A DNA stretch of 64,000 nt, taken from a virus. Under the pieces are notes generated by a model. The model saw only the letters and a list, made by a program, of their open reading frames with translations, did no database searches and was not told the DNA's origin. Below, one piece after another: positions 1 to 64,000 of this stretch (positions are counted from its first letter, which is position 1; every line of letters starts with the position of its first letter). Made by a program: the position numbers and the translations under genes. The DNA lies in IMG/VR virus record IMGVR_UViG_3300047476_001831, positions 18,086-82,085 of that record. One strand, written 5' to 3'.

Positions 1-486
1 AAATGACTTTTTAAATTCCTCCCAAATTTCACCAACTGAAGAATTAATTATTTCTGAAAATATAGTTGGTTCGTAAGGTTTAATGTTTAATTTTAGATTT
101 GCTTCTTCTGGTGTTCTATCACCCTTCAATCTATTACAAGATGAACAACAAGTTACTAAATTAGTCCAAGTATTTTGACCCCCTCTAGATTTGGGTAAAA
201 TATGGTCAATAGTTAGATTTCTTTTACTACCACAATAAGTACACTCATGATTATCCCTTTTATATAATCTGTGTCTATTAATTTTTAACTTATGAACTCT
301 ATACTTCACAAAATTTAACAGTCTTATAATCAAGGGACGAATAAAATTACTCCTACCTGATGATATTGGTTTATCACTAGCTTTAATAACTTCAGCTTTC
401 CCTTTATTTACTAAAGTGAAACCTTTATAAACACTTGTTATGTTTATTGGTGTGAAATCCGCGTTAAGAACTAATACCTTTTCCAT
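1..486 (-). CDS. HNH endonuclease (McrA/HNH_5-like), runs off window start
   Basis: Manual translation MEKVLVLNADFTP...RDNHECTYCGSKRNLTIDHILPKSRGGQNTWTNLVTCCSSCNRLKG has the CxxC/DH/N/CxxC HNH motif. Confidence 0.9.
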   Translation of the reverse strand, partial: MEKVLVLNADFTPINITSVYKGFTLVNKGKAEVIKASDKPISSGRSNFIRPLIIRLLNFVKYRVHKLKINRHRLYKRDNHECTYCGSKRNLTIDHILPKSRGGQNTWTNLVTCCSSCNRLKGDRTPEEANLKLNIKPYEPTIFSEIINSSVGEIWEEFKKSF

Positions 487-650
487 AGATTTGATTAAAA
501 ATACTTATATAAATATTAAACAATAAAACTGACAAAAAAAACTTTAGTGACCATTATTCAAGATTTTTTTAATTTGTCAATAAAAAATGAATGAATATTT
601 TTTTTATTTCAGATTTTTCAATATCTTTGTTCTAACAAAAAAATACAACT

Positions 651-1322
651 ATGCTTGACTTCATAAAAATTACAATCGCGGCTTTCATCTTTTTCTCTGT
701 TTTGGGTTATATGAACGAAAACAATTTAACATTAGTTGAAATGTTTACAACTTTTCCTAATAGTGAAAAAATAGATTCAGTTAGTCTTAAAATTGATACG
801 TATGAACAAATTGTTAGTGAATACCCAACTAATGAATCAACAATTTCTGAACCTACAGTTAACAATGAAACTGTAATTGTTAAAGCTTTGGGTAATGTTG
901 ATAATAGTGATTTGACAGATGCCGTTAACATCATTAAAAATTTTTATGGTTATAATTGTGTTATTGGTAATGCCGAACCTATTACTGATGAACTTTATAT
1001 ACCTGGTACTACTGAAATCCTTAATGCTCAAACCTGTCTTGATAAGTTCAATACAAATAACAAAGTTGTATATATTGTTGACAAAAGACTTTGGGCTAGA
1101 GGTGAACATTTAAGAGGATACGCATCAGTCGGTGGTGGATTTGTAATTGTTCGTGGTGAAAAAAGTTTTTTACAAGAAACAATAATTCACGAAATTGGTC
1201 ATACTCTTGGTTTAGGTCATTGTGATGATATGAGTTGTATTATGGCAGTTAATAATGACTTAGAGGATAGTGGTACTTTTTGTAACAAATGTAGAAATCA
1301 AATCAGTCATACTTTCCAATAA
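651..1322 (+). CDS. Membrane-anchored zinc metallopeptidase (archaemetzincin/matrixin-like)
   Basis: HEIGHTLGLGHC..SCIM...FCNKC motif; N-terminal hydrophobic helix. Confidence 0.8.
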   Translation: MLDFIKITIAAFIFFSVLGYMNENNLTLVEMFTTFPNSEKIDSVSLKIDTYEQIVSEYPTNESTISEPTVNNETVIVKALGNVDNSDLTDAVNIIKNFYGYNCVIGNAEPITDELYIPGTTEILNAQTCLDKFNTNNKVVYIVDKRLWARGEHLRGYASVGGGFVIVRGEKSFLQETIIHEIGHTLGLGHCDDMSCIMAVNNDLEDSGTFCNKCRNQISHTFQ

Positions 1323-1330
1323 TTTAAACT

Positions 1331-1711
1331 ATGAAATCATCAACAGAAAAATTATTGAAATTTTACCAAGAAAATGGAATACTAGAGCTTAGTGAAGTAA
1401 CAGGTCAATCCTTGGAAAAGTTAAATCAATTACTTAACCTTAATCTCAAAACATTTGAGGATATCAATTTTGAAAAACACGAGGAATTGGGTGGTGTAGT
1501 GGGTAGAATTACATTTGAAAATGGATATGGTGCATCAGTTGTTAGTCATATAATGTCATATGGTGGTAAACTAGGACTTTATGAGTTAGCCGTACTTGAC
1601 AAAGAGGGTGAATTAACTTATGATACACCTATAACAAATGATGTCGTAGGTCATTTAACTCCTAAAGAAGTAACAAATTATTTAATAAAAATCCAAGATT
1701 TAAAAAATTAA
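1331..1711 (+). CDS. Phage hypothetical protein
   Basis: ORF in co-oriented run; FENGYGASVV...GLYELAVL motif. Confidence 0.7.
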   Translation: MKSSTEKLLKFYQENGILELSEVTGQSLEKLNQLLNLNLKTFEDINFEKHEELGGVVGRITFENGYGASVVSHIMSYGGKLGLYELAVLDKEGELTYDTPITNDVVGHLTPKEVTNYLIKIQDLKN

Positions 1712-1715
1712 AATT

Positions 1716-1988
1716 ATGCCAACAATTTATCAAGATGTTGAAGCTGAAGTCGATATTGATGTTGAAGATTTTATTGACGAATGCTCTGATAGAGAAATAG
1801 AAAAACTAATCAAATATTTGATTGCTGAAGGTAAATTACCCAAAACTTTAACGAAATATGGTCAGAGTCAAAATCTTTCAGTAAATGATGTTCTTTGGTA
1901 TGAAACAATATCAAAAATACAGAGTAATAGATTAGCTATGACTGATGAGGAAATTGAAATAATTGAAAAAATTGCAAAAAGATTTTAA
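1716..1988 (+). CDS. Hypothetical protein
   Basis: ORF, tight packing. Confidence 0.7.
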   Translation: MPTIYQDVEAEVDIDVEDFIDECSDREIEKLIKYLIAEGKLPKTLTKYGQSQNLSVNDVLWYETISKIQSNRLAMTDEEIEIIEKIAKRF

Positions 1989-1990
1989 TC

Positions 1991-2167
1991 ATGTATATTA
2001 TCATTAAAAAAATTGAACAACCCAACGGTGTGGTTCTTCCTGTAGTTATTTTGGATGCAAATAGTGAGGTGTGGGAATTCCCCACTTCTGAAGATGCTGA
2101 ACACATCAGAGATATATTCGAGACGAACTCTGACTCAGGTCACAAATATGAAATAAAAAAGATTTAG
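1991..2167 (+). CDS. Small hypothetical protein (58 aa, MYIIIKKIEQPNG...)
   Basis: Manual translation; fills gap between ORFs. Confidence 0.6.
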   Translation: MYIIIKKIEQPNGVVLPVVILDANSEVWEFPTSEDAEHIRDIFETNSDSGHKYEIKKI

Positions 2168-2227
2168 AATTACTTGACAAGTTAGAATTAATCACTTAGG
2201 TTTTACAACACAATTAAAAGAAACGAT

Positions 2228-3625
2228 ATGAACTTCATTGATGCTTTACAATCAGAGGATACTTTAACGGAAAACGGAATGGTAACAAATTCTTCAACTT
2301 TGAACGAATGTGTAAACCTATTCTTCACAATTGGTGCTATGAGAGGACAAGATAAGCAAAGACTTATTTCCACATTCTCAAAAGCATTCAATGAGAATCC
2401 GTTAACTGCATTGAAAATCTTATTTTGGGTTAGAGATGTAAGAGGTGGCGCAGGTGAAAGACAAATCTTCCGTGATATTCTAAAATATCTAGTGGAGAAT
2501 CATCCGAATGTAGTAAAACAAAACATTCAAGCAATACCACATTTTGGTAGATGGGATGACCTTTCAGTTCTTTTTGGTACCGAGTTGGAAGCTGATGCTA
2601 CCAATATGTTTGTAAGTGGTCTAATTGTAGAAAATGGACTATGTGCAAAGTGGATACCAAGAAAGGGTGTTATCTTCAATGCAATTAGAAAGGTATTGAA
2701 AACCACCCCTAAAAACCTTCGTAATCTGTTGGTAGGAATTTCTAATACTGTTGAGCAAAAGATGTGTGCTAACCAATGGAATGAGATTGAGTATGAAAAG
2801 ACTCCATCATTGGCTATGGGTAGATACACAAAGGCTTTTGCAAAACACGACTTAGGTGGTTTTACTGAGTATTTAAATAAGTTAAAAAAAGGAGAAACCA
2901 AAGTCAATGCGGGTGCTGTATATCCTTACAATGTGGTTCAAACAATGAATCAAGGTAGTTGGGAATTAGCAAACGAGCAATGGAAATCTTTACCAAACTT
3001 TATGGAAGGTACAACTGAAAGGATTTTACCTGTGGTTGATGTATCTGGGTCAATGGGTTCAGTAGTTTCTGGTAGTATAACTTGTCTAGATGTAGCAATT
3101 TCTTTGGGATTATATATCTCTGAAAGAAATGAAGGGGTGTTCAAAGATAGTTTCATTACTTTCTCTGAAAAACCTCAACTTCAAGTACTTTCAGGTTCAT
3201 TGAGAGAACGTTACAACCAAATGAGTCAAGCTGATTGGGGTATGAATACAAATCTTGAATTAGTATTTAATGTTGTCCTAAATCAAGCTTTGAAACACAA
3301 AGTTCTGCCTGAAGATATGCCTTCTAAAATATTGATTATGTCTGATATGGAATTTGACCAAGCTACAAGACAATCTGAAAGTGCGATACAGATGATTAGA
3401 AGACAATATGAAGAAAGTGGTTATTCACTACCACAAATCATATTTTGGAACATCCAATCTAGGGGAGGAAACTTCCCAGTAAGACATAATGAATCGGGGA
3501 CTGCATTAATCTCAGGACTTTCACCAAGTATTGTAAAGTCAGTATTGGGTGGAAAAGAGATGACACCAATATCTATTATGAATGAGACAATCAATTCAGA
3601 AAGATATTCAATCATCGAGATGTAA
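2228..3625 (+). CDS. DUF2828-family protein (TROVE/Ro60-like helical domain plus vWA domain)
   Basis: TENG, RDVRGGAGER, GRWDDL, AKWIPR, MIDAS-like DVSGSM, SDMEFD and IIFWN motifs. Confidence 0.85.
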   Translation: MNFIDALQSEDTLTENGMVTNSSTLNECVNLFFTIGAMRGQDKQRLISTFSKAFNENPLTALKILFWVRDVRGGAGERQIFRDILKYLVENHPNVVKQNIQAIPHFGRWDDLSVLFGTELEADATNMFVSGLIVENGLCAKWIPRKGVIFNAIRKVLKTTPKNLRNLLVGISNTVEQKMCANQWNEIEYEKTPSLAMGRYTKAFAKHDLGGFTEYLNKLKKGETKVNAGAVYPYNVVQTMNQGSWELANEQWKSLPNFMEGTTERILPVVDVSGSMGSVVSGSITCLDVAISLGLYISERNEGVFKDSFITFSEKPQLQVLSGSLRERYNQMSQADWGMNTNLELVFNVVLNQALKHKVLPEDMPSKILIMSDMEFDQATRQSESAIQMIRRQYEESGYSLPQIIFWNIQSRGGNFPVRHNESGTALISGLSPSIVKSVLGGKEMTPISIMNETINSERYSIIEM

Positions 3626-3633
3626 AAGAAAAA

Positions 3634-3778
3634 GGAAAAATTGGTTCATAAAGAATGATTCCTGCAAACTAACAAACATTGAATCATTTATATAAGAACC
3701 GAGTTGGTTTACTCATTTTCCCAATCGCAAGGGAATAAATAAAAAAATCAAAAAACTCATTCTGAGACCAATTTTTCC
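3634..3778 (+). ncRNA. Structured RNA repeat unit 1 downstream of DUF2828 gene
   Basis: 12-bp outer stem GGAAAAATTGGT/ACCAATTTTTCC; inner GAATGA/TCATTC; TTCCTGCAAAC motif. Confidence 0.6.
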
Positions 3779-3829
3779 ATTTTTCTTTACTTAATGAAAC
3801 TTTTTAATTAATTTAGCGTTATATAGAAC

Positions 3830-3889
3830 AAAGGATAGATTCAGCAAACTATAAATCAAAACTTGTAAATTTGAAAAAAACTATCCTGA
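3830..3889 (+). ncRNA. Structured RNA repeat unit 2
   Basis: GGATAG/CTATCC stem, TTCAGCAAAC motif, internal hairpin with CTTGTAA loop. Confidence 0.6.
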
Positions 3890-3902
3890 CAATTTAGGTA
3901 AT

Positions 3903-3956
3903 AACGAATGGGTTCAGCAATTGACTTTTGAATGCAAACCAAAAAAACCATTCCGA
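3903..3956 (+). ncRNA. Structured RNA repeat unit 3
   Basis: GAATGG/CCATTC stem, TTCAGCAA motif, A-run before 3' strand. Confidence 0.55.
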
Positions 3957-4002
3957 ACCAAACTTTTTAATAATTTAGTAATACTTATATACAAATAAAA
4001 CA

Positions 4003-4098
4003 ATGAGAAACTCAATCAATCATATTAGTAAGTCAGTACAGCCGCAATTTAGCAATTGTTGGTCGACTAATCCGTATGGTTCAGATAGAGTGTCGTAA
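4003..4098 (+). CDS. Putative attenuator leader peptide (31 aa, MRNSINHISKSVQPQFSNCWSTNPYGSDRVS)
   Basis: Short ORF ending TAA TAG about 30 nt before a terminator whose 5' arm is complementary to the ORF 3' end. Confidence 0.6.
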   Translation: MRNSINHISKSVQPQFSNCWSTNPYGSDRVS

Positions 4099-4127
4099 TA
4101 GGTATAAAGTAATAATTTTTATATGAG

Positions 4128-4158
4128 ACCCTGAACCAAAAAAGTTTAGGGTTTTTTT
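4128..4158 (+). terminator. Intrinsic terminator/attenuator upstream of the first tRNA cluster
   Basis: ACCCTGAAC/GTTTAGGGT stem followed by T-tract. Confidence 0.75.
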
Positions 4159-4159
4159 G

Positions 4160-4172
4160 TGTTCTTTGACAT
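4160..4172 (+). promoter_or_regulatory. boxA-like antitermination/processing element
   Basis: TGTTCTTTGACAT resembles rrn boxA (TGCTCTTTAACA) just before tRNA-Gln. Confidence 0.5.
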
Positions 4173-4188
4173 CGTGGGTAAAATATAC

Positions 4189-4261
4189 TCCCCCTTGGTA
4201 TAATGGTTGATTACATCAGATTTTGATTCTGAGGATGGTGGTTCGATTCCATCAGGGGGAA
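4189..4261 (+). tRNA. trnQ: tRNA-Gln(UUG)
   Basis: Cloverleaf, anticodon loop TT-TTG-AT. Confidence 0.93.
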
Positions 4262-4281
4262 CTTAAAAAAATTACAAAACA

Positions 4282-4313
4282 TTTGGAAATATCAAAAATT
4301 GATTGTAGTTTTG
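4282..4313 (+). promoter_or_regulatory. Bacteroidota-type housekeeping promoter
   Basis: TTTG...TAGTTTTG; similar TTTGGAAAT-led copies at 4831, 7569 and 12433. Confidence 0.65.
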
Positions 4314-4390
4314 TGGAAGAGTAAGGAAAGGTCGTAGGTAGCACTGTCCACAACCAGCCTTAAACGTGGTGGATACTTACTCTAATTTAT

Positions 4391-4466
4391 GGTGGGATTG
4401 CCAAGTTGGTCAAGGCGAATGGCTGAAGATCATTTAATGTAGGTTCGATTCCTACTCCCACCACCA
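4391..4466 (+). tRNA. trnF: tRNA-Phe(GAA)
   Basis: Cloverleaf, CT-GAA-GA, encoded CCA. Confidence 0.93.
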
Positions 4467-4473
4467 AACAAAT

Positions 4474-4548
4474 GTGGTATGTACCCCAACTGGTAGAGGG
4501 GCATCATTGTGGATGATGTATGTGTGGGTTCAAATCCCATCATACCAC
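4474..4548 (+). tRNA. trnH: tRNA-His(GUG)
   Basis: Cloverleaf, TT-GTG-GA, G-1:C73 pair. Confidence 0.93.
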
Positions 4549-4558
4549 CAAACAAATT

Positions 4559-4641
4559 GGAAGAGGTCCGAATGGACGAGGACACTGTCTTGAAAACAGC
4601 TGGGCGTAATTGCTTTGGGGGTTCGATTCCCTTCTCTTCCG
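4559..4641 (+). tRNA. trnS: tRNA-Ser(UGA)
   Basis: CT-TGA-AA, long variable arm, G73. Confidence 0.92.
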
Positions 4642-4654
4642 CAACTTATAAAAT

Positions 4655-4726
4655 GTCTCTATGGTGAAAAGGCAATCACACTTGACTGTTAATCAAGTAT
4701 TCCTGGTTCGAGTCCAGGTGGGGACG
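4655..4726 (+). tRNA. trnN: tRNA-Asn(GUU)
   Basis: Cloverleaf, CT-GTT-AA. Confidence 0.93.
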
Positions 4727-4735
4727 CAACTTTTT

Positions 4736-4808
4736 AGTCCCATAGTTCAACGGATTAGAACCTATCACTACGGATGATAAGATACCTGTTCGAATCGGGT
4801 TGGGACTA
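4736..4808 (+). tRNA. trnR: tRNA-Arg(ACG)
   Basis: Cloverleaf, CT-ACG-GA. Confidence 0.92.
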
Positions 4809-4887
4809 CAAAAAAAAACTTTACTTATTATTTGGAAATAAGAAAAACAAATTGTAGTTTTACATAACAATAAAAAATAATAAAAAA

Positions 4888-5040
4888 ATGAGAAATTTAA
4901 TGTTCATCTTGGTTTTCGGTTTTGTACTTAGTATTCTATTACCTCTTCCAAAATTAATAGGCACACCTATGACACTTGTTGTTTTAGGTTTGATTTTGGG
5001 AGTAGTGTCAATTTTAGAAAACACAAGAAAAAAAGTTTAA
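4888..5040 (+). CDS. Small two-helix membrane protein (50 aa)
   Basis: MRNLMFILVFGFVLSILLPLPKLIG...; promoter at 4831. Confidence 0.6.
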   Translation: MRNLMFILVFGFVLSILLPLPKLIGTPMTLVVLGLILGVVSILENTRKKV

Positions 5041-5046
5041 TCAATT

Positions 5047-5131
5047 GGAGGGTAAAGTAATCAGGGTCATTACCACCGCCTGCTAAGCGAGTGATACCAA
5101 TAGGTATGTGTTTCGAGTACACTGTCCTCCA
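5047..5131 (+). tRNA. trnS: tRNA-Ser(GCU), atypical D/T arms
   Basis: CT-GCT-AA, long variable arm, TTCGAGT. Confidence 0.8.
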
Positions 5132-5145
5132 CAAAAAATTAAAAA

Positions 5146-5295
5146 ATGTTATTAATTATTGGTCTTTTATTTTTGATAATTGGAGTAATCTTATTAGTTT
5201 TGTCTTTCATCAAAAGAAACTCGGATTTGTTTGTAATAGGATTTATATTTCTAATCGTTCTTTTGTTGGGAATTATTTATGGTTTAATAATATAG
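5146..5295 (+). CDS. Small two-helix membrane protein (49 aa)
   Basis: MLLIIGLLFLIIGVILLVLSFIKRNSDLFVIG... Confidence 0.55.
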   Translation: MLLIIGLLFLIIGVILLVLSFIKRNSDLFVIGFIFLIVLLLGIIYGLII

Positions 5296-5368
5296 GGGTG
5301 TAGCTCAGTTGGTTAAGAGTACTAGTTTTGGGAACTAGTGGTCGCAGGTTCGAGCCCTGTCACCCCTA
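5294..5368 (+). tRNA. trnP: tRNA-Pro(UGG)
   Basis: Cloverleaf, TT-TGG-GA. Confidence 0.94.
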
Positions 5369-5378
5369 CAATACATTT

Positions 5379-5453
5379 TGTCCTGTAACTCAGTTGGTTT
5401 AGAGTACTACGCTGATACCGTAGGTGCCGTGGGTTCAAGTCCCACCAGGACAA
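5379..5453 (+). tRNA. trnI: tRNA-Ile(GAU)
   Basis: Cloverleaf, CT-GAT-AC. Confidence 0.93.
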
Positions 5454-5477
5454 CTATTTTTTTAATACTTAAAAATT

Positions 5478-5882
5478 ATGAATCAAGAATTTGTACCCTT
5501 TGAAGAATCCTTGGAATTAAAAGAAATGGGATTTGATGAATTATGTTTTGGATATTACTCGAATGGTCAAATAACGAATGTTGACTTGAATTGGGTAAGT
5601 ACTTCAATCAATCCCCCCACTTTAATTGATGGTGGATTCTATAGTATGAAAAATAGTGACACCACTAATGAACTTAATTGCACTGCACCAATCTATTCAC
5701 AAGTATTCCATTGGTTTATGGAAACCCATAAAATAGATTCCAGTGTGATGGAAATGAAGTTTGTGATTGAGTCTGATGAAGATTTACCGAAATGGTTTTA
5801 TGGGTTCAATAATTATGACGAAACAAAATTAGGATGTTTAAGACAATTAATTAGAAAGGTTAAAAAAAATGGAAAGGGTTAA
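5478..5882 (+). CDS. Phage hypothetical protein
   Basis: ORF; LELKEMGFDE..APIYSQVFHWF. Confidence 0.7.
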   Translation: MNQEFVPFEESLELKEMGFDELCFGYYSNGQITNVDLNWVSTSINPPTLIDGGFYSMKNSDTTNELNCTAPIYSQVFHWFMETHKIDSSVMEMKFVIESDEDLPKWFYGFNNYDETKLGCLRQLIRKVKKNGKG

Positions 5883-6126
5883 AATTGGTGAATACAAAAT
5901 TGGGGATAATTTGATTATCGAATTTGGTGAAAACAATCCCAACAATAAGGAAGTTCAGGTTAGAGCGATAGTTGATATGGAGGTTGTAATTTTATTGGAT
6001 AAGAATCAAAATTATTTAATGGAAACAGTAAAATATATGAATCTTTTATGTAGATTTGGGAACGTTATTCGTGAAAAGAATGATGTGAGATTTCAAACCG
6101 AATTAATTCACGACCCAAGAATCTAA
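5869..6126 (+). CDS. Hypothetical protein
   Basis: ORF overlapping upstream stop. Confidence 0.65.
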   Translation: MERVKIGEYKIGDNLIIEFGENNPNNKEVQVRAIVDMEVVILLDKNQNYLMETVKYMNLLCRFGNVIREKNDVRFQTELIHDPRI

Positions 6127-6129
6127 ATT

Positions 6130-6426
6130 ATGCTAAAAAGAATTATCAAAAGGAGTACTTGTAAGTTTTACGAATCAATTAGAAACCGATTTAATATGGA
6201 GTGTGTGTTGAGAGAAGGTGATTATGTTTATGATATTGAGGATGGGAGTGAATGGTTGTTATTGGAAAATCCCAATAAAGGTGGTTCGGCAAAAAGTATT
6301 TGTACATTTGCGCCTGAAGGTTGTGTGTATAAAATAGGAACACCATTCAAAAGATGTTATTTTGATGAGTTTGGTAAATTGAGAAAATACCTCAAAAGAG
6401 GTATGAACCCAGAAAGAAATTTTTAA
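6130..6426 (+). CDS. Hypothetical protein
   Basis: ORF. Confidence 0.6.
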   Translation: MLKRIIKRSTCKFYESIRNRFNMECVLREGDYVYDIEDGSEWLLLENPNKGGSAKSICTFAPEGCVYKIGTPFKRCYFDEFGKLRKYLKRGMNPERNF

Positions 6427-6431
6427 TTAAT

Positions 6432-6506
6432 GACCCTGTGGCTTAGCTGGTTTAAAGCACAATACTTTTAATATTGGGATCGGGAGTTCGAATCTCCCCA
6501 GGGTCA
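6432..6506 (+). tRNA. trnK: tRNA-Lys(UUU)
   Basis: Cloverleaf, CT-TTT-AA. Confidence 0.94.
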
Positions 6507-6731
6507 CTTAGGTATAGTTTGGATTATTAATCCCATTGAACTTGCGGTTACTTTATATGTGAATAATGAAGGGGTAAAATTAATACCCATTTGTTTGAAA
6601 TCGAAAACTTCGAATTCTTGTTCCTCATAAACTCCAACAATCGAACTTGTTTCGTTATTGATGTATAAGGAATCAAAGGTTTTTAAGTTTATTACTAAAC
6701 CTATTTCAACTGGGGGGATAAGTATTGTCAT
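6504..6731 (-). CDS. Hypothetical protein, antisense within tRNA region
   Basis: ORF preceded by ATATTTAT motif on minus strand. Confidence 0.55.
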   Translation of the reverse strand: MTILIPPVEIGLVINLKTFDSLYINNETSSIVGVYEEQEFEVFDFKQMGINFTPSLFTYKVTASSMGLIIQTIPK

Positions 6732-6775
6732 TTAATGGTTTTGTTAAATAAATATTGAATTTAAATTAAATTTTT

Positions 6776-7459
6776 ATGTCAACAACTTGGAATGAAATTT
6801 GGAAAAATAGGAAGGTAGAATTTGATTCGTTGGATTATTCTAATTTATTGAAACTGAATGGTTATGATGGTCCTCAAAGTAATCTAACTCCACAAAATTT
6901 AAATCTAGCTCATAAGATTTATGCGGAAAAAATGAATTTAAAACCTAATCAGAGTATTTTTGAGGTTGGTTGTGGGGCAGGTTCTTTCCTGTACAATTGG
7001 TATAATAGTGGACATAAAGTTGGTGGATGTGACATATCTAAAAACTTATTGGAATGTACAAAAAAAATCTTACCAAGAGGTGAATGGTATTTAGCTTCAG
7101 ATAGTGAATTTGAAAAAGAGCCTAAATGGGATCACTTGGTATCTTTTGGTGTGTGTATGTATTTAACACCAAGAGAGGTTTTGAATTTAATCGATAGAAT
7201 GATAAATAAAGCGAATTTTAGTGTATCATTATTCGAAATCTCTGATTTAGACAAGATGATAGATTGTGAAAAAGAAAGAAGAAGAATGATTCCTAATTAT
7301 GAGGTTAAATACAAAGACTTAAACCATTTTTATCATAGTAAAAATGATATTTCTGAACATTTAAATAAGTTAGGTTTAAATTATACCATTTATGATCAAT
7401 ACATACCTGGTTATGAAAATTCTAAATGGAGATTTAATGTAACTATTAATTTGGTTTGA
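6776..7459 (+). CDS. Class I SAM-dependent methyltransferase
   Basis: IFEVGCGAG motif I, GCDIS motif. Confidence 0.85.
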   Translation: MSTTWNEIWKNRKVEFDSLDYSNLLKLNGYDGPQSNLTPQNLNLAHKIYAEKMNLKPNQSIFEVGCGAGSFLYNWYNSGHKVGGCDISKNLLECTKKILPRGEWYLASDSEFEKEPKWDHLVSFGVCMYLTPREVLNLIDRMINKANFSVSLFEISDLDKMIDCEKERRRMIPNYEVKYKDLNHFYHSKNDISEHLNKLGLNYTIYDQYIPGYENSKWRFNVTINLV

Positions 7460-7473
7460 TTAATATAAATTCT

Positions 7474-7548
7474 ACTTCCTTAGCTCAGTTGGTTTAGAGT
7501 AACATCCTTACAAGGTGAAGGTCATTGGTTCGAATCCAATAGGAAGTA
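7474..7548 (+). tRNA. trnV: tRNA-Val(UAC)
   Basis: Cloverleaf, CT-TAC-AA. Confidence 0.92.
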
Positions 7549-7609
7549 CAAAAAAACTTTACAAAGTGTTTGGAAATATGAAAAACAAGTTGTAAGTTTG
7601 TAAGACACT

Positions 7610-7685
7610 AGTTTTGTAGCTTAATGTGTGAAAGCGTTCAATGGGTAACTGTTGAAAGATTTAGGTTAGAATCCTGTCAGGACTA
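7610..7685 (+). ncRNA. tRNA-like RNA with anticodon loop replaced by GTAA tetraloop
   Basis: Acceptor AGTTTTG/CAGGACT, D-arm GCTT/AAGC, 8-bp arm TTCAATGG-GTAA-CTGTTGAA, T-loop TTAGAAT; promoter 7569-7600. Confidence 0.65.
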
Positions 7686-7887
7686 CAAAAAAAATGTACC
7701 TCGATGCCTCTCATAAGAACGGCACACTAGCAGAGGTCTTGTTGCTTGTAAACGAATAGCCCAAGGTATAAGTTAGGAAGCTTAACTCAACCTATCCCCC
7801 ACTGACGAGTGGGGTGAAGTTGGGGGATTAAAAAGAAATATTATATATCTGCAATATATAAAATTCATTAACTTAAAAACAATCAAT

Positions 7888-8853
7888 ATGAAAAAATTAA
7901 CTTTATTTATTTTAATCAATTTTTTTTTAAACAATTTTAATTGTTACTCTCAAATAAAAACTTTAGAAGTCAGTAAACAAAAAGAAATTTTAGATACAAT
8001 AACATATGACAGCTCAAAAAATTTTTTAGGCGAGAATGTTTATATGTATAAAAATCAAGAATTATATGTAATGCCACAACACCCTAGTTTAAGGAAATAT
8101 GGGTATAGTTATTTTTACACTGACTATAAAAAGGAGGTAAAATACAAGTGTTGTGATGGTATTGGTTCAAAATATAGTGATTTAGTTGGTCAATATTTTC
8201 TTGTCGTAGATATAATAAAAATAGAAAAATCTGTTGATGATATTGTAGATACCGATAAGTTTTACCTCAAATTAAGGAATAAAAAAACATCTGAAATACT
8301 ATACTTCAAATATAACACCAAATATGAATCTGATTTTCCTTTTTTAGTTGTTGGATATTATGAAAAACAAAATGAAATTAATGTTGGTAAAGAAATTATT
8401 CTAAAAAATGGAAAATGGTTAGAAATATGGTATGGTAAAGGAGAACCAATAATAGATTTAAAGACCGGTAGTATTTTGAATATTCAACAAGGTAGTAAAT
8501 GGAAATGTGTAAATGTTATGGTTGAGGAGAAATGTTTTACTTTTGCTATGATTTTAGAAAATAATTTAGGACACACAATATTTTTACCATTATCATCATA
8601 TAATAAACCAAGTTTCAAGATACAATGGGGAATATATAATCCGATAGAGGTAAAAAATTATATTGAAAGATTTGGTGTTGAGAATTGGGAAATAATTTTG
8701 AATAGTGAAATAAAAATTGGATTTACTGAAGAAATGGTTAAACTTGCTTGGGGGTTACCTAAAAAAATAAACAGAACGTCTGGTTTGGATCAATGGGTTT
8801 ATGAAAATCAATATCTTTACTTTAACAATGGTAAATTAGAAGCGTATAATTAA
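7888..8853 (+). CDS. Secreted hypothetical protein (signal peptide)
   Basis: Signal peptide ending YSQ; C-terminal IGFTEEMVKLAWGLP..QWVY. Confidence 0.7.
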   Translation: MKKLTLFILINFFLNNFNCYSQIKTLEVSKQKEILDTITYDSSKNFLGENVYMYKNQELYVMPQHPSLRKYGYSYFYTDYKKEVKYKCCDGIGSKYSDLVGQYFLVVDIIKIEKSVDDIVDTDKFYLKLRNKKTSEILYFKYNTKYESDFPFLVVGYYEKQNEINVGKEIILKNGKWLEIWYGKGEPIIDLKTGSILNIQQGSKWKCVNVMVEEKCFTFAMILENNLGHTIFLPLSSYNKPSFKIQWGIYNPIEVKNYIERFGVENWEIILNSEIKIGFTEEMVKLAWGLPKKINRTSGLDQWVYENQYLYFNNGKLEAYN

Positions 8854-8863
8854 TTATAAAATT

Positions 8864-8948
8864 GGTCGGGTGGCCGAGTTGGTTAAGGCAATAGTCTGCA
8901 AAACTATCGAAAAACATTTCATCGTGGGTTCAAGTCCCACCCCGACCT
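8864..8948 (+). tRNA. trnC: tRNA-Cys(GCA) with long variable arm
   Basis: CT-GCA-AA, U73; 16-nt variable region with GAAA/TTTC stem. Confidence 0.88.
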
Positions 8949-9000
8949 CAAAAAATAGTTCAGTTAGTTATTTTTACTCATTTTGTTGATATTTATATAT

Positions 9001-9732
9001 ATGAAATGGAATGATAACGATATTGAAAAATTGATTGATTTAGTTAATCAAGGATTAAAACCGAATAGGATTGCTGAGATTTTTGGGGTTTCGTATAAAA
9101 CGATAACTAACAAAATGTTTAGGATGGGTTTACAAGTAATTTATACGACAAATAAAACTTGTAAAAATTGTGGTAATAGTTTTGAATCTTATTTGAGTAA
9201 AAACAAATTGTTTTGTAATTCATCTTGTTCAACGACATTCAATAATAAAAATCGTAAACATACTGAAGAAACTAAAAATAAAATTGCAAAAACCCTAAAG
9301 AATAAGCCAACTAAACCTAAAGTTAAAAAAATCAAAACTTGTAGGATTTGTAATAACGAGGTTGTTGAAAAATATAAGATTGTTTGTGAAGATTGTAGAT
9401 TGGAGTATTATCAATATTATAGACCTTCTTGTACTTTTCAGTTTGATGTAAAAGATTATCCACAAGAATTTGATTTGAGTTTAATTGAACAACATGGATG
9501 GTATTCTCCAACAAATAAAAAAAATAATTTAGGGGGTGTCACAAAAGACCATAAATATTCAGTGATGGAGGGTTTTAGAAATAAGATAGACCCAAGTATT
9601 TTATCACATCCTGTAAATTGTAAATTACTTTTATTTTCAGAGAATTCATCCAAAAATGATAAATCATCATTAACCTTAAATGAACTACTTGAAAATATTG
9701 AAATTTGGAATAAAAAATACGGAAATAGTTAA
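9001..9732 (+). CDS. Free-standing homing endonuclease-like protein (Zn finger, NUMOD3-like, HNH-like)
   Basis: CxxC pairs, KHTEETKNKIA, DHKYS...HPVNC...ENSSKN; likely start 9001. Confidence 0.7.
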   Translation: MKWNDNDIEKLIDLVNQGLKPNRIAEIFGVSYKTITNKMFRMGLQVIYTTNKTCKNCGNSFESYLSKNKLFCNSSCSTTFNNKNRKHTEETKNKIAKTLKNKPTKPKVKKIKTCRICNNEVVEKYKIVCEDCRLEYYQYYRPSCTFQFDVKDYPQEFDLSLIEQHGWYSPTNKKNNLGGVTKDHKYSVMEGFRNKIDPSILSHPVNCKLLLFSENSSKNDKSSLTLNELLENIEIWNKKYGNS

Positions 9733-9760
9733 AAGTTATTATTATCTTTACATAACATAT

Positions 9761-9835
9761 GGGGATGTAGCTCAATTGGTTTAGAGTGGTGGTCTCCAAA
9801 ACCACAGGTTATAGGTTCGAGTCCTATCGTCCTCG
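9761..9835 (+). tRNA. trnW: tRNA-Trp(CCA)
   Basis: Cloverleaf, CT-CCA-AA. Confidence 0.94.
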
Positions 9836-9849
9836 CAAAACTTAAAAAA

Positions 9850-10050
9850 ATGAAAGAAATTAAATACAGATTTTTGTTAACTTTTTATTCGGCTTTTATT
9901 TTTTTTCTAATTATGATTCCACAGATTCTAATTAGTAAACACATTTTTAATTTGAAATTTAATGAATATCTAATGTGGGGTGTTTTATATATCTCATATG
10001 ATTTCACAACAAAATTTATTTTACCCAAGAAAAAGAAAAAAGATATTTAA
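9850..10050 (+). CDS. Small membrane protein
   Basis: Two hydrophobic helices. Confidence 0.6.
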   Translation: MKEIKYRFLLTFYSAFIFFLIMIPQILISKHIFNLKFNEYLMWGVLYISYDFTTKFILPKKKKKDI

Positions 10051-10051
10051 T

Positions 10052-10372
10052 ATGGTAAGGGATTACATAATCGAGACATTATTGAAAATAAAAGAACACG
10101 ATGAAAAGGTACATAAACTCTATACTCTCGGAGTTGATATTATTGACTTTGACAACTCCTTTTCGCAACTTGAAAAAAGTATTCCGACCTTACTCCGAAA
10201 AGAAAAAGACAAACAATTCGGATACATTCAGGACTTAGTTGGTTGGTGGTTATACGAAGATGTTGATAAAATAATTTATGTTGATGATATAGAGATTAAT
10301 GTTGACAAAGTCGTGGAATTTGTTGACTATTTATTAAGAGAGTATGGAACAAATGACATACCCACAAATTAG
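10052..10372 (+). CDS. Hypothetical protein (likely start MVRDY)
   Basis: ORF 9980..10372; ATG directly after upstream stop. Confidence 0.65.
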   Translation: MVRDYIIETLLKIKEHDEKVHKLYTLGVDIIDFDNSFSQLEKSIPTLLRKEKDKQFGYIQDLVGWWLYEDVDKIIYVDDIEINVDKVVEFVDYLLREYGTNDIPTN

Positions 10373-10374
10373 AT

Positions 10375-11016
10375 ATGGCTTATATTGAAAGTAATTTTTT
10401 CCCACTTAAAGTTTATGTTCGTAATGAATATATGTATCAGAACCAAAAAGGTTTTGGGGAGTTTACTGAGGCTGTAATCACATCAATTAGATGTTTACCT
10501 GGACAAGCAACATTATTTCAAGTATTGTTAAATAATGGTGTTATGAGAGATAAATTACCCTCTCATGCCTTGTTAACAAAACCTGAATTACCAAATCCTG
10601 ATTTTCCATTTCATTACCTACAAATATGGAACTCTTTTTCTTACAATTTCTCACTTATACAATTGAATTATTTACCTAATGCACCAGTCAGTGTTTTTAT
10701 GAAAAACAAAAAATGGATGGATGGTAATTATTTTGCAACAATAAATTGGGGATCAAGTGATATGAACACCAATCTAAGTTTAGCTGAGGATGGTATGGAA
10801 CACAAGTGTCACCATATTATATTACTAAAAAATGGACAAATTGCATTACAACCGAATAATAGAATTAAATGGTTTGAAGCAAGTTTTGTAACCAAAGATT
10901 TTCCTAAAAAACCTGATTATTTGGTTAATGACCAAATATGGAATTGTGAAACAACAGAAAAGTGGGCAACTGAAGATTCGGATTATATGTTCTACGATAA
11001 CGATTTAAAAAATTAA
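10375..11016 (+). CDS. Phage hypothetical protein
   Basis: 213-aa ORF with EHKCHH and QPNNRI motifs. Confidence 0.7.
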   Translation: MAYIESNFFPLKVYVRNEYMYQNQKGFGEFTEAVITSIRCLPGQATLFQVLLNNGVMRDKLPSHALLTKPELPNPDFPFHYLQIWNSFSYNFSLIQLNYLPNAPVSVFMKNKKWMDGNYFATINWGSSDMNTNLSLAEDGMEHKCHHIILLKNGQIALQPNNRIKWFEASFVTKDFPKKPDYLVNDQIWNCETTEKWATEDSDYMFYDNDLKN

Positions 11017-11018
11017 TT

Positions 11019-11402
11019 ATGTTCAAATATAAAGTAGAAGTAAAAAATTCAAAGAATCCTAAAATGGGATTAGGTTTGTTTGCAAATGAAATTATAAAAA
11101 GTGACACAATTGTTTGGGAGTTTATTGAGGGTTTGGATATAAGAATAGACCAAGATACCTTAAACAAATTAAATGATACTCAAAGGGAGTTTTTCAAGAA
11201 ATATGGGTGGAAGGAAGATGATGGAAATTATTATTCCTCTTGTGATTTAACGAATTTTATAAATCATAGTTTTACCCCCAATCTGATTTGTGTTGGAGAG
11301 ATAATAAAAACAAATAAAGATATTGAAATTGGTGAAGAATTATTTATCAATTATGAAGAATTCGATGTTGAGTTCGACACTTACAAAAATGAACTTATTT
11401 AA
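11019..11402 (+). CDS. SET-domain protein (lysine methyltransferase family)
   Basis: GLGLFA, FINHSFTPN, GEELFINY signature motifs. Confidence 0.88.
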   Translation: MFKYKVEVKNSKNPKMGLGLFANEIIKSDTIVWEFIEGLDIRIDQDTLNKLNDTQREFFKKYGWKEDDGNYYSSCDLTNFINHSFTPNLICVGEIIKTNKDIEIGEELFINYEEFDVEFDTYKNELI

Positions 11403-11411
11403 TTTTTAAAG

Positions 11412-11912
11412 ATGAAAGAAATGGTAATTGTAAACTTCTACAAAAAATATGAAGCAAATTGGGATGAACTCCAAATGATAGCCTTGGACACAATTGCCAA
11501 AATGGAAGAAAGTTTGGAAGATGTTGAAATTGGTGAACTTTCAGTTTATCAACAATATGAAGATTATAGGACAGCTTGTATGCAAGGATTAAAAACATTT
11601 ATCCTTCAAGTATTAAATGATTGGGAGAATATGAACATTTTAGTGTTGAATGGGGAGTTTTATAAGAAATTCGAGTTCTTAGAAATGGAAGGGATTCTAA
11701 ACGATTGGGAATACTCAAGTTTATATAGAAATTCAAAAGAACTATTCACCTTCTTTAATAAAGAAAAGTTTCAACTAACACCAGAACAATTTGATTTTAT
11801 TCATGCTCTTTATTCAAAAAATGATGATGTAATTTGTAACTTATTGTCATTTGAATATGAGGTAAGGGAAATAAGTGAAGAAGATGACAATACTGACGAT
11901 TTAATTGATTAA
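11412..11912 (+). CDS. Hypothetical protein
   Basis: ORF. Confidence 0.7.
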   Translation: MKEMVIVNFYKKYEANWDELQMIALDTIAKMEESLEDVEIGELSVYQQYEDYRTACMQGLKTFILQVLNDWENMNILVLNGEFYKKFEFLEMEGILNDWEYSSLYRNSKELFTFFNKEKFQLTPEQFDFIHALYSKNDDVICNLLSFEYEVREISEEDDNTDDLID

Positions 11913-11914
11913 TT

Positions 11915-12226
11915 ATGAAAAACAATATTTTTACAAAAGAAATAAAAGTCGCTGATGCTAATACATCAGTTAGTGAATTACTAAGAGAAACACTAATTAA
12001 TTTCAGTTGGGGTTTCTTTGGTAACTCAATTGTTGTGTTTATGGCCAAAGAAATTGATATCGCAGTATTGGTTAATTTCTTCTTATATTATATCCTAATT
12101 TCAATGATTGTTAATCGTGCTAAATATGAAACTAACTTGGGGAAATTCTTTGTTTTACCCGGTTCAGCAGCTCTTGGAGCATTCACAGGATATAAAGTAG
12201 CACAAATTATTTCAACTTTTTTGTAA
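11915..12226 (+). CDS. Membrane protein
   Basis: Three hydrophobic segments. Confidence 0.7.
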   Translation: MKNNIFTKEIKVADANTSVSELLRETLINFSWGFFGNSIVVFMAKEIDIAVLVNFFLYYILISMIVNRAKYETNLGKFFVLPGSAALGAFTGYKVAQIISTFL

Positions 12227-12288
12227 CATACTTGACACTTTTTCGTTTTATCATTATATTTAATAAAAAAATAGTAAAAACTTCACAA

Positions 12289-12360
12289 ATGAAATACAAT
12301 CTCTATATGGACTTAACGATAGCAACTGAGGGTAGAAACCCTCGGATGGAGATGATATGA
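12289..12360 (+). CDS. Putative attenuator leader peptide (23 aa, MKYNLYMDLTIATEGRNPRMEMI)
   Basis: Ends TGA TAA TAG; GGATGGA complementary to downstream terminator arm. Confidence 0.55.
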   Translation: MKYNLYMDLTIATEGRNPRMEMI

Positions 12361-12387
12361 TAATAGGTTTTAATTGTTAATAATGTC

Positions 12388-12423
12388 AATCCATCTTCCT
12401 AAAAAAAAGATGGATTTTTTTTT
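12388..12423 (+). terminator. Intrinsic terminator/attenuator
   Basis: AATCCATCTT/AAGATGGATT stem plus T-tract. Confidence 0.75.
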
Positions 12424-12467
12424 GTCACAAAGTTTGGAAATTAGAAATGGTTTTGTAACTTTGTAGT

Positions 12468-12947
12468 ATGAGAAAACAAACACCATACATATCATCTTCA
12501 GTCGCCATAAAAGGGATTAATGATTCAGTACTTGCGAAGTCAGAGAACAACGATTGTGTAGTAAGAGCTTTTGCTTCAGCATACAATGTATCTTATGATT
12601 TTGCACACAAAAAAGTCGCTGAATTATTTGGAAGAAAAAATAGACAAGGGACATTTTGTTTCAGTATTGTAATGAGACAAATGGAACTTCAAGATGTAAG
12701 GATAAATAAGAAAAAAGTTCAAACAATAAGAAAAGATGTGAATCTATCTTATTGGGTAAAAGTAAAAGGTGTGAACAAATTAAGAAATATGACAACTGCA
12801 AAGTTTTTAGAGGATTTTCCCACTGGAACTTACATTGTCACAGTCAAAGGACATGCTTTTACAATAAAGGATGGAGTGGTAATTGGAAATCCAGAAGATG
12901 CAACTCAAAGAAAAAAAAATATCTTTGGTGCTTGGAAAATAGGATAA
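12468..12947 (+). CDS. Phage hypothetical protein (possible C39/papain-like Cys-His fold)
   Basis: NDCVVRA...YIVTVKGHAFTIKDG. Confidence 0.6.
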   Translation: MRKQTPYISSSVAIKGINDSVLAKSENNDCVVRAFASAYNVSYDFAHKKVAELFGRKNRQGTFCFSIVMRQMELQDVRINKKKVQTIRKDVNLSYWVKVKGVNKLRNMTTAKFLEDFPTGTYIVTVKGHAFTIKDGVVIGNPEDATQRKKNIFGAWKIG

Positions 12948-12989
12948 GATTACTTAACTTTGTAAAGTTAATTGAAATTGAGGAATAAA

Positions 12990-13063
12990 GGGCTATTGGT
13001 GTAGAGGTCGAACATGCCACCCTGTCACGGTGGAGATCAGGGGTTCAAATCCCCTATAGCTCG
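12990..13063 (+). tRNA. trnD: tRNA-Asp(GUC)
   Basis: Cloverleaf, CT-GTC-AC. Confidence 0.93.
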
Positions 13064-13080
13064 CAAAAAAAATTAATATT

Positions 13081-13215
13081 ATGACAAAGTTTATTATTGC
13101 TTGTATTGGTATAATTATTTTGGGTTTTATTGGGAACTACATCATTAAAAAATATCCAAATTCTTGGGTTGCAAAATGGTGGGATGATATGACTGATAAT
13201 GCCCATTGGTGGTAA
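13081..13215 (+). CDS. Small membrane protein (44 aa)
   Basis: MTKFIIACIGIIILGFIGNY...WW. Confidence 0.55.
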   Translation: MTKFIIACIGIIILGFIGNYIIKKYPNSWVAKWWDDMTDNAHWW

Positions 13216-13222
13216 AATATAT

Positions 13223-13295
13223 GTTCCATTCGACAAGGGGTCTAAGTCACCTCCCTTTCACGGAGGAGTCATGGGTTCGAATCCCATATGGAATA
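13223..13295 (+). tRNA. trnE: tRNA-Glu(UUC)
   Basis: Cloverleaf, CT-TTC-AC. Confidence 0.93.
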
Positions 13296-13345
13296 CAAAT
13301 CTCAGAAGTAATTAATCTGGGGCTGAGAGGTTCGAAACTCTCGAA

Positions 13346-13474
13346 TGGCTATGGTGTAAGGGCACACGGTCCCCCTGGGCGACAATATTGCGAAAGGGTA
13401 TCCTTAATAGGAGAGAGTATTGTGAAACGATAGAAGTAAGGGACTGGGGAAGGGTTCGAATCCTTTTTAGTCAA
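13346..13474 (+). ncRNA. tRNA-like RNA with ~66-nt structured insertion in anticodon loop
   Basis: TGGCTA/TAGTCA acceptor, GTGT/ACAC D stem, GGTCCC/GGGACT stem, TTCGAAT T-loop. Confidence 0.6.
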
Positions 13475-13483
13475 CAAACATAA

Positions 13484-13555
13484 TGCAAGGAAGTGTAGAG
13501 GTTGCACATTGGGCTCATAACCCAAAGGTAGTGGGTTCGATTCCCACCCTTGCGT
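13484..13555 (+). tRNA. tRNA-Met(CAU), initiator-like
   Basis: CT-CAT-AA with GGG/CCC anticodon-stem pairs; weak 1:72 pair. Confidence 0.88.
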
Positions 13556-13564
13556 CAAACACAA

Positions 13565-13639
13565 TGCAAGATGGACTGGAAGTGGTTCCAGCTCGGTCTC
13601 ATAAGCCGTACCATGTGGGTTCGACTCCCACTCTTGCAT
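13565..13639 (+). tRNA. tRNA(CAU), probably elongator Met, atypical D arm
   Basis: CT-CAT-AA, acceptor TGCAAGA/TCTTGCA. Confidence 0.8.
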
Positions 13640-13652
13640 CTAAATTATTAAT

Positions 13653-13737
13653 GGGAAAGCGCCGAAGTAGGAGAGTCGGGGATGACTGTAAATCATTTGC
13701 TTTAGCTGAGGGGGTTCGAATCCCTCTTTTCCCACCA
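13653..13737 (+). tRNA. trnY: tRNA-Tyr(GUA)
   Basis: CT-GTA-AA, long variable arm, CCA. Confidence 0.92.
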
Positions 13738-13783
13738 CAATGCAGTAACAGCTCAATGAAGTTTGAAACATAAACAATAAAAA

Positions 13784-13856
13784 GCATCAATAGCTCAATT
13801 GGTAGAGTCCTTGTCTTCCAAACAAGATGTTACGAGTTCGAATCTCGTTTGATGCT
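13784..13856 (+). tRNA. trnG: tRNA-Gly(UCC)
   Basis: Cloverleaf, CT-TCC-AA, U73. Confidence 0.94.
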
Positions 13857-13876
13857 CAAAATATAAATAAACCGCT

Positions 13877-14086
13877 ATGAATCAGTTACAATTTAATAAT
13901 CTTAAAGTGGGTGATAAAATACATATAAAATCTCGTGATGGTTTATACACCTTCTTGAAAAAAGATTTTAGATATGGAGAAATACACATTACTTGTAACA
14001 GATGGCAATATGAAGAAAATCCAATAAGGATAACAACTTTTGATGACTTCAAATGTTTAGCTGGTGGTTTATGGAGGATAAGATAA
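13877..14086 (+). CDS. Hypothetical protein
   Basis: ORF between tRNAs. Confidence 0.6.
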   Translation: MNQLQFNNLKVGDKIHIKSRDGLYTFLKKDFRYGEIHITCNRWQYEENPIRITTFDDFKCLAGGLWRIR

Positions 14087-14093
14087 ATTAAAT

Positions 14094-14171
14094 GGGGACG
14101 CATGTACCAAGGCAGGGCGACAGACATTTGCAATGTCCGTGAGGTGAGTTCGATTCTCACCGTTTCCACCA
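14094..14171 (+). tRNA. trnA: tRNA-Ala(UGC), atypical D arm
   Basis: TT-TGC-AA, G3:U70, encoded CCA. Confidence 0.87.
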
Positions 14172-14183
14172 AAAAAAAGTTAT

Positions 14184-14786
14184 ATGAAAAAAGTATTTTT
14201 ATTTTTGATGTGTTTTGTATTACTCACATCGTTTTCAACCCCACCTTTGAGGGTTTTATTCATTGGAGATAGTTTAACTTGTTATACTGGTGGTTGGCAA
14301 GACCAAGTGTGTAGATATTTTGGATATCAAAGTGTCAATAGGTCAGTTGGTGGTAAAAGAACTGAATGGATGAGGTTGACATTAAATGAACATTTGAAGA
14401 GGGATTCATCTTTCACTTATTGTTTTATCTATGGGGGTTGTAATGATGCTTATTCTTATGTGAATCTTCAAGGCGCTGTAAACAATATACAGATGATGGT
14501 GGATAGTTGTAATAGGAGGGGAATTAAGCCTATTGTAATCGTTGGTTATGACCCAGCTAAAGTATCAATCAAAACTGTTTATGATGCTGCAACCACAAAG
14601 AGATGTAGAGAAAGATATGTGGAGTTTCAAAAGTTAATGGTTCATCCTGAAACTGGACTTAAAAATTGTAAAATCATTCCAAAGGATACAACAGTAACAT
14701 TTCAGGATGCCGGTGATGGAATCCATCTTGGTGGAAATGGACAAAGGAAATTTGCTAATTGGGTAATAAATCACTTAAATCAATAA
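14184..14786 (+). CDS. Secreted SGNH/GDSL hydrolase
   Basis: FIGDSLT, GGCND, DGIHL blocks; signal peptide. Confidence 0.88.
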   Translation: MKKVFLFLMCFVLLTSFSTPPLRVLFIGDSLTCYTGGWQDQVCRYFGYQSVNRSVGGKRTEWMRLTLNEHLKRDSSFTYCFIYGGCNDAYSYVNLQGAVNNIQMMVDSCNRRGIKPIVIVGYDPAKVSIKTVYDAATTKRCRERYVEFQKLMVHPETGLKNCKIIPKDTTVTFQDAGDGIHLGGNGQRKFANWVINHLNQ

Positions 14787-14788
14787 TA

Positions 14789-15061
14789 ATGAAATATATA
14801 ATTCCAACAGTTTTTATTACAATTATGTGGATTTTTTTAATTACTGGAATCCTTAATACTATCCCAACACCTAAAATAGAAAATGGGGATATTCTTAAAA
14901 ATTGTGTAATTGATACGATGTATGTTACAGAATCCCCATCTACAATTGAATATGGAAAACGATATAATTACAAGACAAGTTGTGATGAAGTTATTTTAAC
15001 CAAGAGAAAGGATGTATATTCAATTGGTGATACAATAACTTATGTATATAAAAAAAGATAA
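14789..15061 (+). CDS. Membrane-anchored hypothetical protein
   Basis: ORF 14759..15061, likely start MKYII. Confidence 0.6.
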   Translation: MKYIIPTVFITIMWIFLITGILNTIPTPKIENGDILKNCVIDTMYVTESPSTIEYGKRYNYKTSCDEVILTKRKDVYSIGDTITYVYKKR

Positions 15062-15069
15062 TACACTTT

Positions 15070-15143
15070 GCCGACATAGCTCAGCTGGCCAGAGCACGTG
15101 ATTTGTAATCTCGGGGTCGTGGGTTCAAATCCCTCTGTCGGCT
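15070..15143 (+). tRNA. trnT: tRNA-Thr(UGU)
   Basis: Cloverleaf, TT-TGT-AA. Confidence 0.93.
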
Positions 15144-15226
15144 CAAATATTTTTCAAAATTATTCCACTATTGTTGTGTGAATTAAAAACTCTTCTTATA
15201 TTTGTGAACACTAAAACGGAAACACA

Positions 15227-15457
15227 ATGGCAAAAGAGAAAAAAACAATTCAAGTTGAGTTTATTAAAAACTTTGCAAATCTACAATTAGCAAATCCAAA
15301 TAACTCAATTCAAGCGAAACTTGGAGTAATTGCGATGTTAGAAAAGGTTTTAAGTGAAGCAAATGCTTACAAAGGTTATATGTATTTGTCTTTAGGTCCT
15401 AACAATACACCACCTGAATTTGGTAGTGAGGGATGGGCATCAAGAAAGTATTTCTAA
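15227..15457 (+). CDS. Hypothetical protein
   Basis: ORF after TATATTTG promoter element. Confidence 0.7.
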   Translation: MAKEKKTIQVEFIKNFANLQLANPNNSIQAKLGVIAMLEKVLSEANAYKGYMYLSLGPNNTPPEFGSEGWASRKYF

Positions 15458-15575
15458 TGGTTGTGACACCTAGTAATTCACAAGTAGTGGTTGACACTTT
15501 GAATGTTACCTGACTTTAAGGTTTTGAAGAGTAAAACCAGAAATCTTCTAAAAAACTTCTAAAAAATTTACAACT

Positions 15576-15836
15576 ATGGCACTGATTTATTTAGTTATTG
15601 ATAGACTTGATAAGATTCCAATTTTAACAGCATCCACGCGTGAAAAGGCGAAAGAACTCTTGGATGAGTTTATGGGATTACCTCCATACTTTGAAGATAA
15701 GGATGTGGAATATTTGGGTTATTTTCCTTACAATTGTAAATGGCCTGACATATATGAGGGTGACTTTAAGTATAGAGATGGGGAAGATATACAAGTGTTC
15801 AGTTTGTATTGTATGACATTAGATGAATTGAATTGA
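15576..15836 (+). CDS. Hypothetical protein
   Basis: ORF. Confidence 0.65.
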   Translation: MALIYLVIDRLDKIPILTASTREKAKELLDEFMGLPPYFEDKDVEYLGYFPYNCKWPDIYEGDFKYRDGEDIQVFSLYCMTLDELN

Positions 15837-15842
15837 TAATAT

Positions 15843-15957
15843 AGTCCTGTGGCGGAATTGGTAGACGCTAAGTAAGATGGTGTACATTTGTCCCATAAGA
15901 AAGACCGATGCAACAGAAATGTGAAGGGTCGTATAGGTTCAAATCCTATCTTGACTA
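15843..15957 (+). ncRNA. tRNA-Leu-like RNA without a recognisable anticodon arm
   Basis: Leu-type D arm GCGGAATTGGTAGACGC, T arm ATAGG-TTCAAAT-CCTAT, expanded middle. Confidence 0.6.
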
Positions 15958-15960
15958 CAA

Positions 15961-16167
15961 TGAGTAAGAGATACTCAGTGGTCTTTTATCCAAGACCCAT
16001 TTAACAATGGATAGGTTCAATTTGGACAACCTCAATGCCAAATCGTGGGAATAAAGGCAGGTAGCAGAGCCTCCCAGTAGCTTGACTAATTTTAAGAGGG
16101 ATGACCCACAGGTTTATTGAAAGCAAGAAAACCGATATATCTACTCACTTGGAATCTCAGAGTGGGG
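15961..16167 (+). ncRNA. Candidate multi-hairpin structured RNA
   Basis: ORF-free, at least six hairpins, terminal TGAGTA/TACTCA complementarity. Confidence 0.5.
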
Positions 16168-16173
16168 AAATTT

Positions 16174-16245
16174 GCACCCATAGTTAAAAGGATATAACCT
16201 ATCTCTTCTAAAGATATATTCCTAGTTCGAGTCTAGGTGGGTGTA
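16174..16245 (+). tRNA. trnR: tRNA-Arg(UCU)
   Basis: Cloverleaf, CT-TCT-AA. Confidence 0.93.
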
Positions 16246-16269
16246 CTAACTATAAAAAAAACATAAACA

Positions 16270-16689
16270 ATGAAAAACTTTTTATTTTCTATACTCTTTA
16301 TTTTACCATTAGTTTCATTTGGTCAATTAGGAAAAACACAAAAAGAAATCAAAGAAACTTTAGGTAATGAATATGCAGTAGATTTTGTGGATAGATTTAC
16401 AAACTACATTTATGATTTCAATTTCCTATATGAAGACAAATGGATGACTGAAAGATATATTTTCACATTTGAAAGGGTAAATGGTGATATGTATTGCACA
16501 AATTGGCAAATAGTTCGTCCAATTGAAACATACAATCAAACATATTGGGAGTTAGAAGATTATTTCAAACTAAACGATACCATTTATATTGGTGAAATTG
16601 ATAAAACCAAAATGAATATAAACTTGTTTAGAGGAGAGGGTTATTATTGTATAAATGTCACATATAAACCAGAATATAAATTAAATTAA
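16270..16689 (+). CDS. Secreted hypothetical protein
   Basis: Signal peptide ending SFGQ. Confidence 0.7.
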   Translation: MKNFLFSILFILPLVSFGQLGKTQKEIKETLGNEYAVDFVDRFTNYIYDFNFLYEDKWMTERYIFTFERVNGDMYCTNWQIVRPIETYNQTYWELEDYFKLNDTIYIGEIDKTKMNINLFRGEGYYCINVTYKPEYKLN

Positions 16690-16698
16690 ATTAAAATT

Positions 16699-16872
16699 AT
16701 GAAGTTCAAAGTAGGAGACAAAGTTTTCAAACCAAAAGGTTACAAATTCCCAGGTATTGTTGTTGCGGTATTCCAAACCACATCAGGTGACACGAGAGTT
16801 GTTGCAGAGTTAATTGATAACGGAATGTTACACATTTTTAGTGAGAGTCAATTGGAACTTGATAATAACTAA
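16699..16872 (+). CDS. Small SH3-fold protein resembling DfrB/R67 type II DHFR homologues (57 aa)
   Basis: MKFKVGDKVFKPKGYKFPGIVVAVF...GMLHIFSESQLE. Confidence 0.55.
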   Translation: MKFKVGDKVFKPKGYKFPGIVVAVFQTTSGDTRVVAELIDNGMLHIFSESQLELDNN

Positions 16873-16891
16873 ATTAAAAACTAATATTGAG

Positions 16892-17131
16892 ATGAAAAAA
16901 ACCCCAATTCAAAATGTTATTGACAAAGTTGAGAAACTCGTAAGAGAAAGTGAAGTTGGTACAGAGGAAAGAAGAAAACTGAATCTTGTAGTTTCTTATC
17001 TGTGGGACGAACTTGACAATGAGAGGAAAAATATGACTGAAGTGTTTGATTCTTGTAAAAAAGAACATAGGGAGGTAACAGGAAAAATGTGGGTTAATAA
17101 ACATTTTATGGATTACGAAAAATTTTTATGA
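16892..17131 (+). CDS. Hypothetical protein (likely start MKKTPIQ)
   Basis: Within ORF 16814..17131. Confidence 0.6.
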   Translation: MKKTPIQNVIDKVEKLVRESEVGTEERRKLNLVVSYLWDELDNERKNMTEVFDSCKKEHREVTGKMWVNKHFMDYEKFL

Positions 17132-17259
17132 TGGAAAACGAAAATCAGGGTAAAACACCAAAACAAATCAAATTATCCTACCAAATCTTTGCAGGTTCAA
17201 TGTTGGGTTTAATTATATTAGGTTTGGTTTATCTCATTAAGTTGGGATTTGGATTGTAA
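17128..17259 (+). CDS. Small membrane protein (43 aa)
   Basis: MMENENQGKTPKQIK...GLIILGLVYLIKLGFGL. Confidence 0.5.
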   Translation: MMENENQGKTPKQIKLSYQIFAGSMLGLIILGLVYLIKLGFGL

Positions 17260-17298
17260 ATGAAGGTTGGGTGGTGTAATGGTAGCCACGCAAGACTT

Positions 17299-18265
17299 AA
17301 AGAAAACTCGTAAAATTCTAAAAAAAATGTGTTTGTTAGTTCGGTTTAGGTACATTTGTTGATATTTATATATAAAGAAGTTTATATGAAAACAAAATAC
17401 AACAAAGAGGTATTAACCGAGGCAATTAGAAAAAGTTTTTCGATTGCCGAAACTTGTAGAAATCTGTCAATTAGACCTAGTGGTGGTAATTACAAAACAT
17501 TAAATTCTTTAATAAAAGAATACGATATTGACATTACTCACTTTACAGGACAAGGTTGGAATGTTGGATTGAAATTTAGACCAATGAAAACTTACTTATT
17601 AGAAGATATCTTGGTTGAAGATTCACAATATAGAAGTTCTTACAAACTAAAAAACAAATTGTTTGAAAATGGGATTAAACAAGAAAAATGTGAGGTTTGT
17701 TCAAATTCGGTATGGAACAATAAAAAAATTCCTCTTGAACTCCACCATATAAATGGAGTGAATACTGATAACAGAATAGAAAACTTACAGATTTTATGTT
17801 GTAATTGTCACGCACAAACTGAAAATTTTAGAAAAGGGAAGAGTGCTCTCGCTGAAAAGAGGGAAGTAGAATACCGTAAATTCAAGGAAGCCTCAGCTAG
17901 TAATGTTGGTGGTAATCTTGAGCCAAGTCTCAGGAATGAGAAAGGTGCAGAGACTAGACACGGTACATCTAAGTCTAAAAAACCAAAAAGACTTTGTAGT
18001 CTTTGTGATAAAGTTTTGAAGAATAATCAGACAACATATTGTTCAACAGAATGTTATTATCAAGGAACAAAAGGTAAAAGACCCCCAGTATTTGAACTTA
18101 TTAAAAAATTTGAAGACCTAAAAACATTTGTTAGTGTTGGAAAATTTTATAATGTTAGTGATAATGCAGTTAGGAAATGGTGTTCTTATTATGGTATTTT
18201 AGATATGGTGAAGGTATAGTCCAGACTACAAACAAGAAATTGGTGGTGAAAACCATAGTAGTAAG
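17299..18265 (+). mobile_element. Group I intron (IC3, trnL-type), 967 nt, with homing endonuclease
   Basis: P AAATTCAAGGAAGCC, Q GGTAATCTTGAGCCAAG, R GGTGCAGAGACTAG, S GAAGGTATAGTCC; P3 TACCGT/ACGGTA; terminal G 18265. Confidence 0.92.
17386..18219 (+). CDS. Intron-encoded HNH homing endonuclease with C-terminal Zn finger/HTH
   Basis: CEVC...LELHHINGVNTDNRIENLQILCCNCHAQT; likely start 17386. Confidence 0.9.
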   Translation: MKTKYNKEVLTEAIRKSFSIAETCRNLSIRPSGGNYKTLNSLIKEYDIDITHFTGQGWNVGLKFRPMKTYLLEDILVEDSQYRSSYKLKNKLFENGIKQEKCEVCSNSVWNNKKIPLELHHINGVNTDNRIENLQILCCNCHAQTENFRKGKSALAEKREVEYRKFKEASASNVGGNLEPSLRNEKGAETRHGTSKSKKPKRLCSLCDKVLKNNQTTYCSTECYYQGTKGKRPPVFELIKKFEDLKTFVSVGKFYNVSDNAVRKWCSYYGILDMVKV

Positions 18266-18320
18266 AAAATCTTGTGGTCAGTAAGACCGTGCGGGTTCGA
18301 GTCCCGCCCCGACTACTAAA

Positions 18321-18394
18321 GATTCTATAGCTCAATTGGTTAGAGCTTTCCGCTCATAACGGAGGGGTTCGAGGTTCAAGTCCTCGTGGAATCA
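18321..18394 (+). tRNA. tRNA(CAU), probably Ile2 (lysidine) or Met
   Basis: Cloverleaf, CT-CAT-AA, A73. Confidence 0.88.
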
Positions 18395-18399
18395 CAATT

Positions 18400-18485
18400 G
18401 CCTAAGTGGCGGAATTGGTAAACGCAATTGTCTTAGAAACAATCGTCACATAAATGACTTGTGGGTTCGACTCCCACCTTGGGTA
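18400..18485 (+). tRNA. trnL: tRNA-Leu(UAG)
   Basis: CT-TAG-AA, long variable arm. Confidence 0.93.
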
Positions 18486-18518
18486 CAATATTTTTTCACG
18501 TCTAATTCAATTAATTAA

Positions 18519-18797
18519 ATGAAAGACATTATAAAAACTTTTTTATTCCTCAATTTAATATTCTATACTTTGGGGATGTATCACTTCAATACAATAAACA
18601 TCTTTAAGTTTGATGAAATTGATAGTATATTAAATCAACATACCGATTCTAACAATTCAATTAATTTTTTATTAGGTTGTGAATTGGTGTTATTTTTTAT
18701 TTCATTTCTATTAAAAAAGATTACTACAATGTTATATATCTTATTAGGATTTTTGTTAGTAATGTATTTCTTGGGGTTTCTAAATCCTGAACAATAA
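18519..18797 (+). CDS. Membrane protein
   Basis: Three hydrophobic segments. Confidence 0.6.
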   Translation: MKDIIKTFLFLNLIFYTLGMYHFNTINIFKFDEIDSILNQHTDSNNSINFLLGCELVLFFISFLLKKITTMLYILLGFLLVMYFLGFLNPEQ

Positions 18798-18810
18798 GAT
18801 ATTTATTGTT

Positions 18811-18990
18811 ATGAAAAGAATTTTTATTTTCATTTTAATCACATTTCTAATCTCTTCTTGTAATGTCTTTTACAGAGAGAATTGTGCGTCTTATTCCCAA
18901 TCTAGTATTAGACACAAAACCAAAAGTCCCAACTTAAAATATAAAGGAAAAGGAAACTCATTACCAAGATATATGAGAAATAGGGACTAA
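18811..18990 (+). CDS. Small basic lipoprotein (59 aa)
   Basis: MKRIFIFILITFLISSC lipobox; ATATTTAT upstream. Confidence 0.6.
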   Translation: MKRIFIFILITFLISSCNVFYRENCASYSQSSIRHKTKSPNLKYKGKGNSLPRYMRNRD

Positions 18991-19037
18991 TCTTATTTGA
19001 TTTTTTCATCCTTTATTTATATGTTTCTGTAAAAATT

Positions 19038-19346
19038 ATGGAACTGAAAATACTAAAAAAAGATACCAATGTTACTTACTATTTTCCCCACGGAAATAAC
19101 GAACCATATTGTGTTACCTTCTTAAAATCAGGATGGAAAGGACAATATCACGTAATATCTGAATGGGGTGATTCTGGTGACTTTACACACAGATTGATGA
19201 GTCCGATTCAAATAATAGATTTGTATCATATTGATGCTAACGATTTACCTATAAATGACCAAGTATATTGTGTAACTAAACAAGAGATTTTGAATCATCC
19301 AAATGATTATGATTTAGGTGAATTTGTTAGGAGAAAAATTTCTTAA
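19038..19346 (+). CDS. Hypothetical protein
   Basis: ORF. Confidence 0.7.
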   Translation: MELKILKKDTNVTYYFPHGNNEPYCVTFLKSGWKGQYHVISEWGDSGDFTHRLMSPIQIIDLYHIDANDLPINDQVYCVTKQEILNHPNDYDLGEFVRRKIS

Positions 19347-19386
19347 TCCGAATAGTTTGTTTATCTTTGTATGAAACAAAATAGTT

Positions 19387-19560
19387 ATGAAAAAGGAGAA
19401 CAAAATAAAAACAACAATTGATGCCATAGGGAATGGTGCTCGTTTGGTTTATTTAGAGAAAAATCCACATGGATATTCTTCTGTAACAAAGATTCATAAA
19501 AGTAATAAACAATATTCACGTAAAAACAAAAGATATGAAATACAAAATCTATTTGGATGA
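19387..19560 (+). CDS. Small basic protein (57 aa), possible ArfA-like ribosome rescue factor
   Basis: Manual translation; KIHKSNKQYSRKNK tail. Confidence 0.45.
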   Translation: MKKENKIKTTIDAIGNGARLVYLEKNPHGYSSVTKIHKSNKQYSRKNKRYEIQNLFG

Positions 19561-19963
19561 TGAAAGAACTCCAAACGACAAAGATTGGGTAATCGTTAGA
19601 AACTATGGTCAATTTATCAAAAAAATATCCGATATTGGATTGGAGAATATTGATATGATTTCATTTGATCACGATTTAGGTGACACTGCCGTTGAGGAAT
19701 ATTATAGAAATGTTATTAAAAAAGGTATATTAGATTATGACAATATCGAAGAAAGAACTGGTTATGATGCGGCTAAATGGTTGGTCGGATATTACATGGA
19801 CAATTACACCAACTCAACTCATTTTCCTCAAGTATTTGTCCACTCAGCCAATCCTGTGGGAGCTGCTAATATTGTTAATTATATTAATGGTTTCCTAAGA
19901 CATATGGACAAAAAAGAAACCGCAAAATTGAAAGTTCACCCGTTCACCATTCAAGATAAATAA
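19535..19963 (+). CDS. Cyclic-phosphate processing receiver-domain protein
   Basis: IYLDDERTP, ISFDHDLG, TGYDAAKWL, HSANPVGA. Confidence 0.85.
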   Translation: MKYKIYLDDERTPNDKDWVIVRNYGQFIKKISDIGLENIDMISFDHDLGDTAVEEYYRNVIKKGILDYDNIEERTGYDAAKWLVGYYMDNYTNSTHFPQVFVHSANPVGAANIVNYINGFLRHMDKKETAKLKVHPFTIQDK

Positions 19964-20455
19964 ATGAATATCTTTTTTTTGGATTATGATGTTGTCAAAT
20001 GTGCCAAATACCATTGTGACAAACACGTTGTTAAAATGATTTTGGAATCAGCACAATTACTTTGTTCTGCACACCACGTTACAAACTCCAAATTAGAAAT
20101 TCCTTACAAACTTTCACACAGAAACCACCCCTGTTCAATATGGGTTAGAGAATCGTTATCAAACTATTTCTATCTATGTGAATTGGGGTTGGAATTGTGT
20201 AAAGAATACACTTATCGTTATGGTAAAAGACATAAGTCCCAAGATGTTATTGAGTGGTGTGTAATAAATCCTATTAATGTAATTGATAAAGATTTTACTG
20301 AGCCACCCAAGGCTATGCCTGATGAATATAAGGTTAAATCTGTAATTGAAAGTTATAGGAATTATTATATTGGTGCAAAAAAATCTTTTGTTTCTTGGAA
20401 AAATCGTGATATTCCCTATTGGTTTTGTGAAGAAAATCACTTAGAATTAGTATAA
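19964..20455 (+). CDS. Pyrimidine-dimer DNA glycosylase/endonuclease V family protein
   Basis: MNIFFLD...HCDKHVVKMILESAQLL, H.NHPC..W, YRNYY. Confidence 0.82.
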   Translation: MNIFFLDYDVVKCAKYHCDKHVVKMILESAQLLCSAHHVTNSKLEIPYKLSHRNHPCSIWVRESLSNYFYLCELGLELCKEYTYRYGKRHKSQDVIEWCVINPINVIDKDFTEPPKAMPDEYKVKSVIESYRNYYIGAKKSFVSWKNRDIPYWFCEENHLELV

Positions 20456-20461
20456 AAAATT

Positions 20462-20722
20462 ATGACAGAGGAAAAATTCAATGAGTTGAAAACTCTAAAA
20501 GAAGAAATAAATAAATTGGAGCGTAAGTTATCTACGATTAATAATTTGTTGGAATCCGTTAATTTGAATATGGAAATCAAAGGAACTTCCACTTGTCATT
20601 TCAAGATTAACAGATTTATTAATATTGATGGGGATGATTTTATTAAAACTATTTTAGATTCCGAGAGAAAAACAACTGAATTTAATTTATCACAACTAAA
20701 ACAAGAATTTGAAGCCAAATAA
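20462..20722 (+). CDS. Hypothetical coiled-coil protein
   Basis: ORF. Confidence 0.65.
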   Translation: MTEEKFNELKTLKEEINKLERKLSTINNLLESVNLNMEIKGTSTCHFKINRFINIDGDDFIKTILDSERKTTEFNLSQLKQEFEAK

Positions 20723-20783
20723 TTATGGATACATATAATAAAATTATGACAGCAATTTTGATGACCTTATTTTTCATTTTAAT

Positions 20784-21410
20784 ATGGAGAGTAAGAAAAA
20801 AAAGAAGAGCATGATTCTTAAAAAACATATTGGGGTAATAGTTTTTAGTGTTGGGGTTATTTCATTATTTTGTACTTTTTGGTTTATTGGGTTAATCAAA
20901 AATCCATTTAAAAAAAATGAACTTAGAATTGAAAACACAAACATATTAGTTGACGATATAAAAGTAATATCTCAACTTTTTACTTCGTCATACTATACTG
21001 AAATAGTTGTAGATTCAATTAAAAAAACACCTGGAATATTCTCGGATTATAATTATCATTTGGTTATTGTAGCACGAGGAACATCTTATATTGGTACAGA
21101 CCTCTCACAACTAGACACATCAAATATTGTAATTAGTAAAGAAGATGATAAAATAAATTGTACTCTAATACTACCCTCAGCAAAAATATTTAACACGGTT
21201 GTTAATCCATCAGGATTTAGTATTTTTATGGATAGTAAAGGATTTACACCTAACGAAGTTCAATCAACTAAGAACAAGGCCTTAATTGAAATTGAGAAGG
21301 ATGTGGTAAAGAATGGGATGTTAGAAAAAGCGAATGAAAGAACAAAAAAATTATTTACTGACTTATTAGTTGGGATGGGATTTTCTAAAGTTACGATTAT
21401 TATCAAATGA
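20784..21410 (+). CDS. DUF4230-like membrane-anchored protein
   Basis: TM helix; GTDLSQL...LILPSAKI...LEKANERTKKLF..LL..MGF. Confidence 0.65.
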   Translation: MESKKKKKSMILKKHIGVIVFSVGVISLFCTFWFIGLIKNPFKKNELRIENTNILVDDIKVISQLFTSSYYTEIVVDSIKKTPGIFSDYNYHLVIVARGTSYIGTDLSQLDTSNIVISKEDDKINCTLILPSAKIFNTVVNPSGFSIFMDSKGFTPNEVQSTKNKALIEIEKDVVKNGMLEKANERTKKLFTDLLVGMGFSKVTIIIK

Positions 21411-21991
21411 GAAAAATATTAATATTAATAGTGTTCTTTTTTATTTCTTGTGTTAAAGAAAAAGAATTACCCAATGAAGACCAAATCCTTAATAAGGTTA
21501 GTGAAATGTCTACATTAGGTACGGTTGAATATAACTTAACTAAGATTATTCAAGTTGATGACAAACAATGGTATTCTATCGGACCTAGGAAGATATTGTT
21601 GGAGTGTAAAGCGTATGTAAAAGCTGGAATTGATTTTAGAGAAATTAAAATTGTTGAAATTAATGATAGTTTAAAAAGTATTAAGGTTGAGATACCTGAT
21701 GCAAAAATACTGATAGTTAATATCCCACCAAATGACATAAGAGTAATAAATACTCACGTTGGTTTGTTAAGGGCAAACTTTACCCACGAAGAATTGGATG
21801 AAATCCAAAAACAAGCCGAAGAAGATATCAATAACAAAATACAGGATTTGAATATTTTGTTTGATGCAAAAAAGAATGGGAAATTATTTTTACAAAACTT
21901 TTTAAGAAATTTAGGTTTCCAACGAATTACAATTATTGATAATAATTATATAATACCCACTATATCCAACTATGACACACAAACTAACTAA
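21407..21991 (+). CDS. DUF4230-like lipoprotein
   Basis: Lipobox FISC; LGTVEY, VKAGIDF, FLRNLGF. Confidence 0.75.
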   Translation: MRKILILIVFFFISCVKEKELPNEDQILNKVSEMSTLGTVEYNLTKIIQVDDKQWYSIGPRKILLECKAYVKAGIDFREIKIVEINDSLKSIKVEIPDAKILIVNIPPNDIRVINTHVGLLRANFTHEELDEIQKQAEEDINNKIQDLNILFDAKKNGKLFLQNFLRNLGFQRITIIDNNYIIPTISNYDTQTN

Positions 21992-22238
21992 ATTTCAAAC
22001 CCAAACTTGGGAAAAAATACAACCAATAATAAAAAAACATCCATACGAAGTAACTTTTAATTTTGATGATGATTTTGTAATTACACAACAAATAAAAGAT
22101 AAGAATTACACCATTACTTTATTTCCAAAAGATGAAGTTTCATTCACAATATATAGACCTGATGGTGGTAGTAATTTGTATTTTTATAGTGATGTGTCTA
22201 AGTTTTTGTATGACTTAAAATCTTTGGTTGATTTATAA
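21972..22238 (+). CDS. Hypothetical protein
   Basis: ORF. Confidence 0.6.
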   Translation: MTHKLTKFQTQTWEKIQPIIKKHPYEVTFNFDDDFVITQQIKDKNYTITLFPKDEVSFTIYRPDGGSNLYFYSDVSKFLYDLKSLVDL

Positions 22239-22260
22239 TCTCCAAAAATATTTTTTAAAA

Positions 22261-22299
22261 AATCCCCATTTTAATTTTGATATTAGGATGGGGTTTTTT
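22261..22299 (+). terminator. Intrinsic terminator
   Basis: CCCCAT...ATGGGG stem plus T-tract. Confidence 0.7.
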
Positions 22300-22329
22300 A
22301 TCTTTGTAAGACAATAAAACGAAATAGAA

Positions 22330-22815
22330 ATGGGAACAAATTACTACAGAATACCAAGTGTTGAAGAAATGGAAAAAAGAAAAGAAGAATTGATTGACAA
22401 TATCAACTCCTTGGATATTTCACCATTGTCAATTGAAAGAAAATTTACAACAATCCAAAAAGAAAATGATTGGGATACTTATTCAATTTGGGATTTGTTC
22501 ACCGAAAATACAAGTATTCATTTAGGTAAGCGTAGTAGTGGATGGAAATTTTTATGGAACTTTCATCAAAACAAATTCTACTCCAACAAAGAAGAACTAT
22601 TTAATTTTATAAGAAGTGGTAGAGTTGTAGATGAATATGGTGATGAAATGGAAGTTGAGGAGTTTATCACAATGGCATTAGAGTGGGGACAACCTAATGG
22701 TTTAGATAGTGAAACATATCGTAAAGAACATCCTCGTCAATACCACTACGATTTTGAAGAAAAAGAAAAATATATTGATGGGCTTAGAGTTTCACCTCAT
22801 ACAGATTTTTGTTAA
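22330..22815 (+). CDS. Phage hypothetical protein
   Basis: MGTNYY...HLGKRSSGWKFLW...DEYG. Confidence 0.75.
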   Translation: MGTNYYRIPSVEEMEKRKEELIDNINSLDISPLSIERKFTTIQKENDWDTYSIWDLFTENTSIHLGKRSSGWKFLWNFHQNKFYSNKEELFNFIRSGRVVDEYGDEMEVEEFITMALEWGQPNGLDSETYRKEHPRQYHYDFEEKEKYIDGLRVSPHTDFC

Positions 22816-22836
22816 CAATTTAAAATATTAAGAACT

Positions 22837-23130
22837 ATGGCAAAGAGATTATCATATGAAGAAAAGAAAGAAAAATTATTGGTTGATATAATCAATAAAA
22901 TGTTTGAAATTGCAGGACATGATGTTACCTTTGAGGATATCAAAGACCGAAAAGATGATTGGTATAATCAATGGACTATGACTGAAGACCAATACAATGA
23001 ATGGAGAAAATGGGGTGCTAAACAAATCAAAAAGTTGATGAAGTTAACTGATGTTTATGCTGACAGACAAATGGCAATGATTGGATTGAATTATGGATTG
23101 AAATTTGAAAAACCTATAGAAATATCTTAA
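22837..23130 (+). CDS. Hypothetical protein
   Basis: ORF. Confidence 0.7.
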   Translation: MAKRLSYEEKKEKLLVDIINKMFEIAGHDVTFEDIKDRKDDWYNQWTMTEDQYNEWRKWGAKQIKKLMKLTDVYADRQMAMIGLNYGLKFEKPIEIS

Positions 23131-23544
23131 ATGGAAAAAGACATAATCACCTATCAAAGTGTTTTCTTGGATGATGTAAACATTACAGTCCTATTTAAAG
23201 AAAATGAAAATTACGATATTGTTAAAAATCTTTTTGACAAATATGGATTTGGTTTTTATTATCCGAAATCAAAAACAATTATAATTGATGGTGAGATATT
23301 TCTTGATACTGAACTAACATTTGATGATTTGAGATTTGTTGAGGCACACGAGATAGGTCATCTGTTGTTAAATCACAAAGGTGGAATTAGATATGATGAA
23401 GACGAAATTGATGCTGATTTAGTTGCATATATGTTACTCAAAAAACAAGGATTAACCACCGATAGATTGGTGGATACATTTGAAGAAAGACACGGAGTTG
23501 AGTTTTCAACAGAATTACTCAAAAGAGTAAAAAACAAGTTTTAA
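23131..23544 (+). CDS. HExxH metallopeptidase-like protein (ImmA/IrrE-like)
   Basis: FVEAHEIGHLLLNH...EIDADLVA. Confidence 0.7.
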   Translation: MEKDIITYQSVFLDDVNITVLFKENENYDIVKNLFDKYGFGFYYPKSKTIIIDGEIFLDTELTFDDLRFVEAHEIGHLLLNHKGGIRYDEDEIDADLVAYMLLKKQGLTTDRLVDTFEERHGVEFSTELLKRVKNKF

Positions 23545-23548
23545 CAAC

Positions 23549-23575
23549 AAAGTCCAACTTAGGTTGGACTTTTTT
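23549..23575 (+). terminator. Intrinsic terminator
   Basis: AAGTCCAAC/GTTGGACTT plus T-tract. Confidence 0.75.
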
Positions 23576-23627
23576 AATTTAATTGGTATTTATTTGTTAT
23601 AAATAAATTATCAAAAATTTGTATTGA

Positions 23628-24233
23628 ATGTCCTCAGATATTATTGTAGCATTTATTTCAGGGGTGATGGGACCTGTGACATTATTATATGCAAAACACT
23701 TATTAGATAAAAGAAAGAAAAAACCTGATATGTTACAAGATGCACTCAAAGTTGGGGAACTTGTAATGTCAAAAATAGAACATATAAGAGACGAATTGAA
23801 TTGTGATAGAGTTTGGGTTACTCAGTTCCATAATGGAGGTAACTTCTATCCAACAGGGAAATCTATGGCTAAATTCAGTATGATATATGAAGTTGTTGGG
23901 CCTAATACAAATTCTAAACAAAACAACTTTAAAAATTTGCCAGTAAATCTTTTCACAAAATCAATTAATGAATTATTTGAAAATGATATAATTGAAATTC
24001 CTGATTTCAAAGATGAAACAATTGCAACATTTGGATTAAAATATATTGCTGAAGAAACGAATTGTAAGTCACAATATATTTTCGCAATTAAAACTTTGGA
24101 TAATAAGTTTATTGGAACTCTCGGAATTGATTATACAAAAAGAAAAACAAAATTGGATATGGAAACAATAAACCACATTGCAGTTCATGCTGGAACATTA
24201 GGTGGTGTACTAATGAATCATTTAAAACAATAG
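23628..24233 (+). CDS. N-terminal TM plus GAF-like domain protein (possible holin)
   Basis: TM helix; DRVWVTQFHNGG...FIGTLGIDY GAF-like pattern; TATTTAT upstream. Confidence 0.5.
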   Translation: MSSDIIVAFISGVMGPVTLLYAKHLLDKRKKKPDMLQDALKVGELVMSKIEHIRDELNCDRVWVTQFHNGGNFYPTGKSMAKFSMIYEVVGPNTNSKQNNFKNLPVNLFTKSINELFENDIIEIPDFKDETIATFGLKYIAEETNCKSQYIFAIKTLDNKFIGTLGIDYTKRKTKLDMETINHIAVHAGTLGGVLMNHLKQ

Positions 24234-24234
24234 T

Positions 24235-24990
24235 ATGTCTAATGTAAAAAATAATATTAAAAGTATTTCAAACATTAATCTCACAAATTTGAATGAATTT
24301 AGAGATAATGTAGATGAAAATTTTGGGAAAGCCCTTGAACTTTTGATTACTAATTGGGTAAGTAATGGTAAATTCACAATAAGTATTGCAACAATTCCAA
24401 ACGATAACAGTAAAGTTAAATTTTCTACATTTTTGTCAGGAACAACAACTGACGTTAAATATGATTTTCTTAAACATATTAATGAAAATATAAATACAAA
24501 TGACCAAATAAAAAAACTAGGACAATTTTCAGTTGACACTTCAAACAATGAATTAGGTTTTAAATCATCAACAACTCCAGCTGTAGATTGGAAAAATTAT
24601 CCTTGTGTTACAAGTTCAACAGATAAAAAAGAAGTAAAATTAGTTGATGGTAGTGTTACTTATGAAATAAGTGGATTCACATATTACGCTAATGGTACAA
24701 AAAAAGATAAAACCGGGAATGTATCAAATTATGTTTGTTCTGAAGATAAAAAAACAATTATGTCAGCTTCAACAACAACATTAACTGTAGGAGGTGGTTC
24801 ACCAAGTAGTGGAGGTTCAACTGGATTAGCAACAGGTAGGTCAGCTATTGCCGCTGAATTAGAAAAACAAGGTGCCGGGGGAAGTCTTGCAACAACTGTT
24901 AAAAATTTAAAAACTACTACCACCGAATCAACATCAAATAAAACTTTACTTGAAGAAGTAAAAAGAATGAAAAAATTAATGTCATTATGA
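24235..24990 (+). CDS. Hypothetical virion-associated protein
   Basis: W..YPCV domain; C-terminal LLEEVKRMKKLM. Confidence 0.6.
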   Translation: MSNVKNNIKSISNINLTNLNEFRDNVDENFGKALELLITNWVSNGKFTISIATIPNDNSKVKFSTFLSGTTTDVKYDFLKHINENINTNDQIKKLGQFSVDTSNNELGFKSSTTPAVDWKNYPCVTSSTDKKEVKLVDGSVTYEISGFTYYANGTKKDKTGNVSNYVCSEDKKTIMSASTTTLTVGGGSPSSGGSTGLATGRSAIAAELEKQGAGGSLATTVKNLKTTTTESTSNKTLLEEVKRMKKLMSL

Positions 24991-25631
24991 GTTTTGTAAA
25001 ACCAATTAAATATGGAACACTTACTAGTGATTCATCTAAAACATTTGTTTACACACCAGAACAAAATGATCAAATTGTAGCACCATTTGATGGTGTTATT
25101 ACTGATACCAATTTAAACAAATGTGGTGGTTTTATACAATTATCTCATTTGATTGGTGGAAAACTTATCTATTCTGAAATATGTGGTGTAAATAAAAATA
25201 TTTTGGTAGGTAGTGGTATGGAGGTAAAAAAGGGTGAAGTTATTGGACAATGTGGTGGAAAAGATGTTACGTTTGAAGTAAAGGATTCAAATAAAGATAA
25301 GATAACTATAGCACAATTCTTTTCTACTAAATCAGAGGTTGAAAAGAATAAGAAAGAAGATGAAACTAAAAAGTCTGATGACTCTAAGAAAAAAGAAGAA
25401 AAGAAAAAACAAGAAAAGAATCAAGAGGATAATTTAAATGAACCCAAGGATAAAAAAGGTTGGGATTGGAAAAATCCAAGAAATCCTAAAGAGCTTCCTA
25501 ATTTGTTTACAAGTTTAATGTTAACCCCTTTTGCAATGATAGAAAAAGGACTTACATCAAAGAAAAAAGAAAACAAAGAAGAAGATGAAAAATTAAACGA
25601 AGAACTAAAAAGAATTAAAAAATTATTATAA
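24987..25631 (+). CDS. M23 peptidase-like protein (degenerate)
   Basis: IVAPFDGVI...VGSGMEVKKGEVIG; HxH metal ligands not seen. Confidence 0.6.
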   Translation: MSFVKPIKYGTLTSDSSKTFVYTPEQNDQIVAPFDGVITDTNLNKCGGFIQLSHLIGGKLIYSEICGVNKNILVGSGMEVKKGEVIGQCGGKDVTFEVKDSNKDKITIAQFFSTKSEVEKNKKEDETKKSDDSKKKEEKKKQEKNQEDNLNEPKDKKGWDWKNPRNPKELPNLFTSLMLTPFAMIEKGLTSKKKENKEEDEKLNEELKRIKKLL

Positions 25632-25686
25632 TAAAAAATCCCCATCCAAAAGGTGGGGATTCTTATTTTTTGGTTAGAAATTAAAA

Positions 25687-25851
25687 CTATTTCTCAACCT
25701 TAGCAGAATCAACAGAAGGGGTTGTTACTGTAGTAGTTTCAACTGCTGTAGAATCTGTTGCAGGAGTTGTTTCTTCAGTAGATGCAGTAGAACCACAAGA
25801 AGCTAAAATAGTGCTTAGAACTACGATTGTTCCAAAAAGTACGTTTTTCAT
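25687..25851 (-). CDS. Small Ser/Thr-rich lipoprotein (54 aa)
   Basis: MKNVLFGTIVVLSTILASCGSTASTEETT...; lipobox LASC. Confidence 0.7.
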   Translation of the reverse strand: MKNVLFGTIVVLSTILASCGSTASTEETTPATDSTAVETTTVTTPSVDSAKVEK

Positions 25852-25917
25852 TTTTTAAAAATTTTTTTTAAGATTTAATTTTGTATTTGTTATTGAACAC
25901 TTAATAAATACACAATT

Positions 25918-26343
25918 ATGGATAAGAAGTCAAATCTATTTGATTTTTTTTTGTTAAAATTTATACTTATGAAAAAAATATATAATATGAATTGGAAACA
26001 CACCTTAATTATCGTGGTGTCTATTCTTTTTATTGGTATGGGACTTGGATATCTAATCAGTTATAATGCTGTGGAAACAAGATCCATCAATCAACAAATT
26101 ATAGATACTGAAAGAAAAGTAATTGATTCCTTATTTAAGGAATTAACCATTATGAAAGCTGAGAGAGAGAAAATGGAATCTCAACTAGATGAACTCACTG
26201 CTGGTATTAGAATCAGTGAAACGAATTTGTCAACAAAAATAAACCAACTAAAAATTCAAAACAATGTTAAGATTGACGCTATTACTAGTAGTACTAATGA
26301 CCAGCTTCTCGATGGGTTACGCGCAAGATTCTATAAAAAATAA
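25918..26343 (+). CDS. TM plus coiled-coil protein (spanin-like?)
   Basis: N-terminal TM, long coiled coil; true start probably 25969 or 25987. Confidence 0.6.
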   Translation: MDKKSNLFDFFLLKFILMKKIYNMNWKHTLIIVVSILFIGMGLGYLISYNAVETRSINQQIIDTERKVIDSLFKELTIMKAEREKMESQLDELTAGIRISETNLSTKINQLKIQNNVKIDAITSSTNDQLLDGLRARFYKK

Positions 26344-26758
26344 TTCAGATACAATCAAACCTCAAATTGATTTAATGATAATTAATGGTGATACCTTATT
26401 CACTATCAACAGAAAGTTAGCTGAAACTATTGCAATAGAACATGATTCTTTGGAGTTAACAGCGGAACGATTAAATGATTGTACAGATGCTTTGATAAGT
26501 TGTATTGATGTGAAAAACCAATATAAAGTAGCATTAGAAAAATCAGAGGGAATTACTGATATGTTGAAGAAGGAATTGGATAAAAAGGATAGGATTATAC
26601 AAGGTTATCAAACAATAGATGTATCACAACAAAAAATTATTGGGGAACTACATAATGAGTTTAAGAAAGCAAGAAATAGAAATAAGTGGTTGACAGGCAT
26701 TACAATTGGAGGGACTACTTTAGGGTTTACTTCAATAATCCTTTTACTTCTAAAATGA
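26264..26758 (+). CDS. Signal peptide, coiled coil and C-terminal TM protein (spanin-like?)
   Basis: Overlaps upstream gene by 80 nt. Confidence 0.6.
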   Translation: MLRLTLLLVVLMTSFSMGYAQDSIKNNSDTIKPQIDLMIINGDTLFTINRKLAETIAIEHDSLELTAERLNDCTDALISCIDVKNQYKVALEKSEGITDMLKKELDKKDRIIQGYQTIDVSQQKIIGELHNEFKKARNRNKWLTGITIGGTTLGFTSIILLLLK

Positions 26759-26810
26759 TTTATTTAGATTTAATATGTCTTCGGACATTAAATTTAAATA
26801 ATTTATTATT

Positions 26811-27191
26811 ATGGAAATTACTTATTTTGCTTTAGGTATGCTCTCGATGGTGGCTCTAGTATTTGTTGGAGTTATTGTTTGGGGTGTGTTTAAGGTTATG
26901 AAAATTGAAAACCAAATTGTTGGTATAAAAGAAAGTCATAGATTTGATGTTGATAACATTCAACGTCAATTCGATAATGTCTATAGGTCTATTGGTGAAC
27001 TTAGAGATGATTCGTACAGAGGAATTCACGAGTTTAATAAAGATGTTCACAAAAAAATTGAAGATATTGAAGGGCATCATAACATTAAGTTCGATGAAAT
27101 TTCAAGAATGGTTAATGATATGTATAATGATGCTTGTAGATATACAGATAGAAGATTTGATAAAGCAAAACCACAAAAAGAAGTTCTATAA
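26811..27191 (+). CDS. TM plus coiled-coil hypothetical protein
   Basis: ORF; cUUCGg hairpin in 5' region. Confidence 0.7.
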   Translation: MEITYFALGMLSMVALVFVGVIVWGVFKVMKIENQIVGIKESHRFDVDNIQRQFDNVYRSIGELRDDSYRGIHEFNKDVHKKIEDIEGHHNIKFDEISRMVNDMYNDACRYTDRRFDKAKPQKEVL

Positions 27192-27227
27192 ATTAAAAAC
27201 CCCTCTTTATCGGAGGGGTTATTTTTT

Positions 27228-27608
27228 TGGTGGAGGCATAGGGAGTCGAACCCTTTCCTGTCCATCTTAACTATTAAGGACTACATGCTTAGGACAACAT
27301 TATTCACAATGTTCCGAGTTAGTTAATTTTTGATACCCCAAAATCAACAAAATCAGTCAATTCATTTTTAGGGATGAGAATTGATTAGACAACCCTATAG
27401 TACTTCTGTTCCTGAGTGAATGTACCCCGACTCGAAAGTAATGACCTATTGACTAGGCTACTACTGCTTCTTCAGCACGGATTAAACCTACTGCAGAAAG
27501 TTTGTTGATAACGTTGCCGTTTATCGTTTCAAACCAGTTTAACAGACTTAGTTTAGGTCTGGCATGCCCCAAATAACTAACTATGTCAGTCGATACCAAA
27601 TTGCCCCC
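27228..27608 (-). ncRNA. ssrA: tmRNA; tag (A)GNVINKLSAVGLIRAEEAVVA
   Basis: 5' GGGGGCA..TATCGAC, 3' GGGTTCGACTCCC-TATGCCTCCACCA, G3:U pair, resume context ATAAAC-GGC; tag 27518..27453. Confidence 0.93.
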
Positions 27609-27694
27609 ATATTTTCAAATAACAATACTCAAATATAAATATAGTTATTGATTAAACCAATAAATTAAGGTATTTATTAATAAAAATATTTTTT

Positions 27695-29095
27695 ATGACA
27701 CCAAAGGAATTAGCTGATGAACAATCAAAGGTGATATTTGAGAATGACGATGTTATGTTCATTGAAATATATGGTTATCAGGCAATGGAATATTATGGTT
27801 CTGAATACTTGAATCGTACATATAAACCGAATAAATTAAGAGGTGGGGATTTGTATTTAGTTATTGATAAAAATGGAGATAACAATTATCAAATATTTGA
27901 ACCGAAACATGGTAATGTTGAGATTGAGGATTTTGATGGTAGAATGAAAGAATTTGTTGATGTGATTAAAAAATATCCTGATTTAGAAAAAATACTTATT
28001 GATTTGGTAACAATTAATACACCCTATGGGATGTTGTTAGCGATAAAAAATGGTATTGATGTTGATAGATGGAGATTAAGAGATATTGATGATTGTTTTT
28101 CTAAAGTAGTTTTGAACCAAAAAAATCCAGGAAAAAGTATGATTGAGCTGAGTTTTGATGAGAGTGAATTTTTCGATTTTTTTGAGTTTACTAATGGGGA
28201 TTGGGACAAGAAAATACTATCTAGTTTATTTGGTGGTAGGTATGGTGGATACTATGGATATGACATTTATGATAGTGATACGATTTATTACGATTGGAAA
28301 GAAGGATACATTTTGAGAAATATTAATGATGAAAATGAACAATTACTTACAAAAATAGTAACAATCGCATCACCAGCTCTATTGAAATTCAAAGATAATC
28401 AAGACAAATATTATGAAAGTGTTTCCAAATTTTTAGATGACAACTTTAACGGTGAGGCGGAGAATATGAAAGATGAATATAAGGATTTGTTAAATAATGG
28501 AGCTGATGAAAAAATTAAGAAATTTGCAATAAGTGATATTGGTGATCCATTTAGAGACTATGGTGTGATAGTAAAGGGTGAAAAATATTTTAGTAATTAT
28601 GTTACAACCGTAAATGTCCTATTAACACTATATAAAATGATGGGTGTTGACAAATCCGCAACTTTGAAAGAATTATTTGAAAAATTAGGTAAAAGTTTGA
28701 ATTTGAATATTGGAAACTATAACGAGATTGGAAGAGAAGCTTACGAAATTGATGAGGAAAGATGGAATGATGTGGTTAAATCTAACTTGGAGGAAATTCT
28801 AGAATACATAGAAGAAAATCCTGAACAATTTGAAGGAACAAAAAAATATGGTGAAGTTCTTCAAGCAATAGATAAGATGGGATATGAAATCGGTAGTGAT
28901 TATCCTTTACCTTATGATAGAAAAAAAATATTTAGAATTGATGATATAAACAAAGAAAACTTAAGAATTATTTTAAGTTACAATGGTGATAAAGGATTCG
29001 AAAGGAGAACTTATTCTTTAGAGGAATTCAATAATTTTTTACAATCACCAGAATTATTTGAAAGTTTAGTAAAAAAATTAAAAAAAATGTTGTAA
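27695..29095 (+). CDS. Hypothetical protein (late-motif gene)
   Basis: 466-aa ORF, C-terminal LFESLVKKLKKML. Confidence 0.75.
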   Translation: MTPKELADEQSKVIFENDDVMFIEIYGYQAMEYYGSEYLNRTYKPNKLRGGDLYLVIDKNGDNNYQIFEPKHGNVEIEDFDGRMKEFVDVIKKYPDLEKILIDLVTINTPYGMLLAIKNGIDVDRWRLRDIDDCFSKVVLNQKNPGKSMIELSFDESEFFDFFEFTNGDWDKKILSSLFGGRYGGYYGYDIYDSDTIYYDWKEGYILRNINDENEQLLTKIVTIASPALLKFKDNQDKYYESVSKFLDDNFNGEAENMKDEYKDLLNNGADEKIKKFAISDIGDPFRDYGVIVKGEKYFSNYVTTVNVLLTLYKMMGVDKSATLKELFEKLGKSLNLNIGNYNEIGREAYEIDEERWNDVVKSNLEEILEYIEENPEQFEGTKKYGEVLQAIDKMGYEIGSDYPLPYDRKKIFRIDDINKENLRIILSYNGDKGFERRTYSLEEFNNFLQSPELFESLVKKLKKML

Positions 29096-29104
29096 GATTG
29101 TGTT

Positions 29105-29923
29105 ATGAAACACGATTACAATTTACTAAAAAAGGTTTTGTCCGTACCTACCAAGACATACAAAGAGGACTTAATGATTCAATTCCTTTGTGAATGGTTA
29201 ACAGAAAACAACATCCCATATAATGTTGATAAAATGGGTAATGTTTATGCGACCAAACAAACAGATGAAATTGAATACTTTCCTTGTGTTGTTGCTCACA
29301 CAGATACAGTCCACGAATTAGACACAATCAACATCCGAGAAATGATGTTACCCAACGACCAAAATGAATTAAAGATGGCGTTGAAAGCATTTAATGATGA
29401 AGGATTACCCACAGGAATTGGGGGTGATGATAAATGTGGTGTCTATGTATGTTTGGAACTATTAAAAAGTTTACCAAATATTAAAGCAGCTTTCTTTGTC
29501 TCAGAGGAAACTGGTTGTCACGGTTCAAGAAAGGCTGATAAAGATTTTTTCTCAAACGTTGGTTATGTACTACAATTTGACGCCCCAGGTAATTGGATGG
29601 TAAGTGAATATTGTATGGGTGTTAAACTTTTTGATAAAGAATCTGACTTTTTCAATAAATGTGACAAGGTATTAACTGAAGGTTTCAATAATAGAAACAA
29701 ATATCAGTCACATCCATACACAGATGTTTATGCACTTAAACAACAATTTGATTTTTCATGTATTAATTTTGCGGTTGGATATTATAACTATCATACTCCT
29801 CACGAGTATGTTATTGTTGATGATGTATTCAATACTTTGGATATTGCAAATAAAATGATTGGTGAATTGGGATGTGAAAAATATGAAAAGAAGTTAGAAT
29901 CAAGAGGAAATTCAATCCTTTAA
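29105..29923 (+). CDS. M20/M28-family zinc peptidase
   Basis: AHTDTVH, GGDDKCG, SEETG, YHTPHE. Confidence 0.85.
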   Translation: MKHDYNLLKKVLSVPTKTYKEDLMIQFLCEWLTENNIPYNVDKMGNVYATKQTDEIEYFPCVVAHTDTVHELDTINIREMMLPNDQNELKMALKAFNDEGLPTGIGGDDKCGVYVCLELLKSLPNIKAAFFVSEETGCHGSRKADKDFFSNVGYVLQFDAPGNWMVSEYCMGVKLFDKESDFFNKCDKVLTEGFNNRNKYQSHPYTDVYALKQQFDFSCINFAVGYYNYHTPHEYVIVDDVFNTLDIANKMIGELGCEKYEKKLESRGNSIL

Positions 29924-29950
29924 AGATATTTATAATTTAAAAAGATTAAA

Positions 29951-30424
29951 ATGAAAAAAATTATTTATTTGACTGAAAGTGATTTATATAGGATTAGTGA
30001 AAAAATCATAAAGGAGGGCGAGATTGAAGAGGGGATTTTTGATGGAATAAGTAACATCTACCAAGGACTAAAAGGTGTATGGAGAGGTGAGGGGTTTGAA
30101 TTTTTCAAACATTTAAGTTCACTCAAAAATTTAGCTAAAGAACTTAAAAAGTTAGATAAACCAAATGTAAAAATAATGACAAAGCTTACTGAATTAAAAA
30201 GTAAGATATCAAGTTCAAAAATGCCTGATGATAAAAAAGGACAACTAATATATGAAATTGATGAAGCTCTTAAAAATTTTAATGAATATTCAACACACAT
30301 TGATAATTTAGAAAAGGTTGCATCTGAAAGATTACAGGGTACATCAAATTTTACAGGTAATCCAAAAAGTGGATTAACATCACAACCAACATCAACACAA
30401 CAAACTGGTCTTACACCACCATAA
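29951..30424 (+). CDS. Hypothetical, probable head-internal protein
   Basis: N-terminal MKKIIYLTESDL; ATATTTAT upstream. Confidence 0.65.
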   Translation: MKKIIYLTESDLYRISEKIIKEGEIEEGIFDGISNIYQGLKGVWRGEGFEFFKHLSSLKNLAKELKKLDKPNVKIMTKLTELKSKISSSKMPDDKKGQLIYEIDEALKNFNEYSTHIDNLEKVASERLQGTSNFTGNPKSGLTSQPTSTQQTGLTPP

Positions 30425-30434
30425 AAAAAAGGGA

Positions 30435-32465
30435 CTATTCAGTCCCTTTTTTCTTTTTAACCTTTTTAACTTCTTTTGGTTTGAAAATAACATTTTCTTC
30501 TTCTACTGTAAGTGTATATTCATCATTCTCAACTACATTTCCATTTAATACTTCCTCCGATATAAAATCTTCAATTTTATCTTGTATTGCACGTTTGATT
30601 GGTCTAGCTCCATAAGTTTCATCAAAACCTACTTTGGATATTAGTTCCAATACTTTTTCATCACAATTGATGTTATAATTTAAACCTTTCAATCTACTGA
30701 TTAATTTATCAATTTCTAGTTTAACTATTTGTTTAACTTCATCTTCTTTCAATGTGTTGAAAACAATAATTTCGTCAATACGATTTAAAAACTCAGGGGC
30801 AAAAAACTTTTTGAGTTCTTTTTTCAGAGTGTCTCTTTTTTGTTCCTCTTCAATATATGTGTTCGTCATTGTTTTAAATCCAACACCAGTCCCAAAGTCT
30901 TGTAATTTTTTAACACCCAAATTTGATGTCATAATAATGACACAATTTTTAAAGTTAATTTTTCTACCCAATCCATCAGTAAGATGTCCATCATCTAAAA
31001 CTTGGAGTAAGGTTGAAAATACATCTTTATTAGCCTTTTCAATTTCATCAAAAAGAATTACAGAATATGGTTTATTTTTAACTTGTTCTGTTAATTGTCC
31101 CCCTTCATCATAACCAACATAACCAGGAGGTGAACCAATCAATCTTGATATTGTGTGTTTTTCTTGGAACTCTGACATATCTACACGAATAAGATTATCT
31201 TCACTTCCAAAGATTTCTTTTGCTAATTGTTTTGCAAGATAAGTTTTACCCACACCTGTTGACCCTAAGAAAATAAATGAACCAATTGGTTTAGATGGGT
31301 CTTTAATACCTAATCTGTTTCTTCTTATGGCTTTAGCTATTTTAGAAACAGCTTCAGACTGACCAATTACTTTTGAAGATAGATTTTCATCTAATGAAGA
31401 TAATTTATTGGTTTCATCTGAACTCATTTTTGATACAGGTATTTTAGTCATATTAGATACTACTTCATATACTAATTCAGAACTAACCTCTTTTTTCTTA
31501 TGTAATAAATCAAATTCAAATTTCTTTTTTTCATCTTCCAATCTATCTAAGATTTTTGTTTCCTTGTCTCTTAAATCTGCAGCTAATTCGTAGTTTTGAG
31601 TTTTAACAACCTCAATCTTTTCTTGTTTGATTCGTTGTGCTTGAAGTTTTAAATCTTCAATAACTTGGGGCATTTTGATTTCAACTTGACTTCTTGCCCC
31701 AACTTCATCAATAATATCAAATGCTTTATCTGGGAACTCTCTGTCTGTGATATATCTTTCCGCTAAATCAACACATAATTTTAAAACCTCATCGGTATAA
31801 CTTACTTTGTGGTAATTTTCATATTTTTCTTTAACATTGATAAGGATTTGTAATGTTTCATCTTTTGATGATGGGTCAACAATTACTTTTTGGAAACGTC
31901 TTTCTAATGCCCCATCTTTTTCAAAGTTCTTTCTATATTCATCTAGTGTTGTTGCACCAATACATTGGATTTCACCCCTTGCCAAAGCTGGTTTGAATAT
32001 GTTTGATGCGTCTAAAGAACCTGAAGAATTACCAGCACCTACTATTTGATGGATTTCATCTATAAATAATATAATATTTGGGGCTGATTGTAACTCTTCA
32101 ATAATTACTTTCATTCTTTCTTCAAATTGGCCACGATACTTAGTTCCAGCAACAATTGAAGTCATATCCAAAGACATAATTCTCTTATCCATTAGATTTC
32201 TTGGACATTCACCATTCAATATTTTTAGTGCTAATCCTTCAACAATTGCAGTTTTACCACAACCTGGTTCACCAATTATAATTGGGTTGTTTTTCTTTCT
32301 TCTTGATAAGATTTGTGCAATCCTTGTGATTTCTCTATCACGACCTACAACCGGGTCAAGTTTTCCTTCTTCAGCAAGTTTTACCAAATCTTTTGCAAAG
32401 TTATTTAGTACTGGTGTATCACCCTTACCTTTACTTGAGTAATCTCCATCTTTAGAATCTATCAT
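30435..32465 (-). CDS. clpC: ClpC-like AAA+ chaperone lacking the N-terminal Clp repeat domain
   Basis: Walker A GEPGCGKT and GSTGVGKT, UVR middle domain, GVGF loop. Confidence 0.9.
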   Translation of the reverse strand: MIDSKDGDYSSKGKGDTPVLNNFAKDLVKLAEEGKLDPVVGRDREITRIAQILSRRKKNNPIIIGEPGCGKTAIVEGLALKILNGECPRNLMDKRIMSLDMTSIVAGTKYRGQFEERMKVIIEELQSAPNIILFIDEIHQIVGAGNSSGSLDASNIFKPALARGEIQCIGATTLDEYRKNFEKDGALERRFQKVIVDPSSKDETLQILINVKEKYENYHKVSYTDEVLKLCVDLAERYITDREFPDKAFDIIDEVGARSQVEIKMPQVIEDLKLQAQRIKQEKIEVVKTQNYELAADLRDKETKILDRLEDEKKKFEFDLLHKKKEVSSELVYEVVSNMTKIPVSKMSSDETNKLSSLDENLSSKVIGQSEAVSKIAKAIRRNRLGIKDPSKPIGSFIFLGSTGVGKTYLAKQLAKEIFGSEDNLIRVDMSEFQEKHTISRLIGSPPGYVGYDEGGQLTEQVKNKPYSVILFDEIEKANKDVFSTLLQVLDDGHLTDGLGRKINFKNCVIIMTSNLGVKKLQDFGTGVGFKTMTNTYIEEEQKRDTLKKELKKFFAPEFLNRIDEIIVFNTLKEDEVKQIVKLEIDKLISRLKGLNYNINCDEKVLELISKVGFDETYGARPIKRAIQDKIEDFISEEVLNGNVVENDEYTLTVEEENVIFKPKEVKKVKKKKGTE

Positions 32466-32635
32466 AATTTGTTTTTACTTAATAATAATATTTTATTCAA
32501 TATTTTCAACTGGTTATACTATGACAAAATGTCAGTGTAATTTTTAATAAAACTGACAATCTTGATTATTTTATATAAATGGTATATTATTCGTGTTATA
32601 GAAATTAAAATAAACTTTAAAACAAAAATATTAAT

Positions 32636-33079
32636 ATGTCAAACAGAGATTTTTTAAAAAAATTTGATGAAATTTTACAAGAGATTTTTGGCGAGGTTAA
32701 GGGTAACCCATCAACACCATTTCAAAGTTTTTCTGACAACCTAAATTATGATAATTTAAATTCAGATTTCAGTAAGTTTAGAAATTCTGTAAGAAAAACA
32801 AAAGATGGAATTGTTACAACAATTTATTATGTAATTGGTGATGATAATAAATGGACTTCAGCTAATGATAACAATCTTAAAAATTTACAAAAAGAATTAG
32901 ATGAGTGTATTAAAAATGAGGATTTTGAAAAAGCTGTCGTGTTACGTGACAAAATAAAGAATTTTAAAAATAACTCAACCAAAATTGAAAATTTGAAAAA
33001 AGAGATGGATATTGCAATTAAAGAACAAAACTTTGAAAAAGCAATTGAAATCAGAGATGAATTAAAAAAAATAAATTAA
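32636..33079 (+). CDS. Tandem UVR (UvrB/UvrC motif) protein
   Basis: Two E.FEKA...RD..K repeats. Confidence 0.8.
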   Translation: MSNRDFLKKFDEILQEIFGEVKGNPSTPFQSFSDNLNYDNLNSDFSKFRNSVRKTKDGIVTTIYYVIGDDNKWTSANDNNLKNLQKELDECIKNEDFEKAVVLRDKIKNFKNNSTKIENLKKEMDIAIKEQNFEKAIEIRDELKKIN

Positions 33080-33122
33080 CCCTAACCCCCATTGAACTTG
33101 GGGGTTTTAAATTTAAAATATT

Positions 33123-33365
33123 ATGGCAATAATAAGAGAACAAATTAATGGTACTAAAATCATCAATGAAATTCAGTCTAGTAATATTAGAAAAACTGAG
33201 TTTGATACTGAAACAAAAGAGTTAGTTGTGGAATTTAACAACGGACTAAGATATTCTTATGAAAATGTACCCCATCAAGTTTATACACAATTCAGAATGT
33301 CAGAATCTCAAGGTAAGTATTTTAATTCCAAAATTGCAAAGACTTATAAATACAAAAAGTTATGA
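33123..33365 (+). CDS. KTSC-domain protein
   Basis: SSNI...LVVEFNNG..Y.Y.NVP..VY....S.GKYFNSKI. Confidence 0.88.
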   Translation: MAIIREQINGTKIINEIQSSNIRKTEFDTETKELVVEFNNGLRYSYENVPHQVYTQFRMSESQGKYFNSKIAKTYKYKKL

Positions 33366-33399
33366 TAATTATTGTGGAAACACAATATATTTATTATAG

Positions 33400-34146
33400 A
33401 TGGAAAATCTTAATTCTGTAATATCAAGTTTTAACTTACAAAAGACATTACAACCTAAAATTTGGGTTGACAATGGTAAAAAAATGAATCCAAAGGTTAG
33501 AAAAAATCTTTTGGAAATAGCATATCAATTCATAGACTCATTTGGATTGGATGTCGTGGTTGATGACATCATAGTAGTTGGTTCTATCGCTAACTACAAT
33601 TGGTCAAAATTTTCTGATATTGATTTACATATATTGATAGACTATAATCAATTCCCTAAAAAACTAAAACCTCTCTACATTGAATATTTTGATCTTAAAA
33701 AGATAGTCTTTAATCAAAAAAGGGATATTAAAATGTTTGGGTATGATGTTGAAGTATATGCTGAAGACAGTGATATGAAAGGGGTTAGTGGTGGAATTTA
33801 TTCAATTTTGAATGACGAATGGTTATCAAAACCAAAAAAGGAAAGTATGGATAAACCAAATTTTACGTCAATCAAACAAAAGTCAAAACAATGGATGAGA
33901 ATTATTGATGGTGTGATTGAAAATATTGAAAACGAATCCCCCAATGAGATTAAAAACATTATTAAAAAATACAAAGAGAAACTAAAAAAATATAGGTTAT
34001 GTGGACTTGAGAAAGGTGGGGAAATGTCAACTGAAAATTTAGTATTTAAAGTCTTAAGAAGAAATGGTTATATTGAAAAATTATACAATATACCAACTAA
34101 ACTCATAGATAAAAAACTTTCTTTGGATGAAAAGCTAAAGAATTAA
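33400..34146 (+). CDS. Pol-beta superfamily nucleotidyltransferase
   Basis: GSIANYNWSKFSDIDLH, DVEVY. Confidence 0.75.
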   Translation: MENLNSVISSFNLQKTLQPKIWVDNGKKMNPKVRKNLLEIAYQFIDSFGLDVVVDDIIVVGSIANYNWSKFSDIDLHILIDYNQFPKKLKPLYIEYFDLKKIVFNQKRDIKMFGYDVEVYAEDSDMKGVSGGIYSILNDEWLSKPKKESMDKPNFTSIKQKSKQWMRIIDGVIENIENESPNEIKNIIKKYKEKLKKYRLCGLEKGGEMSTENLVFKVLRRNGYIEKLYNIPTKLIDKKLSLDEKLKN

Positions 34147-34185
34147 ATAATTCTGTATATTTATATTTAAAAAACAAAAAAAATT

Positions 34186-35370
34186 ATGGGAAATTTAAAA
34201 CCTATTGGTAGTGAAAAATTACAAGGATTAGATAAAATTAGAAGAATTATCGAAATATCTAATTACAATCTTAATACTCCGAAATCAATCAACGAGGATT
34301 CATCAAACGAATATAAAAAAACATTAGCTGATGGTAATACATATCACATTGTTAAAGAAAAAAGTGGATATGTTATTAAAAAAGGATTAAATGAATCTGT
34401 TGCAGAATATATTGAACCAATTAAAAACAGAAAATTTTATCCATCGTATTCTCAAGCTCTTAAAAGATTAAATATTATAACTAAAGAAGTTAACATAGTT
34501 GAGGGGCAAGTTAAAAATCTTTCATTATTTAATGAAAGTGAGGATATGGAATATTACTTAGATTTAGAAGAACAAGAAACAACTCCAGCACCAGCTCAAG
34601 CTCCAGTACCTGCAGGTCCACCAGCTCCAGCTGAACCTACAATACCTGAACCAGAAATACCTACAGAAGAACCTATGCCAGAACCTGAAATGCCTCCAAT
34701 GGATGAAGAAGGTGAGGACGATGAAGAAATGATTACTATGAAATCAGTTCAAAAGGCAACTGGAAAATTGGCTCAAAAGATTAGAGCTTTTTTAGGTAAT
34801 GAAGAAAATGAAATGACTTCAGAGGATACTAAATATGTTATTAATTCTATTCTTTCAGCATTAGATTTATCATCTTTGGATGACGAAGATTTAGATGAAA
34901 TTATGTCTAAATTTGAAGGCGAAGAAGGTGGAGAAGAGGAAATGGGTAGTGAAGAAGGATTATCACCTGAAATTGGTGGTGAAATGGGAGGAGAAATGTC
35001 ACCAGAGGAAATGAGTCCTGAACCTCCAGTAGCACCTGAAGGTGGTGAAATGGCAGAATATCGTTTACATGGTGCAAGAAAAAATAGACATATGCAGAAA
35101 ATGGAAGAAATGTTTGAAGACATTTTTTCTGAATCAAAAATTGATAAAGTTTTAAGTAAATATTTTGTTGAACAAACACCTAAAAAACAAGATAGAACAA
35201 TAACGAAAATACAGAATTTAGCTGAATCTTTTAAACAAGAAGTAAAATCAGTTAAACTTTATGAAAAATACAATAATTCCAAATTTTTAGGTAAAAACAA
35301 ATACGGTCAATTGGTATTTGAAATGAACGACAAAAGAATTAGAGTTAATCCTAATGGGGAAATTTTATGA
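34186..35370 (+). CDS. Acidic Pro/Glu-rich head-assembly region protein
   Basis: ORF; ATATTTAT upstream. Confidence 0.7.
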   Translation: MGNLKPIGSEKLQGLDKIRRIIEISNYNLNTPKSINEDSSNEYKKTLADGNTYHIVKEKSGYVIKKGLNESVAEYIEPIKNRKFYPSYSQALKRLNIITKEVNIVEGQVKNLSLFNESEDMEYYLDLEEQETTPAPAQAPVPAGPPAPAEPTIPEPEIPTEEPMPEPEMPPMDEEGEDDEEMITMKSVQKATGKLAQKIRAFLGNEENEMTSEDTKYVINSILSALDLSSLDDEDLDEIMSKFEGEEGGEEEMGSEEGLSPEIGGEMGGEMSPEEMSPEPPVAPEGGEMAEYRLHGARKNRHMQKMEEMFEDIFSESKIDKVLSKYFVEQTPKKQDRTITKIQNLAESFKQEVKSVKLYEKYNNSKFLGKNKYGQLVFEMNDKRIRVNPNGEIL

Positions 35371-35774
35371 ATTTTTTGATATACGTTAATAAGTTAGGCC
35401 AAAATTATAAAGGAGAAAATTTATATGAATTCATTTTCTCAGAAAACTTGGAAAGTATTTGGGGTGAATCATGGGATAGTAAACCAGCAAATGGTTATCC
35501 ATCTCCACCTGATTTAGAACTTGTATCAAAAGTTGGATTGTTAAAAAACGTTTTAGATTTTGAAGTCTTACAAAATTCAGATATATTTTCAATGATTGAT
35601 GGTATGGATGATGTAATTGCCTTAGCATGGGAAAATGAATCTGAAAATGTTAATTTTGACAAACAAAAAAGATTGGTTTTCAGATTTGGGGATAAAATTG
35701 AAGATGTAAAAAATAAACTATACGAAAGAGACATCGTATTAGAATTTGAAAGAAAAGTACAATATGAATCTTAA
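35367..35774 (+). CDS. Hypothetical protein
   Basis: ORF coupled by ATGA overlap. Confidence 0.7.
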   Translation: MNFLIYVNKLGQNYKGENLYEFIFSENLESIWGESWDSKPANGYPSPPDLELVSKVGLLKNVLDFEVLQNSDIFSMIDGMDDVIALAWENESENVNFDKQKRLVFRFGDKIEDVKNKLYERDIVLEFERKVQYES

Positions 35775-36495
35775 TAAAAAAATCGGTTTCTTATTAGATA
35801 ATGGTTTAAGTCCCAATTTTATATCTTCAATGAATGAGGGTCAGGTTAATACAATTTTTAATCGTTTGGTTGAGAATAAAAAAGAGACAAAGGAGGCTGT
35901 TCAAACAACTCAAAAATCTGGATATGAAACAAAAATAACACCAGGTACTAAAGCTAATATCCAAATTGATGGTACTATAATTTCATCATCACCTGATAAA
36001 GGTATTACAATTCAGTCAACAAAAGCACCAGTAGGAACCGGTGAACAAACTGAAGGTGAGATGACAGAAAAATTTGAATCAAAAGCACAACAAGGTTTAT
36101 TTTGGGCACGTTGTAACAAATGTAAGGATGAAAATTGTAAGTGGTGTAAAATGGCGAAAGAATTTTCAAAGAGTACATCCAAGAAACAATATGAAAAAAT
36201 GCCAGAAAAAAAACATCCAGAAAAGACTGTAAAATATAAGAAAAAGAAAAAAACAAACGAGGAGTTTACAATGGCAAATTATTTTGATAAAGTTGCTAGT
36301 GTATATGCGAATAATGCTATGGGTAAAACTGTTGACTCATTGACTAAGGAACAATTTGTAAAAAAACATATAAATAAAATTGTAGAAAACAATTTAAGAC
36401 CAACTATGAAAAAAAGAGATTTATTAAAATTAATTGAATCTGAAATCAAACATAAAAAAGGTTTGAACGAAGATTTTTATATGGATGAAATTTGA
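35764..36495 (+). CDS. Hypothetical protein
   Basis: ORF 35746..36495, likely start MNLNKK. Confidence 0.7.
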   Translation: MNLNKKIGFLLDNGLSPNFISSMNEGQVNTIFNRLVENKKETKEAVQTTQKSGYETKITPGTKANIQIDGTIISSSPDKGITIQSTKAPVGTGEQTEGEMTEKFESKAQQGLFWARCNKCKDENCKWCKMAKEFSKSTSKKQYEKMPEKKHPEKTVKYKKKKKTNEEFTMANYFDKVASVYANNAMGKTVDSLTKEQFVKKHINKIVENNLRPTMKKRDLLKLIESEIKHKKGLNEDFYMDEI

Positions 36496-36754
36496 CTTTA
36501 TGTCGGATGTTGAGACAGCCCCAATCATCAAACCTAAAATCAAACCTAAAAGAGAAACTGAACCAGAATGGGAACCGGATGAAGAAGAACCTGTAATTCC
36601 TGATCCAAATGCAGACCCAGAACCTCAAGCGGATACTGACTTAGAACTTCAAGCAAAAGAAGACGATTTTAGTGAATACAAAGATGATTTTGATTTTATT
36701 ATGTCAAGAATGAATGAAAGTTTATACAAACCAATCAAAGTTAATAGATTCTAA
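36485..36754 (+). CDS. Hypothetical acidic/Pro-rich protein
   Basis: ORF. Confidence 0.6.
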   Translation: MKFDFMSDVETAPIIKPKIKPKRETEPEWEPDEEEPVIPDPNADPEPQADTDLELQAKEDDFSEYKDDFDFIMSRMNESLYKPIKVNRF

Positions 36755-36756
36755 TA

Positions 36757-37914
36757 ATGAAAAGATTACTATATGAAGCACCTGTTGATGATTTTATGAG
36801 TCAAGAGGCCAAAGAAAAGATTCTTGGTGCTCAAAATAGAAAATATCAAAAGGCAAAAGAAGAAAGTGGGGATATATGGTTAGGTGAATTAATGGTTTAT
36901 TTACCAAAAATAGAAAGTCAACATTATGGTAAATTGTTAAAACTCGCTAAAGCTTTATTTTTTTCAAGATTTCCAAAAATCAAAGAAAGAATTGATAATG
37001 GTTCAGTTACTCTTAATGTAAATTTTTCAACTGGAGTGAATCCAAGAAAAACACAACAAACAATTACACCTCAGTTTATAGAAAAAGCAAAAGAGGTCGA
37101 CCCATTGTTTGATGAAAGAGTTAAGGCCAGAAATTTTATTAATGCAACGACTCAAGGTAGTGCTTGGGCTGAGGGATTTAATTTGTATAAAGATGTTGAA
37201 TCACAATTAAATCAATTAGATCCTGAATTGACAAAACAATATAAAAAGTTTGAGAATTCAGCAACAGTATATTATAATGACAATTTAAATAATTTGGAAC
37301 AAATGGCAAAAAGAGCAACAAATAGAGTAGCTTATGCTGATGTTGTTCCAGACCAAAGAAATCCTGGTAGTTGGATTATTAATGTTGAAGCCCCAAATTT
37401 TCCTTTATTGATGCACGAGTTGTATAAAGCTGGGAGATACTTTAATTCTCTACTTTATTTACCAAAAGACAAAGACGTTAATAATACTCTTACAAAAATT
37501 ACTGATATTCATAAACACGAAATTCGTAATATGATTACTGGTAGAGAAATCAGTTCTAAATTGAGATTCTTATGGGGTGAATTAATTGATGATTACGAAA
37601 CTTGGATGGATAGTGCAATACAAACTCAATTTAACAAATTAGCAAACGACAATCCAAAACTATTTAATGAAATTATGTATGATGGTGTTTTAAGTGGAAA
37701 ACCAGCCGCAATGGATAAGTTTGAAAAATTTTCACAAATGATAGTAAATACGATAAAGAAAAATCCTCCCAAAATGGAGAAACCAAATTATGATGAACTA
37801 ATTAAATCTGAAAGAGGAATGGAATATGATGATGAAGATGATGAGGAATATGAAGATGAAGAAGACGATTTAAGTTGGTTAGACGATGTTGATTATGATG
37901 AAGATAAAGATTAA
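36757..37914 (+). CDS. Hypothetical protein upstream of terminase
   Basis: 385-aa ORF with acidic tail. Confidence 0.75.
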   Translation: MKRLLYEAPVDDFMSQEAKEKILGAQNRKYQKAKEESGDIWLGELMVYLPKIESQHYGKLLKLAKALFFSRFPKIKERIDNGSVTLNVNFSTGVNPRKTQQTITPQFIEKAKEVDPLFDERVKARNFINATTQGSAWAEGFNLYKDVESQLNQLDPELTKQYKKFENSATVYYNDNLNNLEQMAKRATNRVAYADVVPDQRNPGSWIINVEAPNFPLLMHELYKAGRYFNSLLYLPKDKDVNNTLTKITDIHKHEIRNMITGREISSKLRFLWGELIDDYETWMDSAIQTQFNKLANDNPKLFNEIMYDGVLSGKPAAMDKFEKFSQMIVNTIKKNPPKMEKPNYDELIKSERGMEYDDEDDEEYEDEEDDLSWLDDVDYDEDKD

Positions 37915-37927
37915 ATAAAATTATGAC

Positions 37928-37960
37928 AAAACCCCCATTTAGAAATAAGTGGGGGTTTTT
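37928..37960 (+). terminator. Intrinsic terminator
   Basis: ACCCCCATTT/AAGTGGGGGT plus T-tract. Confidence 0.7.
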
Positions 37961-37982
37961 ATATTTATATAAAATACAATTT

Positions 37983-39752
37983 ATGAGTTTAACAAAAGAA
38001 CAAGTGATGATAGAGTATGTAAGATGTATGAAAGATACACCTTACGCACTAAGAACATATTTGGAAACATACGACAACACCGTGTCAAAATATGTTCCTT
38101 TAGAGTTATTCCCAGACCAAGTTTCATTATTAAATGATTATGAACAATACAATGAGAATATCGCATTAAAATACAGACAGGCTGGTGTATCAACAGTAAC
38201 TGCAGCTTGGATTTCAAAAAAAATAGCTTTTGCCAAAAAGACAAAACCAGAAAAGATTTTGATTATTGCCAACAAATTGGACACCTCTTTAGAAATGGCC
38301 AATAAAATTAGAATGTTCATTAGTCAATGGCCTAGTTGGGTTGGAATTGACTTTGCGACTGAAAAGAACTCTCAAAAACATTATAAAACAAATAATGGTT
38401 GTGAAGTTAAGGCTGTTGCAACATCTAAGGATGCTTTACGTGGTTTTACCCCAACAATTCTTGTATTTGACGAAGCTGCGTTCATTGATGCTGATTCTGA
38501 TTTTTGGGCTGCTTGTATGGCTTCATTATCAACTGGGGGTAAAGTTATTGTTGTTTCAACTCCAAATGGTTACGACCCAATTTATTATGAAATATATAAC
38601 CAAGCAAGTAGAGGTATGAATGATTTCAAAATCTCTGAAATGTATTGGTTTAGAGACCCAAGATACACCAAGGATTTATATTTGGTTAAAACTCAAGATG
38701 TTATTCATTATCTTTTAAATAAGGAAGAATACTCCAAAGAAAGTATTAATAGTTGGGAATCTATTCCATTTGAGGAAAGAAATTACGATGAACTCAAAAT
38801 GATGATGGATTCTGGTTACAAACCTTGTTCGTCTTGGTTTGAGGGTATGGTCAAAAAATTGAAGTACGACAAACGTAAAGTTTCTCAAGAGTTGGAGTGT
38901 AACTTTTTAGGTTCTGGTGACAATGTATTTGATTCTTTGTTAATGCAAAAGATTAAAGAAAATTACATAAGAGAACCCCAAAATAAGATGATTGGTAATT
39001 CTTTATGGTTATGGAAAGAACCTGTGATGGGACATAAATACGTGATGGGTGTTGATGTTAGTAGAGGTGACAGTGAAGACTTTAGTTCATTTCAAATTAT
39101 TGATTTTGATGAAAGAGAACAAGTTGCAGAATATGTGGGAAAATTACCACCAGATACGATGGCCGAATTATGTTATAAATGGGGTAATATGTATAATTGT
39201 TTTATTGTAATAGACATTACAGGTGGTATGGGTGTTTCAACATCAAGGAAACTACAAGAAATGGGTTACAAAAATTTGTATGTTGATGGTGTTGATTTAG
39301 CTAATAAATGGAAATATGACCCCAAGGCATTAGATAAAATACCCGGATTAAATTTTAACAACAAACGTGTTCAAATTATTGCATCATTTGAAGAAGCAAT
39401 GAGACATGAGTTTAAGATTTATAGTATGAGATTGTTCAATGAAATGAATACTTTTGTATATATAAATGGAAGACCTGACCATCAAAAGGGTCAACATGAC
39501 GACTTAATTATGTCAATTGCGATGGCCACTTATGTTGCCGAATCGTCATTTACTAGTTTAGAGAGGGTTACAGAACAAACAAAAGCAATGTTGGATTCTT
39601 GGTCAGTAAGTAACAATGAAAATGTTACTAAACAAATAGAATTTAATCCGGTAATGCCATATTATCAAGATAACAATTTCAATAGACATAATCAACAACA
39701 AATCAGTAAAGAGGATTATATGAAATATTCTTGGTTATTTGGTGGGAGATAA
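37983..39752 (+). CDS. terL: Terminase large subunit (T4 gp17-like)
   Basis: KYRQAGVST, VFDEAAF, VSTPNG, GVDVSRG, HDDLIM. Confidence 0.95.
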   Translation: MSLTKEQVMIEYVRCMKDTPYALRTYLETYDNTVSKYVPLELFPDQVSLLNDYEQYNENIALKYRQAGVSTVTAAWISKKIAFAKKTKPEKILIIANKLDTSLEMANKIRMFISQWPSWVGIDFATEKNSQKHYKTNNGCEVKAVATSKDALRGFTPTILVFDEAAFIDADSDFWAACMASLSTGGKVIVVSTPNGYDPIYYEIYNQASRGMNDFKISEMYWFRDPRYTKDLYLVKTQDVIHYLLNKEEYSKESINSWESIPFEERNYDELKMMMDSGYKPCSSWFEGMVKKLKYDKRKVSQELECNFLGSGDNVFDSLLMQKIKENYIREPQNKMIGNSLWLWKEPVMGHKYVMGVDVSRGDSEDFSSFQIIDFDEREQVAEYVGKLPPDTMAELCYKWGNMYNCFIVIDITGGMGVSTSRKLQEMGYKNLYVDGVDLANKWKYDPKALDKIPGLNFNNKRVQIIASFEEAMRHEFKIYSMRLFNEMNTFVYINGRPDHQKGQHDDLIMSIAMATYVAESSFTSLERVTEQTKAMLDSWSVSNNENVTKQIEFNPVMPYYQDNNFNRHNQQQISKEDYMKYSWLFGGR

Positions 39753-39772
39753 TATTTATAAATAAAAAAAAT

Positions 39773-39919
39773 ATGGGTTTAGTTGATAGAAAAAAACAAG
39801 GTAACAAAATATTAGCGGGGTCTAAATTGAATGTTCCTGGACAAGGTATTGCCTCAGTTAAAATTCAATCTCAAGATAAACCTAGTATTAAAAGTAACAA
39901 ACAAAACACGAACAATTAA
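39773..39919 (+). CDS. Small basic protein
   Basis: MGLVDRKKQG...; ATATTTAT upstream. Confidence 0.55.
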   Translation: MGLVDRKKQGNKILAGSKLNVPGQGIASVKIQSQDKPSIKSNKQNTNN

Positions 39920-39956
39920 CTCTTTAGTTATTGTTACCTAAGATTAAATTAAATTT

Positions 39957-41732
39957 ATGGAACAAAATCAAAACAACTTAACGGTTTGGCAAAGGTTATC
40001 TCATGCGTTTGGTCCCAACGCACTATTGAATCAGGATTATCCGACTTATAAGTTTGATAAAAAAGAACTTTTAAGAACAACTTCCAAACAAGAATATGAA
40101 AAGGAACTACTTCAGGCTCAACAAACATATTATTTAGCAAATCAATGGACAAAAATTGAAAGTAATTTATATACACAAGCGGTATATTATGAACCAACAA
40201 GATTAGCATCGTTTTATGATTATGAATCTATGGAATATACACCTGAAATATCTGCAGCATTAGACATTTATGGAGAAGAATCAACAACAGTTGATGAGGA
40301 TGGGTTTATGTTACAGATTTATTCAGAATCTAAACGTATTAAAGGTATTTTAGCCGACTTATTTAATAATATTTTGGATATCAACACCAACTTACCTATG
40401 TGGACAAGAAACACATGTAAGTATGGTGATAACTTTGTTTATCTCAAATTAGACCCTGAAAAGGGTGTTGTTGGTTGTATGCAATTACCAAACATTGAAA
40501 TTGAACGTTTAGAAAGAGGTATGCCAGCACAAGCAAGTAGACAAAACGTTGAAGAACCTGCTGAAAACAAAGGTTTGAGATTTAAGTGGAAGGCTAAAGA
40601 TATGGAGTTCAATTCATGGGAAATTGCTCACTTCCGTTTATTAGGTGATGACAGAAAACTTCCTTACGGTACATCTATGTTAGAAAAGGCAAGACGTATT
40701 TGGAAACAATTATTGTTATCTGAGGATGCTATGTTAATATATAGAACTTCACGTGCACCTGAAAGAAGGGTATTCAAAGTATTTGTTGGTAATATGGATG
40801 ATAAAGATGTTGAACCATATGTACAACGTGTTGCAAATAAATTTAAACGTAGTCAAGTTGTAGATTCTCAAACAGGTAATGTTGATATGAGATTCAATCA
40901 AATGGCAGTTGACCAAGATTATTTTATTCCTGTTAGAGATGCCGCACAAACAATGCCAATTGAGACTTTGCCTGGTGGACAAAATTTAGGTGAAATTGCT
41001 GATATTGAATATATTCAAAAGAAATTATTAACCGCTTTACGTGTACCAAAAGCTTTCTTAGGTTTTGAAGAACCTGTTGGTGATGGTAAAAACTTATCAT
41101 TGATAGACATCCGTTTTGCTAGAACAATCAATAGAATACAAAAATCTATGATTGCAGAATTAAATAAAATTGCTATCATACATTTATTCCTTTTGGGGTT
41201 TGAAGATGAATTAAACAACTTTACTTTAGGATTAACCAATCCTTCAAGTCAAGCTGATTTATTGAAGATTGATATTTGGAAAGAAAAAATCGCATTATAC
41301 AAAGAATGTGTTACGCCAATTGGTGGAACAGCTCCAACTTCTATTACTTGGGCTAAAAAACACATTTTAGGTTTTTCTGAAGATGAGATTAAAAATGACT
41401 TACAACAACAAAGAATTGAAAAGGCAGTTGATGCCGAACTTACAAATACTGCAACAATCATAACTAAAACAGGTGTATTTGATATGGTTGATAAATTATA
41501 CACTCAAAAAAGTGGTACTACTGCGGGTGGTGCTGCACCACCTCCACCAGCTGGGGCACCTACAACACCGGAAATTCCAGGAGGAATACCTGAAAGTACT
41601 AAAAAAGACAATTTGAAAATACTATTAGAAAGTAAAAGTATTTTAGACGAAGATGGTTACATAGATTTATCTAAAGGTAAAAATTACTTAGGAGAAATGG
41701 AAGCTGAATTGAATAAACTTATTAATGACTAA
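39957..41732 (+). CDS. gp20: Portal protein (T4 gp20-like)
   Basis: LSEDAMLIYRTSRAPERRVF, DYFIP, IETLPGGQNL, ALRVP. Confidence 0.95.
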   Translation: MEQNQNNLTVWQRLSHAFGPNALLNQDYPTYKFDKKELLRTTSKQEYEKELLQAQQTYYLANQWTKIESNLYTQAVYYEPTRLASFYDYESMEYTPEISAALDIYGEESTTVDEDGFMLQIYSESKRIKGILADLFNNILDINTNLPMWTRNTCKYGDNFVYLKLDPEKGVVGCMQLPNIEIERLERGMPAQASRQNVEEPAENKGLRFKWKAKDMEFNSWEIAHFRLLGDDRKLPYGTSMLEKARRIWKQLLLSEDAMLIYRTSRAPERRVFKVFVGNMDDKDVEPYVQRVANKFKRSQVVDSQTGNVDMRFNQMAVDQDYFIPVRDAAQTMPIETLPGGQNLGEIADIEYIQKKLLTALRVPKAFLGFEEPVGDGKNLSLIDIRFARTINRIQKSMIAELNKIAIIHLFLLGFEDELNNFTLGLTNPSSQADLLKIDIWKEKIALYKECVTPIGGTAPTSITWAKKHILGFSEDEIKNDLQQQRIEKAVDAELTNTATIITKTGVFDMVDKLYTQKSGTTAGGAAPPPPAGAPTTPEIPGGIPESTKKDNLKILLESKSILDEDGYIDLSKGKNYLGEMEAELNKLIND

Positions 41733-41753
41733 TATTTATAATTAAAAACAATT

Positions 41754-42470
41754 ATGAAATTTGGAGTATTAAAATCAAAAATAGATTATGTTCTTTCAGA
41801 ATCATTTAAGAATGAAGAACATTTTAAAGAAGAAGTTAAATTATTCAAAAAGAATATATTAGAAAACAAAACACTAAGTAAACTTTTTTACTTATATGAC
41901 GAATTAAATTCTAAAAAGGGAGTTGATAAAAATATTGTCAACGATTACATAAATGAATCTGTAACAGTTTATGAAAACTTAATTAATAAACTTAAAAGAA
42001 AGGATTTAATAAATGTAAATCAATGGTTATTGGGGGTTAAAGTTGACAATAGTTATGAACATATTGACAATTTGTTTTCAACTGATATTCTCAAACTTGA
42101 AAACAAAATACAGAGTAAAAAAATTATTGCAGAATCACTAACCCAAAAATTAAAGGAAAACAAAGAACTTATCAATATCCCTATAAGTTCTATGATTAAA
42201 TTAGCCAATAAGACTATCAAAAATTTTGTTGAGGGGTTAAATGAAAGTGACAAACAAGAGTTAATTAAATTATTGTCTGAGGATGATAATACACTAGAAA
42301 GTAGATATAATGTTATAAAAGAAGAAGTAATCGGTAAATTAACCAATCACAAAATGAATTCTGATTCTGAAACTTCTTATAAGATTGAAGAAACAATTAC
42401 AAAAATCAAACAAGATAAGTTTGACAAATTATCTTTCTACAAACTAAATAACTTGAATAATAATCTTTAA
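41754..42470 (+). CDS. Head-module hypothetical protein
   Basis: ORF between portal and protease. Confidence 0.7.
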   Translation: MKFGVLKSKIDYVLSESFKNEEHFKEEVKLFKKNILENKTLSKLFYLYDELNSKKGVDKNIVNDYINESVTVYENLINKLKRKDLINVNQWLLGVKVDNSYEHIDNLFSTDILKLENKIQSKKIIAESLTQKLKENKELINIPISSMIKLANKTIKNFVEGLNESDKQELIKLLSEDDNTLESRYNVIKEEVIGKLTNHKMNSDSETSYKIEETITKIKQDKFDKLSFYKLNNLNNNL

Positions 42471-42661
42471 TTGTTTTCTTTTCTTCTGAAATTTTCAGAA
42501 TAGATTGCTTTTTTAATCTCCGTTCTTTTTTTCACGGATTTTTTTGTGAAATCTTTTCTATTCTTTAGTTCAGTCATCAACTTGGTTTTGATTACTTTAC
42601 TTTTGAATATCTTTAATGCTTTTTCAAGTGGGGTTTTACTGTCTACGTTTACGATTAACAT
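42467..42661 (-). CDS. rpsU: Ribosomal protein bS21
   Basis: MLIVNV...LEKALKIFKSKV.KTKL..ELKNRK.F.KKSVKKR. Confidence 0.88.
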   Translation of the reverse strand: MLIVNVDSKTPLEKALKIFKSKVIKTKLMTELKNRKDFTKKSVKKRTEIKKAIYSENFRRKENN

Positions 42662-42747
42662 ACTTTTAGTTTATGATGATTATTTTTGACTATTAATATA
42701 TAATTATTTATTTTTTTTCACAAGAATAAACTTAAAAAATATTATGA

Positions 42748-43200
42748 ATGAAAAAAGGTAAAACCTGTAAAATACAGGGATTCAAAACAACGAAAGTAGT
42801 GTATGGTACAACTGACTCTTTTGATTTAAAATCAATCTATCTAAATTTACAGACTTGGGTTGAACCAAAAGAAGAACTTGAAAAGTGGGATAGAGTTGTA
42901 TTAAACTTTTCAAGACAAATCAAACACACAATATACAATCATATAAATACAAAATTGTTTGAAAAAAACTTTATTTCTGATTTAGATTTACGTTCTAGTG
43001 GACTTTTAATCAACAAAAAATCTTTCTTAAATCTAGAGGTAAATTTCTTCTTAAAAGAAAAAGAATTAGATTTTAAATCAACCATTCTCAAAAATGAATT
43101 AAAGGATTTAACAAAAAAAATTATTCAAGAAAACTTTAATAACAACCCTTATTTCTCCTTCACTCTCACAAAAAAGTGTAAAAACGAAGTTGGTGAATAA
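42748..43200 (+). CDS. Hypothetical protein
   Basis: ORF. Confidence 0.7.
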   Translation: MKKGKTCKIQGFKTTKVVYGTTDSFDLKSIYLNLQTWVEPKEELEKWDRVVLNFSRQIKHTIYNHINTKLFEKNFISDLDLRSSGLLINKKSFLNLEVNFFLKEKELDFKSTILKNELKDLTKKIIQENFNNNPYFSFTLTKKCKNEVGE

Positions 43201-43242
43201 TAAATATAAAACTTTTAATATTTATTAATAAAAAATCACAAC

Positions 43243-43962
43243 ATGAATTTAAGACTTATTAAACCTGGAGAAATAGGTAAAGGTATTTTAATTGAAAATG
43301 ATGGCTGGGTTTCACCAACAAGTGAAAAGAATTCCTATATAATGGAACAAAAAACTTTGTTGGACTATTCTAAACCTTTTGAGTTTTATGCTGTACTACA
43401 AAAATATAACACACCAAATAGAAATGGTAGAATATATCCTGAAAGGATATTAAAGAGAGAAGCTGAAAATTATAAAAAAATGATTGCCAAGGGTACATCA
43501 TTATCTGAGTTAAATCACCCAGAATCATCTTTAATTGATTTGGATAGAGTTTCACACATTATTACAGACGTATGGTGGGAAGGACCTATTTTGATGGGTA
43601 AACTAAAATTATTAACTTCACCAGGTTTTCACGAAAGAGGTATTGTATCAACAAAAGGAGATATGGCCGCTAACTATCTAAGACAAGGTGTTACATTAGG
43701 TATATCATCTCGTGGTGTAGGTTCACTTAAAAAGGTTGGGGAACAAAATGAAGTTCAAGACGATTTTGAACTTATATGTTTTGACTTAGTATCTTCTCCA
43801 TCAACACCGGGTGCTTATTTATTTTTGAACAAAGAGGATAGAGATATGTATGCTGAAAACTTAGAAGAAGATAAAAGAGTTGCTATGGAAAGAAATGTTG
43901 GAGATTTTGGAAACAAATCTCTTGACTTAATGAAAAGATTAAACGATTATTTGGGATATTAA
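43243..43962 (+). CDS. gp21: Prohead core protease (T4 gp21-like)
   Basis: NRNGRIYP, ELNHP, VSHII, GISSRGVGS, DLVSSPSTPGA. Confidence 0.93.
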   Translation: MNLRLIKPGEIGKGILIENDGWVSPTSEKNSYIMEQKTLLDYSKPFEFYAVLQKYNTPNRNGRIYPERILKREAENYKKMIAKGTSLSELNHPESSLIDLDRVSHIITDVWWEGPILMGKLKLLTSPGFHERGIVSTKGDMAANYLRQGVTLGISSRGVGSLKKVGEQNEVQDDFELICFDLVSSPSTPGAYLFLNKEDRDMYAENLEEDKRVAMERNVGDFGNKSLDLMKRLNDYLGY

Positions 43963-43985
43963 GTTAAACCAAAAAAATTAAAGAA

Positions 43986-44201
43986 ATGGAAAACGGACAA
44001 AAATATTTCGTTGCAAAAATTAGTGAAGATTTAGTAGACGAAGAATCTGGAAAAGTAAAAAAGATTAAACTTGAAAAATTGGTGATGGGTTACAATCCAA
44101 CCGATGTTGAAGCAAAAGTCACCAAAATCTATGAACATTACACAATGGATTGGAGAATTACAGCAATTGTGGAAAGTAAAATAGATGAAGTAATTGAGTA
44201 A
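43986..44201 (+). CDS. Small hypothetical protein
   Basis: ORF. Confidence 0.65.
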   Translation: MENGQKYFVAKISEDLVDEESGKVKKIKLEKLVMGYNPTDVEAKVTKIYEHYTMDWRITAIVESKIDEVIE

Positions 44202-44220
44202 AATTTAATAGAAACTTAAA

Positions 44221-44260
44221 AAAGGGTAGTCAAATATTTGGCTACCCTTGTTTTTTTTTT
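44221..44260 (+). terminator. Intrinsic terminator
   Basis: AAGGGTAG/CTACCCTT stem plus T-tract. Confidence 0.75.
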
Positions 44261-44367
44261 ATATCAAACGATATTTATTGTTATCGTAAAATGAATTTTT
44301 TGTGTGTACATAAAACACTACAAAAGATTTTTTTAATAAACTAATATATTTATATATAAAAACAAAA

Positions 44368-45882
44368 ATGACAGAAAAAAAATCATTAGTTGAAGAAGCA
44401 ATACTACAGATGAAAAATCTAGAAGAAGCTGTTGCTGAAAACGCAAAAGGAATACTTGCCTCTACTATGAGACAAGAAATCAAAGACTTGGTAAAAGAAT
44501 CTCTCAAAGAAGAAGAAGACGATGAAGAGATTGAAAGTGATGACGAAATGGAAGATTCAGAAGACATAGCTGACATCGAGTTCTCTGATGAAGATGAAGA
44601 CATGGACGAAATGGACATGGATGATGAAATGGAGGATGAAGATGAAATGGATATGGAAGATGAAGATGAAATGGATATGTCTGAACTTGATATGGAGGGT
44701 GACACAATAGACCTCACAAATCAACCTACATCACAAGTGCTTAAAGTTTTCAAACTTTTGAGTCCTGAAGATGAAATTATTGTTACTAAGGACGATTCTG
44801 GAAACATCAATCTTAAAGACAATGCAACCGATAAGGAATATATGATTGTTTCTGAAGGTGAATTTGGAATGGATGAAGAGATGTACGAAATGGAAGACGA
44901 AATGTACGAAATGGATGACATGGGAAAAGAAATGTACGAAATGGAAGACGAAATGTACGAAATGAATCACATGGATGAAGAAATGTACGAAATGGAGGAC
45001 GAACTAAACATCGAAGATGAATTAGAAGATGTTTTCAGTGAAGAAGATACTGAAACAATTTATGAGGTTGAATTAGATGACGAATCTGAATTTGATTTAG
45101 ATGAAATGGATTCTGAAGAAGAGGAATTTATGATGGAATCTAAAAAAATGAAAAAAGGATTCAAACCTAAAGGAATGAACTTAGGCGATGCAAAATCTTA
45201 TAAAATTTCACCAAAACCAAATATGGAAGGTGGTTTCAAAGTTGTAAAAACTAAAGCTGACAAAACTATGGGAACTGGAAGTGCATCTTCTTTCAAATAT
45301 GGTAAAGTTGATGATGGTGATTTCAAAATCAAACCTAAAGCTAGAAAAGAAACTAAAGAAGGTATGATGAAAATGCCTAAGAAAATGGAAACAAAAGAGG
45401 CTTCTCGTACTTATGCAATGGGTTCTAAAAGTGGTCGTGGTTTAAGAAAAGGTATTACACCTAATAGAAATCTTACATTTGAATCTACAGATTCTCAAGA
45501 ATTGAATCTACTTAGAGAAAAAAATGAAGAGTACAGAAAAGCATTAAATATTTTTAGAAATAAACTTAATGAAGTTGCAATCTTTAATTCAAACTTGGCG
45601 TACGCAACAAGATTGTTTACAGAACACTCAACTTCTAAACAAGAAAAAATTAATATTCTAAAAAGATTTGATGGTGTTGAAACTCTTAAAGAATCTAAAA
45701 ATCTTTATAAAGTTATAAAAGACGAATTATCAAGTAATATTTCACAACCAATTACTGAATCTGTTGAAAGAACAATTGAAAAAACACCTTCAACTGGTTC
45801 TGCAATTAACTTGATTGAATCAAAAACTTACGAAAATCCTCAATTCATGAGAATGAAGGATTTAATGTCAAAATTAAAATAA
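44368..45882 (+). CDS. Prohead scaffolding protein (gp22-like position)
   Basis: Highly acidic, coiled-coil C-terminus, directly upstream of capsid gene. Confidence 0.75.
   Translation: MTEKKSLVEEAILQMKNLEEAVAENAKGILASTMRQEIKDLVKESLKEEEDDEEIESDDEMEDSEDIADIEFSDEDEDMDEMDMDDEMEDEDEMDMEDEDEMDMSELDMEGDTIDLTNQPTSQVLKVFKLLSPEDEIIVTKDDSGNINLKDNATDKEYMIVSEGEFGMDEEMYEMEDEMYEMDDMGKEMYEMEDEMYEMNHMDEEMYEMEDELNIEDELEDVFSEEDTETIYEVELDDESEFDLDEMDSEEEEFMMESKKMKKGFKPKGMNLGDAKSYKISPKPNMEGGFKVVKTKADKTMGTGSASSFKYGKVDDGDFKIKPKARKETKEGMMKMPKKMETKEASRTYAMGSKSGRGLRKGITPNRNLTFESTDSQELNLLREKNEEYRKALNIFRNKLNEVAIFNSNLAYATRLFTEHSTSKQEKINILKRFDGVETLKESKNLYKVIKDELSSNISQPITESVERTIEKTPSTGSAINLIESKTYENPQFMRMKDLMSKLK
44869..45003 (+). 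repeat. In-frame tandem repeat (E)MYEM
   Basis: ATGTACGAAATG occurs five times. Confidence 0.8.
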
Positions 45883-45922
45883 TAAATCAATAAACTCGCT
45901 AAAAAACAAAAACAAATACAAA

Positions 45923-47779
45923 ATGGGAGCATTATTAGAATCGGGTCTTGTTGGTAACATTGGTTTGAAACACCTTAAAGTTATCAAAGAAGATACTATC
46001 AACAAATGGGATAAATTAGGATTCCTTGAAGGTCTTAAAGGCCACCTAAAAGAAAACGTAGCTCAGTTATATGAAAACCAAGCTTCTTTCCTTATCAACG
46101 AAGCAACTTCTGATGGATCATCTGGTTCATTCGAAACTGTTGTTTTCCCTATCGTAAGAAGAGTTTTCTCTAAATTGTTAGCTAACGACATCGTATCTGT
46201 ACAAGCTATGAACTTACCTATCGGTAAATTGTTCTACTTCGTACCTAAAATCCAAGGTTATAGTGGTGGTACTTATAACGGAATTATTGGTAATTCAGGT
46301 GAGCACTACGCTCCTGTAGGAAGTCCTGGTAATTATCCTGGTGTACCTACTTCTGGTTATACTGTAGGTGATGGTACTTATAACCCAACTTACGTAAAAA
46401 ATCTTTATGATTTATTTTATGAAGGAAACGAAGCAGGTCTTAACCCAGCTGGTTTGTTTGACTATTCAAAAGGTCAATGGACTGCAGTTACAGCTTCAGC
46501 TACAACTCAAACTTGGTCAAATGGTGAAATTGTTGACTTCGAAATTACCGAACAAACTAATATTAGAAAGGTTTTAGTTAAAGTATGTGGTTTCCAATAC
46601 GATGGTGTTGGTAAACTTATCGCTCCAGATGGTTCTGAAGTTGATACAGAAACATTCTTATCTGACCTTAAAGTAATTAGAGGTGCCGGTCTTTCTGCTA
46701 CTACTTCACCTTGTGATGTAATTGGTTGGGAAACTAACACATATCCAAACTTATTGTTTAGAGTTGTAACTCAACAATATGGAAAAGGTATTGTTCAACC
46801 TACTTCAGTTTCTAGAACAACTTCATTCCCTACAAATGGTGGTGGTACTTATAACGACACTTGTATCCAAGATGGTTGTATGTTAATTGAGGTTGACTTA
46901 TCTTGTCCAGCTTGTGCTGATTGTGGTTCATCTTCTTTAGATGGTTACACAGGTACAACTATCATGTCAGCTTCTTCGGCTACTTCTTTCACAGTTGTTT
47001 ATAGAAGATACCAAGAACTTGAATTTGAAGACAAAATTGGTGAGGTTTCTTTCGACCTTGAATCAGTAACTGTTTCTGTAACTGAAAGAAAATTAAGAGC
47101 TCAATGGTCTCCTGAACTTGCTCAAGACGTTGCTGCATTCCACAACATCGATGCTGAAGCTGAATTAACTGCTCTTCTTTCTGAGCAAGTTGCTGCTGAA
47201 ATCGACCGTGAAATCTTACGTGACTTGAGAAAAGGTGCAGCTTGGAACTTGAGATGGGACTACAACGGATGGAGAAGAATCTCTACTGGTACTGTAGCTT
47301 ACACTCAAAAAGACTGGAACCAAACTCTTATCACAGCTATCAACCAACTTTCTGCTCAAATCCACAAATCAACTCTTAGAGGTGGTGCTAACTGGATTGT
47401 TGTTTCTTCTGAGGTTTCTGCAATCTTTGATGACTTGGAATACTTCCACGTATCAAATGCTTCTCCTGAGCAAGACCAATACAACATGGGTATTGAAAGA
47501 GTAGGTACATTAGCTGGTAGATACCAAGTATATCGTGACCCTTACTTCCCACCTAACCAAGTGTTAATCGGACATAAAGGTACATCACTTCTTGATACTG
47601 GTTACATCTACGCTCCGTATGTTCCACTTCAATTAACTCCAACAATGTATAATCCGTTCAACTTTACACCAATCAAAGGTATCATGACTAGATACGCTAA
47701 AAAGATGGTAAATAACAGATTTTACGGAAGAATTACTGTTGATGGTGTTAGAACATTTGACTTACAAGAATTGAGATAA
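45923..47779 (+). CDS. gp23: Major capsid protein (T4 gp23-like)
   Basis: VQAMNLP, RKLRAQWSPELAQD, AEIDREI, YAPYVPL, P.KGIMTRYA. Confidence 0.96.
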   Translation: MGALLESGLVGNIGLKHLKVIKEDTINKWDKLGFLEGLKGHLKENVAQLYENQASFLINEATSDGSSGSFETVVFPIVRRVFSKLLANDIVSVQAMNLPIGKLFYFVPKIQGYSGGTYNGIIGNSGEHYAPVGSPGNYPGVPTSGYTVGDGTYNPTYVKNLYDLFYEGNEAGLNPAGLFDYSKGQWTAVTASATTQTWSNGEIVDFEITEQTNIRKVLVKVCGFQYDGVGKLIAPDGSEVDTETFLSDLKVIRGAGLSATTSPCDVIGWETNTYPNLLFRVVTQQYGKGIVQPTSVSRTTSFPTNGGGTYNDTCIQDGCMLIEVDLSCPACADCGSSSLDGYTGTTIMSASSATSFTVVYRRYQELEFEDKIGEVSFDLESVTVSVTERKLRAQWSPELAQDVAAFHNIDAEAELTALLSEQVAAEIDREILRDLRKGAAWNLRWDYNGWRRISTGTVAYTQKDWNQTLITAINQLSAQIHKSTLRGGANWIVVSSEVSAIFDDLEYFHVSNASPEQDQYNMGIERVGTLAGRYQVYRDPYFPPNQVLIGHKGTSLLDTGYIYAPYVPLQLTPTMYNPFNFTPIKGIMTRYAKKMVNNRFYGRITVDGVRTFDLQELR

Positions 47780-47800
47780 TCAATCTTAAGTAATATTGAC

Positions 47801-47834
47801 GAGAGGGACAAGTTTTTGTCCCTCTTTTTTTTTT
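47801..47834 (+). terminator. Intrinsic terminator after capsid gene
   Basis: GAGGGACAA/TTGTCCCTC plus T-tract. Confidence 0.85.
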
Positions 47835-47871
47835 ATCAAGTTATTGATATTTATTAATAAAATAATTTAAT

Positions 47872-48714
47872 ATGCAAAAGAAATTATATTTCCTAAATGA
47901 GGAAGAGAAAAATAGAATATTAAATCTACACGAAGGTAGAACGAAAAATCAATATTTGATAAATGAACAAATATATGATTTTGCAGGTAAAAGTGGTGAT
48001 GACCCAAAAACAATAACATTAAAAAGTTTTATGACAACAGTTGTTGGACAAAAAGGAAAAATATCAACTTTTTTCCAAAACTTCCCAACAAGTGAACCCA
48101 ATGTCTATAAAAATTTACCTGATACTATCAAAACATCTATTAAAGAATGGTCTAATTATCCTTGTGTAACAAATTCACTAAATGTAAAACCTTTTTTAAC
48201 TAAACAAAATTACATAGCTTTTGTAGGTGGAGGATACAATTGGTTTGCTAATGGGAGGAGGGGAAATATAACGAGTGGTGAGATAGATGATTTTTATTGT
48301 GAAGGTGGAAAAACTGTTAGTGGTTTGGGTGGATGGAAAAAATTCCCTTGTGTATTTAATAACCCAAGTGCGATTGATTATCAGACAAGACAAAAACCTA
48401 CAGAAAAATCTGATTGGATTGAAATTGGTAAAATAGTTTATGGTAAAGTAGGTAAAAAATTTACAGATGGAGATAATCAAAACCAAACTAATTACACTTG
48501 TGAAACTGAAACAAGTCTTAAACAAGGTGGTGGTTCAACTGGAGGTGGAACAAACCAAGTTGCTGGAGGTACTATATTAGCACAAGTTGTGACCCCACAA
48601 GTTGTTACTCAACTAAGAACATTAGGTGGTTTAACTGATACAGCACAAACACTAACTCAAAAAGATATTAATGATTTGTACACAATGTTTTATAATCAAC
48701 TTCCAAAAAAATAA
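47872..48714 (+). CDS. Probable virion protein with two W..(Y/F)PCV domains
   Basis: N-terminal LNEEEKNRILNLHE; repeated domain. Confidence 0.65.
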   Translation: MQKKLYFLNEEEKNRILNLHEGRTKNQYLINEQIYDFAGKSGDDPKTITLKSFMTTVVGQKGKISTFFQNFPTSEPNVYKNLPDTIKTSIKEWSNYPCVTNSLNVKPFLTKQNYIAFVGGGYNWFANGRRGNITSGEIDDFYCEGGKTVSGLGGWKKFPCVFNNPSAIDYQTRQKPTEKSDWIEIGKIVYGKVGKKFTDGDNQNQTNYTCETETSLKQGGGSTGGGTNQVAGGTILAQVVTPQVVTQLRTLGGLTDTAQTLTQKDINDLYTMFYNQLPKK

Positions 48715-48723
48715 TTTATAGAT

Positions 48724-49221
48724 ATGACAAGATTTAGAATAACAGAAAGTGATAGAAATGAGATTTTAGAACTACATAAAAAGTATAAAATTAATGAAGC
48801 TAGTACAGGTGTTGCTGTACCTGCTACTAATGCTGAAATGGTTGGTGGAAAAACTGTTACAAATACACCAGCAGTACCAGCTACTCAAGTTCAAAATTAT
48901 ACAATTACACAATTACAAGATTTATTGAACCAAAGGGGTTATAATGTAGGAAAAGCTGATGGTTTTTTTGGTAAAAATACTTTGGCTCAAATACAAGCTG
49001 CTTTGGCTGCAACGAAGACATCACAAGGAGCTCTTGCACAACAACAAGCTGCTCAAGGTACAATAACTCAAACAGGTGCACAAAATCAGTCACCAGTTGC
49101 AGGTCTTCCAGTACCAGAACCACAAAAATCTAATGAACCTGAAATTAAAATACCAAAACCTTATGTTAGTGGACAAGTCACTGACAAAACAGGAACTATA
49201 CCAGATTTATTCAAAAAATAA
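48724..49221 (+). CDS. Peptidoglycan-binding domain protein
   Basis: LQDLLNQRGYNVGKADGFFGKNT (PG_binding_1). Confidence 0.8.
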   Translation: MTRFRITESDRNEILELHKKYKINEASTGVAVPATNAEMVGGKTVTNTPAVPATQVQNYTITQLQDLLNQRGYNVGKADGFFGKNTLAQIQAALAATKTSQGALAQQQAAQGTITQTGAQNQSPVAGLPVPEPQKSNEPEIKIPKPYVSGQVTDKTGTIPDLFKK

Positions 49222-49440
49222 TTAACTAGGTTCATTTTTACTAAGAACTCTTATGGATTTGGATATAACTTCAGATTCAGCTAAAGAGTATAATCCATTT
49301 TGATAAGCATAATTTACCGCTTGTACCAAAAGATATATTGCTTGTTCTCTATCTAAAACATCTAATAATGTTTGTAGATGGTCTTCAGTTAACAGTGGTA
49401 CTGAGTTGAATAGTTTTCCGAATAATTTTTCTTCTTGCAT
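49222..49440 (-). CDS. Hypothetical protein
   Basis: ORF. Confidence 0.65.
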   Translation of the reverse strand: MQEEKLFGKLFNSVPLLTEDHLQTLLDVLDREQAIYLLVQAVNYAYQNGLYSLAESEVISKSIRVLSKNEPS

Positions 49441-49469
49441 AGATATTTATAAATAAATTATATTATCCA

Positions 49470-50405
49470 ATGATAAGACAAATTGTTGATAAAATCAAAC
49501 AAGAATTGATAAAAGAGGCAACATCTGATTCTTCAGGTAGTAGAGGTTCTTTTGTTGTACCATTGAGACCTGGAAAAAGAATATTTGATAAATCACAATT
49601 GGGTCCATTTACCGATTCTGTATCAAAATACTATAGTCAACATTTAGCAACTGACAGTTATGATGGTAGTATGGATACACCTAAGAAAGATATTAAAAAA
49701 ATTGAGTCTAAAGCTAAGAAAGCTTCAATTTATGCTAAGAATCATCCAGTGAGAAACGATGATGATGGTGATGTAATTAATCCATTCCCAGGTCACGATA
49801 TTAAAAGACCCTCGTTAGAAGAAAGAATAAAACCCTATATAAAAAAAATAAATGAAGCGACATCTGGTTATGGGGGTGAATACAACGCACCAATTGAAAT
49901 TGGTATGAAAAAATGGAAGAATCCTGAATTACAACCATTTTCAGATTTTGTTGATACCGATATAAACCATATTAAAATCAAATCCACAACTAAAGATAAT
50001 ATTAAAAAAACTGTTGGTATGTGGGAAAAGGGAAGGGATGGAAGTTATAAACTTGATAAACATTATGTTCATACAGTTAATGAATGGAAATATGAAGAAG
50101 CTCCAATATTAACAGAGGATTTAGCAGTATGGTTTGGTACTAAGAAAAAACCCAAGGGGTCATCACAACCAAAAGGACCTTGGGTTAATATATGTAGAAA
50201 GGTTGATGGAAAACATCCCCCTTGTGGAAGAAGTGAAGCAGATACAAAAGGATATCCAAAATGTAGAGCAGCTGGTGTTGCTGGTAAAATGACTGATACT
50301 GAAAAAAAATCAGCTTGTGCTCAAAAACGTAGAGAAGAAAAAAAAGACCCCAAAGTTGGTAAGGGGAATAAACCAACAATGGTGTCTTACAAACCTAAGA
50401 AATAA
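49470..50405 (+). CDS. Hypothetical protein with basic Cys-containing C-terminal domain
   Basis: EDLAVWF...WVNI...PCGRS...YPKCR. Confidence 0.65.
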   Translation: MIRQIVDKIKQELIKEATSDSSGSRGSFVVPLRPGKRIFDKSQLGPFTDSVSKYYSQHLATDSYDGSMDTPKKDIKKIESKAKKASIYAKNHPVRNDDDGDVINPFPGHDIKRPSLEERIKPYIKKINEATSGYGGEYNAPIEIGMKKWKNPELQPFSDFVDTDINHIKIKSTTKDNIKKTVGMWEKGRDGSYKLDKHYVHTVNEWKYEEAPILTEDLAVWFGTKKKPKGSSQPKGPWVNICRKVDGKHPPCGRSEADTKGYPKCRAAGVAGKMTDTEKKSACAQKRREEKKDPKVGKGNKPTMVSYKPKK

Positions 50406-50847
50406 TTGTAATTTTTGATTGGGTCAAATCTTTAATTGATTTGACCTTTTTGATTATGTTATCCAATGAGTGTTCAATTTGGGACATAATTTGGTCTTCA
50501 TATTCTTGACGAATAGTTTCCACTTTTCCATCATACATTTTGGATAATCTTTCCCAATTTCTTTCACTTACAACAACATCATAATGATAGACGTGGTTTG
50601 TAATACTGATTGTTCCGTGGTCTAATATACAGAACAAATCCAATTCAGCATTTTTAATATAACGTTTACCACTTAGAGGTGCCATTAAAAACTTTGATTC
50701 TGGGTGGGTAATTAGTGAACGTGCAATTGACATACACATTTTTTGTGTATCGGATTTCTTTTGTTCTTGTTTGGTTAATGAATTTCTATTAAATTGTAAC
50801 CATTTAACGTAAGCTCTTTTAAGTAATCTTGTGACGATGTTTTTCAT
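50395..50847 (-). CDS. Hypothetical protein
   Basis: ORF. Confidence 0.7.
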   Translation of the reverse strand: MKNIVTRLLKRAYVKWLQFNRNSLTKQEQKKSDTQKMCMSIARSLITHPESKFLMAPLSGKRYIKNAELDLFCILDHGTISITNHVYHYDVVVSERNWERLSKMYDGKVETIRQEYEDQIMSQIEHSLDNIIKKVKSIKDLTQSKITIIS

Positions 50848-50903
50848 AGTTTATACTTGTGATTTGATTGACCACAAATATAAGGAGGGTTTTTGATAAA
50901 ACA

Positions 50904-50936
50904 AAAAAAAAGGTAGAAAAATATTCTACCTTTTTT
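50904..50936. terminator. Hairpin flanked by A- and T-tracts (bidirectional-type terminator)
   Basis: AAAAGGTAGAA/TTCTACCTTTT. Confidence 0.7.
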
Positions 50937-50954
50937 ATATGAAAAAAATAGTGA

Positions 50955-51422
50955 TTAACAATAAGGTGGTGAACATTTCTTTTTACCATCTAAACCCTTG
51001 AATCTTCCCTTACATACTTGTACGGCAAACGCATTCGCATAAGCACTGGGATACACCTTAAATTTGGCCTTGGCAGCACTTTTTCCTCTTGCACATAGTT
51101 TCGTACCTGTTTTCTTTTTTCCTTCCATCATAACCGATTCTTCATCATCATAAAATTGATCAGTATATTGAGTTTCATTCATTAGAAAGTCAAATACTTG
51201 GTCTAAGTTTTCTTTTGCTGTTGCAATATGGTCATCAGCCCAATCGTGGCCACCTTGAAGTATTTTCTCAACTTCCATTGGGTCTAATTCCAACAATAAT
51301 TGAGCTTGTCTAATCATTTGTTCAAGGTTACTGAAGAACATATAATTTTGTATTTTTCCGTAATCTTTTTCGGTAACTATTTTTTTAACTAAGTTGTTAA
51401 GTTGTGATTCTGTGATTCTCAT
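50955..51422 (-). CDS. Hypothetical protein with DUF5872-like C-terminus
   Basis: MRITESQL start; AKAKFKVYPSAYAN motif. Confidence 0.6.
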   Translation of the reverse strand: MRITESQLNNLVKKIVTEKDYGKIQNYMFFSNLEQMIRQAQLLLELDPMEVEKILQGGHDWADDHIATAKENLDQVFDFLMNETQYTDQFYDDEESVMMEGKKKTGTKLCARGKSAAKAKFKVYPSAYANAFAVQVCKGRFKGLDGKKKCSPPYC

Positions 51423-51435
51423 TTTTTTATTTTAT

Positions 51436-54255
51436 TTAAGAGTTTAATCCGTTTTGTCCTCCAAGTAAAACAGCATCAAGTAAAGTAACTGCTCTACCAT
51501 TTCCATCAGTCCAAGTTGGGTGAGGTACAGCTACTTTAACTATTGTACTACCACTATCACAAGGACAACATATTTGACAAGCAAAATATTCAGTTCCTGC
51601 TGAAATTGGGTCAAATGTTGGGAATCGTTCACCTAATCTGCAGAAAAGTTGGTTTATGTAAAAATTTTTAGGTTCAAATAATGGGTTAACATTATCAATC
51701 GGACAAGTATTTACAACTTGATAACAAATACCATTTGAGTCACTTATAACTTGATTTGGTAAACCATATGGGAAACCTGTGATTTCCAACCAATTATTTA
51801 AAGTTACATTGACTTGTTGTGGTACTAAAGTATCACAATTGATGACAGTTAAACCAATTGTTGCACCTGAAGAACATTCTTCACAAGATCCGTATATTTC
51901 TGGGTTTGCTTCGAAAACTATAGTTTCACCATATTGGGCGAAAGTATATACATCAATAATTTCAAAACATAACCAGTCTGAGTTACCCCAATGTGAACGA
52001 ACGTAGTCACCTATATTATAAGTTCCACCAGTTGATACTAAAATACCATCGAAAACACCAGTACAATCTTGACAATAAAATAATTGATGTGTCGTTCCAG
52101 TACAAGTTTCACAATCTTGATAATGAATTATACTAGGGTAATTAGTAAGACCGAAAAGATATGAATCTATATTAGTTACACTTTGGATTTGTGTAATTTC
52201 ACAACAAGCACTTAATATAGGATTGAAGAATGTATTACCTAATTGTAGTCGTTCATTTGACGTTGTTTCTCCTGATACAAAATCTGTTGTACAACCTAAT
52301 TCAAATGTTTGTAAATATGAACTGAACCACGTTTCACCTAAACTATTTGTATCAATTCCGTAAACTTGACTTATGCCATCATTACCTAAATTGTTATATG
52401 TTTTTAATAATGTATCTGTTGATACATCAAATTCGTAAATGAGATTACAACTTAAATCTGTGGCATAAAGTCTATTGTTGGTGGGGTTATATTTTATTTT
52501 ATTTTGAATATTACTACAAGAAGAATAAATTACTATTATAAAAGTGTTTGATAATACATTAAATTTAATATAGAAACCACTATTCGTTGAAATGTATAAA
52601 ATGTTATTACTAGGATTATATGTAAATGATTCTGGTGTTGTGCCTAAAGAATATTGATTTACAAATGTCCAACTTGGTGATTGATTATATATTTCTAATG
52701 TATTGTTAGAAGAGTTAAGTGTATAAATCAATGAACCAATTTGAATGATATCTTTGTAACTAGTAAATGTATTACCAAACCCCCCAACAAAAGACATCGT
52801 ATTATGAGATGTCCCACTATATACTAAAATTGTTGCTGCTATTGGAAATCCAATAGATGATGTAGTAACATAAAAATATCCATCATTAGGGTTAAAATAA
52901 ACTTTTTTAGGAATAGCCCCTGATATTGTTAAATTAGTATACGGAGATAAATTAGTATAATCAAAAAAAGTGACATTATAGTTTGGCGATGAAAAAGTAC
53001 TAGTATTTGAAACACAAATTACACCATTTATTTCATCAATGTCCAAACTTTCTGGATTGATTAATACTGAATTAGATTGTTCCACCACCGAAAGTGTTGT
53101 CAAATCAATTTTCCCAATTCTATTTGAATCTCCAAAAGGAATGAAAGCAAAGTTACTCGAATCTATTTTAAAATCTCTTCCTCTGTATAGACCCAAATTT
53201 CCATAGTTTATAAGATTGATTGGTCCACAAACTTCAAGTTGTTCACAAGTTACGTAATCATAAATTAATCCATAACATTCCAAACAATCCTCACAATCTC
53301 CTTGTGGGTCAAAATTAGCTAATTCATTAAGAGTAACAGGTTCACTGGGTGGTACAACATCAGGACTAATTTCATAACAACCATCACCAAAAGATAAATG
53401 TGTTGAAATACCTGGTTCGAAAAGAGATGAAGCCCAAACAATTTGATCAGGACCTCCCAAACAATTAACTAACTTTTTCTTTTCGTTTACATTTGATAGA
53501 CAATCATCACAATTGTTATTTGTGTCATTATATAAACCTAAGTCAGTTACAAATAAATGATTTGCTGGTGGGCTTGATTGTTCTCTAACGACTCCACAAT
53601 ATTGAGTTAAACCATCTAAACCTGTAAAGGTAATTAAATGATCCTTATAACCACTTGAAGGTAATGATACAACAATTGTTGTAATTGTTGTTGTACAAGG
53701 TTCTACAAAATAAAACAACGGTGAGTTGTCGATACAAGTTTGACAATCAGTTTGACTACTATAACTAGTAAGGAAAATTTCAGCTAGTAAACCAAAAAAA
53801 CTAAAACCAACGAATGTAAAACAACCTTGATATTGTTGTGTTTCTCCGAAACCACCAATGTAGAAATCTAAAAAATAAACCTCATCTATTGTTGGTGTTG
53901 GTGTAATTTGATTTATTGGGATGTATATACTACTAATCCCATTTGAAGCATTACAAATGGTAAACTCAAGAAAATTAGAATTAGCTGCTAGACAATCTGT
54001 ACAACCATTTGGTTCAGATGCACCATAAGATGTAATAATTTCAACATTCACTACACCCATTGGATTAGGTTTGAAATTCTGAACTATGTAACAACCCAAT
54101 TCTAAACAACCAAATACAGTATTTTCACAACCTGTTGCACCGCTCATGGTATATACATTACCCACTATTGGAGTTATAAGAGTATCATCGATATTGAAAT
54201 CACGTCTAAGAAATTGACCTGAACAATCTGAAAGTTGTAAATTAATAGTTGCCAT
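51436..54255 (-). CDS. Cys-rich structural protein with central beta-propeller (paralogue A)
   Basis: Repeated C..CL motifs; YVTN/YncE-like blades. Confidence 0.7.
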   Translation of the reverse strand: MATINLQLSDCSGQFLRRDFNIDDTLITPIVGNVYTMSGATGCENTVFGCLELGCYIVQNFKPNPMGVVNVEIITSYGASEPNGCTDCLAANSNFLEFTICNASNGISSIYIPINQITPTPTIDEVYFLDFYIGGFGETQQYQGCFTFVGFSFFGLLAEIFLTSYSSQTDCQTCIDNSPLFYFVEPCTTTITTIVVSLPSSGYKDHLITFTGLDGLTQYCGVVREQSSPPANHLFVTDLGLYNDTNNNCDDCLSNVNEKKKLVNCLGGPDQIVWASSLFEPGISTHLSFGDGCYEISPDVVPPSEPVTLNELANFDPQGDCEDCLECYGLIYDYVTCEQLEVCGPINLINYGNLGLYRGRDFKIDSSNFAFIPFGDSNRIGKIDLTTLSVVEQSNSVLINPESLDIDEINGVICVSNTSTFSSPNYNVTFFDYTNLSPYTNLTISGAIPKKVYFNPNDGYFYVTTSSIGFPIAATILVYSGTSHNTMSFVGGFGNTFTSYKDIIQIGSLIYTLNSSNNTLEIYNQSPSWTFVNQYSLGTTPESFTYNPSNNILYISTNSGFYIKFNVLSNTFIIVIYSSCSNIQNKIKYNPTNNRLYATDLSCNLIYEFDVSTDTLLKTYNNLGNDGISQVYGIDTNSLGETWFSSYLQTFELGCTTDFVSGETTSNERLQLGNTFFNPILSACCEITQIQSVTNIDSYLFGLTNYPSIIHYQDCETCTGTTHQLFYCQDCTGVFDGILVSTGGTYNIGDYVRSHWGNSDWLCFEIIDVYTFAQYGETIVFEANPEIYGSCEECSSGATIGLTVINCDTLVPQQVNVTLNNWLEITGFPYGLPNQVISDSNGICYQVVNTCPIDNVNPLFEPKNFYINQLFCRLGERFPTFDPISAGTEYFACQICCPCDSGSTIVKVAVPHPTWTDGNGRAVTLLDAVLLGGQNGLNS

Positions 54256-54280
54256 AATTTTTTATTTATAAATATAATAA

Positions 54281-57100
54281 TTAACTGTTTAGTCCATTCA
54301 TTCCCCCCAATCGTACAGCATCAAGTAAAACTATTGTTCTACCTTGACCATTTGTCCATTGAGGATGAGGGACACTAATTTGATTTATTGTTCCTCCTGA
54401 TTCGCAAGGACAACATATTTGACAAGCAAGATATTCAGTACCTGCTGATATTGGATCTAAAGGAATAGTTCTATTACCTACTCCACAGAAGGATTGGTTG
54501 AAATAATAATTTTGAACTTCGAATGGTGGGTAAACATTATCAATTGGGCAAGCATTTACTACTTGATAACAAGTACCATTAATATCTGACACAACACTTA
54601 ACGGAGTTTGGAATGGAAAACCGATTATTTGCGACCAATCATTTAATGTAACATTAACTTGAAGTGCGTTTTGTGTGTCACAATTAATGAGAGTTAAACC
54701 TAAAGTTGCTCCTGATGTACATTCCTCACAAGTATTGAAACCAGGACCTGAAGCAATGAAACTGAAATTACTGTTATTTTGTGAATTATCAGCATAATCA
54801 ATAATCTGAAAACACAACCAATCTGAATTACCAAATTGAGAACGAACGTATTGTCCGATAGAGTAGTCCCCCTGTGGTGCCATCAATATACCCCCAAATC
54901 CGGAACCGCATAACTCAACATAAAAAATATCTTTTGTTGAACCAGTACAAGTTTCACAATCTTGATAATGTAACATACTTATGTACTGTGTTAGGTTTAG
55001 AAATCCAACATCAGTTATACTTGTAACATTTGTAATTTCACAACAAGCACTTAATTGTGTATTAAAAAATACTGTACTAGCCGACAAATATTCGTTTGAT
55101 GATGTTTGTCCCGTAACAAAGTCAGTTGTGCAACCTAAATTAAATAATTTATCGTATGAACTAAACCAAACATTACCACTAGTGTCAATATCTATACCCC
55201 AAACTTGGGATATATTTGAACTATTCAGATTGTCGTATGTTTTTAGTAAAGTATTTGTTGTTGCATCAATTTCATATATATGGTTACAACCTTGGTCTGT
55301 TATATATAATTTGTTATTTAGTGAATCAAATTTAATTTCTTCAAAATTTCCACTACAAAATGTAGTAAATGGATGGAATGTATAACCACTTGATAAAGTA
55401 TCAAATTTTACATATACTGAATTGTTGGTTGCTATATAAATTGTTGTACCATCTACATCTAACGATTTTGGGGTATATGGTATTATAAAGTTTCCTTGGT
55501 AAGTGTATGAAGAATCAAAAACATCGATTGAACCATTTAAATTTAATGCGTAAAATGTTGAACCCACTTGTACAATGTCAGAATAACTATTATTCATATT
55601 ACCGAATGAGTTTATTTCTGCCATTGTACTATATGAAGTACCACTATAAACTCTAATTGGTAAATCTATATTACCACAACAACCTCCATAGACAACATAA
55701 AAGAATCCATCGTTTGAATTGAAATAAACTTTACGTGGATTAATTGTTGTTGCATTTCCAACAAACGAATAATTAGATAAATTACTAGAATCAAAAAAAC
55801 AAACTTGATTTGAAGCTCCAGGAGCAACACAAACTACACCATTTGATTCGTCAATATCCAAACTCCTTGGTTGAGATAAAATGTTTGATGATGTTTGTAA
55901 AATTGTTTGGGATAATAAATTTACTTCGATAATTCTGGAATCATTTAATAGAGGAACAAATGCTCTGTCAGAGTTAGTAATTGCAAAATCCCCTCCACCA
56001 TATCCTTGTGCTGTTGTACTTATAAAATTCTGTGGGCCACAAATTTCGAGTGGTTCACATGTAATGAAATCATAAATTACGCCATAACACTCCAAACAAT
56101 CCTCACAATCTTTCTGAGGATCATAGTTTGCCAATTCATTAATTGTTACCGCACTCATAGGATCAGCAATACCACTTACCTGATAACAACCATTACCTAT
56201 TGATAAATGTGTAGAATTTCCAACATCGAATAAATTTGATGCCCAAACAACTTCAGTTGTATTATCCAAACAATTAACTAATAATCGTTTGTCATTATTG
56301 AAACTCAAACAATAATCACAATCAATACCAGCTTGTGGATTGAAGACACCTAAATCTGTAACGAAAATACCAGTAGTCGTAGTTGATGCGGTTTTACCCA
56401 CAATACCACAAAACTGAGTTAGTTGAGCCAAATCAGTGTATGTAATCAAGTGTCTTTCCAAATTTGATGTCGGAAGAGCAACATAAATAATGAAACCTGA
56501 TGAACAGTCCTCAACTTCATAAACAAGTGGTGATGTACTCAAACAAGTTTGACAATCTGTTTGAGCACTAAATACTGTCAATATTGTTGGAGGTATGAAC
56601 TGTTTATTAGGGTCTATATATGTCAAACCTTGATACTTATAACAAGCTCTATCAAAATAAGAACCCATCTCACTAAAAGAAACATAATATTCTAAAAAGA
56701 AAACATCACCTATATTTGGATATGGTGGTGTAATTTGATTGATTGGGATTGGAAGTTCTCCACCCTCAAAACAAGGTTTAAAAATAACATAGTTAGAAAT
56801 TGCATTCAAACAATCTTCACAACCTGATGGATTTTGAGGTCCATATGAATTGACGATAATTGCCGTTGGTGTGGAGGGACGTGGGGTAAGTTGAAAATCC
56901 TCAACTCTATAACAACCGTATGGTATTCCCGCTTGACAAGGAGGTATTCGACAAGGTAAAGTAATTCCACTTAATGAATAAACATTACCTACTATTAGTT
57001 GATTTGAGTTATCTTCTATTACAACACTATATCCAAGACACTCGAATCCATCAGATGGAACACAAGTACAATTAACTATATTTACAATGTATGATGCCAT
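54281..57100 (-). CDS. Cys-rich structural protein with central beta-propeller (paralogue B)
   Basis: Colinear with paralogue A, also 939 aa. Confidence 0.7.
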   Translation of the reverse strand: MASYIVNIVNCTCVPSDGFECLGYSVVIEDNSNQLIVGNVYSLSGITLPCRIPPCQAGIPYGCYRVEDFQLTPRPSTPTAIIVNSYGPQNPSGCEDCLNAISNYVIFKPCFEGGELPIPINQITPPYPNIGDVFFLEYYVSFSEMGSYFDRACYKYQGLTYIDPNKQFIPPTILTVFSAQTDCQTCLSTSPLVYEVEDCSSGFIIYVALPTSNLERHLITYTDLAQLTQFCGIVGKTASTTTTGIFVTDLGVFNPQAGIDCDYCLSFNNDKRLLVNCLDNTTEVVWASNLFDVGNSTHLSIGNGCYQVSGIADPMSAVTINELANYDPQKDCEDCLECYGVIYDFITCEPLEICGPQNFISTTAQGYGGGDFAITNSDRAFVPLLNDSRIIEVNLLSQTILQTSSNILSQPRSLDIDESNGVVCVAPGASNQVCFFDSSNLSNYSFVGNATTINPRKVYFNSNDGFFYVVYGGCCGNIDLPIRVYSGTSYSTMAEINSFGNMNNSYSDIVQVGSTFYALNLNGSIDVFDSSYTYQGNFIIPYTPKSLDVDGTTIYIATNNSVYVKFDTLSSGYTFHPFTTFCSGNFEEIKFDSLNNKLYITDQGCNHIYEIDATTNTLLKTYDNLNSSNISQVWGIDIDTSGNVWFSSYDKLFNLGCTTDFVTGQTSSNEYLSASTVFFNTQLSACCEITNVTSITDVGFLNLTQYISMLHYQDCETCTGSTKDIFYVELCGSGFGGILMAPQGDYSIGQYVRSQFGNSDWLCFQIIDYADNSQNNSNFSFIASGPGFNTCEECTSGATLGLTLINCDTQNALQVNVTLNDWSQIIGFPFQTPLSVVSDINGTCYQVVNACPIDNVYPPFEVQNYYFNQSFCGVGNRTIPLDPISAGTEYLACQICCPCESGGTINQISVPHPQWTNGQGRTIVLLDAVRLGGMNGLNS

Positions 57101-57122
57101 ATTTTTTTTTTATTTATAAATA

Positions 57123-58022
57123 TTATTGGAATTCCGTTTGTAATATCATAGTCGTTGAAATATTATTAGTTCTTTCAACAGAATGATTTTTAATCTCGAA
57201 TGGATAGAACATTTTATTATTATCTTCTTTTCCAAATAAAATGAAATCATAGTTATCCAAAACGGATTCATTTGCAATCAATGGAAAATCTTTAATTACA
57301 AAGTCAGCAATTCCCAACTTCATTATTTTTTCATATCTTTCTTCCATATTATCAATTGGTGTTCTTTTATATGATGAAACAACTTCATCAGAATGAATTC
57401 CAATTGTTAGTATGTCAAATTCTTTTTTTGCCCTTTCGAATAATTTGATGTGACCTTCGTGTAATAAATCAAATACACCTGAAGTTAAACAATGGAAGTT
57501 TTTGAATTGGTAGATGTGCCCAGGATTTTGTTTTACCGAAGCATAACTTTTCTTGATAGGTGTTTCCCAAGTTTCTCCATATCTAATTTTTAAGAATAAT
57601 TCCAAATGTCTTGGGCAATCAAATCTAACACCATCCAAATCTATCTCCTCCAATTCATCGAAAAAGAAACTTCTCATATTTATACCACCAGTCATAGAAA
57701 ATTGTGAATGTAACCACTTTTCTTTTTGATAATAAAAAAAGAAATCAACTATAAAACCCTCAATATTATATCTTAAAAATGCAAAGTTGTTAAACGGATA
57801 AACCTTTTTACCGAGATGACGACTTATTATATTCTCAATTATTTTGATTTTATTTCTGTCATCTAATAAAATTCCAAAATCAATATCATCATCCCAGTCT
57901 AATAATCTACCTTCTCTTTTAGCTCCCAATAATTGACCAAAATCTAACCAACATTTAAAACCAAATTGTGTGATTTCCTTTTGTATTGTTTGTAATTTTT
58001 GTAATATTTCAATTTTGTTCAT
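57123..58022 (-). CDS. LicD-family phosphotransferase fused to cytidylyltransferase
   Basis: WLDFGQLLGAKREG...WDDDIDF; GVFDLLHEGH; RT.NISTT. Confidence 0.85.
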   Translation of the reverse strand: MNKIEILQKLQTIQKEITQFGFKCWLDFGQLLGAKREGRLLDWDDDIDFGILLDDRNKIKIIENIISRHLGKKVYPFNNFAFLRYNIEGFIVDFFFYYQKEKWLHSQFSMTGGINMRSFFFDELEEIDLDGVRFDCPRHLELFLKIRYGETWETPIKKSYASVKQNPGHIYQFKNFHCLTSGVFDLLHEGHIKLFERAKKEFDILTIGIHSDEVVSSYKRTPIDNMEERYEKIMKLGIADFVIKDFPLIANESVLDNYDFILFGKEDNNKMFYPFEIKNHSVERTNNISTTMILQTEFQ

Positions 58023-58027
58023 TTGGA

Positions 58028-59491
58028 TTACTTATAGTTCACAATTTGGAACTTTAATTGTCTTTTATATGTATTAACCTCTCCACTACTTTCAACTTTG
58101 ATGTCAATAAAATATTCATTGGGTATTTTATCTCTTGTATCAAATATGAAGTAGTATTCGTTTGGAGTTCTATTTATTGATGTCCAATCCTGTACTTGAA
58201 CTTCAGTTTGTCCTTCTCTAACATATACACGATAATATGCACTTACTTTTGGTAATAATTTATTTGTTGTATATGCTTGTTTAATTATAACACCAACTTT
58301 ACGAATGTCTGTATTGAAAATCTTTTCATCTTGTTTGATACCGTAATAATCAAAACCATATATTTTAGGATCAACTGAATTTGTACCAATAGTAAATCCA
58401 TTTTTAAATGGTTGTAATGTAAAATCATTAGTTATGTTAGGTAGTGGGAATCCGTTATAAGTTAAACCTGTCCATTTATCTGAGAAAGTACATGGTGTTT
58501 TATATCCAATAAGTGGTGGGACTGTAACTTCATAAACTCCTTGAGTTCTCTGACAAGTAGTTAGAGCAGATAGTCCGGGTATGACAGTACCAGTATTATC
58601 TAATATTGCGACTGTTGGAAGGTTGTCTAAATTAATTGGATTACCATCCTCGTATAAGTAAAGATATAATTTGTTAACTCGTCCTAATGTAAATGAGTTT
58701 CTATCATCTTCAATTAAATCATTGTAAGTTGTTTCCAAATATGGTTCATAAAATGTTTGAGTGTGTCTTGTAAAGAATTGAACTTCATATGTATCAGTTA
58801 AACCACTTAATAATTCAACTTGTGGTTTATAAGCAATAACCCAACCAGTAATTCCACTAACACCACCATTCAATAAATCATTTATTTCATTTGTCATATC
58901 CAATTCAATGTTTTCATCACCGAATTGGAAATGTTGTTCACTTACTAATGTAAGAGCAGAATATGGAGTAGTACCTAAATTACGGTTATTATAAATTCCA
59001 GGTTCTTCCCAAGTATCTATGGTAGTAGTTTCAAACCAATTAGAGGGTCTTGTTGAAAAATTTCTATCAACAATGTTGTATTGATAAATTAAATCGGCAA
59101 AATCATAACCTACACCTTCGTCCCAATTTTGTGGTAAACTTTGGTCAAAATTAATTGGGGGTATTCTTAATAAAACTAAATCAAATGAAGTTGCTCTTTG
59201 TCTTCCTTGTGATGTTGTTGTGTTCAATAATTCTTTATCAAAAGTAGATGTATTAGTCATTCTCAAAGTATGTGTAAGAGTTGTACAACCTGTTGAGATT
59301 AATCTACTTGATATTTTTTCTCTAAGTAGGTCTAAGTCTAAATCAAAAATAAATCTACTATAACCTGATGGGAATTGTGTTACAACTGTTGTACCATAAA
59401 AAAGTTCAGTTACTGGATTTCTTCCAGTATTTGTGTAACTATTTGATATTAATGTATTATTTTTACTAAAATATGACTTGTGGATTGACAT
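58028..59491 (-). CDS. Probable virion structural protein
   Basis: Beta-rich ORF; ATATTTAT upstream. Confidence 0.6.
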   Translation of the reverse strand: MSIHKSYFSKNNTLISNSYTNTGRNPVTELFYGTTVVTQFPSGYSRFIFDLDLDLLREKISSRLISTGCTTLTHTLRMTNTSTFDKELLNTTTSQGRQRATSFDLVLLRIPPINFDQSLPQNWDEGVGYDFADLIYQYNIVDRNFSTRPSNWFETTTIDTWEEPGIYNNRNLGTTPYSALTLVSEQHFQFGDENIELDMTNEINDLLNGGVSGITGWVIAYKPQVELLSGLTDTYEVQFFTRHTQTFYEPYLETTYNDLIEDDRNSFTLGRVNKLYLYLYEDGNPINLDNLPTVAILDNTGTVIPGLSALTTCQRTQGVYEVTVPPLIGYKTPCTFSDKWTGLTYNGFPLPNITNDFTLQPFKNGFTIGTNSVDPKIYGFDYYGIKQDEKIFNTDIRKVGVIIKQAYTTNKLLPKVSAYYRVYVREGQTEVQVQDWTSINRTPNEYYFIFDTRDKIPNEYFIDIKVESSGEVNTYKRQLKFQIVNYK

Positions 59492-59513
59492 CTATATGTT
59501 TTATACATAAATA

Positions 59514-61103
59514 TCAATTAATTCTAATATTTTGATTAAGTATCAAAGTTTCGGCATTGTTCAATAAATTTTCAATATCTTCTAGTCTTTGACCATTTCC
59601 ACTTGCACGAGATACAGGTTTTATAATTGCAATTGGATGAACGTGTCCTTCCAAAAAGGCATACATTTTTCTAAGAAGTTCTATGATAACCTCACCTCTA
59701 ACTGTAGAATATGTTAAATTTTCCAATGAATTTTTTCCTCTTACAAATGTATTTTGAGGAATACCGTAAATTGTATCTTGTAAATTTATTTTATTTTTTC
59801 TACTCGTTGAATCTTGGGATAACAAATAAATTTTTTGAGCACCCATCACCCCATAACTAATAGGTTCTGACTTAAAACTACTTGGGAAAAGTGTTTGTTG
59901 GATTAAATCGTATTGAGTACCGTAAATTGGTTTTTCACCTTTTTTATTCCAAACTAAGAAATAACCAGTTTGTTTAGAACCTTTATCTAAACATATTGCT
60001 CTAGAAAATTTATTATAATTAATAATTTCCGCAGCATCAGGTGTTGATGTAACAGCACTAAATTTGTTTCCCTTTTCATATGTTTCTGCTGATGGTGTTA
60101 CCACAAATGGAAACTGATTTTGAAATACAGTTTGGTCTGCTGAGGTATAACCACTATAAGTTAAATAACCATCAAAAACACCCTTTATGAATGTATTAAA
60201 TATAAAAACAACTTCTTCAAATGTGTTACCAATTACATCAATTTTTGCACTAGTTTCAGTTAATTGTGTTCCAATTGTTAATTTTGTAATTGTTTCAGAA
60301 TCAAAATTTTGTGTGTTAAATTCTGTATTATCCTTATTCCAATTGTATAGTTTTATATAACCCGTAAAAACATTTGGGGTTACATCGTTTTCTAAATTGT
60401 TAATATGCCAAACAATAACCTTCTCAACAAGTTTAATAACTTCTTTAAGTGAACTTGAACTTTGCGCAGTATCTTGTACTTCTTTGATTGGGAAGTAAGA
60501 TAATTGTAAAAATGCTCTATTTGTATTAGGTGTTGGTAACTGATTATATGATAATCTGGGTGTTTTACCTGCTCTCAAAATTAAATCATTTTCTTTAACA
60601 ATAATATCAGCAGTACCCCTACCTAAAATTCCAACATCCTCTGGTTTTGGGAATATTCCTTCAGTACTACCACCATTTGTAATAATATAACTCCCATCGC
60701 TATTTCTTAGAGATAAACCTTGTTCATATCTAGTACCCGTAGCTAAAAACTTTTTTGAACCTTCTGAATCTTCAAATGGAGTTAATAACGGACTTGAAAA
60801 TGGTCCCTGAATATAAAATTGATTTTCCCTTTTATATTTTTTGTTCATATATATTATATGAACATATTCATTATTTTGTGGAGTTTGATTCAAGAAAAAA
60901 GGTAGTAATGGTAAAAATAAAATAGGATCTTTACTTGTCCATTTCATTTTCTCTTCATCCCAATCAGGTATTGAACCAATGATTGCAGTATAATCATCAG
61001 TTTGAGGTATAACTCTTAGTCTACCTAACATCATTGGGTCTTGATTGTCAAATACCGTACCCGCAAAAATTATTTGATATTCATTTGGTGAACCATCACT
61101 CAT
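59514..61103 (-). CDS. Baseplate hub/spike-like protein (gp5/VgrG-type N-terminal OB-fold)
   Basis: GTVFDNQDPMMLGRLRV; C-terminal H.HP. Confidence 0.6.
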   Translation of the reverse strand: MSDGSPNEYQIIFAGTVFDNQDPMMLGRLRVIPQTDDYTAIIGSIPDWDEEKMKWTSKDPILFLPLLPFFLNQTPQNNEYVHIIYMNKKYKRENQFYIQGPFSSPLLTPFEDSEGSKKFLATGTRYEQGLSLRNSDGSYIITNGGSTEGIFPKPEDVGILGRGTADIIVKENDLILRAGKTPRLSYNQLPTPNTNRAFLQLSYFPIKEVQDTAQSSSSLKEVIKLVEKVIVWHINNLENDVTPNVFTGYIKLYNWNKDNTEFNTQNFDSETITKLTIGTQLTETSAKIDVIGNTFEEVVFIFNTFIKGVFDGYLTYSGYTSADQTVFQNQFPFVVTPSAETYEKGNKFSAVTSTPDAAEIINYNKFSRAICLDKGSKQTGYFLVWNKKGEKPIYGTQYDLIQQTLFPSSFKSEPISYGVMGAQKIYLLSQDSTSRKNKINLQDTIYGIPQNTFVRGKNSLENLTYSTVRGEVIIELLRKMYAFLEGHVHPIAIIKPVSRASGNGQRLEDIENLLNNAETLILNQNIRIN

Positions 61104-61312
61104 TTTTTAGTTCTTTTTTCGTATTCTTTTAAAATAGTATTATAAGTTAACTCTAACTTATCAAGATGTTCTGTCAACTTTAACAAAGTATCTTTCGTAA
61201 ACTTAAAGTCTTCTTGGATAAAATCCATAACAAAAATTAAGTCTTTGTTTGGTGAAGACTTATAATCTTTTATAATTTTAATTGCTTTTTCTGCTTCTTC
61301 AACTTTATTCAT
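61100..61312 (-). CDS. Hypothetical protein
   Basis: ORF. Confidence 0.65.
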   Translation of the reverse strand: MNKVEEAEKAIKIIKDYKSSPNKDLIFVMDFIQEDFKFTKDTLLKLTEHLDKLELTYNTILKEYEKRTKK

Positions 61313-61314
61313 AA

Positions 61315-63255
61315 TTAGAAATATAAACCTGATGCTGATAATGGTACAGTCACACCAGCTGGAGTTACTGTAGTTGGTTTTATTGCAACTTGAACCTTTC
61401 CGTTTTCAGTTTTCTCTTTTTCGGCTGCTTTCAATTGTCCATACATTGCCAACACTGTCAAATTTGGACTTCCATCTGGTAACGCTCCAGTAGGAATCCC
61501 TAATTTTTGTAATTCTTCAATAGTACCAATAAATGCTCTTGATTCGGAGTATCCTCCCAAAAATTCTGATGCAAATAATAATGGTAGTGGTACTTGAGAA
61601 GTGAGTGCACCTAAAGCGTCTTGAGCTATTTGACCACCCACAGACATAATTTTTATTAATTCATCAATAACACTTTTACATTTTCTCCAATCGTTTATAA
61701 ATTGACCTACCAAAAAAAGTATTTGAATTAATTTTAGGATTATTGCAGTTATTTTTCTCTGTCTTTCATCTGTAATATCTTGTAGAACTCTTCTTACTAA
61801 CATTAACAAATCTTTTCGTATTATTTCAAAAAGTTCTTGTATGAAAATTGCACTTATTTTTGAAACTAAATTCACAACAAATTTTTTAAAGTTTCTCACA
61901 AAGTCCAATAGATTTTGAATTTCAGCTAAAAATTGTTGTCCAAGAGATAATAACATAGCGTATATTGGTAATAAAATCTTTGGGGTCAACAAAGAAAATA
62001 CAACCCCTTGAGCCATAAGTTTAATAAAATTAGCATCAACAGCAATCCCAATATTTCCATTTGGTATTTCAACATTCCAAGTTGGGTTGTTTATTAATGT
62101 TTGAGTAAGTTGTGTTGCATTGTCAACTTTATTATTGTCAGGGACAAATCTTAAGTCATTCAAAGCACTCAAAATTCCATCTACATCAACTGGTAATAAC
62201 ACATCACCACAGTTTTCATATTGTACTACACCATTTTTTAAGTTAGAAATTTCTAAATCAATGTTTCTTAAATCTATTTCAGAAAACTCAAAAAATGATT
62301 CATCTAATGGGTCATCAACTGGTACTTTTGCAATTCCACTTACATTTATTTCTTGATTGCTATTATCTGTATCAAAACAAATTCCTAAAATTCTCTTTAT
62401 TATAATAGCAAATTTTGAGTTAACTTCAGCTTGATTAGTTCCAATATTACCTTTAATTGACATCGCTCCGGTTAAACCATTCATTATATTTGCCATAATT
62501 GAATCAAATTCAACAATTTGGATTGATTTAAAATAGTCAATTAAAAATTGGGATACAGTTGTTGCGTTATTTGCTCTTTGTGAAAATGTTACTTTATACC
62601 ACGGTCCTGTTTGACCCAAGTTATCTAAATCAGTGTACTCAATGTCAAATAAGTTTTGTCCAGAATTTCCTTTATATGGACTTCCAGTTGCAGCTGAGAA
62701 TGATACGTTTGGTGCTTGTATTCTATTATATAGTTCCCTATTCATTGAAAAGGGAATATCCTGAATTACAACAGGATTTTGTTCATACGTAAGTTTACCT
62801 ATTTCAGATTCTGGGTCTGTTTTAAGTTGATTTAATAAGTCTATGGATGCTACTTTAATATAAACAACTTGTCCTGGTTGGTATCTTTGTTGTTGGTCAC
62901 AACCTATAGCATTTATAGATTCTTCGTATAAAATTTCCGATAACCTAGGTTCAATATTTTTTATAGTTCTAATCAATAGTTTTTTTATAAAACTTACTGA
63001 ACTGGAACTAGAACCTTTAGTAATTGACCCAACATCTAAAAGTTTTTCAAATTGATTTTTTAAATCTTTTTGAAATTTTTTATTTTTTTCTATTGCTTGT
63101 GAAAGTCTATCGGAGGTTTTGGTTTTGTCTCTCTCTTGTGTGTCTCCAGCTCTTTTGGTAACTTTAACATAATCTTCTTTCAGTTCATTATAGGACTGAA
63201 CTGACTCAATTTTTTTTTTGAGATTATTAAAGTCTGCCGATAAGTCTAAACCCAT
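61315..63255 (-). CDS. Probable structural/baseplate-region protein
   Basis: 646-aa ORF in late cluster. Confidence 0.6.
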   Translation of the reverse strand: MGLDLSADFNNLKKKIESVQSYNELKEDYVKVTKRAGDTQERDKTKTSDRLSQAIEKNKKFQKDLKNQFEKLLDVGSITKGSSSSSVSFIKKLLIRTIKNIEPRLSEILYEESINAIGCDQQQRYQPGQVVYIKVASIDLLNQLKTDPESEIGKLTYEQNPVVIQDIPFSMNRELYNRIQAPNVSFSAATGSPYKGNSGQNLFDIEYTDLDNLGQTGPWYKVTFSQRANNATTVSQFLIDYFKSIQIVEFDSIMANIMNGLTGAMSIKGNIGTNQAEVNSKFAIIIKRILGICFDTDNSNQEINVSGIAKVPVDDPLDESFFEFSEIDLRNIDLEISNLKNGVVQYENCGDVLLPVDVDGILSALNDLRFVPDNNKVDNATQLTQTLINNPTWNVEIPNGNIGIAVDANFIKLMAQGVVFSLLTPKILLPIYAMLLSLGQQFLAEIQNLLDFVRNFKKFVVNLVSKISAIFIQELFEIIRKDLLMLVRRVLQDITDERQRKITAIILKLIQILFLVGQFINDWRKCKSVIDELIKIMSVGGQIAQDALGALTSQVPLPLLFASEFLGGYSESRAFIGTIEELQKLGIPTGALPDGSPNLTVLAMYGQLKAAEKEKTENGKVQVAIKPTTVTPAGVTVPLSASGLYF

Positions 63256-63256
63256 A

Positions 63257-63631
63257 TTATTTTTTCATTTTATATTGGTTGTCTGACTTAGAGATGTCTC
63301 TTTCCATTAAATCTTTTAATACATCATCGTCCATATCTATATCTGAAAGTGAAAATGATTCTTTAGATGTACTAGTTTTCTCCCATATTGAAGATTGTAG
63401 TTTGGAAAGTGCCAACTTTTTTTCAACACAATCATTAATTATTTTTTGTTGTTTTTCAATGACAGGACCTATTAATGTCATATCTTCAGGTTCTTTCATC
63501 ATAGTCAACATTTTGTTTTGTATTCTTATTGCAGTATTTCTTTGCTCTACAAGTTCGTTGTAGATTTCTTGCATTAAGGATAAAACAGAATCCTTAGATA
63601 AATTAATTTCTTTTTTTAATGGTCTTGGCAT
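63257..63631 (-). CDS. Hypothetical protein
   Basis: ORF; ATATTTAT upstream. Confidence 0.7.
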   Translation of the reverse strand: MPRPLKKEINLSKDSVLSLMQEIYNELVEQRNTAIRIQNKMLTMMKEPEDMTLIGPVIEKQQKIINDCVEKKLALSKLQSSIWEKTSTSKESFSLSDIDMDDDVLKDLMERDISKSDNQYKMKK

Positions 63632-63643
63632 ATAGATAAATAT

Positions 63644-64000
63644 TTATTTTACCATTTTTTCTACCATAGCTAAATATATGAACTTGAATTTTTTCAATGA
63701 GGTTCGTATTTCTTTGGTATTTAAGTTTGTCATTTCTCTAAGAGAAAGTAAAATGACATTTTTGTTGAATTTGTTATTTGACGCACTTACAAATATTCTA
63801 TCATAATTGTCAAAAATATCGTATAGAGCTTGACCTAGTTTGAGTTCATTTTCATTTAGTGTATTTTGACTAAATAAAACATCTAGTTCTTTTAGAAACT
63901 TTTTAATAATATCTTCAGGTTCAATTGTATCATTATCAATATTGTAAGAATAGTGTTCATCGTTTTCCAAGTCAGATGAAATGTCCTCATAGGATATTTT
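63644..64000 (-). CDS. Hypothetical protein, 5' end outside window (possible sigma-like C-terminal HTH)
   Basis: Frame open to window edge (KISYEDISSDLENDE...); LSLREMTNLNTKEIR. Confidence 0.6.
   Translation of the reverse strand, partial: KISYEDISSDLENDEHYSYNIDNDTIEPEDIIKKFLKELDVLFSQNTLNENELKLGQALYDIFDNYDRIFVSASNNKFNKNVILLSLREMTNLNTKEIRTSLKKFKFIYLAMVEKMVK

What the first reader, a model, noticed from the sequence alone, without database searches (positions are those of the whole stretch)
2228..33365. Integrated phage translation-rescue toolkit
Seen together: a TROVE-like protein with RNA repeats, attenuator-controlled tRNAs for all amino acids, three anticodon-less tRNA mimics, a cyclic-phosphate receiver domain, an ArfA-like peptide, tmRNA, ClpC with a UVR partner and a KTSC protein. 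Known: host anticodon nucleases leave 2',3'-cyclic phosphates and stall ribosomes. Inference: a layered counter-defence that senses stalling, replaces tRNAs, decoys nucleases, rescues ribosomes and degrades tagged products.
Basis: inference. Interest (0 to 1): 0.7.

Follow-up and report, generated by a model that had tools for sequence, protein, structure and literature searches.

The report
Phage tRNA island with Ro-like RNP
A freshwater jumbo phage carries a full tRNA set, a tmRNA, a Ro60-like protein with its own small RNAs, and chaperones; these are separate modules rather than one wired defence kit, but the Ro-like protein and RNA pair recurs beside tRNA clusters in many unrelated phages and seems undescribed.

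Summary
Most listed parts are real. They are a DUF2828/DUF7788 protein with a full-length Ro60/TROVE fold, three structured RNA units after it, 25 tRNAs covering all 20 amino acids, a cREC domain, a tmRNA, an N-domain-less ClpC-like ATPase, a tandem-UVR protein and a KTSC protein.

Some parts are not supported:
- No ArfA-like peptide was found.
- The attenuators are unproven.
- Two of the three "anticodon-less mimics" look like decayed tRNA copies.

The claim of one integrated, layered counter-defence is not supported. The parts are scattered among about 37 unrelated genes on both strands. They assort largely independently across 16 phage records. No RtcB, Rnl2, CCA enzyme or ClpP was found in about 650 kb of related records, and the Rnl1 search was uninformative.

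Sub-modules do hold:
- The RNA hairpin (7-bp stem plus UU[A/C]CAGCAA) accompanies DUF2828 in nine phage lineages, often inside tRNA clusters. It shows strong covariation and has no Rfam match.
- cREC lies 1-2 kb from tRNA genes in four lineages.
- A relative encodes SmpB.

The general idea is already published (Iyer 2021). The DUF2828-RNA-tRNA linkage looks new. Earlier scan notes concern this same genome only.

The parts
2228..3625 (+). DUF2828/DUF7788 protein (465 aa) with a Ro60/TROVE-like HEAT ring plus vWA domain
   Evidence: Pfam. The AF2 model matches Ro60 structures over its full length, E 2.5e-10. There are 709 phage records with homologues, some annotated 'Ro-like RNA-binding protein'.
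3634..3778 (+). RNA unit 1: outer 12-bp stem enclosing a long-insert copy of the CAGCAA hairpin (core 3650-3766)
   Evidence: Sequence. Conserved in relatives. Motif scan. Fold z-score -2.1.
3830..3890 (+). RNA unit 2: 7-bp stem, unpaired UUCAGCAA, A-rich 3' strand, then stem' followed by UGA
   Evidence: CM R1 scores 59.6 bits. Covariation.
3903..3957 (+). RNA unit 3, same architecture
   Evidence: CM R1 scores 46 bits. The stem change GG/CC to GA/TC in relatives is compensated.
4003..4101 (+). 31-codon small ORF ('leader 1'), a real small gene in some relatives
   Evidence: In L002-L004 an 11-residue block is kept with only synonymous changes. L005/7/8 carry a different gene here instead.
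4125..4162 (+). Intrinsic terminator; its 5' arm can alternatively pair with 4077-4084
   Evidence: Strongest terminator-like site in 2000-19600, with 12 pairs. Sequence.
4189..18486 (+). tRNA island: 25 tRNA genes in two groups, covering all 20 amino acids and interspersed with protein genes
7610..7686 (+). tRNA-like sequence with an 8-bp anticodon stem, a 4-nt loop and a degenerate T loop; probably a decayed tRNA copy
   Evidence: Rfam tRNA model scores 43.5 bits. Fold. Not conserved in relatives.
12232..12425 (+). Second small ORF (23 codons) with a sigma70-like promoter and a terminator, followed at 12433-12463 by a Bacteroidota-type promoter for ORF 12468-12947
   Evidence: Alignment with 3 relatives. 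Promoter pattern.
13346..13474 (+). tRNA-shaped RNA with a 66-nt structured insert in place of the anticodon loop
   Evidence: Cloverleaf-like MFE. 83% conserved in L006, with a compensated acceptor pair.
15843..15957 (+). tRNA-Leu-like D and T arms around a 63-nt centre with acceptor mismatches; probably a decayed copy
   Evidence: Fold z-score +0.4. Not conserved. Alignment.
17265..18316 (+). tRNA-Leu(UAA) interrupted in the anticodon loop by about 967 nt carrying an HNH ORF (17356-18219)
   Evidence: ARAGORN in relaxed mode. HNH Pfam hits. The exons match the intact tRNA of L006.
19535..19963 (+). cREC (cyclic-phosphate-processing receiver) domain protein, 142 aa, 1 kb after the last tRNA
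   Evidence: PF20274 E 1.2e-22. Homologues lie next to tRNA genes in immuto, KVP40 and T5.
27228..27608 (-). tmRNA; its 21-aa tag ends AVVA
   Evidence: RF00023 scores 99.8 bits. Tag. The tag region is 100% identical in 3 relatives.
29105..29923 (+). M42/M28/M20-like metallopeptidase between the tmRNA and the Clp gene
   Evidence: Pfam, weak hits. Syntenic in G001 and G003.
30435..32465 (-). ClpC-like double AAA+ unfoldase: no N-domain, a short UVR-type middle domain, and a G-V-G-F loop
   Evidence: Pfam. NCBIfam scores are below the ClpB and ClpA cut-offs. Sequence.
32636..33079 (+). 147-aa protein with two UVR motifs
   Evidence: PF02151 E 7e-19 with 2 stretches. Weak match to the C-terminus of McsA.
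33123..33365 (+). KTSC-domain protein, 80 aa
   Evidence: PF13619 E 2.8e-18.
33400..34146 (+). Uncharacterised pol-beta-type nucleotidyltransferase, 248 aa; not a recognised CCA enzyme
   Evidence: PF01909 E 5.8e-4. The Atlas clusters are virus-only. PolyA_pol is absent.

Best explanation
The stretch is the accessory RNA and translation region of a freshwater jumbo phage. The contig is 27% complete by CheckV, and the promoters are of Bacteroidota type. It holds several separately inherited modules that act in parallel to keep phage translation running whatever the state of the host. It is not one wired system.

Module 1 (best supported):
- A complete tRNA set replaces host tRNAs lost to host shut-off or to tRNA-targeting defence.
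- It is genetically coupled to a Ro60-like ring protein (DUF2828) and that protein's cognate small hairpin RNAs.
- The RNAs are transcribed with, or between, tRNAs and are probably released by tRNA-processing enzymes.
- By analogy with Ro60 and Y RNA, this RNP would bind misfolded or damaged RNA ends, or gate a host nuclease.
- In some phages the same hairpin sits over the gene's own ribosome-binding site and would autoregulate it.
- The cREC phosphoesterase at the edge of the island would open 2',3'-cyclic phosphate ends.

Module 2: the tmRNA, with an SmpB gene in a closely related contig that reaches beyond the upstream end of this one, rescues stalled ribosomes and tags the products.

Module 3: a ClpC-like unfoldase, a tandem-UVR protein, KTSC, a peptidase and an upstream DnaK handle protein quality.

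Shown: the gene and RNA identities, the protein fold, RNA covariation, and synteny and co-occurrence. Inferred: every biochemical role and any link to defence.
For: Phage identity:
- Terminase, portal and capsid are present. The contig is 27% complete and comes from freshwater metagenomes.
- The pattern TTTG-N18-21-TAnnTTTG occurs 14 times against 4.85 expected. Sigma70-like sites are not enriched.

Ro-like protein and its RNA:
- The fold matches Ro60.
- The RNA motif has 27 copies, 96% paired against 36-50% in slid controls, with 59 double-sided changes.
- CM hits lie beside DUF2828 or inside the adjacent tRNA cluster, on the same strand, in the window family, G004, G006 (9 copies), G007, KVP40/VH7D, A511, Campylobacter F360, Felix-O1-like UAB_Phi87 and Bacillus PBC2.
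- About 1.6 Mb of DUF2828-negative phages gave one weak hit.
- No Rfam family covers the units.

Linkage to tRNA genes:
- tRNA genes lie within about 5 kb of DUF2828 in 8 of 10 lineages examined.
- cREC lies 1-2 kb from tRNA genes in the window, immuto, KVP40 and T5. In Aeromonas phage 65 it lies beside a CCA enzyme and an HD hydrolase.

tmRNA:
- SmpB is present in relative G002.
- The tag-coding region is invariant.

Other:
- DnaK lies upstream.
- Phage tRNAs defeat tRNA nucleases in experiments (PMC11464382, PMC11555353).
Against: - No expression or binding data exist. The RNA-library contigs laid on the stretch come from about 90%-identical relatives and cannot show transcription.
- The contig is a fragment, so gene absences are provisional.
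- LR756508 and mycobacteriophage LeBron carry DUF2828 but gave no CM hit.
- cREC sits in an NAD+ context in RaK2.
- The seed units for the CM were picked partly by their stems, which inflates the covariation figures somewhat.
Confidence: 0.6

Rival explanations
1. All parts form one integrated, layered counter-defence against anticodon nucleases. Leader-peptide attenuators sense stalling and switch on the tRNAs. Anticodon-less tRNA mimics decoy the nucleases. cREC reads cyclic-phosphate ends. ArfA and tmRNA rescue ribosomes. ClpC with its UVR partner degrades the tagged products.
For: - All parts but ArfA exist.
- Both small ORFs end next to a segment that can pair with the 5' arm of the terminator.
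- Close relatives G001 and G003 keep the whole set in the same order.
- LR745206 has cREC, tRNAs and a ClpC-like gene within 10 kb.
- Phage tRNAs do counter tRNA nucleases (PMC11464382, PMC11555353).
Against: - ArfA is absent.
- The parts assort independently across lineages: KVP40, A511 and G006 have DUF2828 without tmRNA, Clp or KTSC. T5 and immuto have cREC only. Bxz1 has tmRNA only.
- UVR and KTSC are not beside the Clp gene in the huge phages.
- No RtcB, Rnl2, CCA enzyme or ClpP in any of the five related records. A PNK-like (AAA_33) kinase is absent from G000-G003 and present only in G004. The Rnl1 search was uninformative, because its controls did not ring.
- The second 'attenuator' is followed by its own promoter and an ORF.
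- The first is replaced by another gene in three relatives.
- A leader 'listing' the tRNAs has no discriminating power when all 20 amino acids are covered.
- Two of the three mimics are unconserved and flawed.
- Synteny among 82-93%-identical relatives is descent, not linkage.
Confidence: 0.1
2. The CAGCAA hairpins are mainly cis-acting operators on the DUF2828 mRNA (translational autoregulation). They are not trans-acting Y-RNA-like partners.
For: - In KVP40 one unit encloses the Shine-Dalgarno sequence in its loop, and its 3' stem strand overlaps the start codon.
- In L014, L009, L015, A511, F360 and PBC2 the units lie directly upstream of the gene.
Against: - In the window family and in UAB_Phi87 the units lie downstream of the stop codon.
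- Copies sit between tRNA genes far from the gene's start in KVP40/VH7D, L015, L014 and UAB_Phi87.
- Up to nine tandem copies exceed what an operator needs.
- The two roles can coexist.
Confidence: 0.25
3. The block of ClpC-like ATPase, UVR protein, KTSC and peptidase, together with DnaK, serves phage protein folding, assembly or remodelling of the host proteome. It is unrelated to the tmRNA or to tRNA damage. Its nearness to the tmRNA is incidental.
For: - DnaK is encoded by the same phage.
- Clp-type ATPases occur in huge phages without an adjacent tmRNA, UVR or KTSC gene.
- KTSC occurs in small phages (43-51 kb).
- No phage ClpP was found.
- In the bacteria studied, ssrA tags are handled mainly by ClpXP (textbook knowledge).
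Against: - The tmRNA and the Clp gene share the minority (minus) strand 3 kb apart, and this arrangement is kept in G001 and G003.
- KTSC lies 450 nt upstream of the tmRNA in the distant phage G004.
- The G-V-G-F loop implies delivery to a (host) ClpP.
Confidence: 0.45

Closest known systems
Ro60 (TROVE)-Y RNA/YrlA ribonucleoproteins of bacteria and phages (PMC4201824; Thermus phage phiLo Ro60, PMC12135203)
   Same: A ring-shaped HEAT plus vWA protein (fold match). The genes for small structured RNAs lie within a few kb on the same strand, often in several copies. There is also a link to tRNA biology.
   Different: - The protein belongs to Pfam DUF2828/DUF7788, and PDB sequence search finds nothing.
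- The RNA is a simple 7-bp hairpin with an unpaired UU[A/C]CAGCAA. It lacks the bulged Y-RNA helix and the tRNA-like domain.
- The Rfam YrlA model does not hit the units.
- The units are embedded in phage tRNA clusters.
Jumbo-phage RNA repair and translation gene sets (Iyer et al. 2021, PMC7824862)
   Same: That paper already groups tRNAs, cRec, ROT/TROVE and KTSC as adaptations for RNA-level conflict in large phages.
   Different: Those sets usually include RNA ligases, PNK or HAD phosphatases. None of RtcB, Rnl2 or a CCA enzyme was found here, and the Rnl1 search was uninformative. The paper does not describe a DUF2828-specific RNA or its tRNA-cluster linkage, as far as its text on TROVE goes.
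Phage tRNAs that neutralise tRNA-cleaving defences (T5 tRNA versus PARIS, PMC11464382; retron effectors, PMC11555353)
   Same: A large phage-borne tRNA set that could replace cleaved host tRNAs.
   Different: Nothing here shows nuclease-resistant anticodon loops or any defence context. The host and its defences are unknown.
T4 Pnkp/Rnl1 healing-and-sealing of PrrC-cleaved tRNA-Lys (textbook)
   Same: Deals with 2',3'-cyclic phosphate ends on tRNA. cREC is predicted to act on such ends.
   Different: No kinase-phosphatase was found in this phage or its three close relatives, and no RtcB or Rnl2 ligase. The Rnl1 search was uninformative. The cREC activity is only predicted.
Phage-encoded tmRNAs (mycobacteriophage Bxz1 group; huge phages)
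   Same: A standard one-piece tmRNA with a tag ORF.
   Different: The tag is long (21 aa) and ends AVVA. The lineage also encodes SmpB. The gene is on the minority strand near a Clp ATPase.
ClpC with adaptors MecA/McsB-McsA (Firmicutes)
   Same: A double AAA+ ATPase with a UVR-type middle domain and a ClpP loop. The neighbouring protein carries UVR motifs, as does the McsA C-terminus.
   Different: It lacks the N-domain that binds adaptors and phospho-arginine. There is no McsB and no zinc fingers. The partner relationship is untested.

Membership tests
Ro60/TROVE | HEAT-repeat ring plus C-terminal vWA/MIDAS domain | tested here: met
   The AF2 model (pLDDT 79, pTM 0.77) aligns over about 500 columns to 9kop, 9l5y, 1yvp and 2nvo, with E 2.5e-10 to 5e-5 and TM about 0.5.
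Ro60/TROVE | Sequence-level match to the TROVE family or to solved Ro60 proteins | tested here: not met
   Pfam reports only DUF2828 and DUF7788 at E<=0.01. phmmer against the PDB finds no Ro60. NCBIfam finds nothing.
Ro60/TROVE | Adjacent Y RNA (YrlA-type: Ro-binding bulged helix plus tRNA-like domain) | tested here: not met
   The Rfam YrlA model gives only a 23.6-bit chance hit on a tRNA. The adjacent RNAs follow a different, simpler motif.
Ro60/TROVE | Binds its small RNA and misfolded RNA ends | not testable with these tools
   Needs EMSA or RIP.
tmRNA (trans-translation) | Covariance-model match with a tRNA-like domain and a CCA end | tested here: met
   RF00023 scores 99.8 bits against a gathering threshold of 47, covers the full model, and ends in CCACCA.
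tmRNA (trans-translation) | In-frame tag reading frame with a stop codon | tested here: met
   A 21-codon tag aligned to the resume codon of the model. It is invariant in 3 relatives.
tmRNA (trans-translation) | SmpB partner | tested here: inconclusive
   None in this contig. PF01668 hits at E 5.9e-47 in relative G002, whose contig extends upstream beyond this one.
ArfA | Match to the ArfA family or its basic KGKGS-type C-terminal motif | tested here: not met
   PF03889 has no match at E<=10. There is no motif in six frames and no candidate among the small ORFs at 25600-27720.
ClpC | Two AAA+ modules with a D2-small domain | tested here: met
   AAA, AAA_lid_9, AAA_2 and ClpB_D2-small.
ClpC | N-terminal Clp repeat domain (adaptor docking) | tested here: not met
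   The protein starts about 40 residues before Walker A of D1, and there is no Clp_N hit.
ClpC | ClpP-binding loop and a ClpP partner | tested here: inconclusive
   The G-V-G-F loop is present after TSNLG in D2. No ClpP was found in five related phage records, and host ClpP is unknown.
cREC | Match to PF20274 with the acidic residues kept | tested here: met
   E 1.2e-22. LDDER and FDHDLGD are present. The catalytic role itself is only a published prediction (PMC7824862).
Leader-peptide transcription attenuator | Short ORF, terminator and mutually exclusive antiterminator pairing | tested here: inconclusive
   The elements are present at 4003-4162 and 12232-12425. There is no covariation, the first is not universal among relatives, and the second does not directly precede tRNAs.
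Leader-peptide transcription attenuator | Regulatory codons specific to the controlled product | tested here: not met
   The downstream set covers all 20 amino acids, so any leader would 'match'. No codon run is present.
RNA healing-and-sealing repair system | RNA ligase (RtcB, Rnl1 or Rnl2) with end-healing enzymes | tested here: not met
   No RtcB and no Rnl2 in five records. AAA_33 is absent from G000-G003 and present only in G004. The Rnl1 search was uninformative because its controls did not ring. The contigs are fragments.
KTSC | Match to PF13619 | tested here: met
   E 2.8e-18, covering 58 of 58 model positions.

The most novel reading that the evidence does not exclude
DUF2828 proteins and the CAGCAA-hairpin RNAs form a previously undescribed Ro60/Y-RNA-like ribonucleoprotein found widely in phages. 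It occurs in phages of Bacteroidota, Vibrio, Salmonella, Campylobacter, Listeria and Bacillus. It is genetically tied to phage tRNA gene clusters. The RNAs would be cut out of tRNA precursor transcripts and loaded onto the ring to protect, proof-read or repair phage tRNAs, with cREC as a frequent third partner.
Probability: 0.45. Interest if true: 0.8.

Novelty: new variant of a known kind. Interest (0 to 1): 0.55.

Why it matters
Large phages often carry tRNA islands whose accessory genes are unexplained. A Ro-like protein with a cognate RNA that travels with tRNA clusters in phages of very different hosts would give these islands a testable RNA-quality-control component. KVP40, A511 and Felix O1 relatives are all culturable, so the test is practical. 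It would also extend the Ro60-Y RNA principle to a second protein family. The broader 'toolkit' reading adds little to what is already published.

Tried and rejected
- Complex prediction of the ClpC-like fragment (residues 20-345) with the UVR protein gave no verdict, score 0.09. It says nothing either way.
- Megablast of the region against cultured phages found no match.
- phmmer of DUF2828 against the PDB found nothing useful.
- NCBIfam gave no names for DUF2828, cREC, the 466-aa, 157-aa or 163-aa proteins, or the NTase.
- Contigs from RNA-library runs were laid on 2228-5500. They come from about 90%-identical relatives and are contigs only, so they show neither transcription nor RNA ends. 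Parts without cover mean nothing.
- The Rnl1 family search was uninformative because nothing rang in the controls.
- The Rfam group I intron model did not hit the tRNA-Leu insertion. The insertion was verified through its exons instead.
- The 163-aa gene after cREC has a weak Pyr_excise hit and is not conserved next to cREC elsewhere.
- I considered the 13346-13474 RNA as a YrlA-type Y RNA. There is no Rfam support.
- My first motif regex was too strict. I widened it.
- The literature has no relevant paper on DUF2828.


Full report
WHAT THE DNA IS

The window is 64 kb of a single 82,085-bp IMG/VR viral contig with no terminal repeat. CheckV rates it 27% complete, which implies a genome of roughly 300 kb. 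It encodes a large terminase, a portal and a major head protein. Its nearest cultured relatives by portal are Microcystis phage Mel-JY01 (41.5% identity) and Flavobacterium phage immuto (36%). Near-identical DNA occurs in freshwater metagenomes.

The Bacteroidota promoter pattern TTTG-N18-21-TAnnTTTG occurs 14 times against 4.85 expected, and none of 100 shuffles reached 14. Sigma70-like sites are not enriched, 84 against 86 expected. The repeats that stage one may have read as control elements (4263, 4812, 7550) fit this promoter pattern. A Bacteroidota host is likely.

CHECKING EACH LISTED PART

- **TROVE-like protein.** The protein at 2228-3625 is DUF2828 plus DUF7788 by Pfam. It has no sequence match in the PDB. 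An AlphaFold model built on eight homologues (pLDDT 79) matches Ro60/TROVE structures over its whole length: 9kop at E 2.5e-10, Thermus phage phiLo Ro60 (9l5y), Xenopus Ro (1yvp) and Deinococcus Rsr. 'TROVE-like' is therefore correct at the fold level.
- **tRNAs.** ARAGORN finds 22. Adding tRNA-Ser(UGA) at 4559-4640, tRNA-Ser(GCU) at 5047-5132 and a split tRNA-Leu(UAA) gives 25 genes for all 20 amino acids. The two exons of the split tRNA match the intact tRNA of relative L006 on either side of a roughly 967-nt insertion that carries an HNH ORF.
- **cREC.** The domain at 19535-19963 scores E 1.2e-22.
- **tmRNA.** It lies at 27228-27608 on the minus strand, scores 99.8 bits and has a 21-codon tag. 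The tag-coding part is identical in three relatives, while the flanks differ by about 10%.
- **Clp gene.** The protein (676 aa, minus strand) has both AAA+ modules, a weak UVR hit in the middle domain, no N-domain, and a G-V-G-F loop at the ClpP-loop position. It falls below NCBI's cut-offs for ClpB and ClpA.
- **UVR and KTSC.** The neighbour at 32636-33079 has two UVR motifs, and 33123-33365 is a KTSC protein.
- **ArfA-like peptide.** This could not be found. The family HMM gives nothing at E<=10. There is no KGKGS-type motif in six frames. No small ORF near the tmRNA resembles ArfA.

THE 'ATTENUATORS'

At 4003-4101 a 31-codon ORF is followed by the strongest terminator of the region, at 4125-4155. 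An 8-nt segment near the end of the ORF can pair with the terminator's 5' arm. In relatives L002-L004 an 11-residue block of the peptide is kept with only synonymous changes, so this is a real small gene. In L005/7/8 a different gene occupies the site.

The second case (12232-12425) is 87-93% conserved in four relatives. It is followed by a Bacteroidota-type promoter and a 159-aa ORF before any tRNA.

A leader that 'lists' the downstream tRNAs means little when all 20 amino acids are covered. Attenuation is possible but unshown. I put it at about 25% for the first case and lower for the second.

THE 'ANTICODON-LESS MIMICS'

- **13346-13474.** It folds as a cloverleaf with a 66-nt structured insert in the anticodon arm. 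It is 83% conserved in L006, with a compensated acceptor pair.
- **7610-7686.** It scores as a tRNA (43.5 bits). It has an 8-bp stem, a 4-nt loop and a degenerate T loop.
- **15843-15957.** It has acceptor mismatches and no fold signal.

Neither of the last two is conserved in relatives, and they look like decaying tRNA copies. A decoy role is speculation.

IS IT ONE SYSTEM?

The named parts lie among about 37 other genes. These include a methyltransferase, a SET-domain protein, a GDSL hydrolase, HNH, two DUF4230 proteins, and M78, M23 and M42-like peptidases. The tmRNA and the Clp gene are on the opposite strand from almost everything else.

Close relatives G001 and G003 (82-92% identical proteins) keep everything in order, but that reflects common descent. 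Presence in a panel of 16 records:

| Record | DUF2828 | tmRNA | cREC | KTSC | Clp ATPase |
|---|---|---|---|---|---|
| G000, G001, G003 | + | + | + | + | + |
| G002 (upstream fragment; only the first ~118 aa of DUF2828, at the contig end) | + | - | - | - | - |
| G004 (246 kb) | + | + | + | + | - |
| KVP40 | + | - | + | - | - |
| G006 | + | - | - | - | - |
| G007 (56-kb fragment; permuted tmRNA by ARAGORN only) | + | + | - | - | - |
| A511 | + | - | - | - | - |
| LR756508 | + | + | + | - | + |
| LR745206 | - | - | + | - | + |
| RaK2 | - | - | + | + | + |
| T5 | - | - | + | - | - |
| immuto | - | - | + | - | - |
| Bxz1 | - | + | - | - | - |
| Mel-JY01 (weak 29-bit AAA_2 hit only) | - | - | - | - | - |

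Further points against a single system:
- In the huge phages the Clp homologue has no UVR or KTSC neighbour.
- Across the phage collection, DUF2828 occurs in 709 records, cREC in 141 and KTSC in 30, with largely different host genera.
- The check suggested by stage one came back negative. No RtcB, Rnl2, PolyA_pol-type CCA enzyme or ClpP was found in G000-G004. The AAA_33 kinase is absent from G000-G003.
- The Rnl1 search was uninformative, and all these records are fragments.

So the refutation condition of stage one, that 'components assort independently', is largely met for the set as a whole.

WHAT DOES HOLD TOGETHER

*(i) The RNA units are a real, conserved motif tied to DUF2828.* Each unit has a 7-bp stem, an unpaired UU[A/C]CAGCAA directly after the 5' strand, a variable A-rich loop, the 3' strand, and then YG[A/U].

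- Sixteen copies gave 94.6% pairing against 36-47% for slid controls.
- A covariance model then found 27 copies with 96.3% pairing, 59 double-sided changes, and six of seven pairs covarying.
- Whole-record searches put the hits beside DUF2828, or inside the adjacent tRNA cluster on the same strand, in G000, G001, G003, G004, G006 (nine copies), G007, KVP40 and A511. About 1.6 Mb of DUF2828-negative phages gave a single weak hit.
- Lineages outside the seed also carry it: Campylobacter phage F360 (E 6.7e-5, between tRNA-Met and the gene), Felix-O1-like UAB_Phi87 (four copies between tRNAs downstream of the gene, as in this window) and Bacillus phage PBC2 (directly upstream). Mycobacteriophage LeBron gave none.
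- In KVP40 and VH7D one copy sits between tRNA-Trp and tRNA-Asn. Another encloses the gene's Shine-Dalgarno sequence and overlaps its start codon.
- No Rfam family covers any unit, and I found no paper describing it.
- Caveat: the seed copies were recognised partly by their stems.

*(ii) DUF2828 lies within about 5 kb of tRNA genes in 8 of the 10 lineages examined*.

*(iii) cREC lies 1-2 kb from tRNA genes in this phage, immuto, KVP40 and T5.* In KVP40 it is also 1.2 kb from DUF2828. In Aeromonas phage 65 it lies beside a CCA-adding enzyme and an HD hydrolase. In RaK2 it sits in an NAD+ context.

*(iv) The lineage has SmpB.* It is in G002, whose contig extends upstream beyond this one. KTSC lies 450 nt upstream of the tmRNA in the distant phage G004.

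MECHANISM (INFERRED)

The tRNA island supplies a host-independent decoding set. Phage tRNAs have been shown to overcome tRNA-cleaving defences (PMC11464382, PMC11555353), but host shut-off or codon supply would explain the set equally well.

By analogy with Ro60 and Y RNA (PMC4201824, PMC12135203), the DUF2828 ring would bind the hairpin RNAs. These are co-transcribed with tRNAs and probably freed by tRNA-processing enzymes. The complex would then act on misfolded or damaged RNA ends, or on a host nuclease. Where a hairpin covers the ribosome-binding site it would also autoregulate the gene.

cREC may open cyclic-phosphate ends (a prediction from PMC7824862). tmRNA with SmpB rescues stalled ribosomes. 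The Clp, UVR, KTSC and DnaK genes (DnaK) handle proteins. A link between these and the phage tag is possible but untested.

COMPARISON AND NOVELTY

Grouping tRNAs, cRec, TROVE and KTSC as adaptations for RNA-level conflict in jumbo phages is already published (PMC7824862). Homologues of the DUF2828 protein are already annotated 'Ro-like RNA-binding protein', and LeBron gp53 is toxic when overexpressed (PMC13148394).

What appears new is the DUF2828-specific RNA motif and the recurrent three-way linkage of protein, RNA and tRNA cluster across phages of very different hosts. As a whole the finding is a new variant of a known kind. The integrated-toolkit reading is only partly supported.

Noticed in passing
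L001 (contig 1-18200, upstream of the window): 844-3449, 4774-5607(-), 5933-7798, 9997-11022(-): The phage also encodes two PAS/HATPase histidine-kinase-like proteins, a truncated class II aminoacyl-tRNA-synthetase-like protein (277 aa, AsnS/AsnA-like), a full-length DnaK (Hsp70, E 1e-258) and an IMPDH/GMP-reductase-like protein.
   Followed up: partly
L035:1471-2578 (G004, 224.8-225.9 kb): In a distantly related 246-kb phage, a KTSC gene lies about 450 nt upstream of the tmRNA. A coiled-coil ORF and a lipoprotein ORF lie between them. Its tag is 29 aa and ends LMAA.
   Followed up: partly
L013:9954-10000 (Vibrio phage KVP40): One copy of the CAGCAA hairpin holds the Shine-Dalgarno sequence of the DUF2828 gene in its loop. 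Its 3' stem strand overlaps the start codon, which suggests translational autoregulation.
   Followed up: partly
window 4003-4101: The 31-codon ORF is under protein-level constraint in three relatives: an 11-residue block has four synonymous and no replacement changes. Its C-terminal half is free to vary, and the peptide's function is unknown.
   Followed up: partly
window 15961-16170: A stretch of about 210 nt between a tRNA-like element and tRNA-Arg(UCU) is 79% conserved in relative L006, between tRNA-Thr and tRNA-Arg. It is a candidate ncRNA processed with the tRNAs.
   Followed up: no
L044:5197-5748(-) (Listeria phage A511): A ROOL RNA match (87.5 bits, just under the gathering score of 99.1) lies inside the tRNA region next to the DUF2828 gene and its hairpins.
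   Followed up: no
L051:119-226 (Bacillus phage PBC2): A weak YrlA-like match (37.8 bits against a gathering score of 69) lies inside the tRNA cluster upstream of DUF2828. The record annotates these tRNAs on the strand opposite to the one Rfam finds.
   Followed up: no
LR745206 413.6-425.3 kb (L038): In a 635-kb phage, cREC, three tRNA-like genes and the ClpC-like ATPase lie within about 11 kb of each other.
   Followed up: no
window 11019-11402 and 6776-7459: A SET-domain protein (E 4.6e-13) and a class I SAM methyltransferase sit inside the tRNA island.
   Followed up: no
window 20784-21991: Two tandem DUF4230 paralogues lie just downstream of cREC.
   Followed up: no
window 51436-57100(-): Two adjacent 939-aa ORFs on the minus strand have no PHROG match.
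   Followed up: no
window 3797-3820 and 3962-3985: A repeated AAACTTTTTAAT(T)AATTTAG element precedes RNA unit 2 and the small ORF. It is a possible phage-specific promoter.
   Followed up: no

Follow-up and report, generated by a model that had tools for sequence, protein, structure and literature searches.

The window analyzed here, a stretch of 64,000 nucleotides that forms part of an 82-kb fragment from an uncultured freshwater (lake) phage, contains a short leader open reading frame (ORF), an intrinsic terminator and a tRNA-Gln gene in close succession (Table 1). An earlier note on this DNA had described a 31-codon ORF that ends in TAA TAG and is followed by a terminator and tRNA-Gln, and all of these features were recovered at the positions listed in the table. 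The upstream neighbor of the leader is a gene (2228-3625) for a DUF2828 plus DUF7788 protein, a type of protein that is annotated as RNA-binding or von Willebrand factor A (vWA)-like in other phages. Covarying RNA repeats are found together with this Ro-like RNA-binding protein gene (DUF2828) just upstream of the leader.

The tRNA-Gln gene is the first of 22 tRNA genes that were predicted by ARAGORN, all of which are on the + strand and fall into two blocks, cluster 1 (4189-9836) and cluster 2 (12990-18486). Searches with Rfam models combined with folding added tRNA-Ser(UGA) at 4559-4640, tRNA-Ser(GCU) at ~5046-5131 and a tRNA-like RNA at 7610-7685, and no further tRNAs were found in the remainder of the virus record. 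This phage often has small ORFs between its tRNA genes, such as those at 4888-5040 and 5146-5295. When two RNA-labelled sequencing runs were considered, only diverged contigs, which carry no information on transcript starts, ends or levels, were found to cover the region, and one of these runs is probably DNA.

Table 1. Position and description of features in and around the leader of tRNA cluster 1
Feature	Position	Strand	Description
Leader ORF	4003-4098	+	31 codons; ATG at 4003, TAA at 4096-4098; a second stop, TAG, adjoins at 4099-4101
Head, codons 2-21	4006-4065	+	Conserved portion of the peptide; proposed sensing window
Region 1, CAATCATATT	4017-4026	+	Codons 5-8; partner of region 2 in the predicted ribosome-free fold
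Apical hairpin, CCGCAATT / AATTGTTGG	4042-4062	+	Within the ORF; 99% paired, two compensatory pairs
Region 2, putative antiterminator 5' strand	4074-4085	+	Core TGGTTCAG at 4077-4084; top duplex partner of the terminator 5' arm
Intrinsic terminator	4125-4158	+	5' arm 4125-4136, loop 4137-4143, 3' arm 4144-4155, T-run 4152-4158
Region 3, putative antiterminator partner	4131-4138	+	CTGAACCA; overlaps the terminator 5' arm
Region 4		+	Terminator 3' arm plus T-run
Conserved block in the gap between terminator and tRNA	4160-4186	+	Contains the boxA-like TGTTCTTTGACAT at 4160-4172
tRNA-Gln(UUG)	4189-4262	+	First gene behind the terminator
Bacteroidota-type promoter-like motif, TTTG-N20-TAGTTTTG	4282-4313	+	Would start the next tRNA unit

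A protein-guided scan of viral contigs revealed seven syntenic loci, and a peptide-guided scan of metagenome contigs yielded 19 more. The analysis reported here covers 16 loci from related uncultured lake phages, which represent ~10 distinct variants, and its alignments used 12 sequences. When viral contigs were searched with a DNA pattern built on the conserved block that precedes tRNA-Gln, the seven known loci were recovered and no others. The combination of small ORF, terminator, conserved block and tRNA-Gln was present in all 16 loci, whereas the upstream neighbor varies and consists of the RNA repeats in some loci and of one of four unrelated ORFs in others. The constant linkage of leader, terminator and tRNA-Gln amid changing upstream genes places this unit with tRNA-Gln and not with the 3' end of the genes before it. 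A more distant phage (G005), which has the same upstream gene family and a single array of 19 tRNAs, contains no terminator or leader element before that array, so the element is lineage-specific.

Coding signal and predicted RNA pairings in the leader

An ORF of 28-35 codons was found at all 16 related loci, and its first 21 codons align gap-free across relatives. Within this head, the differences between close variants are mainly synonymous third-position changes (AAT/AAC, CAG/CAA, ATC/ATT, TGT/TGC, TCA/TCG and AGC/AGT), and the residues H7, P14, Q15, C19 and W20 are invariant. The tail beyond codon 21 is variable in both sequence and length (7-14 more residues), such that W20 lies 8 to 15 residues from the stop. 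A TGGTT motif is nevertheless kept in the tail of every variant, where it is read in three frames (xxT GGT Txx, TGG TTT and ATG GTT) and ends 0-16 nt before the stop (11 nt in the window). The retention of TGGTT in three frames of an otherwise variable tail is the pattern expected of a tail constrained as RNA, and not as peptide, and of a head constrained as a codon string. Translation of the leader ORF is supported in silico. A reading of the leader as a Y RNA was rejected on account of the coding signal in its head.

The leader was also confirmed to be rich in codons that this phage seldom uses. In the long ORFs of the window (14,740 codons in total), CCG accounts for 4% of Pro, TCG for 3% of Ser, CAG for 8% of Gln, AGC for 1% of Ser and GTG for 7% of Val codons. 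These rare codons make up 7 of the 31 codons of the leader compared to a genome share of 5.1% (P = 8e-4), and the enrichment holds in most relatives, though not in all.

The terminator, which consists of 12 pairs at 4125-4155 and a run of seven T residues, is the sole terminator-like site in 3900-4330 and the best one in 2-20 kb. It is 100% paired in the 12 aligned variants, one of its pairs shows a compensatory change (GC to AU), and its T-runs are T7-T10. As the earlier note had claimed, an 8-bp segment near the end of the ORF, TGGTTCAG, is a perfect complement of CTGAACCA, which spans six bases of the terminator 5' arm plus two loop bases. The predicted duplex between the 5' arm and region 2 has an energy of -12.8 kcal/mol (RNAduplex) versus -7.0 +/- 1.8 kcal/mol for 300 dinucleotide shuffles of the leader, 0.7% of which did as well. 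This complementarity, whose lack in related phages had been set beforehand as grounds for giving up the proposed switch, is conserved. At 16 of 16 loci, no other part of the leader pairs better with the 5' arm than the homologous TGGTT site (-11 to -14 kcal/mol; per-sequence shuffle P of 0.003-0.05). In addition, the fitted duplex sites end from 15 nt before the stop to 7 nt beyond its first base, and the complementary segment always falls, at least in part, within the expected cover of a terminating ribosome, which is consistent with the proposal that a ribosome reaching the stop would mask the antiterminator.

In the 12-sequence alignment, the putative antiterminator helix is 88.8% paired, versus at most 56% when its partner is slid by one to three columns. 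One position of this helix covaries three ways in two loci (L159 and L160), where the 5' arm changes from G to A (CTGAAC to CTAAAC), the 3' arm from C to T (GTTCAG to GTTTAG) and region 2 from C to T (yielding TGGTTTAG). Elsewhere this position is C-G or U-G, and an unpaired base occurs only in the L001/L157 variant, with the remaining unpaired count coming from L005, which is misaligned there by MAFFT. Because this change is a single event in one lineage, the covariation provides modest evidence for the antiterminator, and the complementarity kept across reading frames is the stronger argument. In the apical hairpin, CAATT/AATTG is replaced by CAAA/TTTG while the peptide goes from QFSNC to QSNFC.

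Folding predictions indicate that the leader is strongly structured (z = -4.05). Free of ribosomes, the window's leader is predicted to form both the terminator and a long hairpin that joins codons 5-8 to the TGGTT region (a 1:2 helix). When the head was occluded as a stand-in for a stalled ribosome, and the RNA was folded up to the terminator loop, the lowest-energy fold was the 2:3 antiterminator in 11 of the 11 variants tested, with energies of -12.6 to -18.1 kcal/mol versus -13.1 to -16.5 kcal/mol for the terminator hairpin alone. The claim that either stalling or failed translation would switch on the tRNAs therefore holds up in one of its two parts, since the antiterminator is the predicted fold of all variants tested when a ribosome is halted within the first two thirds of the ORF, whereas failed translation would leave the window's leader in the 1:2 fold plus terminator. 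In several relatives, even the complete ribosome-free leader has the antiterminator as its lowest-energy fold as long as the 3' arm has yet to be made, and the outcome that is predicted without a ribosome differs between variants. The 1:2 helix is seen in single-sequence lowest-energy folds and is 81% paired across the 12 variants; no compensatory change was found in it among these 12, and it is missing from the RNAalifold consensus.

Genes downstream of the terminator

As to the spacing between the ORF and the terminator, the stem begins 26 nt downstream of the stop, and its CCCT lies 29-46 nt from the first stop-codon base across relatives (33 nt in the window). In E. coli, a terminating ribosome represses a terminator that is very close, and full efficiency is reached beyond 30 bp from the stop (PMC4824070). 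By these distance data, a ribosome at the leader stop would leave the terminator nearly free while it masks region 2. The pyrBI leader ORF differs in that it extends into or through its terminator, where a nearby ribosome physically hinders hairpin formation, and a pyrBI-type attenuator was rejected for the phage element, as its stop, 26 nt before the stem, is too far away.

The tRNA-Gln gene starts 28-31 nt past the T-run in 13 of the 16 loci, and neither of two promoter scans detected a promoter-like site between the T-run and tRNA-Gln in the window. In the lineages with this spacing, tRNA-Gln appears to depend on read-through of the terminator. The conserved block in this gap adjoins tRNA-Gln in all variants, even where ~50 nt are inserted after the terminator, and it contains TGTTCTTTGACAT, a sequence that occurs once in the window and may be boxA-like, a resemblance judged by eye against a consensus that may not be that of the host. 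A literature search for this motif matched unrelated primers only. In three lineages (L005, L159 and L160), the ~50-nt insert between the terminator and tRNA-Gln contains AACTTT-N17-TATAAT, and this promoter-like insert could bypass the attenuator in those phages.

Promoters of Bacteroidota have the consensus TTTG, a spacer of 19-21 nt and TAnnTTTG. Matches to this motif occur 15 times in the window versus 5.4 expected, and copies are found at 4282, 4831, 7569 and 12433, the one after tRNA-Gln being kept in most relatives. No sigma-70-like site was found in 3900-4330, and there is no overall enrichment of such sites either. Candidate AACTTT / TATAAA-like promoters upstream of the ATG, picked by eye, were dropped because their spacing was inconsistent.

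Since promoter-like motifs are present at 4282, 4831 and 7569, the greater part of the cluster could be transcribed independently of read-through. The earlier proposal that the attenuator gates the first tRNA cluster can thus be upheld for tRNA-Gln, which has no promoter-like site in the gap before it, but does not extend with the same force to the later tRNAs. By these sequence criteria, tRNA-Gln is the only gene that would be unambiguously gated, and the rest of the cluster would possibly be so insofar as read-through continues.

Amino acid composition of the two leaders

The tRNAs of cluster 1 correspond to 12 amino acids (Q, F, H, S, N, R, P, I, K, V, C and W). All 20 of the head residues at positions 2-21 fall within this set, and all 12 kinds are present. 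If residues are drawn independently at phage amino acid frequencies (for which the set sums to 0.549), the chance of finding 20 of 20 in the set is 6e-6, and, given that outcome, the chance that all 12 kinds are covered is 0.005. Shuffles of the head with the same base composition give a chance of 3e-5, no match was seen among 15,783 real windows of 20 residues from phage proteins, and the other reading frames of the head DNA place 6-15 of 20 residues in the set. Among relatives, 19 of the 21 alternative head residues are also within the set (P = 5.5e-4), even though many of these substitutions are chemically radical (F/S, I/N, N/V/K, I/K/R and S/I) and F, S and N exchange places next to the Cys-Trp pair. 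The tails are at background for the cluster-1 set (62% vs 55%).

At the level of individual codons and tRNAs, the tracking between leader codons and tRNA content is mixed across lineages. For example, the head Arg codons of three lineages are CGC or CGT, which are read by the cluster-1 tRNA-Arg(ACG) and account for 0% (CGC) and 12% (CGT) of Arg codons in phage genes. The sole head Arg codon of the window is AGA, for which the decoding tRNA is in cluster 2, so the codon-level match is partial. ATA codons are accompanied by a CAT tRNA in cluster 1, and Val is missing from the head of L005 just as tRNA-Val is from its cluster, but the cluster of another relative (G001) is without the Asn, Arg(ACG), Ser and Val tRNAs while its head keeps N, S and V codons. 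The order of the head residues is more conserved than a pure inventory would need, so the peptide itself may matter.

A second leader precedes cluster 2. It consists of a 23-codon ORF (12290-12361) and a terminator that extends to 12425, and its sequence is unrelated to that of the first leader. It contains all ten amino acid kinds of cluster 2, which account for 18 of its 22 residues, with 4 of 22 outside the set. The second leader is predicted to fold in a similar manner, with an internal hairpin and a segment near the stop that is complementary to the terminator 5' arm. Between this leader and the first tRNA of its cluster lie a promoter-like motif and a gene of 159 codons.

A candidate attenuator and its alternatives

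Taken together, the sequence and folding evidence makes it probable that the element is a ribosome-mediated (leader-peptide) transcription attenuator that precedes phage tRNA genes. A ribosome that runs smoothly to the stop would cover region 2, allowing the 3:4 terminator to form and ending transcription at ~4158. A ribosome held in approximately the first 15-19 codons would instead keep region 1 away and leave region 2 free to pair with region 3 before region 4 is made, such that RNA polymerase would read through into the boxA-like block, tRNA-Gln and perhaps further. In the case of no ribosome, regions 1 and 2 would pair and the terminator would form, at least in the variant found in the window. 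A shortage of any of the tRNA kinds encoded by the head would raise read-through under this scheme. The signal that is sensed is most likely the supply of usable tRNAs of 12 kinds, host and phage together, because the head uses exactly the 12 cluster-1 amino acids, partly through rare G-ending codons. Sequence and computation show the anatomy of the leader, its conservation, its alternative folds and the match in composition. As regards where transcription starts, whether the host couples translation to transcription, how much read-through takes place and what triggers it physiologically, the scheme relies on what we infer, and a link to host tRNA damage is presumed in the same way.

The existence of two unrelated leaders, each using the amino acids that correspond to the next tRNA cluster downstream, also invites a broader proposal, namely a homeostatic check on the tRNA inventory. 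A shortage of one tRNA (by host decay, anticodon nucleases or a mismatch in codon usage) would stall the ribosome and raise transcription of the corresponding cluster. This proposal is plausible, and it is offered more tentatively than that of an attenuator as such.

Several features of the locus could also be explained without a switch. The ORF could be an ordinary small phage gene with its own insulating terminator, with tRNA-Gln arising from leak-through or from an unrecognized promoter and the complementarity having no switching role. The small ORFs that are common between the tRNAs of this phage are in line with such an arrangement, as are a head conserved like a functional peptide, the promoter-like motifs that would serve later tRNAs and the promoter-like insert after the terminator in three lineages. 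However, an ordinary gene would not be expected to keep TGGTT in three frames where the tail peptide is not conserved, to have this site rank first among the partners of the 5' arm at every locus and lie close enough to the stop for a ribosome there to reach it, to covary three ways at one position, or to accept radical head substitutions that stay within a set defined by tRNAs; the unit also travels with tRNA-Gln and not with upstream genes. On balance we regard this explanation as rather unlikely.

Other alternatives retain a switch and change either its signal or its sensor. The strongly conserved residue order of the head, with its five invariant residues, would suit a nascent-peptide arrest leader like TnaC, SecM or Erm, a type with an invariant arrest motif at a fixed distance from the stall site. 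The sequence HI..S.QPQFSNCWS would then stall the ribosome on a small molecule or ribosome-targeting agent and open the same antiterminator, so that the signal would not be codon supply. The RNA switch downstream would be identical to that of the preferred explanation. The radical replacements in the peptide (F/S, I/N, N/V/K and I/K/R), the permutation of F, S and N around Cys-Trp and the variable distance from W20 to the stop speak against arrest, which would not explain the exact match to 12 amino acids or the complementary composition of the second leader either. This makes an arrest leader improbable in our view. Even less credence, to the point of being very improbable, is given to an RNA-only regulator, in which the hairpins would bind a factor (the DUF2828 Ro-like protein, or uncharged tRNA as in a T-box) that chooses between terminator and antiterminator while translation of the ORF is incidental. 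The high degree of structure in the leader, and the Ro-like protein gene and covarying RNA repeats that lie just upstream, would fit such a regulator, but the third-position variation in the head reflects selection on a protein reading frame, no T-box or other Rfam family matches in 3626-4188, and other genes lie between the leader and the DUF2828 gene in some relatives.

As a putative leader-peptide attenuator, the element can be compared with known control systems. Like the enterobacterial attenuators (trpL, hisL, leuL, thrL, ilvL/ivbL and pheL, as well as pheM for pheST), it combines a short leader ORF that is probably translated, an intrinsic terminator and mutually exclusive 2:3 and 3:4 pairings, to which a candidate 1:2 pairing would add, and its putative control codons name the regulated product. 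The leu leader of enterobacteria also uses rare codons to sharpen its response. The phage element differs from these systems in that its targets are tRNAs instead of biosynthetic enzymes or synthetases, its ORF extends across region 2, upstream of which theirs end, and its head lists 12 amino acids with one to three codons each, as opposed to a tandem run of one to three kinds. It also differs in its phage setting and in the lack of any sequence or Rfam similarity; a scan of 3000-20000 with Rfam models (Trp_leader, His_leader, Leu_leader, Thr_leader, Bacteroid-trp, T-box, Y RNA and others) gave no match in 3626-4188 at E <= 1. The parallel with a T-box is that a shortage of usable tRNA would switch a terminator to an antiterminator upstream of genes for translation supply, but a T-box binds uncharged tRNA directly, with no ribosome or ORF, whereas the phage head is under coding selection. 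The rrn-type boxA (NusB/NusE) of rRNA leaders is found upstream of untranslated stable-RNA genes, after a hairpin. The phage boxA-like 13-mer likewise lies after a hairpin and before a stable-RNA gene, a likeness that was judged by eye, but its hairpin is a full terminator with a T-run and not a boxB. The phage leader would thus work by a known type of control, leader-peptide attenuation, with a different target, breadth and setting.

Literature searches found no precedent for leader-peptide control of tRNA genes or of phage tRNAs. If the inventory check is real, this would be the first known leader-peptide attenuator of tRNA genes and, with 12 amino acids per sensor, the most multivalent one. 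In addition, the complementary composition of the second leader would offer a built-in reciprocal control for this idea. Many large phages carry tRNA genes, and how their tRNA output is controlled is largely unknown. A test ORF that is read by the ribosome and reports on tRNA sufficiency would amount to a feedback loop that matches supply to demand during infection. It would also widen classical attenuation from the supply of amino acids to that of tRNAs, and would provide a compact and portable means of sensing how well chosen codons can be decoded.

Hairpin repeats downstream of the DUF2828/DUF7788 gene

The three hairpin units that follow the gene for a DUF2828/DUF7788 (Ro-like, vWA) protein share a common order of elements, with a stem, RTTCAGCAA, a variable insert, an A-run, the complementary stem and YGA in each. 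The stems vary both among the units and among related phages while their complementarity is kept, as illustrated by the pairs GGATAG/CTATCC, GAATGG/CCATTC, GAATGA/TCATTC, GGGTAG/CTACCC and GAGTGA/TCACTC. A longer inverted repeat encloses ~120 nt, so the first of these repeat units lies within a long closing stem. The units match no family in Rfam and possibly serve as RNA partners for the Ro-like protein.

Features of the tRNA clusters and their surroundings (window coordinates)
Feature	Position	Strand	Details
Three hairpin units	3626-3960		Immediately 3' of the DUF2828/DUF7788 gene
Inverted repeat, ~19 bp	3627-3785		GAAAAAGGAAAAATTGGT / ACCAATTTTTCC-A-TTTTTC; begins just past the DUF2828 gene stop
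Promoter-like motif	4282-4313, 4831-4860, 7569-7600, 12433-12463		TTTGGAAAT, ~13 nt, TTGTAnnTTTG
Acceptor-stem-closed RNA, 69 nt	4318-4386		Closing stem AGAGTAAG/CTTACTCT
tRNA-Ser, anticodon UGA	4559-4640		Rfam and folding
tRNA-Ser, anticodon GCU	5046-5131		Rfam and folding
tRNA-like RNA	7610-7685		43.5 bits against the tRNA model
Leader 2	12290-12425		Small ORF (MKYNLYMDLTIATEGRNPRMEMI) with internal hairpin and terminator
Phage-encoded tmRNA	27228-27608	-	99.8 bits

Additional RNA genes and cluster layout

Both tRNA-Ser genes were missed by ARAGORN and were recognized by folding and in Rfam, as a weak tRNA-Sec-like match. Despite its score, the tRNA-like RNA folds with a 4-nt loop in place of a normal 7-nt anticodon loop; such a loop is also absent from the 69-nt RNA, which lies directly downstream of a promoter-like motif. 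When compared with the window, the related locus L163 has a first cluster that lacks the stretch carrying the tRNAs for Ser, Asn, Arg(ACG) and Val. The division into two clusters, one running from Gln to Trp and, after a gap of ~2.8 kb, the other from Asp to Leu, is otherwise kept in three relatives.

Leaders and promoter-like elements

The second tRNA cluster is preceded by a leader of its own (leader 2), the fold logic of which is the same as that of the proposed attenuator upstream of the first, and the residues of its peptide are mostly amino acids of the second cluster. In three related lineages (L005, L159 and L160), a ~50-nt insert containing AACTTT-N17-TATAAT is found between the terminator of the first leader and the boxA-like block; this insert may supply an extra promoter, through which the attenuator would be bypassed in these lineages.

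Within the window, the recurring promoter-like motif is located 3' of tRNA-Gln, tRNA-Arg, tRNA-Val and the leader 2 terminator, and agrees with the Bacteroidota promoter consensus (TTTG, 19-21 nt, TAnnTTTG). These observations suggest that the phage has a Bacteroidota host and that its tRNA clusters contain separate internal promoters.
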